Below, piece after piece: positions 1 to 64,000 of a DNA stretch of 64,000 nucleotides (positions are counted from its first letter, which is position 1; each line of letters begins with the position of its first letter). The DNA is taken from positions 104,284,001 to 104,348,000 of the forward strand of contig NC_043004.1 in the NCBI RefSeq assembly GCF_006345805.1, read 5' to 3'. The translations under genes and the position numbers were made by a program. The notes below the pieces were generated by a model. That model worked only from the letters and a program-made list of their open reading frames with translations, was not told where the DNA came from and made no database searches. The stretch is from Octopus sinensis. Taxonomy: Eukaryota.

Positions 1-348
1 TATATATATATATATATATATATTATATATTATATATATTATAATACACACATATAATATATATATATATAATATACACCATATATATTATATATTAATA
101 TATATTATATATATATATTATATATATATATAACATATATTACATATACACATTTACTATCTTTATATATATATATACATATATTACATATACACATTTA
201 TATATTATATATATACATATATACATACACATGTATATACATATATATGTAATGTGTGTGTATACATGTGTGTGTGTCCATATGTATGTATATATCTTTT
301 ATCTTTATACATATATACATATATATATTTGTATGCAGTGTGGGTGTT

Positions 349-401
<53 letters not shown>

Positions 402-997
402 AATGTCTACTTTTAAACATTTATAGCTAAACTGAATGTAGTTGGTGGTTATTTAGCTTTGCTTGTAGAAAATTCATCTGTGTATGTGTGTGTGTGTGCT
501 TAAAGCATATATATGTGTGTGTATATATGCATGTGGTTAAAAAATCCTGGTTGTAGACTTGGCTGTGTGTGGTTGCCAATTTCACTTCCCGACCACATGG
601 TCTCTAGTTCAGTTTGTCTGCCTGGTTCCTTGGGCCAGTGTTTTCTACTATAGCCCTGGGATTTCCATTTGTTACATCAAGAAATTATGATAACATGAAG
701 ACAAGAGAAGCAATTTTTCAAGCAGTGTCAACATAAAGACTAACATGGGGACAAATACACAAACTCACACAAACACACACATTTGTATGAGTATGTGCGC
801 ATGCACACACGCACACTCACATACTCATACACCCGCTTCGTTTCTATCTTCTGTTTTCACTGAGAAGATATTAGTCTGCTTGAAGTTATAGTAACTGACA
901 TTTGCTTAAGATGCAGTGAGACCGAAACTAGAATCACATGATTTTTTAGCGAATTTGTTAATAACAGCTCTGCCTGCAGCTGTGTATTTGTGTGTGT

Positions 998-1028
<31 letters not shown>

Positions 1029-1256
1029 TGTTTAGGAAGCTGCAAGTTATGGCTAGTCATAGAGTAACCATTGGTTTTGCATCTATAAAGCACTTAGCAG
1101 TATAGGTGATTATACTACTAAGCAGTTTATTGGTGTGAAACCAATAGTTACTCTATGAGTGGCCACAGGTTTTAACTTACTAAAATATACATTACTACTC
1201 TAATACTTTAGCATGTGTCCCTTTTTTCAGACATATGACCTACTGGCAATATATAT

Positions 1257-1631
1257 ACTCTTTTACTCTTTTACTTGTTTCAGTCATTTGACTGCGGCCA
1301 TGCTGGAGCACCACCTTTAATCGAGCAACTCGACCCCGGGACTTCTTCTTTGTAAGCCCAGTACTTATTCTATCGGTCTGTTTTGCCAAACCGCTAAGTG
1401 ACGAAGACATAAACACACCAGCGATGTCAAGCGATGTTGGGGGGACAAACACAGACATACAAACATACACACATATATATTTATACATATATACGACGGG
1501 CTTCTTTCAGTTTCCGTCTACCAGATCCACTCACAAGGCTTTGGTCAGCCCAAGGCTATAGTAGAAGACAAGGTGCCATGCAGTGGGACTGAACCTGGAA
1601 CCATGTGGTTGGTAAACAAGCTACTTACCAC
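1257..1631 (-). mobile_element. tRNA-derived SINE, family A (CORE-like body, internal TA/TG microsatellite, (GTAAAAGA)n tail); slightly 5'-truncated
   Basis: Reverse complement aligns by eye over ~370 bp with the copies at 53668-54060, 56628-57025 and 41586-42003. Confidence 0.9.
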
Positions 1632-2142
1632 GTTTTTATTTAGAGAGGTATATCCATGTATAGAAGTGTGTGCGTGTATGTGTATATCATCATCATCGTC
1701 GTTGTTTTAATATTTACTTTTCCATGCTTGCTTAGATGAGGCAAGAGCATACTGGGACAAAGTTTCCTATGTCTTGTTACCAAATTATGTCACCAACTCA
1801 CACCTGTTTCTAAGTAAGGTTGTAACCTCACAGTTTATCAAACAAACAGCCCAGACATGCTTTCACAGTGGACTGCAGGCAAATGACTCTCAGACACACA
1901 TACATATTATACATTCAGGCACACACACACATACGCCCTTCCCCACATGCATGTGTTCGATGGTCTTCTTTCTGATTCTGTCTATCAAATCCGTTCACAA
2001 GGTTTTGGCCTGTCCAGGGTTATAGTGGGAGACACTTGCACACAGTATCTTGCAATGGGACTGATATGTATGTTGTATATATGTATGAGTGAGTAGACAC
2101 ACAAAAGAAGGGTACTCAACACATTTATTGGGAGTTACATGT

Positions 2143-2430
2143 ATAGATCAAAACAGTTTGATTCAGAATTCTCGGTACTCTGAGCTTCAAGCTTGTACTT
2201 AGTCTTCGGTCATTGGAGTCTGAATGAGAGGTCAATGAAAGAGAGTCAATGTTTATTGCTGGACGCATAATATATAGATCAAAACAATTTGATTCTGAAT
2301 TCTTGGTGCTCCAGTAGTAAGCATTGACTCTCTTCAATCGATCTATCATTCAGATTCCAATGGCTGAAGACTAACCATGGCCTTGAAACTCAGAGTACCA
2401 AGGATTCTGAATCAAACTGTTTTGATCTAT
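2143..2430. mobile_element. Fold-back element (inverted arms ~2143-2263 / 2310-2430) with hammerhead-like motifs; Penelope pLTR/retrozyme-like
   Basis: Arms are reverse complements (atagatcaaaacagtttgattcagaat... / ...attctgaatcaaactgttttgatctat). Internal partial direct repeat at 2273-2311 with period 131. Confidence 0.7.
2361..2400 (+). ncRNA. Minimal type I hammerhead ribozyme-like motif (stem II degenerate)
   Basis: TGG-CTGAAGA-(ctaaccatggcctt)-GAAA-CTC-A-GAG-TA-CCA: stem I UGG/CCA, canonical CUGANGA and GAAA, near-palindromic stem III, GUA cleavage triplet. Mirror copy on the minus strand at 2172-2212. Confidence 0.55.
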
Positions 2431-2471
2431 CTATCTGTCTGTCTGTCTGCCTATGTATGTATGTATGCATG

Positions 2472-2505
<34 letters not shown>

Positions 2506-2595
2506 TATGTCTGTCTGTCTGTCTGTCTGTTGTCTATGTATGTATGTATGCATGTATATATGTATGTATGTTGTATGTATGTATGTATATATATA

Positions 2596-2636
<41 letters not shown>

Positions 2637-2861
2637 CTGTTTGTCTGTGATACCCGATCCCTTTTGATTGCCTTTTTTCTTTTTCCCCGACCCTTTTGAT
2701 CGGAAGTCTACTTTTTTTTTGTTTTTTTTTTCTTTTTCATTTTCGAAAAGAAAAGCTCTACATTTGTATTTGTCCCTTCTGTGTTCAGCCTGGGTGGTCA
2801 ATAAAGAAAGTTATCTATCTGTCTGTCTGTCTGTCTGTCTGTCTATATACACACACATTAC

Positions 2862-3265
2862 TTATTTCAGTCATTGGACTGTGGCCATGCTGGAGCATTT
2901 TCTTGAAGGGTTTTAGTCAAATAAATCGACCCCAGTACTTATTTTTAAAGCCTGGTACATATTCTTCTATTGCCCCCTTTTGCTGAACTAGTAAGCTACA
3001 GGAATATAAACAAACCAACACCAGTTGTCAAGTAGTAGTGGGAGACAGACTCAGACACACACCCCCACCTACCCCTCACACATGCATGTATATTTATATA
3101 TACAACTGGCTTCTTTCAGTTTTTGCCTACTCAATCCACTGATAAAGCTTTTGTCAGCCCTGGCCTGTAAGTAGAAGATTTTTTGCCCATGGTGCCACAC
3201 AGTGGAACTGAACCCAGAACCATGTGGTTGGAAAGCAAACTTCATACCAAACTATTATGCCTGTG
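2862..3265 (-). mobile_element. Older family A SINE copy
   Basis: Diverged match to family A (tcagtcattggactgtggccatgctggagca ... gaacccagaaccatgtggttggaaagc). Confidence 0.75.
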
Positions 3266-3296
3266 CCTCTGTGTGTGTGTGTGTGTGCGCGCGCGC

Positions 3297-3329
<33 letters not shown>

Positions 3330-4277
3330 CATTCCCACTACTTTCTATTGATCAGTTGCTGTCGCTTCATTTAGATTATGTAAATCAATCTAGTTTCTTT
3401 ACTTTCAACTTAGAAGACAGCCGTCCACCCATACATTTACATCCGCACACTCTACTGATCTTTTATTTATTCATTAATTTCCATTTATGTGTCTGGGAAG
3501 ATTTATTTATTGATAACACTGCAGTGCGGAGAGGAGACACCACCGTGGTGGAGGTCTGGGGTTATCAGGTAGTGTATGTAACTACCTAAAAGTGCTTGGT
3601 GACAACATTTATACATGCTTTTGACCAAGTACTAAACCAGATTATTTATGGCACTTCTTCAGCACCATATTACTGTCACTCACTGGACAGATAAACACTC
3701 ACAGAGGCTGCCTCTTAGTTTGGAAAGAGAGACAAAAGGGAAGAGAGAGAGAGGGAGAGGCTGAGCATGCATTCTACTTCTCAGTTGTAAAGCTCTGGTG
3801 AAGTTTGAAGGTGTCAAATTAGATTGGAAAGCTATCATGGAAGACGTCTGGTGGATCATGGTTCAAATCTATCAGACAGAGTAGATTGGAAGGAAAATTA
3901 GATTACTCTTGTGTCGTTAAGACTTTAATTGATTTTTATTTGATTTCCCTGAGTGTACAACTTTGTAGGCAAAGTGAATTGGATATGTTTATTTTATAGA
4001 TTGTTTTCATTGGAATATATGGTAGCTAGTAGCTTTGTGACCTTGCTTAGAGGTGTTGTTTATTTTTGGCTGTATGGTTAAGAAGCTTGCTTGGCAGCAT
4101 CATGGTATGTGTGACTCTTCTGGTTGGTGGGTGACCAGAGTCTCATGAGAAAAACTTGGTAAAGAGAGACCTAGCCGAAGCATGTCATATACATACGCAC
4201 ATGCATGCATGTATGTGTGTGTGTGTATATATACATGTGTGTGTGTGTGTGTGTGTCAGTGTCTGTGTTAGATGGGT

Positions 4278-4511
4278 GGAGGCATGACTGAGTTAAGAAA
4301 CTTGCTTCCTGACCACATGGTTCAACTTTTGGTCCCGCTGCGTGGCACATTGGGCTAGTGTTTTCTACTATAGCCTTGACCAACCAAAGCCTTGTGAGAG
4401 GACTTGGTAGATGGAAACTGAAGGAAGCCTGTGATATATATATATATTATATATATATAATATATATATATATTATATATATTATATATATTATATATAT
4501 ATATATATATA

Positions 4512-4573
<62 letters not shown>

Positions 4574-4871
4574 AGGCGCAATGGCCTAGTGGTTAGGGCA
4601 GCAGACTCGCGGTCGCAGGATCGCAGTTTCGATTCCCAGACCGGGCGTTGTGTGTGTTTATTGAGCGAAAACACCTAAAAGCTCCACGAGGCTCCGGCAG
4701 GGGATGGTGGTGATCCCTGCTGTACTCTTTCACCACTCTTTCTCCCACTCTTTCTTCTGTTGGCCTGCTCACTTAGCCAGCGGGGTGGCGTCCTTCGAAG
4801 GCTAAAACAATGCGAACGCATTGTGACCAGCAATGTGTAACAACATCTGATGGTCTGGTCGGTCACGTGAT

Positions 4872-4918
<47 letters not shown>

Positions 4919-5143
4919 CTACGTGTGTATGTGTGTGTGTTTCTGTGAGTCCCCCATCACAGCTTGACAACTGGTGTTTGGTTTGTTTACATTCCCATTA
5001 TTACTTACCAGTTCAGCAAAAAAGGCTGATTAATTTAGGACCAGGCTTAAAAAAGTGCAGGGATTTGTGCAGCCAAATATTCTTCAAGGTGGTGCCCCAG
5101 CATGGGTGCAGTCTAACAAGTGAAACAAGTAATGGATAAAAGA
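4278..5143 (+). mobile_element. Older family A SINE interrupted in its internal (TA)n by a family B SINE
   Basis: 5' half at 4278-4435 and 3' half at 4925-5143 both match family A; a family B copy lies between them. Confidence 0.75.
4571..4880 (+). mobile_element. tRNA-derived SINE family B, tail type T1
   Basis: A box TGGCCTAGTGG and B-box-like GTTTCGATTCC. Near-identical to 39527-39830; shares head and body with 59964-60347. Confidence 0.9.
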
Positions 5144-5184
5144 TATAATATTTATATATGTCTATGTACCATATATGTATATAT

Positions 5185-5224
<40 letters not shown>

Positions 5225-5255
5225 TATGTATATATATATATATATATATATATGC

Positions 5256-5304
<49 letters not shown>

Positions 5305-5307
5305 TGC

Positions 5308-5358
<51 letters not shown>

Positions 5359-5533
5359 GCATATGTATTATATAATATATGTTATATATATAAGTATATA
5401 TGTGTGAGTGTGTGTAACCATGCCAAAGTTGACATTAAGTACAGTGCAACCCTGTTGTTCCCCTGATCCTGATAAACCATCCAAATTATGCCAGCATGCA
5501 AAATGGATATTAAATGATGATGAAGATGATGTG

Positions 5534-5573
<40 letters not shown>

Positions 5574-5803
5574 CTGTGTTCATGCTCTATGATGTGTCAA
5601 AGTCAATACATTATGTGTAGAGAATAAAATGTGTAGAAAACGAGATTGCTTTTTTAGAGATGTAACTCGGGTGAACTTAGCCATTTCATAAACAGACATC
5701 AATAAAATAAGCAGCAGACTAAATGCAGGAGTCAGTTGGTTCATTTCCTCGTTAGCACTATTGTCTTGGAAAGGTATGACATCGTTTAATATTTCATGTG
5801 TTT

Positions 5804-6332
5804 TAACCCTTTAGCACTTAAGCTAGTGAAGGTGCATAGTGTAGTGGTTAAGGGTATTCAGCTCATGATCGTAAGGCCATGAGTTCAATTTCCGATGACG
5901 TGTTCTATCCTTGAGCAAGATACTTTATTTCACGTTGCTCCAGTCTACTCATCTGGCAACACTGAGTTGTACCTGTATTTCAAAGAGCCAGCCTTGTCAC
6001 ATTCTGTGTCATGTTGAGTCTCCCTGAGAACTATGTTAAGGGTACATGTGTCTGTGGAGTGCTCAGCCACATGCATGTTAATTTCATGAGCAGGCTGTTC
6101 CATTGATCGGATCAACTGGAACCCTTGCTGTCATGACCGATAGAGTACCATTTTCTATTTTTAACTGGTCATATCCAGCCCCAAAATTCTACCTGTATCA
6201 TGTTGAAGCTGGCCAAATCCATCTTATCACATTCTCAAAATCTCAAATCTACAAGATACAATGTATGATTAATTTTTTTAATGTAAATAAACAAACACCA
6301 CATTTGACAAAGTAATCTGGTTGCTAAAGCTA
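5804..6332. mobile_element. piggyBac-like MITE remnant interrupted by a SINE
   Basis: Left end TTAA|CCCTTTAGCA, right end TGCTAAAG (degenerate inverted terminus). Confidence 0.4.
5826..6150 (+). mobile_element. tRNA-derived SINE family C (CORE-like body, tail T2)
   Basis: tRNA-like head, then ccttgagcaagatactttatttcacgttgctccag, then a tail shared with 59964-60150 and 19212-19539. Confidence 0.8.
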
Positions 6333-8099
6333 TGAAAATTACAGTCTTAATTTTTTTTCATATTCAAGCAAGGAATCAGTTTATAGTTAAGTATTGTTAA
6401 CTGATATTAAATCTTTAGCCATTGTTAGGTTTTCAATAAGTAATAATTTCTTTTCATGTACAAAACAAATTAGTGATTGGTTCGACCTTAGTATACAACA
6501 AGGATTAATACGAGCCAGTGAGGGAGCCTCTGCTCAGTCACTTAATCTGCTAGAAATAGCAGTCGAATATCAAATTACACTCTCTCTACCATCTTAAATA
6601 AAGATTGGTACAGTAGACTGTTTCATCTTTGATATACAAAAATTCATTTGGCTGTGGTTGGAACACCTTTGATCATAGATTTGTTCACTTAGCTATATCT
6701 GACATGGAGGCTAAACAACCATGAGAACTGATCCTTGTTTTATTTATCCCAAAAGTATGAAAAGCAAAAGTAGGATTAAATATCAAAAGAACACTACACC
6801 AATCTGGATAATGTTTAGTGTTTCAATCTCCAGCAGTAGAGTGTAAATATGTTAACATTTTGATGGAGCACCATAGTTTCGGTCCCCGGTGGATTGTGTA
6901 TACTTATAACATGGTACATTAATATTAGTGTGAAGTCTTGTTTGTCACTTTTACATATATACCATATTGATAATAGCTTTTTTTATTCATTTATTTACTT
7001 TTTACTGTTAATATGATGCTTGAGATTGTTTTAGGGGTTGGAAAATAGGAAAGGTGTGTGGTGCATTGATTATGTTTTTTGTTTTTTTTCCTAAGGGCAC
7101 AACATTAGTTAAGTGCTTGTAGTTCCGGAGACTGAAAATGGGTCACAAATTTGGCACATTATCATTGCACTCTAACTCATGCCACAAGAGAGTAATAATT
7201 AATAATGCCATCTCTTCAGTTTCTTTGATCAAACATAATATTCCACTGTGAATCCTTGTCAATTTTTGTGTCTTCATTCTGTAAGTACATTTGATTTCCA
7301 TTATTTACTCTAGTTTGTTCTGCTATTTTTGACTTCAAGGGTAAACCTCAGTTTTGCAATTTTTTCCATGCCTGATTCCTTCACATAAGCCATCCCATAT
7401 TTATTATTAGCACTGTTGCATTAACAAAGGCGGCAAGGTCATTTGATTTCTATTCACCAATAGTCCTCATAAATGTTTTTTGTTAATTTCCCAGTGGCTT
7501 TTCTCTCACCGTAATTAAACCAAGTAGAACAATGTAAAAACACAGGATTTTTCTACAAGAATATCTTTCTTCAACAGCAGTTGTTGCTGTTTAGTTCTAG
7601 GTTTACCTGATTGAGGAGACCTACAATCAAAAGCCTTCCAACCATGACTACCTCATCTTTATTTTTCTCTTCAAGACAATGTATTTAGAATTATGTAAAA
7701 GGCCAAAGAAAAAATGTGAACCTTATAACCCTCTTTTATCTAGAAAATTGCAATGAAGACATTGAAACTAAGAGGTATTAGTCTTCTTTCAATAATAGGA
7801 AAAATTATGTCTAAAAGTTTGAGATATTTTTAATAAGATTATTTATTTGCATGACCTGTTATGAATAACAGCCAATTTCCCTTAAATGACATCCAACCAT
7901 CTTGAAAAGGAAGGACATATTGTATAGTGTAGTCCTGGATTATACATAGCTGTGGAATGGCTTCAGCTGGAATACTTTTGATCTGCTGAATTAAGGCTGG
8001 CCAGGAGCTAAAAATCAAACTAGACACCTGTTTCTATTATGTTCTAGATTCTCACCACCTGGCACAAAGCCACCTCTTTCAATACTACTCCCCACTCAA

Positions 8100-8330
8100 T
8101 TGAGGGGCTCATGTTTTGCAAGTTACTTACTGACCTTGCTGGTACTGTGTAACAAAAAAAAAAGCCCCCAGAACACTCTATCTAGTGGTTGACATTAGGA
8201 AGGGCATCTAGCCATAGAAATCATGTCAAAGCAGACAATGGAGTTTGGTGCCATCTTTTGACTTACCAGCTCCTGTCAAACTGTCCAACCTGTGTCAGCA
8301 TGGAAAACAGATGTTAACGATGATGATGAT
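8100..8330 (+). mobile_element. Short copy of the RTE 3' UTR/tail
   Basis: Matches 49095-49258 (gttaggaagggcatccagcc ... agcatggaaa ... gatgatgat). Confidence 0.7.
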
Positions 8331-9330
8331 TTTCAATATCTTATTACAATGAAAATTAATTGTAACAATTAGCAGTTTACTCAGTGGAAATGTAGTGACA
8401 AAAATGTGAATCTGAGGAGGAAGGTCAATGCCTACGATCTTCATAGATCTATTTAGACTTAGGGATTATATGATATATCATGTATCGTGTGGTGAAGGTG
8501 GATGACTGTGTTAGAAGTTGACCAAGGAAAGTGTGAAATAAAGTAAAGAGATGAGATCATATAACTTTAAGTGGGTCTGTCTTATAGTCACGATTACCCA
8601 GGATGAACATGAATGAAAGATGTGCACCATTGTAGACATGTTTGTGCAACTTGTGTCAGCATTGGAAAATATGAGAAATTAATATACTAAAACTATTGAA
8701 AATGATGATGATGATGATAATAATGATGATGATGATGGTGATGATGACACTGATGCTGACAACAATAGTGGTTATGGTGATGATGGTGATTGTATTGCCA
8801 TTAGCAATGATGGATTTGATGGTGAGGGCACTGGTAATGATTGTGATGGTGATGACGATGATGATGATGATGATGATAATCACAAGAGAGGGAGGATGGT
8901 AAAGGTAAAGAAGACAGTGGTGGTGGTCATCATGATGATGATGAGGTGGAGAGGAGGGTGGTGATGGTGGTGGTGATTACTGGCAATGGAAATGTTGATG
9001 AAGATAATGATCACTGATGATGATGATGATTGTTATTGGTAGCAGTGACGCTGCTGTTACTGACAATTGATGGGAATAACGACAGTGATAATGATGATGG
9101 GTCTAACGATTATGATGTGTTAATCTTCTTGTCTTGGCACAAACATTCTGCTGGTGTTGATAACATAGTTCCACTGGTCTCGTGGACTTTTGATTTACCA
9201 TCTCTTTGCTTTCTAAGCCTCTTTCATCAATACCTTCACAGAATAGTTGTAACACAGGACCCATCGTCTCTCTATATAAGTGTGTGTGTGTGTGTGTGTG
9301 TGTGTACATATGCATATATATATATATTAT

Positions 9331-9380
<50 letters not shown>

Positions 9381-9384
9381 ATAT

Positions 9385-9417
<33 letters not shown>

Positions 9418-9620
9418 AATATATGTACATGTTGTGTATATGTTTGTGTGTAATCTGCTCACTAATACAAGATTCAGCTGTCTTTGGTGATATATGATCA
9501 ATCTCTCTATCTCTCCTTTTCTCAATGTATGTATGTTTGTGTGTATACATACAAATACATTTACGCACATACACACACACTCACACATATATATTCACTG
9601 ATACTAGATTTGCCTGTCAC

Positions 9621-9624
<4 letters not shown>

Positions 9625-9659
<35 letters not shown>

Positions 9660-9786
9660 CTCTCTCTCTCTATCTACTTCCTCTCTCTCTCTCTCTACTT
9701 CCTCTCTCTCTCTCTACTTCCTCTCTCTCTCTCTCTACTTCCTCTCTCTCTCTACTTCCTCTCTCTTTCTCTCTCTCTCTCTCTAC

Positions 9787-9826
<40 letters not shown>
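9625..9826. repeat. Compound (CT)n repeat punctuated by ACTTC
   Basis: Repeated (ct)n-acttc units seen directly. Confidence 0.9.
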
Positions 9827-9831
<5 letters not shown>

Positions 9832-11128
9832 TGATACAATATTCTTCAACCCGTATATTTATATCTTTCACTCTCTGCACAAACGACCTGGAACTGATAA
9901 TTTTTGATTTTCTCAGACTGAAGGATCACATAATTGTGTACTGTTAGAGTGAATAGGTTTGGACACAAGGGTCCGTTTAGATTCTTCTGTCTGTATTGTC
10001 AAAGAACTCCCTAAGGATACATGTCATTCCTTCTTTGCTTGCCACCAAATATATATGATGCCTTTTCAGAGTTTTTCATCTCCGCAAGCCTTCAGAATAA
10101 AGGAAAATCCATGGGCAACGAGGAGGAGGAGGAGGAGGAAGGGGAGGACGTGGGTGGTGGTGGTGGTGGTGGTGGTGTCGGTGGTAGATGATTGTAAGAA
10201 GTTTGGGAGCAAGTTAACTAAGGCTAAGTGAAGGAAGGGAGTAGGAAAGGTGTAGCTTAAATTAGATCAAGTTTGGTCATTGATTGGTAGGGTTCAATGA
10301 TTTTTTTCTTTTTGTTTTTTGAAGGGTCATTTCTGATAGGGAAGAAACTAATATAAGAAAAAAATCTCCCCTGTTCACAGGAGAAACTTTTTTGATTTTT
10401 TTGTTGTTGTTGTTGTTGTTTTTTTCCTTTCCTGTATTGAAAAGAGCATTGAAAGGGAGAACAGGAGCACGGCTTTTGTGTGCATACATGTGCACGTGTA
10501 TGTGTGTGTGTGTGTGTGCATGTGTGTGTGAAAGTTAATGTTATAGTACAGAAGTATGAATGGGTGACAAATGAAAAGCGGGTGGGGAGTGTGTTTCGTA
10601 AGTTGGAAAGCAGAGGAGGAAGAACGTGTTTTTGGAAAGGGCTTTTATATAAGGATCATAACAATAGTGATGATAGGCGAGAGAGAGAGAGAGAGTGTGT
10701 GTGTGTGTGGATGGGATGGGGGGAGAAAAAGTGAAAACACCTCAATAGCTAAGAAGAGGTTACCAAGAAGAGGTTTCTTTTTCCTAAAAGAAGAGGGGGG
10801 GAAGATAATATAAAAACAAAAACAAAAACAAAAAACACTCTCAGCTAACCCCGTAATTTTATTTTTTTCATGTTATTTATTTGTTTATTTATTAATTCTC
10901 CTAAGAATGTTGATGGCTGATGTATTATCTTCATCTCAGACATGGAAGCAGTTATCCAGCGCAGGGGCAGATTTTGAGATTTAAAGATTGTTAGGAAGCA
11001 GGAGCTGGAGCGAGGAGCGAGGAGCTAGGAGCTACGAGAAAGATGCTACTGAAGAGAGAAACTTATTTTCTATGCCTCACCCACCAACACCACCCTCACC
11101 AATAACAACATCACTAAAACACAGAGAT

Positions 11129-11175
<47 letters not shown>

Positions 11176-11189
11176 TATAGATGGATAGG

Positions 11190-11226
<37 letters not shown>

Positions 11227-11920
11227 TAGGAAATCACAAACAAAACAAATAAACAGCTCCCCACCACTACACACCCAAATTTTGTTCCATGATAGATAAA
11301 AACTGGGAGTTATTTCTTCCTTGCCCATATTTTACCAAATTTCTTACAGATGTAAATAGTTAGAGCCTTTCTTTTCCTGTTAAAATATTTAAGAGAAAGA
11401 GGTTGGTGGTGGTGGTGGTGGTGGTGGTGTTGGTGATGATGGGGTGTATGGAATAATCAAAATTATCTGTAATCCCTGCAATGTTATTACTGATGGATGT
11501 GTTGAAGCCATAATGCTGGGGTTTTATTTCTGTTTTTCTTTATTTATTTCTGTTTTTTTTTCTTCTTTTCTTTTCTTTTCTGAATGGAGCAAATGGGAAA
11601 TTAATCAGTACTACGTACATATGTCATTGCTTAACTCTTGTTTTGGAATTATTCAGTTAAATATAATTAAAGAGGTATCTGTCTCCAGGGCTGTTGTTGT
11701 GTGTATACTCTTGTATATGACACCCCACCCCTTCTTCCCCCCCTCTCTCTCTCCCTCCCTCCCTCCTGTGTGGTGGGGTTTATTACGCGACTGTGTGTGG
11801 CATTATTCAGTCGTATATGTCACTGCATGTTTCACTTTGTGTGTGTGTGTGTGGTTGTTTATACGATTGTGTTTACTACAATACTTTGTTACTATGTCTG
11901 TATGCTACATCATGTGTGAC

Positions 11921-12002
<82 letters not shown>

Positions 12003-12054
12003 ATGTGTGTGCATGTGCTAGGATGTCTATCTGCTTATGTGTCTGTGTGCTACA

Positions 12055-12093
<39 letters not shown>

Positions 12094-12434
12094 TATGTGT
12101 GTATGTATGTATTTGTGTGCATATACATGTTTTTACATGTGTTCTAGTTTAAGGATAAGCATGTGTGTATGTGTGTGTAGAACATGATAAAATAAATAAT
12201 GAATACACCCAGCTAATTTGTCTTGGAGAATAAGGTGATATTCACATGTACATTATATAACCTATGCCAGGAAGTGATAATGATGTCTATACACACACAC
12301 ACATGTATATATATATATATACATGTAAATGTTTAACCTGTACGTGCATGTGCGTATATATACCTGTATGTGCATGTGTGTATATATATATATATTCTCA
12401 CACATACATCTACAAACATATACAAGTGCATATA

Positions 12435-12475
<41 letters not shown>

Positions 12476-13813
12476 CATGTATACAAACACACATATGCAT
12501 ATGTATGCATACACAAACATGCGCATGTGTGTGCAAACATGTATGCATGCTATGTTCAGTGTCTGTGTGTGTGTAACTGTTTTGTGCACATGTATTAAAA
12601 ACCTAAAAATATCAATAATGGATGTCTCTAAACTTTATCATGCCTTTGTGAAGTTCATTAATATTTCAGGAAAACAGCAAGGTGCAGAATGACAATAGGG
12701 AGAGAGGGGGGGAGAACTGGCCTAGAATAAATAAATTCAATAATGACAATAAAATAAATAAAAGCTGGCCTAAAATAAAGAATGTTACTTGCTAAACTAT
12801 AGCTTAACTGATAGTGCACCGTGTTGCATTATCAGACTTAATCGATAGAATCCTAAGGATTCTATTGTTATTGTGTAATTGTGCAACATTGTGCAGCTGT
12901 AGGTCTTTAGTGCACTGACTCTACAACCTGGTATTCAATCCTCTTTTTGGAAATGCTTCACTTATGTAACTAATTCCATTGAGAGAAGTGTGAGTGTTAC
13001 ATCATCGTTGTCATAATAATAATAATAATAATAATAATAATCATCATCATCATCATCATTTAACATCCAGATTTCTGTGCCTGCATGGATCAGATGGAAT
13101 TTGGTTGAGGTGGGTTTTCCAAAGCCGGATGTTGACTTATCCTCTTGCCAACCTTCATGTGTTTCCAATCAAGGTGATATTTCCGCATGACCAGGCATGC
13201 TTCTCATGAAAGATTGGTTACAAAAGACACTGCTTGCATGGCAGTGATATTCATTTACAACTATTACATGAAGTCAAGGCTAGGAGCCAGTAATTCATGC
13301 ACATACATACATACATACATATGTATGCATGCATTTATGCACTCACGCACACACATACATACTGGGCTTCTTTCAGTTTCTGCTACCAAATCCATTCACA
13401 GGGCTTTGGTCAGCCCTGAGCTATAGTAGAAGGCACATGCCCAAGGTACCATGCAGTGGAACTGAACCCAAGACCATATGGTCAAGATACCTTATTATCT
13501 GAAGTAATGCTGGATAGTGAGGGCTTGATTGCAGATTGCTCATTGCTCTTTATCACATTTCTATTCAATTATGGATGACCAAGGACTAATAATAACACAG
13601 AGGGTTGTTTTGTAGGAGCAGAAATCACTAACTATTGCACTTATTATTTAATTATGCTCCTTTACATTCTAAGTTCATTAAAAATATTTGTTAGAATACA
13701 GAGATCAATCTAATTGGTTAGACCCCTTCCCTGTACATTAGCCAAAGCTAGAAGTCAATATAATTAGCAAAGAAAAATTTTACTTAAGCTCTCACCTCCT
13801 CTTTCATATTAAA

Positions 13814-14210
13814 CTAGCAGTATCGCCCGGCGTTGCTCGAGTTTGTAAGGGAAATAACTATATAAGCATTTTTAGAGAGTTATAGACAAAAAATAGCAAA
13901 AAAATGCATTAAAAATGGAAAAAAAAATTATGGTAAATTTTTTTTTAAATCGTTGATTCATCGTAGACATTTTTAGAGAATTACTTCCCTTATATAATAG
14001 CAAAAAATGCATTAAAAGGAAAAAATGATGGTCAATTTTTTTTTTAAATCGTAGACTCATCGTAGACGCGTGCTAATACCCAGAAGGGCTCGATATGAAT
14101 CACGACTATAAGATACCCGGTTTTGGTTAAACTGCACCGCAAAATGTGGGAGTAGTTAGGAATCTAAATCGTAGGAGACAGACACATAACTTCACTTTTA
14201 TATATAAAGA
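13814..14210 (-). mobile_element. Non-autonomous Helitron
   Basis: Minus strand starts TC (14210) after A and ends CTAG (13814) before T. GC-rich subterminal hairpin ctcgagcaacgccggg lies ~8 nt before CTAG. Internal ~100-bp tandem duplication. Confidence 0.8.
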
Positions 14211-14249
14211 TTATTTGTCATAAAGAAATGATAATTAATAAACATTTTT

Positions 14250-14600
14250 ATTTCTTTACTTATTCCAGTCATTTGATTGTGGTCATGCTGGAGCACCACC
14301 TTAAAGAAATCAACCTCAGGACATATTCTTTGTAAGCCTAGTACTTATTCTATGGGTTGCTTAGGTACAGGGACATAAACACACCAACATCAGTTGTCAA
14401 GTGATAGTGCCTCTCTCTCTCTCTCACTATATATATATACGATAGGCTTCTTTCAATTTCAAATAAATCTGCTCACAAGGCTTTGGTTGGTTTGACGCTA
14501 TAGTAGAAGACACTTGCTGAAGATGCCATGCTGTGGGACTGAACCTGGAACCATATGACTGGGAAGCAAGCATCTTACCACACAGTCACATCTGCACCTA
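14250..14600 (-). mobile_element. Older family A SINE copy (followed by another at ~14615-15020)
   Basis: Diverged match to family A. Confidence 0.75.
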
Positions 14601-14782
14601 TTTTTATCTATTTTTGGACTGCAGCCTTGTGAGGATACTTCCTTGAAGGGTTTCGTCAAATAAATCAACTTTTCAAATTTTTATACTTATTCTATTGGTC
14701 TCTTTTGCCAGTGTAAACAAATCAACATTGGTTGTCAAGTGGTTGTGGGGAATAAACGCAAATGCAAAAGACACTCTCACAT

Positions 14783-14848
<66 letters not shown>

Positions 14849-15371
14849 CACACACACACACATACACACACATGCACTTGACAGGCTTCTACACCATTTT
14901 TTGTCGACCAAATTCACTCACAAAGCACTGGTGAGCTCTGGGTGTGTTGTGCAGTGGGACTGAAACCAAAACCATGTGGTTGCAAAGCTAGCTTCTTAAC
15001 CACACAGCTATACCTGCACTTAGTCATACCTAAGAAGGCTACTGACCTTAAATGTAAAAATGACCTACAAAGTCTGTCTATATTTGATAGATTGTCTGGA
15101 AGTAAAGGTAGAAAGTAACAGCAATGTTTGGTTGAAAGTCATTCATTTGAACCTTCCCTTCACATACTTGGAATTTTTTATGAATGGTGGAATGTCACTT
15201 AGCTTTGTCTTGTTTATATAATTGCCTATTGTAAAAGGAACCTTCTAATTTTCTTATCTGCATATTGTTTACATAAATTATTTGATTTCACTTTATGATT
15301 GATACTAACCTGCCTAAAACAGCCCCTGATTCTGTAACATTAACTTTTTGTTATAAAGAGATCTAATTTAA

Positions 15372-15594
15372 TCCTTTTTATACCAACTCGGCTGAAACCA
15401 TCCTTGGCTTTGTTGTACAATTGTCTTGTTTCCATAAGTTTTGAATTAAAATCTTCCACCAAAACATTAGTCACAATACATGTTCCTAATACTAGCTTAG
15501 TGATAACTAAGTTATTTTATTAAATTCTTTATTATATTTAAAGCCAATTGAAAGAAACACAGAGCATCTCAAAATAAATACAGTAACGAAAGGG
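15372..15594. mobile_element. piggyBac-like MITE with TTAA target duplication, nested in an older relative (~15295-15755)
   Basis: TTAA at 15368-71 and 15595-98; termini TCCTTT.../...AAAGGG. The flanks rejoin into a homologous sequence (ttaa|aatcttccatcaaaa vs internal ttaaaatcttccaccaaaa). Confidence 0.65.
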
Positions 15595-18451
15595 TTAAAA
15601 TCTTCCATCAAAATTTTATGGTAATTTATGTTCTAAACATCAGCTTAATTATGACAAAGTTGATTTTCCTAAATTCCTAAATTCTTCATTATTTTAAAAA
15701 TTAATTGACACAAAGGCAGTGTATTTCAACAAATATATAGCAACAAAAGTGTTAGATATGACAAATGGAATTGTGTATGTTTTGGTTTAGTTGATGAAGC
15801 TTGCATTCTTGTGAATTTGGATTATTCTTAGGATAAGAACTACAAACACATTATTACAAATAGAAGTACATCTTTGCTGAGATGTGTTATATGTGGACAA
15901 TTCTTCTAAGAAAGGTTCTTTTTATTTATTCTGGCAACAAACTAAACATTGGGATGTTCTTCCATTTGACATTCCATTGTCTGGTTTGATTGATCTATTG
16001 AAATGCCACACCAAAATGATGTTATTAAATGACTTGTACACCATGCCTCCAGAAGTAATCACACATCAGTGACTGCTGCTCTTTGATACAAATTCAATGA
16101 CAGTAATTTCTTGTTTATTCATAGCAACACAGACCAGCCTTTCTGCCCCTGATTTTACACAATTGCAGCACTCTTTAAATATCATTCATTCATCTAACTG
16201 AAACAGCCAATCCTTTCTAAAGGACAGGGATCCAGGGAGCTGATTGTTGTTGTTGTTATTTAGCACACAGGGCATCCCTATTCAGGAGACTTATTTATGA
16301 TCATCGGCACTGCAACTGTGACTATCCCAACTACAGTATTCAATGTTGTCATCTCCGCCTTTTCTTTCCATTTTTTTTTTTTTTTTGAGATGGCAGGGTA
16401 TATTTTGAAAGAGATTTGGTTATTTTGAGCAGGTTTAATAACCACATAAAAGCACTCTCATTAGCTTGTCTGCTAGCTAGTCTGCCTTCCAAGGAGTTGG
16501 TATTTATCTCTAGTTTCAATAGTATTGAGTGAATAAGTGGTAAGCTTTCACTTAGATTGGTCATCTTTGCTATGGGAACAATTAAACTCAGAGTAACACT
16601 TGACAGTTTCATGGTATTGATTTTGTTTATTGCTGTGAATTATATCACCCAAAGTACTTACCTATAGCAAGGTGAACTCAATTGTTAATATAGATAGAAA
16701 CAGCCACAGTAAAATAATGCAAATTGCTGTCTTCCTTGCACTGCCATTTCATATGATATATATTAAATAAACCAACAGATGAGCGTCTTTTCAGTTGCTC
16801 AGCCTGAAGAAATAATAGCCAAATCTTCCTCAAATTACCTCTTACTGTCCTACAAAATCACAGACATATTGCACAAGATAGTGCTAGATATATTGTGACA
16901 AATAAAAGAAAATTAGGATGATTGCAACTAAAATGTATCTCATCATAGGTTTGGGGGGCTAAACAATAAGAGGGCATCCATACAGTTGTTCAATGGTTAG
17001 AAATAACAGCCAAATATCTCTCAAATTGCATCCTACCTTTTAAAAATATTAAGAGAACACAATGGATAATGTAGTCGCAGATATTGGTGGGAGCTTGCTT
17101 ATGGTGTGTGTTTACTGAAAGCCATCGTCACATGGTTGGTCGTTAGAAAGAAGGATGTTGTATCCTTAAATTGAATGAAAGACCAGGCTGGCTGCATGTG
17201 TTATTAATGAAACAAATTCATGAATGTTCAACCATATTTTGTCGATCACAAAACTATGCATATGAATATGCAAATTATCACAAATTCGCTGGTTATCAGA
17301 ATATTTAGTAGAGAAAATAACAGCCTATACTTAAGAGTAATAAATTTGGTTTTGTATCCGTGGAAGATGATTAAGACATATTTTTATGTGGAGGAAATCA
17401 TTTTATATTTGAAATTCTTCAATTCTAAGCCATGATGTTTGTAAAGTTTTAGTTAGAAAGCTGAATGTAAAACACTGTTCAGGCAGCTGCTGGATCCTTC
17501 TCCAAATTTGCATAAAGTGCTGAAGCGAAGGCTTTTACTGTTAGATATTCTTATCAATGTCAACATCCAGATGAATTTTTCCATTCACGATAGAACCCCA
17601 CCCCCACCCCTTCCCACACAAAAATCTCCATACCTTCCTTGAAACTCACATAGATGGCACTAAGCCTGGAGGAAACTCTGATTACCATCACAACTTCATA
17701 CTCATACAGTTAATTGTAGCAACAAAAAGAAAAAGAAAAGACCAACATAAATGTACAAAGCATTGGAATAGTTAATTTGGTATATTTTTTACATCTGTTT
17801 ACTTGTCTCCGCCTCTATTGTATGTATGTATGTTTATGCATATATATATATATAGAAAGAAATAAAACAATAAGTAAAAAGACTTAGAAATTCCAAGCTG
17901 GTTTCTACTGAGTTTAAGGCCACTGGGAGTGAGAGAGGCACCTCTTAACCTTTATTTTTGCATGTCTCTTGAAGAAGGTTATGAAACTTTTTAACATTGC
18001 TAAATAAAGATCTTGTTTTGGCTTGTCTGTAGGTTCTTTGGCTTTAATAGTGAGAGTTGTGCAAGCTGTTTCTGTTTTAAATTTCATACTGACATTACTG
18101 ACAGTATGTTTTCTAGTCACCAGTGATGGCCATATTTTCGATCAGCAAGTCGACAGCTATCATAGAGTATATATATTATTGCTATTATGCAAAAGTGTTG
18201 AAAGTCCAAAACTTAGCTTTTTCAGAAAGCATAAAAATATTTTCACCATTCCATGGCAAAGCCGTTCTACTACACTTTGACAGTTTTTTCTATCTTGGTA
18301 TCTGAAGCAATTGGAGATACACTAGTTTGACCAAAAGAACCAGCTTATTGCAAGCAAAAATATATATTTGAAAAAACGCATTTGGCCAAATTTGGAAATA
18401 CAACAGTTTGACATAATAGCAACGATATATATATATATAAAAAATATATAT

Positions 18452-19113
18452 ATGGAGGAGAAAAAGATGTTGAATCAAAATTAGATTTAATACAAAATAG
18501 GATTCAATACATATGCGCATTTCAAAGGACAATACAAATATGTAAGAAAATGTTATAACCATAGTAGTTATACTTAAATTTATGCATTGTCATTTTCATC
18601 AGTGTAAAGAATTTTCTACTAGTCCACCTGTTACATTATATTCTACTATACACACATGGCCCTGTTTATTATACTTTGTCTCAACCTGTTACCATTGTTT
18701 TAAACATACCAACATACCTGTTAGCTTTCATTCTTATTTTTATGTTATAGTTTTACCTCACATATAGACGTGCATACACATTGATGTATCTGTCTCCCCA
18801 CCCCCACACTTTTGGTCTCTCTTACTATTATTATTACTGTTACTTTTCCCCTTTTAAAACTTGCTTGCAAATATCAAAATTTTCCCCCCTATTACCCCAT
18901 TTGTATCCTCCCTTATTTTTTTTAAACCTTTTTTTTGATGTCCTTACAAAAATTCTTCACACTGATAAAAATGACAATGCATAAATTTAATTATAATTAC
19001 TATGGTTATAATTTTTTTCTTACATATTTGTATTGTCCTTTGAAACGTGCACATGTATTGAATCCTATTTTGTATTAAATCTAATTTTGATTCAACATCT
19101 TTTTCTCCTCCAT
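18452..19113. mobile_element. Fold-back element with ~165-bp inverted arms (18452-18615 / 18949-19113) and degenerate hammerhead-like core; Penelope-like
   Basis: Arms are reverse complements. Minus strand 18568-18607 reads ttaca-CTGATGA-aaatgacaatgcat-AAA-tttaag-TA. Confidence 0.6.
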
Positions 19114-19170
19114 TTTTCTATAATTGTTTATGGTATTTTTATACCTATAACAATATCTTTCAATATATAT

Positions 19171-19202
<32 letters not shown>

Positions 19203-19211
19203 CTTCACTTT

Positions 19212-19538
19212 TGGCACTTAGTGGCTTATGATGACAAAGGTTCCAGTTGATCCGATCACAGAACAGCCTGCTTATGAAATTAACATGCAAGTGGCCGAGT
19301 ACTCCACAGACACACACACCCGTAAGATAAGTCTCAGGGAGATTCAGCATGACACAGAGTGTGACAAGGCTGACCCTTTGAAATACAGGTACAACTCAAT
19401 TTTGGCAGCTGAGAGGACTGGAGCAACGTAATATAAAGTGTCTTGCTCAAGGACACAACACACTGCTGGGAATTGATCTCATGACCTTGTGTTACGATCA
19501 TGAACCAAATACATTAACCACCAGGTCATACACCTTCA

Positions 19539-19539
<1 letters not shown>
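19212..19539 (-). mobile_element. Family C SINE
   Basis: Reverse complement of the 5826-6150 type. Confidence 0.8.
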
Positions 19540-19580
<41 letters not shown>

Positions 19581-20169
19581 GTGTGTGTGTATGGATTTGG
19601 TCATAATAATGTATCTAGGACTAGTCATTGTAAGATAATAAAACACAAATGAATTTACCAGAACAAGCTTTATGCATTCACTTTACCTGGGCACAATAGG
19701 CCATGAGAATTTAACTAGCTTATAGAGACAGTTACCGGGTTTTATCACACACACACACATGCTGTGGCTCTTTCACTGATTCCTGTCATTGGATTACAAC
19801 TATACCGGAGCGCAACCTTCAAGGTTTTAACCAATTATATCAACCAGTAGTGTATGGTGTTGCCATGAGGAGTGCAACCATGCTAAACCTGCTACTCTGG
19901 CGTAAGTGTGATTTGAAAATAAACTTTCGCCCATGTCTGTATATAATAAATCATTTTCAATCTGATGCAGTCTTTGTTTCTGAGTGTGTATTATTAGACC
20001 TGAAAATGAATTTACAACCAGATTTATATCAGGATATTGCATGAGCAGAATTATTGTTATAAAGAAAATGTGCCATCTTTAATGAGTGTGTGTGCACTGC
20101 ACACCATTATTATATGTACTCTAATATCAATTTCAAAAGAGGAAAGGATATCTTTTTATTATATTATTA

Positions 20170-20206
<37 letters not shown>

Positions 20207-20419
20207 TTGTTGTTGTCATTAGATTGTGGTCATGCTGGGGCACTGTCTTGAAAGGTTTAGTTGAACAAATTGACATCAGAACTTATTTTCTTTTGTTTAA
20301 AGTCTGGTGCATATTATATCAGTCACTTGTGGCTGAATTGCTATGTTAGAAGGAGGTAAATAAGCCAACACCAGTTGCCAAGTGTTGGTGGGGGACAAGC
20401 ACAAAGACAAATGTTCCTT

Positions 20420-20752
20420 TCATCATCATCATCATCATTGTTTAACATCCGCCCTCCATGCTTGCATGGGTTGGATGGTTTGACTAGGGTCTGGCAAACC
20501 AGGAGGCTACACAAAGCTCCAATCAGATCTGGCAATGTTTCTACAGCTGGATGCCCTTCCTAACACCAACCACTCCAAGAGTGTAGTGAGTGCTTTTTAT
20601 GTGCCACTGGCACAGGAATCAGACGGGGTGAGAGGACTGGCATCGACCACGTTTGGATGGTGCTTTTTATTGCCACCAGCACAGGGGCCAGTCGGGGTGA
20701 GGGGGCTGGCATCAACCACGTTTGGATGCTGCTTTTTATGTGCCACCAACAC
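20420..20752 (-). mobile_element. RTE 3' UTR-derived short element with 3 tandem units
   Basis: Matches the 49095-49258 tail and carries three gcttttta(t)gtgccac units related to the 48420-49095 array. Confidence 0.75.
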
Positions 20753-20758
20753 AAGATT

Positions 20759-20806
<48 letters not shown>

Positions 20807-21029
20807 CATACATACATACATACATACATACATACATACATGCACACAGTTTCCATCTGGAGCATCGCTTTGCAAGATTTAATCCCCAGTACTCATTTTT
20901 TAAAAGTCTGGTACTTTATTCTATTGGTCTTTTTCACCAAACTGATAATTTATGGGGATGTAAACAAACTAACAGTGGTTATCAAGTAGTTTGTGGAGAG
21001 GACAACATAAACACATGCACACATATTTG

Positions 21030-21355
21030 TTTTGCAAGATTCCTGATGTGAAATCACGTATTGAAACAAATATTGTTATATTTTGGGATGATCATTTCTT
21101 TTTGTGTCGAATAAACACACGCTCTGTGTATTCGTTCTTCACCTCAGCTTTATTATTGCTTTTATTTTATTGTCATTTATCTAAAATCTTTCATCACACA
21201 TCCTGTGACCTCTTCAGTGATTCTACATTCCATGTCTCTCCTCCATTCACTGAAGAGGTCACCAGATGTTTGATGAAAAATTTCAGACAAAGGACATTAA
21301 AATAAGCACAATAATAAAGCTGAAGGGAAGAACGAATATAGAGTGCATGTTTATT
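21030..21355. mobile_element. Fold-back element with hammerhead-like motifs in both arms (21110-21220 / 21247-21355)
   Basis: Right arm tca-CTGAAGA-ggtcac-cagatgt-ttgat-GAAA-AATT-TC; left arm is the mirror image. The 3' extension is homologous to 32200-32290. Confidence 0.7.
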
Positions 21356-21387
21356 TGCCACATACAAAAAAAAAAGAAAAAACATCC

Positions 21388-21539
21388 ATGGTGTGTGGTA
21401 AGAAGCTTGCTTCCCAACCACATGATTCTGAGTTCAGTCCCACTGCATGGCACCTTGGGCAAGTATCTTCTACTATATCCTCGGCCGACCGAAGCTTTGT
21501 GAGTGGATTTGGTAGACAAAAGCTGAAAGAAACCCATTG

Positions 21540-21574
<35 letters not shown>

Positions 21575-21793
21575 GTATGTATGTGTTTGTTGTTTGTGTC
21601 TGTGTTTGTACCTCTACTATCACTTGACAACTGATGTTGGTGTGTTTACGTCCCTGTCTGTTAGCGGTTCAGCAAAAAGTGATCGATAGAATAAATACTA
21701 GGCTTCCAAAGAATAAGTCCTGGGGGTGATTTATTTGACTAAAAGTGGTGCTCCAGCATGGCCACAGTCAAATGACTGAACCAAGTACAAGAG
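21388..21793 (+). mobile_element. Family A SINE
   Basis: Full alignment to the family A pattern. Confidence 0.85.
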
Positions 21794-22224
21794 TATCCCA
21801 AAATATGACAATACAATATATATACACACATAATGGTCTTTCTGTCTTCCAAATCCACAAATTCATCCACACAGTATTGGTTAGCCTGGGGGCTATTTTT
21901 GGAAGAAAATTACCCAAGGTTCCATGCAGTGGAACTGAACCTGAAACCACATAGTTGTGAAGCAAGCTTCTTAACCACACAGCCATGCTTGTGGCTACTG
22001 GTGATATTTCAAATATTGTCTACAGCTGATTGAGCACAGTTTCAGTTTACATCTAAAGAACAGCTGTAATTGAGTGAATATTAATTTCAGTTGATTATCA
22101 ATAACCGCTATTCACTTTATCAACTTGCTCAATAAAAAAAACAAAAAAAAAAAACTCACACTGATAAGTGCTCAGTTTTATTTTCATATGGAGCTTTTAT
22201 GGATATTGTGGGTTAGTCCACATC

Positions 22225-22457
22225 ATTCTGTAAGGAGCTCAGCGCTAGTTTCCCAGTTTCCCTGGTGTGTATGTTCTTCCTTGGACGAAATGCCAGTCTG
22301 TCACAGGGTTACCCATTTTTACCAGCTGAGTGGACTGGAGCAATGTGAAATGAAGTGTTTTGCTCAAGAACAAAACACATGATCCAGTCCAGGAATTGAA
22401 ACCACAATCTTACAATCACGAGCTTTACACCGTAACCACTAAACCATGTGCCTCCAC
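22225..22457 (-). mobile_element. SINE with family C head/body and V-domain-like 3' part
   Basis: Minus strand reads tRNA head, family C body, then aaccctgtgacagactggcatttcgtccaagg, resembling the V-SINE domain (from memory). Confidence 0.6.
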
Positions 22458-24674
22458 ACTGTGGGTACTGTAGAAGAATGAAAATAATGGATTGAATAGC
22501 ATTTGGTGCACTAAAGCACCCCTACAGTGTGTATAAATTGCTAGATGTACAGAAGAACAGTCTATAGAAGAACTGTAGAAGAACTGTAAGGAATCTGATG
22601 TAAATTGTCCTTTTAAGGAAAGAGAGTGATGGAAAAGAAGAATTAAATAACCTTCAGATGCACACAATCAGTTTATTACTGTTATTGTTCCTTGTGATGT
22701 CTGTGGAGATTAGGATAATAATTTGTGTTAGTAAGGGCATCTAATTGCATAATAATTAAGTGTTAGTTGAACATATGGTTGTATTTACAGTTTACTGTCG
22801 TATTTGATGTTTCTTTGTGTATTTGTGTGTGCGCGCATGTGTGTGTGTGTAAGCGTTTGTGTGAGTGAGTGAGCATGTGTGATCATTTGTGTGTGTGTGT
22901 GCATTAATGTATGTGTATGTGTGTGTGTGTGAGATAGAGAAAGAGAGGGAGAGAGAGAGAGAAAGAAAAAGACATAAAACATTTTGTTAACAGAACCTAC
23001 TATAATATGATTTTGTAAAACTTAAACTATTATTGCTGTCTGTGCTAGAATGGAAATTTATGTGAAAAAGAAAAAAACGCTGTAAAAAAGTAAATAAAAC
23101 ATAATTCCTGGAAGCTACAAAAAAACCAAATTTTCATATTCCTTTACCATACTCTGAATTAAATCTTTAACAACTCATCACCCACTGTTGCCCTTGTACC
23201 AAAGTTGTTTGCTTTCATAGAATTTTTTTTTCCTGGCTAGTGAGGGAATCTCTGGTGATCTATAATTTATATTTCACCTGTTAACCAAACTGAAAAATGA
23301 ACTGGCCTTGAGTATGAGTTCAAAATGTTCAAAGAGAGGAACAAATTATTTGGCCATGAAATGTTTTTCATCAAAGAGAGATAGATTGAAATAACTGTTT
23401 CTTGTGTTTTTATTCAACCCTACTAGTAAAGCTCTTTCCAACAAAAAGTATCCACCACCACCACCACCACCACCATCACAATGGAAATATAAAACAAAAC
23501 AGATCTATCCTTTTCCTCACATCAAAATTGATATATGGTTAACTCCCTCTTATCTGGCACTCAAATAACCAGCACCCAGAAGAAAAAAAAAAAAAGAAAA
23601 GAAAATGTGTTGTTAATGAGAGCCAAGAGAATTTGTGCTAATTTGTGCTAATTAATGAATTGTTATTAAAAGAATGAAAGTTTCTCCTGTGTCTAAAATA
23701 GATCACTGCTTCTCGAAGTATGGAGCAGTATTTTATTTTTATTGCATCTACAATACCTGCCTTTTATTAGGTTAATAAAACTTGTCCTTTACTTAAATTA
23801 TATTTTTTATTTCCTTCCATTTCTCTCATTTCTATTATATTCAGAATATTGGTTTCAAATAACGGCACAGGCCAGAAATTTCAAGGGAGGGGGTAAGTCA
23901 ATTACATCAACCCCAATGCACAACTGGTACTTATTTTATTGACCCCAAACGAATAAAAGGCAAAACCTACATTGGCAGAATGTAAGGATCAATGAAATGC
24001 TGTGAAGCATTTTGCCTGGCATAAAAGTTCGTCGCCTTACTATATTTAAAATATTAACAATAATATTGATATATATATTTACAAAGTTTTTGTGAGTTTT
24101 CTAAGGTGCTGATGGTAATTTAAAAAGTGATGATCAGATATCCAGAGAGAATTTGACTGTCCAGAAATTCTCCAGTCTCCAGGTGCTTGCTAGATAGGAG
24201 AGAATTTACACTTTTCCACTTAAACATTTTTATACTTGCTATTTGCTAATGTAGACCATCTCTAGCAGACTTAGTATTCTACTGTTTCACTTTGAGTGTA
24301 ATTCCTTTATAACTTGAGTTACCACAAAGTTTTGGGTAAGCTAGGTCTACATCGATGCTTATGGCATTTGAAATGACTTTTAAGAGACATTCTACAATTT
24401 CTTTCTCCTTCCTATATTCTGACATTCTCTATTTGTCTATTTCCTTTCATCACCACCCACTCCCTTCCATCTTCAAGGTTCCTGCTTCTTCAACTACTCC
24501 ACTCTTCCGGAATTGGTGCGCTGTTTTACCAAATACTTTATCTTACATTAGGATGATATACTAATTGACTAAATTCTAACACACGCACACACACTCACAC
24601 ACACACGCACTCACACATATGCACACACAAAGGTTCATAGAGTAACTGTCAAAATGAATTCTAATTTGTATTTA

Positions 24675-25000
24675 TCTTTTACATGGTTCAGTAAGTAGGC
24701 TGTGGCCATGCTGGGTCACCCGTCTTGGAGAATTTTTATTTGAATGAATCAACCCCAGTGCTTATTCGTTTAGTTTTCAGCTTGGTGCTTATTCTATTAC
24801 TCTCTTTTGCTGAACCTCCAAGTTATAGGGACATAAACACACCAACACCAGTTGTCAAACAATGGTGGGGGATAAACACAGGCACAAAGTCACACAGACA
24901 CACACGTACATGACCAGCTTCTTTCAGATTCCATCTACCAAATCCATTCACAAGACCTTGGCCAGCCCAAGGCTCTAGTAGAAGACACTTGCCCAAGGTG
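24675..25000 (-). mobile_element. Family A SINE, 5'-truncated
   Basis: Diverged match to family A. Confidence 0.7.
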
Positions 25001-25522
25001 TTTGATTCTCACGATCAGTGGAACTATAACCATGAAACACAGTCGTCAAATTAAGTGCCTTTTCTCTAAATAATTATTTGTTTACTTTTCAAACTTATAT
25101 GTTCCTTTTTTCATAGCACTCCTTTACAATTCCCTTCTTGATGTTTCCATTGATTATATATTTGAAGCTTTCCACTCAACTGATCAAACGATTGTCATTT
25201 TCCGATTCCACACGTATTTATTTGTATTATTGTTTCGTGAATGAATTTGCTTACACCTTCTATTATCTGTCTTGATTTCATTTTCCGTCTGAGAGAAATT
25301 AGGCATTTTAATGGGTACTGGGAATATCCCTGCTCCTGGGTATAACCAGGTACCTCAGCTAGTATGCATATAGGTGCAGGCATGACTATGTGGTTAAGTT
25401 CACTTTGAAAGCCTGTAGTATCAGGTTCAGTTCCACCACATGGCACCTTGAGAAAGCATCTTCTACCTTGGCTGACCAAAGTCTTGTGAGTTACTTTGTT
25501 TGACAGAAACTGAAAAAAACAC

Positions 25523-25561
<39 letters not shown>

Positions 25562-27412
25562 CTCTTTGTTTTGATATCATGCAAAATGCACTGATTGTAA
25601 ACAGCTACCATGGCTTTATTTGTTTACAATCTTCTGTGGAAAAATACTTGATCATTGAGCTGTTTGTATAAAAAGGGGAAATATTACCTTATTTGGAAAC
25701 AGGCAATTACAGAAAAGTGGTTGTTAAAATGATGATTATTATATATTTATGTATATCTATATTTATATATGTATGGCATGTAGGTTCAAGCACATAACCG
25801 CAAAACTAAATGGAGATAAATATAGTTAATACCAAAGGTAGAGTGAAATATCAAATTTTGTTGAAATTGAATATAATTCATTACTCTGAGAGATGATGCA
25901 CCTCTTGTGTTTTTCCAGTTTTATCAGTTTCTTCCAAAGATTGGTAATGTGAAACTCAAAGCAACAATTTGTAAGGTTTTATAGTTTCAGTAAAATTTTA
26001 CACACATATATATATGAGTGTGTGTGTGTGTGTGTGTGAAGAAAGATTTCCCTAAATTTGAAATTATTAATTATCTTTAAAAAATCTTCAAAAATATGTC
26101 TTACACATTCTGTTTTTTAAGATTTCTCTATAATTTATAATTTTTGATTTAAGAAAATCTTTCTTCAAATACTGTGACTATATCAAGAATTCTTTCTCAA
26201 AAAATTGTTAAATATGTATTTATAAGAGCACATTTGCATTTATGTGTGTTATACAAACATGTATATATGCAATTCCATGCATATATGCAAATGTAATGCA
26301 CATTATAAACATATGTTCATGTACATTCTTCATATTGCTTTCATAAATACACATAAGGCATATAAATCTAGTACATTTGGATCAATGAGGGAGCCTGTAG
26401 CATATGGTCAGTTGAGCTTTTTGGAAATCTTGGCCAAATTAACCCACAAATCACTTCATTAGTGTCATGAATAATGAAGGTTACAATAAAGAATGTATTT
26501 CCCTAATTTACAAGAAGTCAGGATGGCCTTGGCTGGAATGCTTTCAATCATAGGTTTTCTGGTTCAATACTGCCTAAGGTCTTAGGTCAGTCATGTGCTC
26601 TGGGACCCATATTGCTGGAGCTTAACCTGATTTCCATGACTGAGATGAAAACACTCCCCCTTGTATGTGGACTGCGTTAGTTGTAAACAACATCATACAT
26701 ACATACCATAAGTATAAATAAATGCAGATGTAAAAAAAAATGTGTACATATTTCTATTGTTTGCATAAAATATAACCACTTATATACAAACATATGTAAC
26801 TGCAGTTATGTTCTTGCATTGAGACATGCATTTTTCTGCACAATACCTATTTCATAGTTAGTGATAAATACGCATTACTAAACACCTATAAACAAATATT
26901 CATACAAATACACAAACTTAATAAACATACATATACACAAATATATATATATATATATATGTATATATATGTATAAACCTCATATATACAAATTCTTTCA
27001 TGTAGTCATTCATTCATCACATATATATATATATATATATATACATACATATATGCGTACATCTATATATATACTCACACACATATTTATGTGTGTATAT
27101 ATATATATATATATATCTATGTGTGTATATATATAAAAATATATACAGGCATTCAATAAGTACACATAGAAAGTTAAGTGATATAAACACCACTTCACAA
27201 CATTAATCACACACAAATGTGCATAAAGAACACTATACACACATTTATATTCACTGAATCCATTCACATATACATACACATGTACATGACTATACATACA
27301 TATACATGTATACATATGTATGCGTGTGTGTGTGTATGTGCAAATATATATATATATATTATATATATATATATACACACACACATACACTCACACACAC
27401 ACAGAGTATATT

Positions 27413-27459
<47 letters not shown>

Positions 27460-28359
27460 ATATTTATATACACACACACACAAACATACGTGTTTTAATG
27501 ATATTGATGTCAAACAGCATTTGAACTCTTACTTTTATCTATTCTCCATGTTTTAACATCTGTTATTCCCATGTTTACATACTAGGGATCTGCATCCCCA
27601 TCTCCCCCTCTCCCCGTTTCTTTTTTTCCTTCTTGTTTTCCCTTTTTATTCTCTCTCTCTCTTTCCTTCTACTTAACACCCCACCCCTCTTACTTTCTCA
27701 CCCTCAGGAAGCACTAGTCTATGTTGGGGGTACATTCCCCATCTGGAATTATCTTTTGTTTGTTCTTTATGTCACCTGACATTGTAGGTAACTAATTGGT
27801 TAAGCAGTTGGAGGTGTATAGATGGATGTATGAATTAATCTAAATCTGTGAGTGTGTGCATGTGCATGTGTGTACACACCTCTATTTGTGTATTATGTGT
27901 ATTTGAATTATTGTTTGTATATGTATGCATATGTGTGTGTATATGTATGGTGTATATATATATTTATATATACATATGTGTGTGTGTATACGTGTGGCTT
28001 ATGTGCCATTAACCACAATGCATAAACACACATACATTTATGTGTATATGTACATAGAGATGTTTGTGTGTATAATATGCATTTATATATGTATCTATTT
28101 TTGCAATTCATTAGTTATGAATTCATTAGAGATGATTGAGCAGTGTCTATGTGCCTACATTTACTTGTCTACATACATATGACTGTAAATTGACATATAT
28201 ATGCATGTGTGTGCACATACACACACACACACACACACATATATGATATATATGGTTTTTGTTCATATGAACACTTGCATACATATGTATGTATAACCAT
28301 GCATATACTTACCTTCATTCATTTACATACATTCAATATGAACATATGAACATATATGA

Positions 28360-28443
<84 letters not shown>

Positions 28444-29739
28444 GAAACATTTTCACCTTATTAGTTGCATATTTCAAATGCGTAGAAATACATACTTACT
28501 TGGATGTATGCATGCTCACATGCATATATATACATTATCAGGATGTTTTGTTGTCCCTGTTTTGTATATATATATATATTTACAAAATGGGACAATAACG
28601 CAAGACATCTGGACAGTTAGGTGATACAAAAAGGTACAACAAAACATCCAGACGGACGATACAAAGAAAACAAAGACGGGTCATTCAGAGTTTTCTTTCC
28701 AGATTATCTTTGCAATCTCAGCTGGTTATGTTTGAGATTGCTCCAATCTGGCCAGCCCCAAGGAAAAACTAAATTAAGAGCATTAGATTCCTTGGAAGAA
28801 AGCAGTGAATGTATATAAAAACAAGGACGGTGTGTATATGAGTATATATGAATATTTATATACACCCACTTATATATATCCATACTCAAACTTAGAAACA
28901 TATTCACATGAATGTGTATATACACTGACATAGATATGTGTACATGCATATTAAATATACATATATACACACAAACTGATGCGTATATACATATCTATAT
29001 GTGGGTACATGCATATGTATACACATAATACATCCATAACATACACATTCACAACACACACAGACTCATGTAATTTGAAACTTTCAGTTGTTGACTGACC
29101 TTAGCATTTGAAATTTATTTTAAATGAAAATAAAGAGAATACTGATCACTACACCCTACAGAAAACAACAACATTAAACAACAAATTAGATATATATATA
29201 TATGTATGTTTATGTAAATAATATAACAGCTTCAGACTCCCACACATACAGAAGGCTATGCATTTCAAAGCTATCAAATCTCCCTAAAAGCTGGCTGTAA
29301 AACTTGTCAAACCATGCAGTGTGGGAGTATAGTATGTTGAGCCCTTTGGTTTATAAGCTTGAGATCAACTAGATTTATACATACAAGCATATACACAAAC
29401 ATAGACAAAGACACACACATGCACAAAGATACACACACACTCTCTCTGTCTCTGTCTTTCACTCATACATACACGCATTCACATGCATACAGAAAGACGC
29501 ACACATTCACTTGTGAGCGCTGTGTAACACTAACCCAGAGTCAAACAGAGAGAAGCATCCTGTCACCTTTCTCAGTTGGCAATTATCTGGTAATCTGTTT
29601 CACTGTTTGGCATGTCATCCACCCAAGGGTTGCACTTGGGGTCAGAGAGGTGGTTAGAAGCTGGGAAAGAGGGATACATAATTTAGTACATCATTTGGTG
29701 GTCTGTGCTTCACACACTCATCACTAAACACATGTACTT

Positions 29740-29771
<32 letters not shown>

Positions 29772-29777
29772 GAGAGA

Positions 29778-29808
<31 letters not shown>

Positions 29809-30078
29809 GGTGGGAAGTAGATAGATAAATAGACTGGTAGATAGACAGATAGATAGGTAGAAAGATAGACAGACAGACAGACATAGATAGATAGGTATAC
29901 ACACGCATACATGCACTTACAAATTCACAGAAAGCCTATTCAGGTCATCCCTACTGGGAAAGTCCTTGCCCTGAAACTCACATAGTGAGAACCTTTGTGA
30001 AGCAGCAGAATGGATCTTCAGCTTTCAACTAATAAATAAATACTACAACTTGTACATTCTTTCTTTTGTTTGTTTGCC

Positions 30079-30126
<48 letters not shown>

Positions 30127-30543
30127 TGGATACGTACATATATGGTCATCATGATCAATCATTGTTTTAATGTTCACGTTATCATGCTTGCATAAATCAG
30201 CTGGATTTTGATGAGTGGATTTTTCTGTGGCCAGATGTCCCTCCTGTTGCCAGCCCTCACCTGTTTCCAAGCAAGGTGATGTTTCCTCATGGCCTGATAT
30301 GTTTACACTGAAGATTGGGAACAAACAACACCATTTCTACGGTAGCACTCATTGACAACTTTCACATGATGTCGAGACAAGGTAACACACATACACACAC
30401 GAGGATGTGGGTATGTAAGTGCAGGCATGGGTTGTAGTTCTGAAGCTAGCTTTGGAACCATGTAGGTTCAGGTAAGTTGCTATTGTATTGATACTGTTGG
30501 TTGGTGTCATCTGTAGCCAAGGACTAATAATAATAACAATAAC

Positions 30544-30616
<73 letters not shown>

Positions 30617-30621
30617 GTAAT

Positions 30622-31149
30622 TGCCCTGATGCAGTACCAGGCAGTGGCTCTCATGGCTTCTGATCTTAATTGATTGGAATTGTTATCATGTACATTGCTT
30701 TGTCTTGTTATGAAAGATGGGCTACAGCAAATGTTCTGCTCAAGACCACAGATTTGTTTGACCATTACCAGTTGAGCATGACGATACGTGCATCTCTGAT
30801 CACAAGCAGAAGTAGTGGGGGTAGCATCATAACCATGTATTGAGAGGAATTCCTTGGGGTTTGTATAATTCACTTTTGGGAACATAGGTGTGTCGTTCAA
30901 CATCCTTAAACAACCCTTATTCAGGGACCTTTTGAGTGGGATGGTCTACTCAACCTGAAGAAAATTCTAACTGGGCCCCACCTCCAAGGTCATGTGCTGT
31001 TTATCTTGATAAACATATGTTTTCACACACATATGGTTGTGATACATGTACCTGGTGTACCTTTATCAGAGGGTAGTCATGATGGGTATATTGGGCTTTG
31101 TATATTTTACCCCAGTGTCACTTTGATGGCATGCACTACTCTCTCACTC
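30622..31149 (+). mobile_element. ~530-bp non-coding retroposon embedded in (TAA)n
   Basis: Second copy in inverse orientation at 33338-33887; both are flanked by TAA tracts. Confidence 0.85.
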
Positions 31150-31374
31150 TATAATAATAATAATAATAATAATCATCTCAACATCTTTTAATGTCCTTTG
31201 TCCATGCTGGCATGGGTCAAATGGTTTGACCAGAGCTGGTAAGCCAGAGAGCTGCACCAAGCTCCAGTCTGATTTGGCATGGTTTCCATGACTGGATGCC
31301 CTTCCTAATGCCAACCATTTTACAGAGTGTGTTAGATGCTTTTATGTGGAACCAGCACAAATAATAATAGTGAT

Positions 31375-31818
31375 TATCCTTTCTACTATACGCACAAGGC
31401 ATGAAATTTTTGGGGAGGGGGGCAAGTCAATTACATCAACCTCTGTACATAACTGGTATTTATTTCATTGATCCTAAAAAGATGAAAGGCAAAGTCAACC
31501 TTGGAGGAATTTGAACTCAGCACACAAGGATGGATGAAATGGCGCTAAACATTTTGCCTGGCATGCTAATGATTCTGCCAGCTCACCACCTGAATAATAA
31601 TTGATGGTAATCCTTTCTATTATAGGCATAAAGCCTGAAATTCTGGGAGCAGGGAGCTAGTTGATTACATCAACCCCAGTTTTCAACTGATATTTATTTC
31701 ATCGATCCTGAAAGGATGGAAAGCAAAATCAACCTTGGTGAGTTTGAACTCAGACTGTAGAGATAGAGGAAATGCTGCTAAACACTTTGCCCGTGCAGCA
31801 ATGATTCTGCCACCTTGT
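31375..31818 (-). mobile_element. Two tandem Meta-domain-like SINE copies (family D)
   Basis: Both contain the reverse complement of (g)ccttt(c)catcctt..ggatc(g/a)atgaaataaata(c/t)cag; they match 41000-41214. Confidence 0.75.
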
Positions 31819-31867
31819 GGTCTTAATAATAATAATAATAATAATAATGATAATTATAATAACAACA

Positions 31868-32300
31868 ACACACGCACTATATATTTGGTGTTATTTTGCT
31901 TCAGTGTTATTTATTTTTTACATTAATCTTAATCTTATTTCGGCCAGAGTTCTTTCGTCACACTCCTGTGGCTGCATCAGTGGTCCTTTGCTTTCTTCTT
32001 TCTTATTTGCATTTTTTTGAAAATACAAAATGGCTGACGGTTAGTAAGGAGAGACACACAAATAAGAAAGAAGAAAGCAAAAGACCACTGATGCGGTCAC
32101 AGGAGTGTGACGAAAGAACTCTGGCCGAAATAAGATTAAGTTTAATGTAAAAAATAAATAACACTGAAGCAAAATAACACCAAATATATAGTGCGTGTGT
32201 TTTTATTGGCTAAACTGGCAAAATGACCATTCCGAAATACAACAATACCTGTTTCAACACACGATTTCACATAAAAATTCTTGCACAACGAATATATAAA
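31868..32300. mobile_element. Young fold-back element with 142-bp inverted arms (31868-32009 / 32059-32200), each with a hammerhead-like motif
   Basis: About 4 mismatches between arms by eye; 49-bp spacer; right arm continues ~100 bp into a tail homologous to 21030-21110. Confidence 0.85.
32083..32126 (+). ncRNA. Minimal type I hammerhead ribozyme-like motif (A9C core variant)
   Basis: GACCA-CTGATGC-g-GTCAC-aggagt-GTGAC-GAAA-gaac-TC-TGGCC: stem I 4/5 bp, perfect 5-bp stem II, CUC cleavage triplet. Mirror copy on the minus strand at 31942-31985. Confidence 0.6.
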
Positions 32301-32322
32301 CGTAATAATAATAACAATAATA

Positions 32323-32359
<37 letters not shown>

Positions 32360-32380
32360 TCATCATCATCATCATCATCA

Positions 32381-32925
32381 CCGTACATACCGACAAAACT
32401 ATAAAAGCTAATCCCTGTACATACTGACAAAACTATAAAGCTAATAAACCAGATATCATTATAAAAGATCAGACAAAAAGGATGTGTTTATTAATTGACA
32501 TGATTATTCCTTGCGATCACAATATAGAGGCGAAAGAATTTGACAAGATCAGTAAATATAAAGACTTACTAATAGAAATTGAAAAAATGTAGCATCTCAA
32601 GGCGACTACAGTACCAGTGATTGTAGGAGCTCTAGGAATTATTAAAAAGGTTCTGAAACCTATTTGAAAATGATATCAGGCTTACCATCCCTACAGGAAT
32701 TGCAAAAAATCGTGTTAACTGGAGCGGTTCATGTACTAAGAAGAGCATTATCGCTGTGAAAACAACATCCATTCATGAATTTATTTATTTATTAATTTTT
32801 TAAATACATATTTTACCTGTGAATTTGCTTGTGTAATCTGGGAATGCATACAATGAGCTTCTCTGCCCTAAGTGTACGGAAAACACTCGGCAAGAAACAG
32901 AAAAAAATTTGAAGAAAGAAGGAAA
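32381..32925 (+). pseudogene. 5'-truncated R4/Dong-clade non-LTR retrotransposon (restriction-like endonuclease C-terminus plus 3' UTR)
   Basis: Conceptual translation across frameshifts: HTDKTIKANKPDIIIKD..CLLIDMIIPCDHNIEAKEFDKISKYKDLLIEIEKM*HLKATTVPVIVGALG...LQKIVLTGAVHVLRRAL; ends in (TAA)n. Confidence 0.85.
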
Positions 32926-33040
32926 TAATAATAATAATAATGATGATGATAATAATAATGTATGCACCACATATGCTATATAGTTGACATATGCCCCTTT
33001 GACCCCCAAATAGGTCAGAAGGAAAATGAAAAGATAGAGA

Positions 33041-33200
33041 CAACCCTCTTAAGTATGAAATTGTCTGGCTATGGAAAATGAAGAAGGTGAAGAGAGTGCC
33101 AATTATTGTTGGTTCGTTGGGAACAGTATCAGAAGGCTTCAAGAGGAATATAAAGGAAATTGGAATAGAGTTCCCAGTAGAACTGTTACAAAAGGCTTGT
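33041..33200 (+). pseudogene. R4/Dong-like RLE fragment, second subfamily
   Basis: PLKYEIVWLWKMKKVKRVPIIVGSLGTVSEGFKRNIKEIGIEFPVELLQKAC. Confidence 0.75.
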
Positions 33201-33337
33201 ACTAATAAGAACGAAGTATGAATAGTTCTTCATTTTATCAATCTTGGAAGGTTAAAAGGCAAAATTTACTGAAAAACATTTTGTCTGGATTTACCTTTCT
33301 TAGCCACTTTAGCACCCACATTATTATTATTATTATT

Positions 33338-33887
33338 GAGTGAGAGAGCAGTGCATGCCATCAAAGTGACACTGGGGTAAAATATACGAAGCTCAATATA
33401 CCCATCATGACTACCCGTCTGATAAGGGTACACCAGGCACATGCATCACAACCATATGTGCGCGACATGGTGATCTCATATCAAGATAAACTGCACATGA
33501 CCTTGCAGGTGGGGCCCAGTTAGAATTTTCTTCAGGTTGAGTGGCCCATCCCGCTCAAACGGTCCCTGAATAAGGGTTGTTTAAGGATATTGAAAAAACC
33601 ACCCATGTCTCCAGAGGTGAATTATTCAAACCCCAAAGAATCCCTCTCAACACATGGCTATGATGCTCCCCCACTACTTCTGCTCGTGATCAGAGATGCA
33701 CATATCGTCAGCCACTAAGAGACATGCTCAGCTGGTTAAGGTCAAACAACTGACAATCAAATCTGTGGTATTGAACAGAATATTTGCTGTATCCCATCTT
33801 TTATACCAAGACAAAACAATGTACATGATAACACTTCCAATCAGTTAAGATCAGAAGCCATGAGAGCCACTGCCTGGTACTGCATCA
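33338..33887 (-). mobile_element. Second copy of the TAA-associated non-coding retroposon
   Basis: Reverse complement of 30622-31149, flanked by (TTA)n. Confidence 0.85.
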
Positions 33888-33949
33888 TATTATTATTATT
33901 ATTATTATTTTATTATTATTATTAATTGATTAATTAATTAATTTATTTA

Positions 33950-34250
33950 TTCTTTTTTTATCTCAGGTTTTGTTGTAACACTTGGAGTCTTGCATGCGTA
34001 GCAGGCTTACTACCTGCAGCCTACATTACCATGCTATTTGTTCTTTTCAGCTACCTAATACTTTCCTGGTTATTCTGGCCATGCCAGGGAGGCAAACCTT
34101 TTGTAACAACAGTTCTACTGGGCACTCTATTCCAATTTCCATTATATTCCTCTTGATGCCTTCTGATACTGTCCCCAAGGAACCAACAGTAATTGGCACG
34201 ATCTTCACCTTTTTCCTTTTCCATAGCCAGGCTATGTTGTACTTAAGAGG
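33950..34250 (-). pseudogene. R4/Dong-like RLE 3' end, same subfamily as 33041-33200
   Basis: Reverse complement matches 33041-33200 and continues to the stop and 3' UTR; bounded by (TTA)n. Confidence 0.75.
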
Positions 34251-34881
34251 ATTATTATTATTATTGTTTTGTCCACTTTATCATGCTTGCATGAGTCAGG
34301 AAGAAATTGTTGAGGTAGATTTTGCATGGCTGGATGCTCATCCTGTCACCAACCCTTGCCTGTTTCCAAGCCAGGTAATATATCTCACAGCCAGACATGC
34401 TTTTTTAAAGGAAAACTAGAAACAAATAACATCGCTTATATAATGGTGAAGGTCATTCACAACCATCTCACAATATCTAAATAAGGGTACACAAAGACAC
34501 ACACACACACACATATACAATGGATTTCTTTCAGTTTCTGTGCAGCAAATATGTAATGAAAATATTTAAGGATGAACTTCTTTTCTGCACCCAAGAATGA
34601 GCTGAATGTTTAACTATTTTTTAAAGACTTTTGATGGTGGAAAGAATAAAAAAATAAATAAATAGTTAATTAAAATAAATTTTAAGAAATACTAAGGTCA
34701 TTTTGAAGAGAGTATCTTCTAAGAAAAGCTTGTTTGAAAATGTGTAACATCTACAGCGAAGTGGGAAAATTTACAAATTCAGAAAGGTGGGAAGTTAACA
34801 GAAAAAATAAAAATATAGCACAAACAAGTCCCAAGGTACAATTTACAGCAACACAACAATCTTAGCAAATAAATAAACACA

Positions 34882-34914
<33 letters not shown>

Positions 34915-37079
34915 TAATAATAATAATAATAATGATAATAATAATAAATAAAGTTTAGTGTGTTAAGTATAGTTTATTTTTTATTATTTCTTTTATTAAA
35001 AAAAGCATTAAAGTTATGGTTTATATGTGTGGCCTCCTGTATGAGGCTTTTTTTATAAAGTGTTTTATGTTTGTATACAAAACCATGACTCTGCAGTTAT
35101 ATAAATGAGCGCTGACAACGTGGGAAAATCTTTTTCCTATGAGATACTTATTTTCAAAATATCTACTACAAAGCATATTCACGTATTATATTCCAGATTG
35201 AAATATATATCTATTATAGATTCTTTTATTTAATTTGTTTCCGAAATAACAACACAAAAAAGCGTTTATACCATAAAAAGAAATGAAACAAGAAAACTAC
35301 AAACGGAAAGATGGTTTCTTAAAATGAGCAAAATATTCCCACCAGAGTCAATAGATGAAATTATTGTTGTTATTTTGTTGTTGATGATGATGATGATGAT
35401 GGTACTGTTGTTCTTTTGCATTCAGATTTCAAAGTTTGTCTCCTTTTAGAGAATGGTTTTGTGAAGAAATCATTTCCCATGACGTTTCATGAGATTGGTC
35501 TATAATGTAAATTAACTCTGTTTTCTACCATTTCACTAAATAAGAACAAAAGTGGAACTATTGGTTTATATTAATATTTCTGTTACAAGGACACTGAGTC
35601 AAACGCATAGAAGAGTCACACCTCTGCTTTAATTGCAGCTTAAACTTTTGTCACAGTTTACAACTAAGCTCAATGGATAATTAACCAAGCCCAAACCACT
35701 TTCATTCAGTGCATGTCAAGCATACTTTACAACTTCACTAGCCATGGCCTGAACTTTTAGTCATCTTTCTTAAAGACCATCCACAAATTTTGCGGATGTC
35801 TTCTTCCTCTTCAGACATCAACTCAACTGGATCACTGCAAATCTCTTCTTAAAACAATGTCTTAAATCTAATAACTTATACTTCCTAACCAACATCAGCA
35901 TGTGTTACCGTTGTGTTCTGAACATGCTCTCCCTCATTTATCCTTGTGTTCTGAACATGCTCTCCCTCATTTCTCCTCTGCAAAACTGTCAACCTCATTG
36001 AGAATGCACCGTAACAACAGAGCATTGTGCTCAATCTTATAATTGCTTTTGTTCACTCTATTCGTTCATGCCAATTACTTTACTTTGAAGCAACCAGTTG
36101 TGCATAGAGTGTGACAGGCCTCTGGTCAGAATGTCCTCAAAGGAAAAAAAAAAAAACAGCAAAAAAGCTAGCAGATTTAACATCCTTTTCTCTACTGCCC
36201 CCTATCACCATAACCACCACCACCACCACCACCACCATCATCATTATCGTCATCATTATTATCACTGTCAGCAAAAATCATTCAGTCACTAAGGAAGTTT
36301 GAATCTAACACCTTGTACAGACTTGATATTACTTGTAAAAAAAAACAAAAAAAAACACACATGCATACACCTTATTTGTTTATAAGTGGTAAAATTTTTA
36401 TTTAAAACAATTTTATAAGTTTAAAAGATTACCTTTTTCCTGTTTCTTCAAAAATATCATCCAAGCTGATTAAAAACACAACTATATTTTAATTAGTTTT
36501 TAATTATAAAAATTACTTCCAAAATAAAATTAAATACCAGTGAATTTTGCTTTGCATTTTGTTATCATTTGAATCTCCTTAAAGACTTAATTTTTAAAAA
36601 TCAATCTTTTTACAAACATTTTTTTTTTTTAATTGCAATCAAAATTGTTGTCATTGTCACCATCATCATCGTTATCGCCATCTTTAATGTTGCCACCACC
36701 ACCACCACCACCACCACCACCACTGCAACTATCACTGCTATCATCATCATCATCATTCTAACATCTGTTTTTCTTATTCATTACAAGTATTTAAACATGT
36801 CTGTATTGCACCCTCTCTCCATTTCATCGCAGTATCTATTTAGCTTCGTGACATCCTATGTTTTTCTGAGGTCAGCTCCCACTTTGTATGAAATTTTATT
36901 TTTATTTCATGATTATTTAGGTAACAATTTTTGCATCCTATTTATTTTTCTACGTCTCGATTATATGCCTGATTATCAGACAGGAGAGAAAAAAAAAGGG
37001 GGGGAAATCAAAGCAGTAAAAAAATAAATATACGAAGAGTAAAAAATAAATATACGATGAATAAATAAATAAAAGAGAT

Positions 37080-37125
<46 letters not shown>

Positions 37126-38426
37126 GATAGATAGAAACAGAAAAGAGACAGGGAGAGAAAGAGAGAGAGAGAGAGAGGGGAGAGATGAAAAACAAAATCT
37201 CTGAAAGGAAAGCAATTAAGAAAGATGTATTATACCCTTTTGCAACTTTTAATCGTTAACACTTCAGTCAACTTGAGATATTTCCCATTAGTGTCTTTAG
37301 AGAAATCTCTGCCTTATTTCTCCAGTTTTGCCTGACTTTCTCATCTTGAGTAGCTCTGCTTCATTACCGGGATAACTTGCCTGTCAGACTGATTTTGCTG
37401 AACAGAAGTCAAATCAATGACTGCTCTTTTGCATCTTTAGCTAATTACTATAGCCTTCTAGTTTTTCCTAGACTTTCTTTTTAGCTGTTTCGTCTGATCC
37501 TAACTCTGGGGTTAGCAAAAGAAAAGAAGGGGGAAGAAAATTTTAAAGAATTATTGCCTTTTGTTAGCATAATGTTCGAAACAGCTTTTCGTTTTTTTTT
37601 TTTCTATTTTAACACTTTTTGATATTTTTCCATTTTCTTTTCTTTATCATCGATATCACTTTCTCTCTCTTCTAAAATCTATTAATATGTAACAAAATGC
37701 AAGGCTGAGAAACCATCCGAGATATTAGCAGTCAAAATGTTATGTAAATTAAAAAGAAAAAAAAAACAACAACAAAGATATCTTACAGGAAGCTGTGTGA
37801 TCATTAATTATTTGTTATGTGTTTTAAACTGTTTGTGTCAGTGTTAGGTTGTGAAAAGATGCCCCAATTCACCTGACCTTTTAACACCTGCTGTAAAATA
37901 TTTAAAGTTTTTACAACAGGATCTACTCTCAGTTACCTGGTTTAACACCATCACCTATACACCTTGGCTGCCTTTTTACTGGGTACATTCTGATGCAAGC
38001 ATTTGAGTGATAATTTCCTCCTACCTGTCTCAAAAGCCTTGTAAAAGGATCAAGGGTTCTGCCCTTACACTTTTGAATTAGCTATTAAAAAAAGTTCATT
38101 TGCCATGAAAGACAGCCAACTGTTTCCTGTAATGCCACCTAGCTAACAACTCCCAGTTTTTTTTTCCTAAACTTTGTTGAAGGAAGAGAATCTGAAACAT
38201 CAAAGATTTCATTTCCTACACAGTAACTACCTCAATTCTTATAGTTTAAGATCTTAGGGAAATTCAGCCTGCAATAGTCTAGGATCCTATCCAGATAGAA
38301 TTTTGACTTCCAATTAGTGCCAAGTATCAACCATTATGAAACACCTTGCTTTTTACATATGATAACTACAATACATTAAGAGCAACAGATTACAAGAATT
38401 AATTATATAGCATTAATTAATATTTA

Positions 38427-38793
38427 GGTGCTGGCATAATTGTATGGTTAAGAAGCTCACATTTGCAACCATGTAGTTTCAAGTTCACTCTCACTATACA
38501 ATCCCTTGGGCAAGTGTCTTGCTTTAGCCTTGGGCCAACCAATGCCTTGTGAGTGAATTTAGTGAACAGAAACTGTATGGAAGCCTATCATGTGTTTGTC
38601 TTCCATATCTGCTTGACAGTAGGTGTTGGTTTGTTTATGTTCCCGTGGCTTAGAGGTTCAGCAAAAGAGACCAACAGAATAAGTACCAGGCTTAAAAAAT
38701 AGCACTGGGGTTGATTTGTTTGATTAAAACCCTTTATGGTGCTGCTCTAGCATGGCCACAATCCAAGGACTGAAACAAGTAAAAGGTAAAAGT
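38427..38793 (+). mobile_element. Older family A SINE
   Basis: Diverged full-length match. Confidence 0.75.
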
Positions 38794-39526
38794 AAAGCTC
38801 TAATTTGTATTTCCCATGCACCAATTTGCGACTCTTTGATGATTTATCCTGGATGTTGACCAATAAATATATAACTAGTTCCTGAAGTTCATTCACAGCT
38901 TTCTGAAACATTTCCCATTCCTTTGTAAGAGGTCCTTCCCTAAAATGTCAGAACACCTCCCTTGATGGCGCACAAAGTTATCTTTTATGAATCTTATTTC
39001 CAATGTTTTTGGTTTTTTTTTTTTTTTGTTATTCTTTTCATGATAATTAAAGATAAATATCAAGAGTTGTTTTAAAGATTACTCTATAGCAACAATAAAA
39101 ACCAACCATCACAACCACAAACACCACAATCACCAGTTTCCTCACTGCGTTTATGTTTGTCTTTTTCACCTTTTTCCTGACCAACAGGACAGGAGAACAA
39201 ACAAGTCCCTGACTGCATCAAAGCAATTCAGATTCACATATGTCAAAAAAAAAAATCTTTCCATTGTTAGATCTGTACATTCTTCATAGGACCTATGACC
39301 CCTAAAATTGTTTCAGTGTAAGCAGATTCGGTCGGTGTAGGTATGGCTGTGTGGTTTAGAAGCTCACTTTCTGATCATGTGGTTTCAGGTTCAGTCCCAT
39401 TGCATGGCACCTTGGGCAAGTGTTTTCTACTGTAGCCCTGTGGCAATCAATGCTTTGGGAGATAATTTGATCAACAGAAACTGTCAAAAGTCCATCATAT
39501 ATATCATCATCATCATCATCATATGT

Positions 39527-39830
39527 GTGGAGGCGCAATGGCCTAGTGGTTAGGGCAGCGGACTCGCGGTCGTAGGATTGCGGTTTCGATTCCCAGGCCG
39601 GGCGTTGTGAGTGTTCATTGAGCGAAAACACCTAAAGCTCCACGAGGCTCCAGCAGGGGGTGGTGGTGATCCCTGCTGTGTTCTTTCGCCACAACTTTCT
39701 CTCACTCTTTCTTCTGTTGGCCTGCTCGCTTAGCCAGTGGGGTGGCGTCATTTGAAGGCTAAAACAATGCGAAGCGCATTGTGACCAGCAATGTGTAACA
39801 ACATCTGATGGCCTGGTTGGTCACGGTGAT
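39527..39830 (+). mobile_element. Family B SINE, tail T1
   Basis: Near-identical to 4571-4880. Confidence 0.9.
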
Positions 39831-40323
39831 ATATATATATGTACACACACACCCACACACATACACATATATATACACACACACACACACACATATATAC
39901 ATATACGTATATATGTAGATAGATAGATAGATACATACATACATGCATGCATACATACATACATACATACATACATACATGTGTGTGTGGCAAGAAGCTT
40001 GCTTCCCATCCACAGGGTTCTGGGTTCTCAAGCCAACCAAAGGCCTGAGTAGATTTGGAAGACGGAAACTGAAGGATGCCCGTTGTATGTATATGTGCAT
40101 GTGTGTGTGTATGTTTGGACTGGATTTGTCCCTACACAGCTTAACAGCTGGTGTCGATTTGTTTATGTCCCTGTAACTTAAGGGTTTAGCAAAATAGACC
40201 AATGCCATGAATACTGAATTTAAACAAAAACAAAAGTAACTACCGAGCTAATTTGCCCAACTAAACATTTCAAAGCATTGCCCAAGCATGGCTGTAGTTA
40301 AATAACTGGAACGAGTAAAAGGC

Positions 40324-40399
<76 letters not shown>

Positions 40400-40416
40400 A
40401 CTCACACACACACACA

Positions 40417-40620
40417 CACTATATTTTTTGATGGCATAAAAATTGCATGAGCATATTAGACACACCCCAATTTCAGTAGTGCATTTTAAAGGAAAAATTT
40501 TTCTAGTGCATTAAAGCATGAAATATTTAAAGCAATTTCACGTATAAGACATGAATTACTTTCTTCTTTGAAATACTTTCTTTGGGAAAAGACTGTCTTA
40601 TATGCCATCAAATATGGTGT
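40417..40620. mobile_element. MITE with ~22-bp imperfect TIRs (Tc1/pogo-like)
   Basis: actatattttttgatggcataaa ... ttatatgccatcaaatatggt. Confidence 0.5.
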
Positions 40621-40629
40621 GTGTATGTG

Positions 40630-40763
40630 TACTTATATGCAATTAAATATATGTCATGTCATAGAGTCACCAATAGTTTTGCATCCGTAAAGTTAAGCAC
40701 TTTATGGATGTGAAACCATTGGTCACACTATGACTGTACACATATTTTTAATAGCACATAAAT
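40630..40763. repeat. Imperfect palindrome containing the 3' half of a hammerhead-like motif
   Basis: Arms meet at a taagc loop (40694-40698); right arm ggatgt-GAAA-CCA-T-TGG-TC. Confidence 0.65.
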
Positions 40764-40999
40764 ACATTACTGTTCTCTGTTTTAGAGTGTGTGCTTCTTT
40801 TTCGGATATATGATCCACTGACAATATATATATATTTTTTTATATTGCCCACAGGGGGCTAAACATAGAGGGGACAAACAAGGACAGACACAGGGATTAA
40901 GTCAGTTTTTTCAACCCCAGTGCGTAACTGGTACTTAATTAATCAACCCTGAAAGGATGAAAGGCAAAGTCGACTTTGGTGGAATTTGAACTCGGAATG

Positions 41000-41214
41000 T
41001 AATCTTTTCTATTCTAGGCACAAGGCCCGAAACTATTGGGGAAGGGTCCAGTCAATTAGATCGACCCCAGTATACAACTGGTACTTAATTTATCGACCCG
41101 CAGAGGATGAAAGGCAAAGTTGACCTCGGCAGAATTTGAACTCTTAACGTAATGGCAAATGAAATACCGCTAAGTATTTCACCCAGTGTGCTAATGATTC
41201 TGCCAGCTCACCGC
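41000..41214 (-). mobile_element. Family D SINE (Meta-domain-like), full length
   Basis: Head gcggtgagctggcagaa, B box gagttcaaattc, central gcctttcatcctctgcgggtcgataaattaagtaccag. Relatives at ~23850-24040, 40840-41000, 51725-51930 and 57985-58150. Confidence 0.8.
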
Positions 41215-41585
41215 TTGCTCCCCCATAATTTCGGGCCTTGTGCCTAGAGTAGAAAAGAATATATATGTGCATGCGTGCACACACACACACTGAGGCTACA
41301 TATATAGTCACAAGTATGACTGTGGGTTTAAGAAGTTTGCTTCTCAATGATGTGGTTTCAGAGTTAGTCCTAGCATATGGCACCTTGGGCAAACATGTTG
41401 TATAGCTCTGAGCCTATAGCAGAAGTTTGGGAGTGGATTTGTGAGATGAAAATTGAATGAATTGTGTGTGTGTTTCATATTTGCCTTGTTGCTTGCTCAT
41501 TGTAAACAATGACTTCACTAACAGTGTCATTTGCGTGCAGTCTGCTACAGAAGCACATCCAGGATTTTTGACATGTCTTGCAATA

Positions 41586-42003
41586 TTCTTTTACTCTTTT
41601 ACTCTTTTACTTGTTTCAGTCATTTGACTGCGGCCATGCTGGAGCATCACCTTTAGACGAGCAACTCAACCCCGGACTTATTCTTTTGTAAGCCCAGTAC
41701 TTATTCTATCGGTCTCTTTTGCCAAACCGCTAAGTGACGGGGACGTAAACACACCAGCATCGGTTGTCAAGCAATGCTAGGGGAACAAACGCAGACACAC
41801 AAACACACACACGCATATATATATACATATATACGACGGGCTTCTTTCAGTTTCCGTCTACCGTCTACCAAATCCACTCACAAGGCTTTGGTCAGCCCGA
41901 GGCTATAGTAGAAGACACTTGCCCAAGGTGCCATGCAATGGGACTGAACCCGGAACTATGTGGTTGGTAAACAAGCTACTTACTACACAGCCACTCCTGT
42001 GCC
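41586..42003 (-). mobile_element. Family A SINE, young full-length
   Basis: High identity to 53668-54060. Confidence 0.9.
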
Positions 42004-42386
42004 ATTGTGCAATGTTTGTAAACAAAAAAAAAAGCATGTTTCTGTATCATTTGTTTCCAGTCTTCCACATAAACATGTCTGGGCTGTTTGTTGTCTGATA
42101 TACTGGGAGATTATTATCGCACTCGGAAACTGCTGGGAGTTAGCAACAGAAAATGTATCAGACTATAAAAAACTCTTCCTCCAGCATGTTATTGTCCAAC
42201 CCAAGAGTAAATATTAAATTGGTGATGACAATAATAATGATGACGATGATGATGATGATACATGCATTTTAACATGGGTGGAATTTTACTCTTCTTATGT
42301 TAGTTAGTTAGTTAGTTAGTTAATTTGGCTCAAAAGCAAATAGCAAGGCCATGTAGGGGGACATGGAGTTAAGTACAGGGTGGTGT

Positions 42387-45182
42387 TCATGTAAAGAGTT
42401 CAGGCCACTTGAGGTCCAGGGAGGCTTTGAACAAAGCGGTCGTCGGCATCTTCACCATCTCATCTGGCAGCTTGTTCCACGGATCCGCAACCCGGACGGA
42501 GAAAGCTCCTCTCCTTCGATTGAGATGAAATCGTCGCAGGTAGAGCTTTTCGGAATGACCCCGCAGCCGACGCTCTGGAGCAGGAGTGAAGAACAGCTCT
42601 TTCGAGAGGTTACACTTCCCGCTTATGATGTTGTGGGCGAGAATGAGATCACCACGGCGGCGGCGTTTTTCAAGAGAATAAAGGTCGAGCTTCCTCAGCC
42701 TTTCTTCGTAGGACAAATTTTTGAGACCATGAACCATGCGGGTAGCCAGCTTCTGGACTCTTTCGAGGTGCTGTATGTCTTTGAGGAGATAAGGAGAAGA
42801 GGCTTGAATCCCATACTCCAATATGGGTCTCACCAGCGTGACATAGAGTGGCAGGAATATGGCTGCTGTGAGCACTCCGAATGACCGTCGAATCAAAAAC
42901 AGAATTCCGCGCGCTTTGTTGGCAGCATGGATGCACTGGGCCGAAGGCGAAAAGGAGGAATCCACCAAGATACCCAGGTCCTTTACCTGATCGGTCCTCT
43001 CCAGCAGCAGACGACCCGGCTCGAAATCAAGTTGAGTTGTAGGAGTAGAGCCGACAGGCAGATGACAGCACTTTGACACGTTCAGACACAGGTCCCAATC
43101 GTTAGACCACTTCCAAATTTGGTGGAGGCATCGACGAAGATCCTCTATACTACCGCGAGGAGCGACCAGTTTGATATCGTCGGCAAATAGAAGGGTGTGT
43201 TGCGTGAGGTCGTCGGGCAAGTCATTTATGAAGACTAAGAACAACAAGGGCCCAAGCACTGAACCTTGAGGCACGCCACTGCTCGCACTGGAGACGTCGG
43301 ACCGCGAACCATTAACTTGAACTTGGAAGGAGCGATCTGAGAGGAAGGCACCAACCCATCGTACAATATCCGGATGGAAACTATATGCTTGAAGCTTGAC
43401 AAGTAGTAGGCGGTGGTTTACCGAGTCAAAAGCTTTGGCAAAGTCCAATAAAACGATGTCAACAGCATCACTATCATCGAGGATGCGCGTCACCAATTCT
43501 TCCATTACTAGTAAGTTGGTCAAGCATGATCTCTTCGGCACGAAGCCGTGTTGGGAATCAGTGATCGAGGCTGTGCTTAGGAGGTGGAGCATCATACTTT
43601 TCTTAAGGATGGTTTCGAACATCTTGCTGATTATTGATGTAAGGGAAACCGGTCGGGAGTTAAGCGGGTCTTCGCGGCTCCCTTTCTTGAAAATTGGGCA
43701 GATTATCGCTGTTCTCCAGTCTGCAGGTATAACACCCATCGCCAATGACATATTGAATAGTCGTGTTAAGGGCTCGCAGATGACCGGAGCCAACGCTTTG
43801 ATAACCCGTGGGTGTATGCCGTCAGGGCCGTGACCCTTGTTGACATCGAGGCCTTGAATAACATGTTTGACTTGGTCCCGCGTGATGAGCAATCGAAGCA
43901 TTGGAGGTACCGATCTATCAAATGGAGGGGGTTCACGACCATCATCTTGTTTGAAAATAGTTGAAAAAGCCTCGGCAAATAATTGACTCTGTTGATAAGG
44001 GTCCTCAATCGATACGCCTATTGAGTCTACCAATGTTACAATCTGGTTGTTCAAGCGGGAATTCCGCTGGACATGGGCAAAGAAGGTTTTTGGATTGCTA
44101 CTGGCATTTGCCGCGATTTTGTATTCATAACTGAAGCGTTCTTTCTTTTCAATTTTCACGGCTCGGTCTCGTTGAGTTTTGTACACCTCAAAAGCTGCAG
44201 TCGAATCTAGATTTTTGAATTCAGCCCAAGCAATATCTCTGAGTCGACGTTCTCGTTTAACCTTCTTCGTCACCCAGGGCTTGTGTTTCTTCCTCTTGGG
44301 ATGTCCAACGGGAACTGCCTGGTCAGTCAAACAGATTACATATGCTTTGAGGGATGACCATAGTTCGTCAACTGAGGACAACGTCATCAGGGAACGCCAG
44401 TCCAGAAGCGCGGAAGCCTCGGTTAGAATTTCAAGATTAATTGCAGAGAAGACTCTACGTGGCAGCAAAGTAATCGTGGGCGTGGAAAAAGTTGTGTGCA
44501 TGACGAACTTCAGGACCGCATGATCACTCTTGGCAAGAGGGGCGCACACAGATACGTCTGACACTGATCTTGGATAGCGGGAGAATACCAGATCTAGCAT
44601 AGATGGCTGCTGCCCAGACCGATGCCTTGTCGGATATTCAACATGTTGCGATAGAAAACAATCTTCAGCCACGTCAAGAAGGGCCTGGCCAAACCGGGAA
44701 GATGTTGTACAAATTGATGCGGGCCAATCGATCATGGGAGCGTTGAAGTCGCCTAGTACCAAGCAGTCATGCGAAGCTGAAACGAATCTTATCGCCTCGA
44801 GTAGATGAGCATCGTCCTGGGGGTCGGCTAGAGGCGGCCTGTAGACAGCCAACACGGGCAGGCAAAACTCAGATAGGCTCAGCTTGCAATAGACGGCATC
44901 GAATTTGGTTGTAGGTTGAGCATTTGTGGGTAGAATACCGCAGGACGGTTTGTGCTCAGACTTAACATACACAGCAACACCTCCACCTCGCCTTTTTCCT
45001 CTGTCACATCTGAAAAGGTCGTAGCCCTGCAAGTGGATCTCTGAGTCCTTTACTGCTGGAGTCAGCCAAGTCTCGGTGATAGCTATCACATCAGGGGAGT
45101 CGCGTAGGGCCAGTGTAAATAGTTCACTGAACTTTGGGAATAAGGAGCACGAGTTGGTGTAGACGATGCTGAGCTGAGAAGT
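42387..45182 (-). CDS. LINE ORF2: APE endonuclease plus reverse transcriptase (frame open from the TAG at 45183-85; no AUG at its start)
   Basis: APE motifs YTN..SL, IAITETW, VYRPP, GDFNAP, LDLVF, SDH; RT motifs RPVSLTS, QHGF, DFAKAFD, GVPQGSVLGPLLF, FADD, DLGI; CR1-type C-terminus (LERVQK, RRRRGDLI, LRGH, WNKLP). No internal stop. Confidence 0.95.
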   Translation of the reverse strand, partial: TSQLSIVYTNSCSLFPKFSELFTLALRDSPDVIAITETWLTPAVKDSEIHLQGYDLFRCDRGKRRGGGVAVYVKSEHKPSCGILPTNAQPTTKFDAVYCKLSLSEFCLPVLAVYRPPLADPQDDAHLLEAIRFVSASHDCLVLGDFNAPMIDWPASICTTSSRFGQALLDVAEDCFLSQHVEYPTRHRSGQQPSMLDLVFSRYPRSVSDVSVCAPLAKSDHAVLKFVMHTTFSTPTITLLPRRVFSAINLEILTEASALLDWRSLMTLSSVDELWSSLKAYVICLTDQAVPVGHPKRKKHKPWVTKKVKRERRLRDIAWAEFKNLDSTAAFEVYKTQRDRAVKIEKKERFSYEYKIAANASSNPKTFFAHVQRNSRLNNQIVTLVDSIGVSIEDPYQQSQLFAEAFSTIFKQDDGREPPPFDRSVPPMLRLLITRDQVKHVIQGLDVNKGHGPDGIHPRVIKALAPVICEPLTRLFNMSLAMGVIPADWRTAIICPIFKKGSREDPLNSRPVSLTSIISKMFETILKKSMMLHLLSTASITDSQHGFVPKRSCLTNLLVMEELVTRILDDSDAVDIVLLDFAKAFDSVNHRLLLVKLQAYSFHPDIVRWVGAFLSDRSFQVQVNGSRSDVSSASSGVPQGSVLGPLLFLVFINDLPDDLTQHTLLFADDIKLVAPRGSIEDLRRCLHQIWKWSNDWDLCLNVSKCCHLPVGSTPTTQLDFEPGRLLLERTDQVKDLGILVDSSFSPSAQCIHAANKARGILFLIRRSFGVLTAAIFLPLYVTLVRPILEYGIQASSPYLLKDIQHLERVQKLATRMVHGLKNLSYEERLRKLDLYSLEKRRRRGDLILAHNIISGKCNLSKELFFTPAPERRLRGHSEKLYLRRFHLNRRRGAFSVRVADPWNKLPDEMVKMPTTALFKASLDLKWPELFT

Positions 45183-45271
45183 CTAAGGGGCGGGAGTTGG
45201 GGAACAAGCAGAATAAAGGGCATCAGAGATAGCATTGTTGACGGGGGTATCAACTTCACTTCGATTTGCCC

Positions 45272-46024
45272 TCACATCACTTTCCCTGTCAGCACTACAG
45301 CACGGGACCAGAGGTAGGACTTGATTATCTGCCCATCTTGGATTCGTAAACCCTTCTCTCCCATTTGTTTCCTCATCTTTAGCTCGGATATCAGGTTCCT
45401 CCGGCGAATTCTCTCTCTTAGTGAGTATTCCTCGCGAAAACCCATATTGGGGTCCTCCCAGGCATGCGTCTGAGCTCTGTTCAGAAAGACTGAAGCCTCC
45501 CGATCAGAAGAAAAGATTACCCTTATTGGGCGTGGTCTAGTATCTGCGGTTGAGTTCGCTTGGAATCTTCCTAGCCGAGCGACCTTAAGGACACTGACCT
45601 TTTCGTCCACAGAGAACAATTTTCCAACCAAAATGGAAACAAAATTAATGTCATCTTTTAGGCGGTTTATGCCTGTATCACAGGTGGATTCCGCTTTGCC
45701 ATATATTATTGCCGATCTTGAGTGGGCAAAAAGTTCTCTACTATGAGCTGCGGTATTCGATTCTTCGTTGGAGGATTTCGAAAGAGTGGTTTCATAGCCA
45801 TCGGACTTATGTCGGCCTGTGGGGTCGATCGGAATGGATTTAGTGGTCATAATTTTCCCGCCTGGTTTGGAACTGCACTGCCTCTTCTTCGGTTTGGGGG
45901 AGCACCACTCCCCAGATGAACCCACATCGAGATCGTTCAGAATTGGTTGAGCAATGGCATTAATGGGAAGGACAAGTGAAGGAGAATCCAAACAGATTTT
46001 ATCGTGATCAGGTTTCATAGCCAA
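45272..46024 (-). CDS. LINE ORF1 (RNA-binding/chaperone); open frame extends upstream to ~46230
   Basis: Lies upstream of ORF2; C-terminal pattern IIYG.AES...RLGR...RPRPIRVIF...RER..R..L..EL..R...GE..LRI..G.I typical of CR1-group ORF1. Confidence 0.8.
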   Translation of the reverse strand: MAMKPDHDKICLDSPSLVLPINAIAQPILNDLDVGSSGEWCSPKPKKRQCSSKPGGKIMTTKSIPIDPTGRHKSDGYETTLSKSSNEESNTAAHSRELFAHSRSAIIYGKAESTCDTGINRLKDDINFVSILVGKLFSVDEKVSVLKVARLGRFQANSTADTRPRPIRVIFSSDREASVFLNRAQTHAWEDPNMGFREEYSLRERIRRRNLISELKMRKQMGEKGLRIQDGQIIKSYLWSRAVVLTGKVM

Positions 46025-46316
46025 ATCTGCCCCTCTGGAGTTTTGACTACGTTTCTTCTTTTGGGGAGAACAACGGTCTTCAGGCGGGTTTGAGTCTACG
46101 CTCCTCGAACTAGGTTGGGGAACCTCCGGGACCGAAAAGGCAGATGAGGAAGAATCCGCACAGGAACGATCATGTGCAGGAACGACCGCCGGTTCCTTCG
46201 CCTTCTTTGGTCGCTTCGATACATCTGGGTTTTAAAACTTTTACTTTCCGTGAACACTGCTAGCAAATTGGAGCAAACACCTGTGTGCTTTTCCTAAATA
46301 CAACAATATATGTATA

Positions 46317-46535
46317 TCATTTAACTCTGATTTTTTTTTCCATACTCACATGGGTTGCACTGTTCAAGTTGAGTAGACAAGCCAGAGGGCTGCACTAAGT
46401 TCTAATGTCTGTTTTGGCATAGTGTTTACAGTTAGGGGCCCTTTCTAATAACAACCATTTTACAGAATGTACTGGGTGCTTTTTATGTGGCACCAGCACT
46501 GGTGAGATCACCAAGCATCTGAAAGGCAAGACCCT
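46317..46535 (-). mobile_element. Old RTE 3' tail copy
   Basis: Diverged reverse-complement match to 49080-49258. Confidence 0.6.
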
Positions 46536-46552
46536 CACCCACTTTCTCTCTT

Positions 46553-46585
<33 letters not shown>

Positions 46586-46644
46586 ATATATATATATATA
46601 TATATATATGTATCAGACTATAAATATATATATATCTATGAAGG

Positions 46645-48375
46645 TTGCTGAATAAAGAAAATGAATGGGATAAAGAGAGCCTGCCGAACGTTGACCCAAC
46701 AGAGGGACCAGCTATCAGGGTTGATAGTTTCTTAGTAGCTAAGGCAATTAGAAGCATAAAGACAGGGAAAGCCCCAGGCCCATCAGGTATCACTGCAGAG
46801 ATGCTCAAAATATCTGGTAGTGTCGGCTATAGCCTAGTCACCTGTATAGTTAATCAGGTGATACATGAAGGAGTCATACCCAATGACTGGTGTAGCAGCA
46901 TAATAGTCAACTGCTACAAAGGTAAAGGTGATGCCCTAGATACAAATAATTACAGAGGTATCAAGCTGTTGGATCAGGTGATGAAGGTTACAGAGAGGGT
47001 CATAAGCCAACTAATTAGAGAGAAAGTTAGTTTAGATGAGATGCAGTTTGGTTTCGTGCCAGGGAAAAGTACCACTGATGCTATATTCCTGGTAAGGCAG
47101 CTGCAGGAGAAATACCTAGCCAAAGATAAGGCCCTGTACCTGGCTTTTGTTGACATGGAGAAAGCCGTCGACAGGGTCCCCCGATCCCTCATATGGTGGT
47201 CAGTGAGGAAACTAGGAATAGAAGAATGGTTAGTGAGAGCTGTGCAAGCCATGTACAGGGACGCTGCTAGTAAGGTGAGGGTTGGAAATGAGTACAGTGA
47301 AGAATTCCGGGTAGAGGTAGGGGTCCACCAAGGCTCAGTCCTCAGCCCCCTCCTATTTATCATAGTCCTCCAGGCAATAACGGAGGAATTCAAGACAGGA
47401 TGCCCCTGGGAGCTCCTCTATGCTGATGACCTTGCTCTAATTGCTGAGTCATTATCAGAACTGGAGAAGAAGTTTCAGGTGTGGAAGCATGGTTTAGAAT
47501 CGAAGGGCCTTAGAGTCAACCTAGCTAAAACCAAAGTCCTAATAAGTAGGAAGGTAGACAAATCACAAACGCCTTCAGGTAGATGGCCCTGCTCGATCTG
47601 TAGAAAAGGTGTAGGTAGAAACTCTATAAGATGCACCAAGTGTAAGCTATGGACACATAAGAGGTGCAGCAATGTCATAGGAAGGCTAACTAGGAAGATG
47701 GCTTTTGTATGTGGCAGATGCTCGGGAGCATTAACCTCTGAAAATCTGCAGAAAACAACTTCCGTCACTTTCCAGGGGGAAAAACTAGAAGTAGTTGATA
47801 GCTTCCGTTATCTTGGTGACCAAGTCAGTAGTGGGGGTGGGTGTGCTGAAAGTGTAACGGCTAGAGTAAGAATAGCCTGGGCAAAGTTTAGGGAGCTCTT
47901 ACCTCTGTTGGTGACTAAAGGCCTCTCGCTCAGAGTAAAAGGCAGACTGTATGATGCATGTGTACGAACAGCCATGCTACATGGCAGTGAAACATGGGCC
48001 GTGACTGCTGAGGACATGCGTAAGCTCGCGAGAAATGAAGCTAGTATGCTCCGTTGGATGTGTAATGTCAGTGTTCATAGTCGACAGAGTGTAAGTACCT
48101 TGAGAGAAAAGTTGGACCTGAGAGGAATCAGATGTTGTGTGCAAGAGAGACGATTGCGCTGGTATGGTCATGTGGTGAGAATGGATGAAGATAGGTGTGT
48201 GAAAAAGTGCCACACCCTGGCAGTTGAGGGGACCTGTGGAAGAGGTAGACCCAGGAAAACCTGGGTCGAGGTGGTGAAGCACGACCTTCGAACTCTAGGT
48301 CTCACCAAGGAAATGACCAGAGACCGAGACCTATGGAAGTATGCTGTGCGTGAGAAGACCCGGCAAGACCAGTGA
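46645..48375 (+). CDS. Partial RTE ORF: reverse transcriptase with embedded PHD-like Zn finger (endonuclease lost by 5' truncation)
   Basis: KAPGPSG, NYRGIKLL, QFGF, DMEKAVD, GVHQGSVLSPLLF, YADD, FRYLG, GSETW, RRLRWYGHV, GRGRPRKTW; C-x2-C...C-x2-C-x4-H-x2-C...C-x2-C at ~47590-47722. Confidence 0.9.
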   Translation: MLNKENEWDKESLPNVDPTEGPAIRVDSFLVAKAIRSIKTGKAPGPSGITAEMLKISGSVGYSLVTCIVNQVIHEGVIPNDWCSSIIVNCYKGKGDALDTNNYRGIKLLDQVMKVTERVISQLIREKVSLDEMQFGFVPGKSTTDAIFLVRQLQEKYLAKDKALYLAFVDMEKAVDRVPRSLIWWSVRKLGIEEWLVRAVQAMYRDAASKVRVGNEYSEEFRVEVGVHQGSVLSPLLFIIVLQAITEEFKTGCPWELLYADDLALIAESLSELEKKFQVWKHGLESKGLRVNLAKTKVLISRKVDKSQTPSGRWPCSICRKGVGRNSIRCTKCKLWTHKRCSNVIGRLTRKMAFVCGRCSGALTSENLQKTTSVTFQGEKLEVVDSFRYLGDQVSSGGGCAESVTARVRIAWAKFRELLPLLVTKGLSLRVKGRLYDACVRTAMLHGSETWAVTAEDMRKLARNEASMLRWMCNVSVHSRQSVSTLREKLDLRGIRCCVQERRLRWYGHVVRMDEDRCVKKCHTLAVEGTCGRGRPRKTWVEVVKHDLRTLGLTKEMTRDRDLWKYAVREKTRQDQ

Positions 48376-48419
48376 GAACAATCAAAATCAAATCATATAT
48401 CAGAAAGCAGGGGTTAAGT

Positions 48420-49097
48420 GACCCATCCGTTCGTGTCCGCTGTCAGCCTCATCTGGCACCCGTGCCGGTGATACGTAAAAACACCATTCTCTCATGGCCG
48501 TTTGCCAGCTCTGCCTGGCCCCGTGTCGGTGGCACATAAAAGCACCATCCGTTCGTGTTCGTTGCCAGCCTCGCCTGGCCCCGTGCCGGTGACACATAAA
48601 AGCACCGTCCGTTCGTGGCCGTTTGCCAGCTCTGTCTGGCCCCGTGTCGGTGGCACGTAAAAGCACCATCCGTTCGTGGCCGTTTGCCAGCTCTGTCTGG
48701 CCCCGTGTCGGTGGCACGTAAAAGCACCATCCGTCCGTGTCCGTTGCCAGCCCCGGCTGGCCCCCGTACCGGTGACACGTAAAAGCACCGTCCGCTCGTG
48801 GCCGTTTGCCAGCTCTGTCTGGCAACCGTGTCGGTGGCACGTAAAAGCACCATCCGTCCGTGTCCGTTGCCAGCCTCGGCTGGCCCCCGTGCCGGTGACA
48901 CGTAAAAGCACCGTCCGCTCGTGGCCGTTTGCCAGCTATGTCTGGCAACCGTGTCGGTGGCATGTAAAAGCACCATCCGTTCGCGTCCGTTGCCAGCCTC
49001 GGCTGGCCCCCGTGCCGGTGACACGTAAAAACACCATCCGTTCGTGGCCATTCACCAGCTCTGTCTGGCACCTGTGCAGGTGGCACGTAAAAAACAC
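48420..49097 (+). repeat. Tandem array of 11 units of 60-62 bp, two alternating variants, in the RTE 3' UTR
   Basis: TAAAA(G/A)CACC-type anchor at 48476, 48537, 48597, 48658, 48719, 48780, 48842, 48903, 48965, 49026 and 49088. Confidence 0.95.
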
Positions 49098-49254
49098 CCA
49101 CTACACTCGCGGAGTGGTAGGCGTTAGGAAGGGCATCCAGCCGTAGAAACACTGCCAGATCTGACTGGGCCTGACGAAGCCTTCCAGCTTCACAGACCCC
49201 AGTTGACCCGTCCAACCCATGCTAGCATGGAAAGCGGACGCTAAACGATGATGA

Positions 49255-49290
<36 letters not shown>

Positions 49291-49292
49291 TA

Positions 49293-49364
<72 letters not shown>

Positions 49365-49824
49365 ATATACATTATATATGTATATATATAATGTATATGT
49401 ATATATATAATGTAGATGTATATATATAATGTATATGTATATATATAATGTTGCATATATATATACATTACACTTACACACACTTCAAATTTACTTGCCA
49501 CGCACACACACATACCTCCCTGTTTCTGATCTGCCTTTCTGACTTGCTAGGGTACCCCCACACCACTCCTTTAATTCTACTACTGCCTGCTACTAGCCAC
49601 TGTCCACCATACACACACATACACACACACGCACACACTCACACACACACCATTGTCATATCGCACACCTTTTTTACCATTCCCTCTTTGATTCAGCTCT
49701 CCTGTTTTTAAAAAACATTTTCCTCCTTTTTTACCACTTCTGTCTTTTTAGTATGTGACCTCGTGAAGACTACCTGCAATTTTTTTCCTCTGTCCTCCCG
49801 TCTCGGGATCTTTCTTTCTCCTAT

Positions 49825-49859
49825 GTTTCCGACGAAGAGCTCCGCTCGAAACGTCATAC
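49825..49859 (+). ncRNA. Minimal type I hammerhead ribozyme-like motif (U4C variant) in a probable Penelope-like 3' fragment (~49550-49950)
   Basis: GTTT-CCGACGA-a-GAGC-tcc-GCTC-GAAACGTC-ATAC: perfect stem II, palindromic ACGT stem III, GUC triplet, stem I 3/4 bp. Confidence 0.6.
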
Positions 49860-49950
49860 CATCCTTCTTCCATTTTCCTGAGCGCCTAATAATAATAATA
49901 CTGTTATTGTTGCACGTGTTGTTGTTTTTTCTGTTTTCCCGTTTGGATTA

Positions 49951-49994
<44 letters not shown>

Positions 49995-52359
49995 TGACAG
50001 GTTTCTTTCAGTTTCTGTCTAGCAGATCCACTCACAAGGCATTGTTTGGCCCGAGGCTATAGTAGAAGACACTTGCCAAAGGTGCCACACTGTGGGATTG
50101 AACCTGAAACAATGTGGTTGGAAAGCAAGGTTCTTAGCACATAGCCACGCCTGCATCTTCTTCAACATGTTTTTCCATGCTAGTATAGGTTTCGACAGAG
50201 AAGTATTTGATGATGCAAGATTTTATGGTTGGGTGCTCTTTCTGTTTCTAACTTCTACCTGTTTTTCATAAATGGGATTATTTCTTTTATTTCAAAGATC
50301 TTTGAAAACACTGGGCAACCTGTTTTATTGTCTGTTTAAACCAAGAATGTAAACATCATTCATCTTATCATTCAAGCAAAGCCATAGAATATCATCAACA
50401 TTTATGAACATTCACATATACATGCATGGACACACACATACACATGCATGCATGCACATTCACATACACACATACAGCTCAAGTTTCATATTCATTTTGT
50501 AGTCAAGCTTATTCTGTGTGAATATTAAACTCTTGCGCTTCTAACAGAAAGTTTATTCATCATGATAAACAGGTATATTTTCACAGGTGTAAAACAAAAT
50601 GAATTTCTCCTATGAAACTTTGCATGAACAGATTGAAATTGCTTGGAACTAATGATAATAGCTGTAGTTTTGATCTCTCATTTGAACTGTTCTTTATATT
50701 TATATTTATCATTCTGTTTATTACCTGTCCCTTATAAAACTCATGAATCCCCTATAAATTTCTCATAAGTCCCTTACCTAGATAAAGCTTTCCATTTTTT
50801 TGGTAACTTATGGAGTTTACCTGGAATAGAGAGAAAGAGAGAGAGAGAGAGAAAGACAGCATATCTTTGATGAGGTTGGCAAACCTAGCCAATTGGTTGA
50901 TTTGCTGAACAGTCAAACAATCAATTAGTGAATTGGTTAAATGATTAACCAATTGACTAATAAAGAAGTGAAACAGAACCAGTGCTTGTGTTTATTATTG
51001 GCATAATGACCCTCTTAAGATACAACAAAAAATCATTTGTGGAAAATGAGTGGAAGGTGAAGCTCACCAAGCAACCATGTTAGATTTGGTCCCACTTTGT
51101 AGCATCTTGGCTAAAATGTCTCCTTCTGTTGCTTTGAATTGGCTATTGGCCATCCTGAGACAATGGTAAAGGATGCCAAACAAGAACCCTTGTGAGTGGA
51201 ATTTGATAGAAGGAAATTGTGCAGAAGTCCAGGCTATATGTGTATGTGTGCAAGCATGCATGTTTGCATCTGTCATCATATATTGGCAGTATTTATAAAC
51301 ATCACTACAAAACATGTCATAAACAACCCCTTTGTTACTTTCACTATCAGAAAGCAGCAAACAAGTGACCGACCGATTGGAAACTATAAACAGCAACAAT
51401 ATTCTTAACAAATTACAGCATAGAAAAAAAAAACATATAAATGAAACAAATTTTAAAACTTTATTTTATTTATTTTAAAATTTAACAACTCCTTACTCTG
51501 CTGAACTTCAGCCTCATTCTGATATACATGTCTGACCAATCAAATTCCTCTCCTTTTTCCCTTCCTGTCATTTCCTTTTATTTATTTATTCTATTTTCTT
51601 TCCTTTCTGTTTTTCTTTATATTCATTTATTCTTTTATTTATTTTGTGATCATCAACTCTTCATCTGTCTCCTTCATATACCCCCCTCCTTTTTTTCTGT
51701 TTTATTTCTATATTTATCATATAGCATGCAAGAACGGTGCAATCATTAGACTGTCAAAAAGAGATGTCTTGTAACATTTGTTCTGGCGCTTTATGTTTTG
51801 AGTTCAAATACCATTGAGGTCAACTTCATCCTTCTGGAGTCAATAAGATATAAGCACCAGTTAAGTATCAGTGATATCACTCCCACCATCATTATCACCC
51901 ACATTCCAGGTCTTATGCCTATATAAGAAACTTGTGATGCATACAAGTGGAAAGAATTTGGAAGATGGAATTTTGGCAAAAAAAAACAAAAAAACGTGTG
52001 TGTGTGTGTATTTAGGTGTTTGACACAACAATATCAGTTAAAAATAAAAGTATCATGTCAAAGGGTAACTGATATAATAAGGGAATCAAAAACTGATAAA
52101 TCTTTCAGAAGAAATCCAAAATATATTTGATACAATTTGATGAAAATATGAACAGAAATATCAGAGCCTTACTTACTCCAAAGCATTCACAATCTGCTTA
52201 GACATAAAATACATTCTATACAATTCTTGAAAAAGGAAAATGAAAGCATTGTATAGATAGTAAAATGAGAAAGTGACATTATCATCATCATCATCATTAT
52301 TATGATAGTATTAGAAATATCATTGATGGTGGGGACTTGAGAGTGGTGATTTTAATAAC

Positions 52360-52392
<33 letters not shown>

Positions 52393-52482
52393 AACACACA
52401 AATATGCAACATAATATCTGTATATATGTGTGTATATGACTGAAAAAAGTAAAATAATATTTATATATATAAATATATATGT

Positions 52483-52627
52483 AATAATTCTATTTTGGAA
52501 TGTTGGATTTTGAAACCGATAAGCTATAAATAATAACGTGTAAATATTGGGCTGCAAAAATCCTTTCTACTTATTATTATTTATAGTTTATCAGCTTCAA
52601 GATCCAACATTCCGAAATAGAATTATT
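52483..52627. repeat. Inverted repeat with 54-bp arms (52483-52536 / 52574-52627)
   Basis: Arms are reverse complements with a few transitions; shares CATTCCGAAATA with the tail at ~32228. Confidence 0.8.
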
Positions 52628-52683
52628 TCGTATCCTCTTGAAGTTTATAAATTTTTATGACATCAACATTATATATTATATGC

Positions 52684-52733
<50 letters not shown>

Positions 52734-53667
52734 ACACTTAGCGATATATTAATTAATCAATTAATTTTTGCTGAGTATAAAGTGTTGCAAAAATTATATA
52801 TATATATAATAATTAAAAAAAATGAGAAAAATAAGCTAACACACAAAAAAATCCATGCTGAAACTTCCAGAAGCCAGGGTGGGTGGCTATAGCAATTGGA
52901 ATGCAAGAAATGCTGACTAAGGTAAATTAGTAGAACTGGTCAACCAATGGAAAAACTCAGTGAACATCTGAAATTAATAGGCCTAGTGGTGCTCAGGCAA
53001 CCAAATGCTTTTTCACAGTCTATTGATTGGAAGAATATCAAGAACCAAAGTATTTCTTCTGAATCACACGGAAACATAACACTCCTCACCACCACCACCA
53101 ACAGCAACAACCGCTCCAGTCTGCCCCACTCCTCTGGTTAGATAGAAATGTGACAAAAATCAATGTCTATCTCTAATTCATGACGGATAGTCTTGACCTG
53201 TCAACTGCATGGCTAACTTTCTCTCCGTATCACACAATTCATGCCGACCTTGTAGACGTAGACCTTGTTTAAAAGAGGTCAAATATTGTCTGTGAACAAG
53301 AAACTTGAGAGTTTTTTGAAATCTCAAATAATTCAGTGTCATTTTTTAATAATAAATATAACTGGTGTCTTTTCTTTAAGCTTTTACTTGTTTTAATCAG
53401 TGAACTATGGCCATGCTGGAGCTTGGCATTGAAAGGATTTTTAGTTCAACAAACTGACACTAGTACTTATTCTTTAAGTTTGGTACTTATTCTATCAGTC
53501 TTGTATGCTGCACTGCTAAATTATAGGGACATAAACAAACCAACAAGCAGTGAGGTGGGGGGAGACAAACATAGAAACAAGCAAACAAACAAATGCACAC
53601 ATATATGTACATAGTGGGATTCCATAGAGTTTCCATCTGCGAATTCACTCACAAGTCACTGTATATA

Positions 53668-54060
53668 GGCGCAGGAGTGGCTGTGTGGTAAGTAGCTTGC
53701 TAACCAACCACATGGTTCCGGGTTCAATCCCATTGCGTGGCATCTTGGGCAAGTGTCTTCTGCTATAGCCCCAGGCCGACCAATGCCTTGTGAGTGGATT
53801 TGGTAGACGGAAACTGAAAGAAGCCTGTCATATATATGTATGTATGTGTGTGTATGTGTTTGTGTGTCTGTGTTTGTCCCCCTAGCATTGCTTGACAACC
53901 GATGCTGGTGTGTTTACGTCCCCGTCACTTAGCGGTTCGGCAAAAGAGACCGATAGAATAAGTACTGGGCTTACAAAAGAATAAGTCCCGGGGTCGAGTT
54001 GCTCGATTAAAGGTGGTGCTCCAGCATGGCCGCAGTCAAATAACTGAAACAAGTAAAAGA
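53668..54060 (+). mobile_element. Family A SINE, young full-length
   Basis: A box TGGCTGTGTGG, B box GGTTCAATCCC, CORE-like atcttgggcaagt; possible GTATATA target duplication. Confidence 0.92.
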
Positions 54061-54091
54061 GTATATATATATATATATATAGATATAGATA

Positions 54092-55382
54092 TCAGGTCAT
54101 CCCATAAGTTCTGTCCGGATTTTGAATAAAGAAAACAAGTGATCAAATATTATATTTAATTGAAATTTAATCATCAATGTACTTTTCCTGATTATCTATG
54201 ACTTCCTTCCATCTATTTACAAGATTTTTAATCCCATCAATGTAAAACTCTTTTGGTTTCAAAGTGAAAAACTCTGAAATGTCAGTTTTGATCTCCTCCT
54301 GGCCTGCGAAAGTTATGTCCCCCAAATGATTCTGTAAACTACAAAACAAATTGTAGTCTGAAGGAGCAAGGTCAGGAGAATAAGGTGGATTAGGAATTTT
54401 TTCCCCACCAAGCTCTTCGATCTTCTGTGATGTGATCTTTGCAGTGTAGGGTCGCGCATTGTCCTGATGAAACATCACTCCTTTTCGATTCACTAAAGCG
54501 GGTCTTTTTTTTTCTTCAAAGCTTTGTTCAAACGCTCTAATTGCTGACAGTAGACTTGAGCATTGATTGTTGCATTAGGTGGTAATAATTCAAAGTGAAT
54601 TACTCCTTTGCAATCCCACCAGAGCGAGAGAAGAGCCTTTTTTCCATGAAGGTTCCTTCTCGGTTATGGTTGAGCTTTTTCCCTTTTACCAAGCCACTGT
54701 TTACGACGTTTAACATTTTGACAGAAGATCTATTTTTCTTCACCAGTCACAATTCTATCCAAAAAGGGTGAAATAAGTTCGCAAGAATGAAGAGAAGAGC
54801 AAATGTCAACTTGGGATTTACGGTTGCTTTCAGACAATTCATGAGGCACCCATTTTCCAAGTTTAGGATCCTTTCCAAGTTGTTGAAGATGATGATGAAC
54901 AGTTGTATGGTTTGAACTAAGCTTTATTGCCAATTCTTCAACTGATAATGCAGGATTTTCTTCAAGTAATGCCTCAAAGAGCTTATCATCAAACTCAACT
55001 GGACGTCCTGTTCGATCTTCATGTTCAAGGCTGAAATCTCTACTTCTGAATTTTGCAAACCATCTTCTGCAAATTCTTTCATTCAAGCATTTTTCCCCAT
55101 AAACTGAGTGTATGTTTCGAGTCGCTTCAGCTGCAGAGTTTCCTTTTTTTGTATTCATAAAGCATTATGTGCCTTAAATGCTCTTTGGATACTTCCATGT
55201 TAGAAAGGGTTTTAATCAAAGAAATTTTAATTCTATTATTCTGTAAAATAATATTTAATTAGTTTAGGTGTACACAAATGCATAAGAATAATTTTTAATT
55301 CCATTAGACATTTTAAAATACTATTAAATTTCATTCAATTTTTAAAATGTTTAAATCAGACAGAACTTATGGGATGACCTGA
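54092..55382 (-). mobile_element. Full-length mariner DNA transposon (1291 bp)
   Basis: Perfect 24-bp TIRs TCAGGTCATCCCATAAGTTCTGTC; TA on both sides. Confidence 0.95.
54167..55198 (-). pseudogene. mariner D,D34D transposase pseudogene
   Basis: MEVSKEHLRHIMLYEY start, WVPHEL, IVTGEEK* (instead of TGDEKW), HQDNARP, YSPDLAPSDY; homopolymer frameshifts and a TAG at 54730-32. Confidence 0.92.
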
Positions 55383-55439
55383 TATATACATATGTGCGTG
55401 TGTGTTTGTGTGTTGATATCTGTCTATCCATCTGTCTGT

Positions 55440-55678
<239 letters not shown>

Positions 55679-56572
55679 GACACACATATACAACTAGCTT
55701 CTTTCAGTTTTTGTTGACCAAAATACACTCGCAAGACTTTGGTTGGCCCAGGTCTATTGTGGAAAATACTTGGTCATAGTGCCACACTGTGGGACTGAAC
55801 CTGAAACCATATGGTTTGGAAGCAAACTTCTTAACATTACAGCTAGAAGATAAAGCTGGCCACGGTGAGTTTTGAGCCTAGGTTATATACTGCAGGCATC
55901 TTATCTGATGCTCAGACAATTCTTCGAATCCTGTGTTTAGAAAGAACCCCATTGTCCACACTGCAATGAATTGGTCTGAGAGAAAATTCCCAATTCAAAA
56001 GATGAAAGTCAAATGAAACCCTGATAAACATCTTAGGGGGTTCTTAGACACAGGGGATGCCATGATATTGTAAAGAGTAACAAGACCCCTTCATTGTAGA
56101 TTTCTCTGCATGCAACAGGGTGTATAATAAGTCTATAGTAGATCTGACTTTATGGAAACTGGACTGGTGTCCATGGGGAGAGAGAGGGGGGAATGGTGGG
56201 GATGATGGTGCTGCTGCTGATGGTTGTTGTTGTGTACTTCTGCTTCCATCCCTTTTGAGGTGTTTGAAATATTAAGTTGGGAGTTGACAAGATTGAAGAG
56301 GTTGCTCATTTTGAGAATGCATCAGCAGTCTGCCGGATGGAGTGAGTCGTATTGCTATTCAGAGGGAATGACATGAAGGAGTTTGGTGGGAATAGGAAGT
56401 TGCTATGGTGTGCACGTATAGGGGGCAATCGAAGGGGTAGTTCCTGTGGGTTTGGAGTGATGGAAGAAGTTTCTTTGCACTTGGTCCTTTACTGTATGTA
56501 CATTGTAGTGTGTGATTGGAGGGGTGAAGAAGAATTTGGGAAGAGTTATGTTGTGCTTTTGTGTGCATGTGT

Positions 56573-57266
56573 AGTGAAGGCATGCAGCTTAGTAGTTAGG
56601 GGTATACAACTCAGGATTGTAAAGTTAGGCGCAGGAGTGGCTGTGAGGTAAGTAGCTTGTTTACCAAACACATGGTTCCGGGTTCAGTCCCACTGCGTGG
56701 CACCTTGGGCAAGTGTCTTCTACTATAGCCTCGGGCCGACCAAAGCCTTGTGAGTGGATTTGGTAGACGGAAACTGAAAGAAGACCGTCGTATATATGTA
56801 TATATATGTGTATGTATATATGTTTGTGTGTCTATGTTTGTCCCCCCCAACATCGCTTGACAACCGATACTTGTGTGTTTACGTCCCCGTAACTTGGCAG
56901 TTCAGCAAAAGAGACCGATAGAATAAGTACTAGGCTTACACAGAATAAGTCCTGGGGTTGATTTGCTCGACTAAAGGCAGTGCTCCAGCATGGCAGCAGT
57001 CAAATGACTGAAACAAGTAAAAGAGTTCAATTTCTGGCAGTATGTTGTGTCCTTGAACAAGACATTTTATTTCTCGTTGTTCCAGTCACACCTGTAATTC
57101 AAAGGGCCAGCCTTGTCACTCTCTGTGTCATGCCTAATCTTCCTGAGAATTGTGTTATAGGTACGTGTTTATGTGAAGTGCTCAGCCACTTGCATGTTAA
57201 CTTCACAAGTAGATTGTTTGGCTGATTGTATCAACTGGAACACTCGTTGTAATCAACAGAGAGCCA
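56573..57266 (+). mobile_element. Family C SINE split in its tRNA head by a young family A SINE
   Basis: Head at 56573-56627 resumes at ~57026 (tcaatttctggc...ccttgaacaagac) and continues into tail T2. Confidence 0.75.
56628..57025 (+). mobile_element. Family A SINE, young full-length
   Basis: High identity to 53668-54060. Confidence 0.92.
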
Positions 57267-58441
57267 GGCCAAGGAATGTGTGCAGTATGAAGCTGAAAGC
57301 AAAGCAGAGAAAATTTTGTGATTTTTATTAACGGGAGTGGCATTTTCAGGGCATCTTCAGTAGCAGATGAGGGAATTCTGCAAAATTAATATGGACTCGC
57401 TTGGCAAGAGACTAGAAGATTCAACTGCAGTTTTGTAGACAGGAAGCTTGCAGACCATATGTGATGCACGAGGGCATTTTTTGCTGACATTTCAGTGTTA
57501 AGTAAACACTTCTCAGCTGATGATGGTGGGTGACTTCCTCCAGGTGTTGTAGGTAGTACTTTACATCCAGTAGTCATACAGCTATGAATAGACCACTTGA
57601 TGGTTTTAGTATTGTGGATTTTGCTTGTTTGAATAGATGTAGTAGGTATTAGTTACCTGCTTCTTCGTCAGGATTGCTAATGTCTAAAACGTTTCCCTGT
57701 TTGTATTTACTTCTCAAAAATTGATACAAATTAAACATCAACAGCAATGATTTCCTCAGCATAGGAAGTCCTGAAAAGGTTATGGGCATTGTCCTTCTTC
57801 CTAGAACTAATTAATGAAGATGATATCTAGAGAAGTAAATAAGGTCCAACAAAGGCTTAGCTAGCCAAAACTTTGAAGTCACTGTCAACAGCATTCTTGT
57901 TTAAAAATAATAAATTCGTACTCCACAAAAGTATAGAGTAACCCATCAGATTAATGTAAAATGGTTTTTATAATTGAACATGACGGGGGCAAGCTGGGGA
58001 AAATGCTCAACAGTATTTCATCCACCTGTACGTTCTGAGTTCAAATTCCACCAAGGTTGACTTTGTTTTTCATTCTTTCAGGGTCGATGAAATAAGTACC
58101 AATTATGTACTGGGGGTCGATATAATCGAATAGCCCCCTCCCTCAAAATATAATCAAATAGCTCCCTTCTTCAAAACTGAACATAAAAACAAACATTAAT
58201 AGAAATGGATAAGTAGACCTACTACTATCCAAAATGGAACAGCCATAACCATCTGTTTTTATTTATCTATTTTATTTATCTATATTCAGGTGCAAGCATG
58301 AATGTATGGTTAAGAAGCTTGCCTTTGAACCACAAGTTCATTCTCATTGTATGGCACCTTACACGAGTAATCTTTTACAGTAGCCCTGAGCTGATCAAAG
58401 GCTTGTGAGTGTATTCGGAAGGCAGAAACTGAAAAGAGCTC

Positions 58442-58510
<69 letters not shown>

Positions 58511-59963
58511 ATTGGTGTTTCCTTATCTTGACATTCTGTGATTGTTGTAAACGAGTGTCATTGCCATACAAGAGTGTTCTTCATTTTCAATCATCTGTGA
58601 GAAAATATTACTTTACATGGAAACAGATGAGGCTTCGGTGACAGGGTGACAAGAAGGGCTCCATCTGTAAAAAATCTGACTCAACAAATTTTGTCCGACT
58701 TATGCTACCATGGGAAAATGGATGCTAAAATGATGATGATGATGATTCAGACTGGGACTACATTATCTAGTGTGTCCTTCCTCTTTTTAACACTGTAAAG
58801 TATGATGTGAAAGGAATTTGGCAGCCGTTTTTAGCAGGACAAACAACCACTTTAATGTTCTAATCTTGAAGAAAAAGGAAAAAAAAAAAAAAAGGTAGCA
58901 GCTAGTGGACTCTAACTTAACTGAAGCTAAACCTTTTTTTGATCTGATATTTTTATATTATTTGAACTAGATAAACCAGGGCAAATAATAATGTCCTGCC
59001 CCGAAACACAGTAATAGCCAGCAGCAGATTTGATCGCATTAGCCACAAAATACATGTCCATGAGTAGATCCTTGAATACTACAGTCAGGTTTTGATTCTC
59101 AATGCTCTAATAATAGCCATGACAAAGCAGAAGAGATATTGTTGTCTTCCATAAATTAATATACTCCGTTAGGTTGACTCAGTCTCATAATTGTCTTTGA
59201 CTAACAGAGCTTTGATGGATTTTTAACATGAAGCTATCATCATCATCACCATCAACAAAAGCAACATCAGCATCACCACCCATATTCCTCCTCCTTCTCC
59301 TCCTCCCCCTCCCTTTTATTGGGTGTGGTGATGACAAGAAGGCTATCCTTCCATAAAAACGAATTCATCACTCCAATAACCAGTGCATGTAACAGGTAAT
59401 TCATGTGGAAAATTGTGACCTAGAGGAGGGCAATAGCGGGCGGAGGGTGGGGGTGGGGGACTGTTGAAGGATGGACTGGACTAGACTGGAGTGAAGTGGG
59501 GGGTGAATAAAAAATAGCAAGCATCAAAAATGAAAAATAACGAGAATATCAAGATTCAGTATGCAAATAAATTAGCCCGTAGAGGACCACCCTCCCGCAT
59601 GTGTGTCGTCTCCACTACTGTACACTATCTATAATCCCTGGCCGAATTATTAAACTTATCTTAAGAGTGATGAGTTAGAAGTATACTTGTATATTTCTAA
59701 ATTGTTTTCATTAAGGGACTACTTATTAGTTGGAAATAACTGTTTCAATGTTTCCCCCTCATGTTTGCATGGATGTTAGCCTTATTAATTCCGGTATTTG
59801 TATTTGCATTTAAACTATTGAAACAGTGCAGGGGTTTTACAGGTGAACGTCTATTAATTTTCGACAACATGCTTTGCAATTTTATATTAGCCTCAAGCAT
59901 AGGAATATCATTAGATATCACGGCAAAAATAATTTACTGTTCTTTGTAAACTTTTTTGTACTT

Positions 59964-60347
59964 GGAAGCACTCCGTCGGTTACGACGACGAGGGTTCCGG
60001 TTGATCCGATCAACGGAACAGCCTGCTCGTGAAATTAACGTGTAAGTGGCTGAGCACCCCACAGACACGTGTACCCTTAACGTAGTTCTCGGGGATATTC
60101 AGCGTGACACAGAGAGTGACAAGGCCGGCCCTTTGAAATACAGGTACAACAGAAACAGGAAGTAAGAGAGAGAGAGAGAAAGTTGTGGTGAAAGAGTACA
60201 GCAGGGATCACCACCATCCCTGCCGGAGCCTCGTGGAGCTTTAGGTGTTTTCGCTCAATAAACACTCACAACGCCCGGTCTGGGAATCGAAACCGCGATC
60301 CTACGACCGCGAGTCCGCTGCCCTAACCACTGGGCCATTGCGCCTCC
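59964..60347 (-). mobile_element. Young chimeric SINE (family B head/body plus tail T2) with 14-bp TSD
   Basis: ACTTTTTTGTACTT at 59950-59963 and 60348-60361; CpG-rich, intact A/B boxes. Confidence 0.93.
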
Positions 60348-61199
60348 ACTTTTTTGTACTTACAATAGAGATCATTGCTAGTTTCTTTGTATTCTATTTC
60401 ATTAATGTACGGTATGCATTTTGGTATACATTTGTGTGTTAGGGCCTGGGGTTCAATCTCTGCTGAATGCCATCTCAAACAAGCGCTTTCGTCTTAGCCT
60501 CAGGTCAGCTCAAGCTTTGGGAGTGAGACTGTGTAGATAGAAAATTGTGTGAAAAACTGTTGGATTGATTGTACCCGTAATACAAAGGTCCGATAATATC
60601 ACAGATGAAATAAACATCAGAGGAGATGCTTTACCCCACGCAGAAACTGCAAGAGCTACTTAGGGGTATTGCAAGCTCTTCTGAGTCAATGGCAATGTCA
60701 GAAACCATTCCGTAACAGGTATCTCAGGGTCAAATGTGTCAATCCTTAGTCTCTATACTTCGCCTGAGTGCTTCAGCAAAGAATGAATTAGTCGTCGCCT
60801 GCAGAAAAGTTACACTTGTAGTCTCTTATTGACCACAAACACCTTATTATGTACATATATCTATGGAATACTCAACCGCTTACACATTGACATAACGAGT
60901 AAGTTCTGTTGATTGAACCACGGAATATATACTGATGAAACCGGTTGGAGATACATCATTAGTATTTTGAGCATTTCGTAATGGTATTAAGAAAAGGAAA
61001 GCATTTGTTATGCTTTAGCATTGTCAAACATACCACCAAATATATCTTGGGCAATAATATTTATTTTTCGCTTCTTGTAGTTGTTTTACATTTGTCTTTT
61101 TTAAGACGGCATTAGTTGGACAGTTACTTATTTTAGGCAGTATTTTTATGGCATGATGCTCTTCCTGTCTCTAATCCTAATCTGTTTATAAGGGATTTT

Positions 61200-61735
61200 T
61201 GTATGTATGTATGTATGTATGTATGTATGTATGTGTGTATGTGTGTATGTATGTATGTATGTATGTGTATGTGTGTATGTGGTATGTATGTATGTAGGTA
61301 TGTATGTATATATGTATGTGTGTATGTATGTATGTATGTATGTATGTAAGTATGTATGTGTGTATGTATGTATGTGTGTGTGTATGTATGTATGTATGTA
61401 TGTGTGTGTGTATGTATGTATGTATGTATGTGTGTATTTATGTATGTATGTGTGTGTGTATGTATGTATGTACGTATGTATGTATGTATGTATGTATGTA
61501 TGTATGTGTGTGTGTATGTATGTATGTGTGTGTGTATGTATGTATGTGTGTATGTATGTATGTGTGTATGTACGTATGTATGTATGTGTGTGTGTGTATG
61601 TATGTGTGTGTATGTATGTATGTATGTATGTATGTATGTATGTATGTATGTATGTATGTATGTGTGTATGTATGTATGTATGTGTGTGTATGTATGTATG
61701 TGTGTGTGTATGTATGTATGTATGTATGTATGCAT
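61200..61735. repeat. Compound (TATG)n/(TG)n microsatellite
   Basis: Seen directly. Confidence 0.97.
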
Positions 61736-62615
61736 TATGATGCATGTACGTACGTATGTTATGATATTACATATTTTTCTTTGAAAATTAGTTTTCATTG
61801 CAACATTTTGTATAAGCACCAAGAAATTTGATAAACGGTTAAATAATGCTTATTATTGTATGGATACCATATTTTCTGATATTGTAAAAGTATGACAGGC
61901 AAGTTAAAAAATTACTCGTCATATGACAGACAACACTCCGCTAACTAGTAATAATATCTTACATAATTGTTATAGCGTACTTATTTAGATAAATATTATA
62001 AATATTCCACATTAAAATACAAATCCCAAACCGAAGAGAACACAATCGTGGGCGACAAAAAAGAAAAAAGTATGTAAAATTCAAATTTTGTGTTAAAAGC
62101 AGTTCCATAATGCAAACATTTATAATATCACATGCTAAATGTGTGTTGTTGAACTTTGCAAAGCTGTGGTATTTCGTCTAAGGGAGACCTGTGAAAGGCG
62201 TATAGTGTTAAAAAACACAGCACACTTCAAAACTATTGACATTACTGAGCTGCTTCTAACATAAAATTCGAATTTTGTTTTACTTGTGCGACGCTTTTTC
62301 ACGTCAGTGAATAGCTTTTACGCTATCTGTAGACACACTTCTTAGCTTGCTGTTTATATTCGTTTCAGGGGTCAGTGTCGTGAACTCGGTTACTGATACG
62401 CAATAGAAAGCAGATGACCGGCCTTATGAGACTTAGGACTGACGAAAAAATAAATACCATACCATACCGTTACTGTATAACTATATTTTAAGTACCATAC
62501 ATATACTCTAGTAGCCATATTGTATAACCATGCTAAAGTGTTATGTCTATATTACATTAATAACAGTTATGCGCATAGCTGTGCAATGTACTCATACATT
62601 CATGCACACTCAGTG

Positions 62616-62648
<33 letters not shown>

Positions 62649-62801
62649 ATATATATATATATGTGTGTGTGTATATATATGTGTATATATATATGTATAT
62701 ATATGTATATGTATGTATGTATATATATATGTATATGTATGTATGTGTGTATGCAACTATATCTGTGTGCATGTATATATATATATGTGTGTGTGTGTGT
62801 G

Positions 62802-62927
<126 letters not shown>

Positions 62928-63308
62928 CATGCACACAGATATAGTTGCATACACACACAAATATTCATTTGATTTTGAGGATATTTACATGGTTGAACTT
63001 AATAACCTATTGAACAGAAACCTTCGTTCTTGCAATATATGTGCACATACTTGCACGTACATATTTTTGTGCCTTTGTAAGCGTATCTGTACGCATGTAG
63101 GTAGGGTGTGTGTGTGTGTGTGTGCGAACGGGCGTGCGTGCGTGCGCGCACATTCATTTAATTTCTCAATCAATAGCGTTTTAATTTAACTTCTTCCGAA
63201 GTCTCCTTTGGTCTGTTTCATTTTCAAATATCTCCACCGCCATTGCAAAATATTTCTTTATTTAGCATGCATCCGTTTACATCACACACACACACACACA
63301 CACACACG

Positions 63309-63347
<39 letters not shown>

Positions 63348-64000
63348 TATATAACAAATCTTGTTTAATTTGCATGAAGAAGATTAATTTATGAACCATA
63401 TTTAATGTTTTTCTTTTTAATTATAATTAACATTTTTCAACATATTAATGTTTTCTGAATAGTTTTGAGATCAAATTAACATTTTTAGAGCAACAAAGTC
63501 GTTTGTTAGTTACATGAACTAAATGTATGAGAACGATATGTGAACTGCAGATGTCTGAATTAACAACCTGCTGTGATGGGTCAATAGGTCATGTTTTGCT
63601 ACCATCAGAGGAACGGTTGTGTGGTTGAGGAGTTTGCTTTGATTTCAGGTTCAATCCCATCGTGTGCTGGACTAATACATTTTGTGTGAGTTTGTAAGTG
63701 AAAATTGTATGAAGCCTGTCGCGTACACACACGTACGCACGCACATATATACAGGAATCCATCGCTTTACGGAAGTAACGCGTTCCTGAAAATCTGGTTG
63801 TAACGCGAAATTCTGTAATGCGAAATTAGTTTTCCTATTGAATTCCATATCATCAAGTGAGAATGCGTTCCTACGGACATTTTGGAAAAAGAAAAAAAAT
63901 CAAAAGAAAAGGAGAACAAACGAAAAAGCAAAACAAAACAAAGAAGCAACACAATCACTTTTATATATGAAAGCAATTTCTGAATATACATCGTTCAATA

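What the first reader, a model, noticed from the sequence alone, without database searches (positions are those of the whole stretch)
2143..52627. Recurring architecture: at least five fold-backs with hammerhead-like cores from several unrelated sequence families, plus further fold-backs
Seen: head-to-head inverted structures at 2143-2430, 18452-19113, 21030-21355, 31868-32300 and 40630-40763 all place hammerhead-like motifs pointing outward from the centre. Additional fold-backs at 26037-26167 and 52483-52627 have no recognisable core. Several sit next to microsatellites. Inference: a common integration mechanism (Penelope RT template switch or fold-back priming) repeatedly creates ribozyme/anti-ribozyme hairpins. 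At this density the genome would hold very many, giving a large unannotated pool of dsRNA substrates in a lineage known for heavy ADAR editing, if the cephalopod assignment holds.
Basis: inference. Interest (0 to 1): 0.7.

Follow-up and report, generated by a model that had tools for sequence, protein, structure and literature searches.

The report
Penelope retroelement stumps with mirrored ends
The eight fold-backs are real, and seven are decayed, back-to-back end pieces of Penelope-like jumping genes, a layout already published; the eighth has the same layout but belongs to a short tRNA-carrying repeat that likely borrows Penelope enzymes.

Summary
Each is a copy of a dispersed repeat family. 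Typically a main arm has a fixed 3' end, and an inverted arm starts about 45-60 nt further in and joins at a variable point. Seven trace to Penelope-like elements (PLEs). FB1, FB2, FB5 and FB8 are Hydra clade. FB3/FB4 and FB6 are Neptune/Nematis type. The hammerheads are the PLE's own terminal ribozymes. This layout is published (PMC8557442, PMC3846280, PMC4209133), and the scan has reported it before on other octopus DNA. Corrections: the families are not all unrelated, only 1 of 16 arms passes a strict hammerhead descriptor, and FB5 holds half a core. Fixed start sites, 13-16 nt target duplications and inverted arms longer than the main arm favour priming from both nicked strands over pure fold-back. 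RNA editing was not tested. Two extras: the young FB4 family has C at ribozyme position 9 (29 of 30 copies). FB7 belongs to a ~270-nt, partially tandem, tRNA-bearing family with no hammerhead found.

The parts
1031..1106 (-).
1118..1255 (+). FB8 main arm with tail; Hydra-type PLE 3' end
2087..2265 (-). FB1 main arm, Hydra-clade PLE 3' end; tail at 2087-2142; hammerhead with GAAA changed to GAAG
2270..2311 (-). FB1 extra 42-nt piece, again beginning at the tail-less start site
   Evidence: 88% direct match to 2139-2180
2310..2430 (+). FB1 inverted, tail-less arm; both core boxes and GUA site present, helix II damaged
18452..18615 (-). FB2 inverted arm; holds the only hammerhead in the window that passes the strict descriptor (18508-18602)
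18612..19161 (+). FB2 main arm, Hydra-clade PLE 3' region; hammerhead core with G8A; (TA)n on both sides
21024..21241 (-). FB3 main arm with tail; older relative of the FB4 family
21247..21370 (+). FB3 inverted arm; both core boxes, decayed helices I and III
26037..26094 (-). FB6 inverted arm (approximate inner end)
26106..26205 (+). FB6 main arm (approximate start); truncated downstream of the family's U3-A8 hammerhead, hence no core here
31851..31865 (+). Likely left target-site duplication of FB4 (15 nt, 1 mismatch, in AAT-rich sequence)
31864..32009 (-). FB4 inverted arm; begins 47 nt inside the family's usual internal start
32021..32304 (+). FB4 main arm; hammerhead-like motif at 32088-32125 with C at position 9; tail at 32248-32304
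32303..32317 (+). Likely right target-site duplication of FB4
40630..40686 (-). FB5 inverted arm; GAAA half only
40688..40826 (+). FB5 main arm with tail; starts inside helix II, so the CUGA box is missing; Hydra-type family
52485..52563 (-). FB7 inverted, tail-less arm
52568..52667 (+). FB7 main arm with 42-nt tail (52626-52667); 3' end of a ~270-nt tRNA-bearing, partially tandem family without a detected hammerhead

Best explanation
Seven of the eight fold-backs are 5'-truncated, head-to-head copies of the hammerhead-bearing 3' ends of Penelope-like retrotransposons, likely made when the element's enzyme nicks both strands of an AT-rich target and primes one cDNA from each nick. The two cDNAs would start at two fixed RNA sites about 45-60 nt apart, which gives the one-sided tail. 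They would stop at variable points and be joined centre to centre, often with a few filler bases, leaving a 13-16 nt target duplication. The hammerhead appears twice, pointing outward, because it sits next to both start sites. The eighth (FB7) has the same layout and is likely a non-autonomous passenger of the same machinery. Shown: family identity, layout, fixed ends, variable junctions, target duplications. Inferred: two priming events, end joining, mobilisation of FB7.
For: Link to coding sequence: the FB4 family runs into a 505-aa open frame with RT and GIY-YIG-type motifs (L181; Pfam RVT_1 E=2e-4, below cut-off). FB1 and FB2 sit in complete units of inverted end + RT + EN + 3' end (L187, L191; L188 and L189 show inverted end + EN + 3' end) with YRDD and, in L191, CxCX5C, as printed for Hydra elements (against 56, 59, 60). 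FB5-family loci L228 and L235 carry Hydra-like RT fragments at weak E (6e-4 to 1e-3), and the FB6 family follows a GIY-YIG with CxxC linker and CCHH-type residues. Layout: 74 of 199 distinct sampled loci have an upstream head-to-head arm within 1.5 kb. In FB4, 8 of 12 inverted arms start 51-56 nt short of the 3' end, while 30 of 30 main arms end within 12 nt of it. Sequencing contigs show loose ends piling at 32247 (runs X1, X3, X15), with a few at 32304 (X1). Genome sample: 2,732 exact matches to a 22-mer from the FB4 hammerhead (control 0); among the first 100 listed, 9 outward pairs within 3.5 kb against 1 inward and 2 direct (counted by hand; about 0.3 expected). Target duplications: 23 of 76 loci against 8-17 in 30 shuffles. 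PMC11167929 (parts 1-2 of 4 read): a PLE protein cuts and extends both strands and starts at two adjacent sites that define the tail.
Against: Arms of one locus mostly share subfamily variants (4 or 5 mismatches in about 45 site comparisons in FB4), which fits a single template as well as two RNAs from one source. About 3-4 of 16 junctions have short palindromes, as self-priming predicts (PMC3846280, passages). In the FB2 family 5 of 7 inverted arms are not tail-short against my reference end, so its end points are more complex. FB3 and FB4 in the window start away from the usual site. Most older loci show no clear target duplication. Sampled loci are top BLAST hits, not random. Clade names rest on visual motif comparison, not a tree. 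No coding partner was found for FB7.
Confidence: 0.9

Rival explanations
1. Same PLE origin, but the second arm is made by fold-back (self-priming) of the first cDNA or by template switching, as the first reader and PMC3846280 suggest.
For: Short junction palindromes at L024, L015, L027 and the window's FB4 (read by eye). Within-locus arms are slightly closer than between-locus arms (FB4 2.8% vs 3.6%, FB1 9.8% vs 12.1%, FB3 12.0% vs 13.7%) and share subfamily variants.
Against: The inverted arm extends further 5' than the main arm in 6 of 16 junctions, by more than 1 kb in L002 and L005 (the L003 margin is only 7 nt and three others lie near simple repeats). Its outer end is fixed at an internal site. 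FB2 shows no within-locus advantage (9.5% vs 9.2%).
Confidence: 0.25
2. The fold-backs are MITEs or other DNA-transposon palindromes with long terminal inverted repeats, and the hammerhead-like words are incidental.
For: Palindromic shape and short length. Rfam finds no hammerhead, and the descriptor count in the window is not above shuffles.
Against: Most family copies have one arm only, centres vary, ends are asymmetric, and families lead into RT/GIY-YIG frames. Family alignments give full type I cores with palindromic helix III.
Confidence: 0.02
3. The hairpins are kept by selection as ribozyme/anti-ribozyme switches or as ADAR substrates for the host.
For: Each would fold into a 50-200 bp duplex if transcribed. 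Octopus has high hyper-editing and dsRNA potential, and lizard Penelope is heavily edited (PMC5625713, passages).
Against: Only 1 of 16 arms has an intact core. Arms diverge 3-12% at non-CpG sites in the four families measured, about as much as unlinked copies, as neutral decay predicts. No transcription or editing of these loci was shown.
Confidence: 0.05

Closest known systems
Insertion unit of endonuclease-positive Penelope-like elements (PMC8557442 Fig. 2 legend and text; PMC3846280)
   Same: Inverted 5'-truncated copy at the 5' end, one-sided tail, partial tandems, target duplication, AT-rich or (TA)n targets, head-to-head orientation.
   Different: Tails here are 42-60 nt against the 30-40 nt quoted, target duplications 13-16 nt against 8-10 nt in the rotifer, and the window copies are stumps without coding sequence.
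Minimal type I hammerheads of metazoan PLEs (PMC4209133)
   Same: Palindromic short helix III, extra base between positions 9 and 10.1 (FB3/FB4), U3-A8 core variant (FB6), and dual motifs on opposite strands 100-700 bp apart, all described there.
   Different: The FB4 family has C9 in 29 of 30 copies; the FB1 family majority has C4 and no closing pair in helix II; FB2 has a ~70-nt helix II insert. I did not find these variants in the two of four parts read.
Hydra clade PLEs, including Hydra-1_Obim (PMC8557442 section 11 and supplement rows)
   Same: YRDD reverse transcriptase, CxCX5C linker, canonical hammerhead with ACCA-N-TGGT helix III (FB5), (TA)n targets.
   Different: FB1, FB2 and FB5/FB8 are three distinct families; identity to Hydra-1_Obim was not computed.
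Non-LTR retrozymes and tRNA-headed SINEs (PMC7229834 passages; 10.64898/2026.07.22.740005 part 1 of 5), for FB7
   Same: Short non-coding unit in tandem, dispersed, probably PLE-mobilised; tRNA-like A and B boxes as in SINEs.
   Different: No hammerhead box found on either strand; the tRNA-like module lies inside a circularly permuted ~270-nt unit rather than at a fixed 5' head.

Membership tests
EN+ Penelope-like element (FB1-FB6, FB8) | Single frame with RT and C-terminal GIY-YIG endonuclease | tested here: met
   L181 505-aa frame; RT and EN fragments in order in L187 and L191. FB3, FB5 and FB6 are linked by fragments only. Pfam scores are below cut-off.
EN+ Penelope-like element (FB1-FB6, FB8) | Inverted 5'-truncated copy at the 5' end | tested here: met
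   74 of 199 sampled loci across the seven families including FB7; 9 outward vs 1 inward pairs in 100 genome hits
EN+ Penelope-like element (FB1-FB6, FB8) | One-sided tail between two fixed ends | tested here: met
   Clear in FB1, FB3, FB4, FB5, FB6; irregular in FB2 (5 of 7 inverted arms not tail-short)
EN+ Penelope-like element (FB1-FB6, FB8) | Type I hammerhead motif in the pseudo-LTR | tested here: met
   Family alignments; mostly decayed in the window copies
EN+ Penelope-like element (FB1-FB6, FB8) | Placement among PLE clades on an RT tree | not tested
   No reference PLE proteins were available as tool sequences; motifs compared by eye with the PMC8557442 supplement
Hydra clade (FB1, FB2, FB5/FB8) | YRDD RT, CxCX5C linker, no CCHH | tested here: met
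   YRDD in L187 and L191, CxCX5C in L191, decayed in L187/L189; FB5 only by weak thumb fragments
Active hammerhead ribozyme | Self-cleavage | not testable with these tools
   Needs an in vitro cleavage assay
PLE-mobilised non-autonomous element (FB7) | Partial tandems, inverted 5' copy, one-sided tail | tested here: met
   17 of 25 loci with an upstream tandem piece; 15 of 42 with an inverted arm, 8 of those 15 at 42-64 nt short
PLE-mobilised non-autonomous element (FB7) | Shared end with an autonomous PLE | tested here: inconclusive
   No match in the other fetched loci beyond family copies or by 4 short motifs in the PMC8557442 supplement; the genome was not searched exhaustively
Non-LTR retrozyme (FB7) | Type I hammerhead in each unit | tested here: not met
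   No CUGANGA-type box on either strand of the majority unit; Rfam found none in L213
tRNA-derived SINE (FB7) | tRNA-like head with A and B boxes | tested here: inconclusive
   A and B boxes in the alignment; Rfam tRNA 20.5 bits, E=0.12, below cut-off; ARAGORN 0 of 18 loci; the module is internal, not at a fixed 5' end
MITE | Fixed symmetric terminal inverted repeats and constant interior | tested here: not met

The most novel reading that the evidence does not exclude
The FB7 family is a Penelope-dependent parasite that has replaced the hammerhead with a tRNA-like module. Host tRNA-processing enzymes would cut its multimeric or circular RNA to unit length, as the ribozyme does in retrozymes. 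Together with the young FB4 family spreading with a C9 core, this would show that ribozyme cleavage is dispensable or replaceable in the PLE cycle in vivo.
Probability: 0.15. Interest if true: 0.65.

Novelty: new member of a known kind. Interest (0 to 1): 0.25.

Why it matters
The architecture is ordinary for Penelope-like elements, so the finding as stated adds new octopod families, not a new system. It has modest value as a test bed. Thousands of young FB4-family copies allow the open question of how PLE inverted ends form (two primings or self-priming) to be tested statistically. PLE stumps are also a built-in source of short perfect hairpins in an animal with heavy A-to-I editing; at this window's density (8 in 64 kb, a window picked for the feature) there would be on the order of 10^5. 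The FB7 family is the one lead that may be undescribed: searches listed no paper whose title or abstract start describes a tRNA-bearing, ribozyme-less PLE passenger.

Tried and rejected
Rfam on the window: microsatellite-driven microRNA noise, no hammerhead in the 150 rows shown of 277; none on a canonical FB5-family copy either, so Rfam is insensitive to these motifs.

Pfam and PDB: no Pfam family for the 359-aa L008 frame, only sub-threshold RVT_1 and GIY-YIG for the others, no useful PDB match. The 26 longer homologues (23-44% identity) were unnamed except two with uninformative labels.

Sequencing runs: no RNA holder listed on record. Three guessed-RNA runs and one unlabelled run, all contigs, cover the FB4 family, but its A>G differences cannot be told from copy variation. 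Editing at a single locus was not examined.

FB7: ARAGORN 0 of 18 loci; RNAalifold gave only 3 pairs and no covariation support for the cloverleaf or its extended stem; no autonomous partner. A possible splice donor and acceptor around the tRNA-like module was seen by eye and not tested.

The shared-variant test did not separate one template from two. Earlier scan notes near this place or like FB7: none. MITE and chance explanations were rejected as above.
Full report
SETTING. The window lies on contig C8 of a 2.72-Gb animal genome, G000. It is 37% GC and full of microsatellites. It is octopod-type by inference: linked RT fragments resemble by eye Hydra-1_Obim in the supplement of PMC8557442, and earlier scan notes call this genome octopus.

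OBSERVATION. The inverted structures are real and beyond chance: 10 close inverted pairs in the masked window against 0 in each of 30 shuffles. These comprise six of the eight fold-backs, a nested piece of FB1 and three pairs of other repeats; FB5 and FB6 were confirmed. The hammerhead cores are mostly fossils. One arm of 16 (FB2 left) passes my strict descriptor, and one more (FB4 right) the relaxed one; the counts do not exceed shuffles. FB5 and FB8 lack the CUGA box, and FB6 and FB7 have no core in the window.

FAMILIES. Each fold-back belongs to a dispersed family. First-look candidates were 572, 530, 3944, 1479, 1103, 211 and 444 for FB1 to FB7, of which 40 each were scored. I analysed the top 20-30 loci per search, so samples are biased to well-preserved copies. 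The FB4 family is young (95-97% identity) and leads upstream into a 505-aa open frame with RT motifs, a cysteine linker and a GIY-YIG-type endonuclease with CCHH-type residues; this is Neptune/Nematis type by the description in PMC8557442. FB3 is an older relative, with homologous coding fragments in L102, L104, L108 and L113. FB1 and FB2 occur in units of inverted end, RT, endonuclease and 3' end (L187, L191; L188 and L189 without the RT), with YRDD and CxCX5C, the Hydra signature. The FB5/FB8 family has weak Hydra-like RT fragments upstream in L228 and L235. The FB6 family follows a decayed GIY-YIG frame.

RIBOZYMES. Family alignments give type I hammerheads with palindromic helix III: canonical in FB5 and FB2 (long helix II), with an extra base after position 9 in FB3/FB4, and U3-A8 in FB6. 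PMC4209133 (parts 1-2 of 4 read) describes the extra base, the U3-A8 variant, and dual motifs on opposite strands 100-700 bp apart. The FB4 family has C at position 9 in 29 of 30 copies (exact-motif count 44 to 1). That A9 matters for catalysis is recalled knowledge. PMC11167929 found ribozyme mutants did not affect insertion in vitro.

LAYOUT. An upstream head-to-head arm lies within 1.5 kb in 12/30 (FB4), 13/28 (FB1, after removing two loci counted twice), 7/30 (FB2), 10/25 (FB3), 9/24 (FB5, one locus not scored), 8/20 (FB6) and 15/42 (FB7) loci, the window's own included. Outer ends fall at two sites about 45-60 nt apart, except in FB2. A 22-mer from the FB4 hammerhead has 2,732 exact matches; the first 100 listed include 9 outward pairs, 1 inward and 2 direct within 3.5 kb. 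Target duplications of 13-16 nt are plain in L003, L027, L028, L029, L195, L094, L103 and L111. Pooled, 23 of 76 loci share 11 nt or more against 8-17 in shuffles; the window's FB4 has a 15-nt candidate in AAT-rich sequence. This is the structure in Fig. 2 of PMC8557442 (passages, section 11 and supplement rows read) and in PMC3846280 (passages).

MECHANISM. Of 16 distinct FB4-family junctions, 11 have 3-11 unaligned bases, 4 have 25-58 (partly alignment gaps) and 1 has a 3-nt overlap. In 6 the inverted arm reaches further 5' than the main arm. A fold-back copy must be nested in its template, and a tail-less first strand cannot supply the tail. Two primings, one from each nick, at the two start sites shown in vitro (PMC11167929, parts 1-2 of 4) are therefore the simpler account; this step is inferred. 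The extra tail-less piece inside FB1 fits repeated priming at the internal site. Against this, a few junctions have short palindromes, and arms of one locus mostly share subfamily variants, so snap-back may finish some junctions and both arms usually come from one source element.

FB7. Its family is a ~270-nt unit found as partial tandems (17 of 25 loci), with inverted tail-short arms and often simple-repeat flanks. It holds a tRNA-like module with A and B boxes. In the majority sequence this module is closed by a predicted ~23-bp stem, which covariation does not support. No hammerhead box and no coding partner were found. It works like a PLE passenger, at about 0.65 by my estimate, but fails the retrozyme test. 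Earlier scan notes describe tRNA-headed octopus repeats that do carry a hammerhead; none matched FB7 by sequence.

EDITING. Each fold-back would form a 50-200 bp duplex if transcribed. PMC5625713 (passages) reports high hyper-editing and dsRNA potential in octopus and heavy editing of Penelope in lizard. Transcription and editing of these loci were not shown. I found no PLE coding sequence in the window and did not establish whether it lies in a host intron.

LITERATURE LIMITS. Searches cover only the open library. Of the bioRxiv retrozyme preprint I read part 1 of 5, and its supplements are closed. Of PMC7229834 I read passages. Repbase and Dfam were not available and may already hold these families.

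VERDICT. Observation largely right, Penelope origin right, architecture already published. Interest 0.25, carried by the FB7 family and the C9 ribozyme variant.

Noticed in passing
window:32440-32760 (+), 33020-33210 (+), 34085-34260 (-): Three decayed C-terminal fragments that look like the restriction-like endonuclease of R4/Dong-type non-LTR elements (label recalled, not from a call), next to (TAA)n. The last two are 88% alike and face each other tail to tail, a different kind of inverted pair.
   Followed up: partly
window:30627-31149 and 33338-33887: A 550-bp repeat pair in inverted orientation, 86% identical, 2.2 kb apart; a longer potential duplex than any of the PLE fold-backs.
   Followed up: no
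window:42390-45182 (-): 931-aa open frame with endonuclease (Exo_endo_phos) and RVT_1 domains, a well-preserved LINE; a 319-aa frame at 45275-46231 may be its first ORF.
   Followed up: partly
window:46642-48372 (+): 577-aa RVT_1 frame with a weak PHD-finger match, followed by a 61/123-nt tandem array at 48423-49092.
   Followed up: partly
window:54170-55164 (-): Broken mariner-type transposase (Mos1 HTH).
   Followed up: partly
L001-L030; window:32088-32125: The young FB4 family carries C instead of A at hammerhead position 9 in 29 of 30 copies; A shows at about 15% of summed contig depth in run X15.
   Followed up: partly
L197-L221: The FB7 unit has, by eye, a splice-donor-like word upstream and a branch/acceptor-like word downstream of its tRNA-like module, recalling PLE 5' introns.
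   Followed up: no
L184:4628-6640: FB4-family copy with a direct-orientation internal piece at its 5' junction instead of an inverted arm.
   Followed up: no
window:1276-1631, 21392-21794, 41612-42003, 53666-54061, 56626-57025 and others: A very common ~370-nt SINE-like repeat occurs in both orientations, several copies within 0.4-2.5 kb of each other; it may supply more dsRNA than the PLE stumps.
   Followed up: no

Follow-up and report, generated by a model that had tools for sequence, protein, structure and literature searches.

The head-to-head inverted repeat at 31868-32200 of the window (the whole 64,000-nucleotide stretch of Octopus sinensis DNA that was analysed) is best described as a one-off, folded-back stub of a Penelope-like element, which is already-known biology, and the hammerhead motif that it carries belongs to a family in which the conserved A9 of the catalytic core is replaced by C. 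It is suggested, with a probability of roughly 0.6, that the locus is a single stub of this kind and that the family-wide change from A9 to C cripples self-cleavage without having stopped transposition.

The preliminary description of this locus reported two 142-bp arms with about four mismatches around a 49-bp spacer, and the alignment of the arms bears this out: they lie at 31868-32009 and 32059-32200, head-to-head with 49 bp between them, and differ at four positions (31927/32141, 31971/32097, 31973/32095 and 31986/32082). The right copy extends about 100 bp beyond the symmetry, to about 32303. Sequence comparison identifies it as a 5'-truncated direct copy (32021..32303, + strand) of a Penelope-like 3' pLTR end belonging to an older C9 subfamily, with 94-98% identity to the best-scoring other copies, and the alignment identifies the left arm (31868..32009, - strand) as an inverted, 5'-truncated and tail-less pLTR copy, whose outer end corresponds to about position 32200-32207 and so stops about 40 bp before 32247, where inverted copies usually end. 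The spacer resolves into 11 bp of filler at the inversion junction (32010..32020, from the genome search) and 38 bp of ordinary element sequence. The direct copy carries the Penelope 'tail' of about 55 bp (32248..32303, +), which is missing from inverted copies. On the left the insertion is flanked by an (AAT)n-type microsatellite (31824..31867) and on the right by an (AAT)n/(CAT)n microsatellite (32304..32380), both read from the sequence, and with flanks of this kind no target-site duplication is readable at the insertion. Further out, another repeat is present as two inverted copies of about 85% identity that flank the palindrome (30545-31167 and 33320-33961), and a transcript of this region could therefore form further duplexes.

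A search of the genome (2.72 Gb) with 32059-32300 gave 1481 candidates, and the 40 of these that were scored were full-length matches of 95-100% identity. In less truncated copies about 470 bp of UTR lie upstream, and beyond this UTR comes an ORF on the strand of the motif, where an open stretch of 505 aa, ending about 470 bp before the motif, contains YVDD, PLYR, a CX4CxxC linker and a YVGET endonuclease. Pfam matches to RVT_1 (E=2e-4 and 1.5e-5) and GIY-YIG (E=0.003) all score under the curated cut-offs, and the Atlas matches at 0.95 are animal RVT_1/HTH_animal/GIY-YIG clusters. At one locus (L188) a whole 3932-bp unit lies between two direct pLTRs together with an inverted copy, and its three motifs are all C9; here the frame from the ATG at 32223, of which the window retains the first 26 codons (32223..32300, +), runs on into the ORF, so that the pLTR holds the ORF start. 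Two of 18 young loci have open frames of 1044 and 1120 aa, and no copy seen had a complete start-to-stop ORF. The ORF with RT and GIY-YIG (the Pfam scores being sub-cut-off), the pLTR in partial tandem, the inverted truncated copy and the one-sided tail are the features of EN+ Penelope-like elements, and the palindrome is the 3' pLTR end of an autonomous element of this type with an inverted tail-less copy. The link to Penelope-like elements that had been drawn from the window alone is thus upheld by the upstream ORF, by the pLTR and by the insertion anatomy.

Canonical EN+ Penelope-like units, in the available parts of PMC8557442 and PMC3846280, resemble this family in the head-to-head truncated copy, the one-sided tail, the pLTR that holds the ORF start, the partial tandem, the microsatellite targets and the order of RT followed by GIY-YIG; their tail measures 30-40 bp as against about 55 bp here, and no other difference was found. 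Neptune/Nematis-type elements share with it a CX4CxxC linker that precedes a C-terminal GIY-YIG bearing CCHH residues, which is a likeness of motifs; the CX2-5CxxC linker and CCHH residues, as defined in the available portion of PMC8557442, are present in the translations, and a bias towards (TA)n targets, as in Neptune/Nematis-type elements, is seen in 64 of the 85 tailed copies. Asparagine/serine-rich low-complexity stretches precede the RT in the ORF (L188:4700-4440 (-), L269 and L270) and recall the N-rich inserts of rotifer Penelope ORFs noted in the part of PMC3846280 that was accessible. At L188:5210-5204 (-) a TACTAAC heptamer stands just past the tail, exactly at the point where insertions end; it falls within the coding frame, and its position may be due to chance. 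A short ATG and donor-like GT sites (32040/32044) occur at 32030-32049, 50 bp upstream of the motif, and none of the four joints listed for contigs of four presumed-RNA runs, on the pLTR and ORF start, is of the splice type.

The palindrome had been taken for a non-autonomous, Penelope-dependent or retrozyme-like family in which ribozyme folding competes with a long hairpin. A palindromic family of this retrozyme- or MITE-like type, moving as a unit and carrying such a switch, would be in keeping with the inverted partner found within 1.5 kb in 12 of the 30 closest loci fetched and with the recurrence of short head-to-head pairs. Nevertheless it is considered extremely improbable, since the junction in the window has one match genome-wide at no more than one mismatch, which argues that there is no palindromic family, and since the inversion distances vary widely, between 0 and about 6 kb, neither repeat is terminal, a tandem array of units is absent and the parent carries an ORF. 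As regards the tail, 84 of the 225 distinct copies stop at 32247 and 85 extend to the end of the query at 32300. The inverted partial copy named in the preliminary description is borne out: of 77 opposite-strand loci with two copies, 76 have them head-to-head and 69 combine one tailed with one tail-less copy, although overlapping loci may count one pair twice in these figures. An ordinary MITE, named at the outset as the outcome that would overturn the hammerhead proposal, was rejected on the non-terminal repeats, the unique junction and the lack of a readable TSD or of a many-copy unit. A non-LTR retrozyme was likewise rejected: the retrozymes described in the available part of bioRxiv 10.64898/2026.07.22.740005 are alike in having a type I hammerhead related to that of the Penelope pLTR, but they are head-to-tail tandem non-coding units, whereas this locus has no head-to-tail tandem unit and is a head-to-head stub of a coding, ORF-bearing element.

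The competition between ribozyme and hairpin also proves to be no contest in silico. In the fold of the read-through RNA the hairpin has a pair probability of 0.99997 and stem II one of about 1e-19, and because the antisense arm is transcribed first on either strand, the hairpin is predicted to win outright. The read-through RNA of either strand would then be expected to form the 142-bp duplex and not the ribozyme, with no switch. The stub probably arose by the target-primed reverse transcription that is described for Penelope in the accessible text of PMC11167929. From established Penelope biology and the anatomy of the family, the GIY-YIG endonuclease would nick the AT-rich microsatellite; the RT would then begin to copy the element RNA at the tail position, which lies about 80 nt inside the ORF, and would halt once about 280 nt had been made; and priming a second time, in inverted orientation, would lay the tail-less copy head-to-head with the first. 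The stub, which lacks an RT, is a dead end.

Other mobile elements lie in the same window. A broken ORF fragment at 32428-32760 (+), with a PD..D and E.EK..KY pattern, seems unrelated to the Penelope stub; it has no Pfam match, and we take it to resemble that end of R4/Dong-type non-LTR elements which encodes the restriction-like endonuclease, a type of element that targets (TAA)n. Two other LINEs are represented by a 931-aa open endonuclease-RT frame at 42387-45182 (-), presumably CR1-like, and by a 577-aa RT frame at 46642-48375 (+), presumably RTE-like.

The hammerhead letters attributed to each arm (CTGATGC, GAAA and a CUC triplet) are confirmed in both, in the form CUGAUG-C, GAAA and CUC, as is the C in place of the conserved A9 (32094 in the right arm and 31974 in the left). 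The right arm holds a minimal type I hammerhead motif at 32082..32126 (+), scoring 67.3 bits with a family model whose training set includes this arm, with C3 at 32088, C9 at 32094, an extra G at 32095 between positions 9 and 10.1, GAAA at 32112-32115 and C17 at 32121; stem I pairs 32085-32087 with 32122-32124, stem II pairs 32096-32101 with 32106-32111 and stem III has 2 bp. Cleavage would be expected 3' of C17, giving the new 5' end at 32122 that had been proposed. The left motif (31942..31987, -; 58.5 bits with the family model; C3 at 31980, C9 at 31974 and C17 at 31947) is degenerate: the arm has private changes at 31971 and 31973, one of which gives a C.A mismatch in stem II, and it thereby lacks the stem II of a minimal type I hammerhead. 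The GTCAC/GTGAC pairing first given for stem II of each arm is accordingly broken on the left, and the actual stem II comprises 6 bp capped by a loop of 4 nt. The stem I first given, GACCA/TGGCC, contains an A.C mismatch that family-type copies accommodate by folding as 3 bp, a bulged A and 2 bp, and in the right arm the outer stem I is lost through a private change at 32082.

The two checks first proposed for the motif had different outcomes. A relaxed descriptor with three contiguous stem I pairs matched the right-arm motif and missed the left arm; this was its one match in the 64 kb, where 100 block-shuffled windows gave 0.02 matches on average. With four contiguous pairs both arms were missed. 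The search for Rfam Hammerhead_1 was negative, with a hammerhead family in none of 20 matches at E<=10 over 30000-34000, all of them hairpin-driven miRNA matches under their gathering scores. No sequence in PDB matched significantly (best E=0.043). Against the core consensus C3 U4 G5 A6 N7 G8 A9...G12 A13 A14 A15.1...U16.1 H17 both arms depart at C9, and the full consensus is present in the A9 subfamily and in sister families.

These sister families bear on where the motif came from. An older head-to-head pair in the same window (21023-21370), which belongs to a sister Penelope family and shares 80-86% identity with most of its best relatives in the genome, carries canonical A9 motifs at 21175-21225 (-) and 21242-21292 (+). 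The older families, found through this pair and a looser pattern, have CUGAAGA-G and the same stem II, with loop 2, position 7 and position 17 variable, and A9 was counted by hand in 85 of the first 100 of 636 matches. Covariation was assessed in 28 rows picked by hand from 112 distinct motifs plus the arm in the window. At one pair of stem I, 13 rows have C-G, 14 have U-A and one is unpaired, and at the stem III pair 16 rows have G-C and 12 have G-U; overall 92% of stem cells are paired, against 17-44% in slid controls, while the innermost stem I pair is, in this register, unpaired or in need of a bulge in 10 of the 28 rows. The covariation anticipated for stems I and II is therefore seen as a compensatory change in stem I, where the swap between C-G and U-A is probably a single between-family event, and not in stem II, which is 97% paired and has no two-sided change. 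Given the A9 and the compensated stem I of the sister families, the motif is to be regarded as descended from a canonical minimal type I hammerhead, as the preliminary description had supposed.

Minimal type I hammerheads, in the available text of PMC4209133, are alike in the type I layout, the short stem I, the 6-bp stem II, the extra base after position 9, the G10.1-C11.1 pair and the 2-bp stem III, and opposite-strand hammerhead pairs 100-700 bp apart are already reported there. The family differs from those hammerheads in having C9 in its dominant lineage and a loop 3 that is not palindromic. The published metazoan consensus, in the part available, has H as the extra base, whereas here it is G in all three motif families, and this G is older than the change to C9. 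The self-duplex of loop 3 contains tandem A.A mismatches and has a predicted energy of +1.4 kcal/mol, as against -3.3 kcal/mol for one copy of a sister family, and such poor self-pairing weakens the route to cleavage as a dimer.

Exact matches to the 34-mer of the motif in the genome, sorted by position 9, number 1987 with C, 166 with A, 46 with T and 3 with G, that is, C9 in 1987 of 2202 exact-pattern copies and A9 in about 8%. Most A9 copies have linked diagnostic letters in common, form one subfamily and lie about 3% from the column majority. A tree of the pLTR only, with distant outgroups, was dropped for rooting owing to flank contamination and a long branch, and the ORF tree with outgroups was used, the subfamily groups being assigned by hand from small-sample trees. 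In this ORF tree the three deepest young rows are A9 (bootstrap 86-90, which is moderate; the basal A9 nodes are unstarred and not resolved in a longer tree). Of the seven A9 rows, four (L053, L064, L065 and L066) are placed among rows with C9, and every row of the youngest clade (100/99) has C9. The L065 locus has one arm with A9 and the other with C9, which suggests a change after insertion. A9 copies are separated from the oldest C9 group by a pS of 0.016. Between the oldest and the youngest C9 groups pS is 0.24 and pN/pS is 0.12 (43 synonymous and 21 non-synonymous changes over 292 codons), which indicates purifying selection on the ORF (p=6e-6 against pooled private changes of 116:208), although the neutral yardstick is rough, the private changes themselves having a pN/pS of 0.38-0.55 and not 1. 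Taken together, C9 appears to be derived, early and dominant, and to have been carried through at least three successive subfamilies under protein-level selection.

A search with ORF DNA, which is blind to the motif, found at least 40 copies at 99-100% identity, and in the 30 loci fetched from it all 35 motifs are C9 and 34 of the 35 have U17. The suggestion of an inactive lineage does not hold for the transposon, given that the C9 lineage holds the youngest copies. A search with the ORF of an A9 copy gave 26 C, 3 A and one gap at position 9 (n=30), and the A9 subfamily has no young copies in the samples examined. In three large runs under three organism labels the A9 share of summed contig depth, a rough measure, is 15%, 7% and 8%, and it is 3% in a shallow fourth run.

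The position of A9 in the strict hammerhead consensus is stated in the accessible text of PMC3088659, and the supplement of PMC4209133, as far as available, gives CUGANGAH; mutations of the core usually cause a drastic loss of activity, although natural core variants of low activity exist (both from the same portion of PMC3088659). The literature searched gave no measured rate for an A9C hammerhead: the available text of the mutational scan in PMC9901934 (eLife) holds no per-base value, and that of PMC11014351 no A9 variant terms. None of the papers listed by a literature search on hammerhead ribozymes in octopus treats this motif, and PMC13282606 mentions no ribozyme. A family-wide, long-lived C9 core thus seems to be a variant that is not in print in the literature searched; that search covered text and searchable supplements, so a published example may be missed.

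In structural terms, A9 forms a sheared A9.G12 pair that positions the general base G12. C9 removes this pair, and cleavage is therefore probably weak or absent; as the C9 family nonetheless kept multiplying for a long time, the cut is likely no longer needed. There are precedents for such dispensability, in that hammerhead mutants of the anole Penelope element leave insertion in vitro unaffected (PMC11167929, in the part available) and Naiads proliferate without a hammerhead motif (PMC8557442, likewise in part).

It is possible, although rather unlikely, that in this one-off stub and its family C9 is instead a tolerated core variant whose cleavage is slow or dependent on a bound protein and which is still selected as a ribozyme. 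The constancy of the motif after the change to C9 fits a retained function and was counted against the reading of a crippled ribozyme. Over about 0.24 synonymous substitutions per site the other core letters and the three stems are unchanged in the majority, and between the oldest and youngest C9 groups only one of 43 motif columns has changed, from C17 to U17 at a position that is free and where the change is permitted, as against about 10 columns expected from the synonymous rate (binomial p=9e-5). Similarly, across the four runs C9/A9 is the only variant that reaches at least 5% of contig depth within 32083-32127. However, the flanking UTR changed in 28 of 495 columns, which does not differ significantly from the motif (Fisher p=0.72), and with flanks similarly constrained the low rate of change does not single the motif out. 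The motif is, on these comparisons, constrained, not demonstrably beyond the rest of the pLTR, and it is probably the general constraint on the pLTR that preserves the fold. A tolerated C9 gains from the natural variants of low activity mentioned above and from the anole hammerhead, which cuts only with protein present (the available part of PMC11167929), yet it is opposed by the strict consensus and by the weak pairing of loop 3. The anole in vitro data, by analogy, are compatible with both the crippled and the protein-assisted reading of C9.

A further scenario, in which C9 copies are only substrates and are cut in trans within a double hammerhead whose catalytic half is RNA from the rarer A9 copies, is suggested by the idea that minimal hammerheads act as dimers (the available text of PMC4209133), by the intact substrate side of the motif and by the presence of A9 in some 8% of exact matches. 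This scenario is very unlikely, given that the A9 copies sampled are old, at about 3% from the column majority, with A9 in 0 of the 35 youngest motifs, that cutting in trans would not preserve the CUGAUG side or stem II in C9 masters, and that loop 3 pairs poorly.

In summary, the family bears on the open question, raised in the available part of PMC8557442, of whether the hammerheads of Penelope elements are needed for transposition or ride along. The family provides a natural matched pair one core base apart, namely an A9 subfamily of which no young copies were sampled and a C9 lineage that went on transposing. Should the C9 motif be dead, the genome would provide evidence that the elements can dispense with cleavage in vivo and yet preserve the fold. 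Should it cut, the core consensus of the hammerhead would have to be widened, together with the descriptors derived from it, and, were C9 a tolerated variant, selection would have kept a C9 hammerhead, probably with the protein of the element as chaperone, through a long run of active masters while the A9 sister lineage died out.
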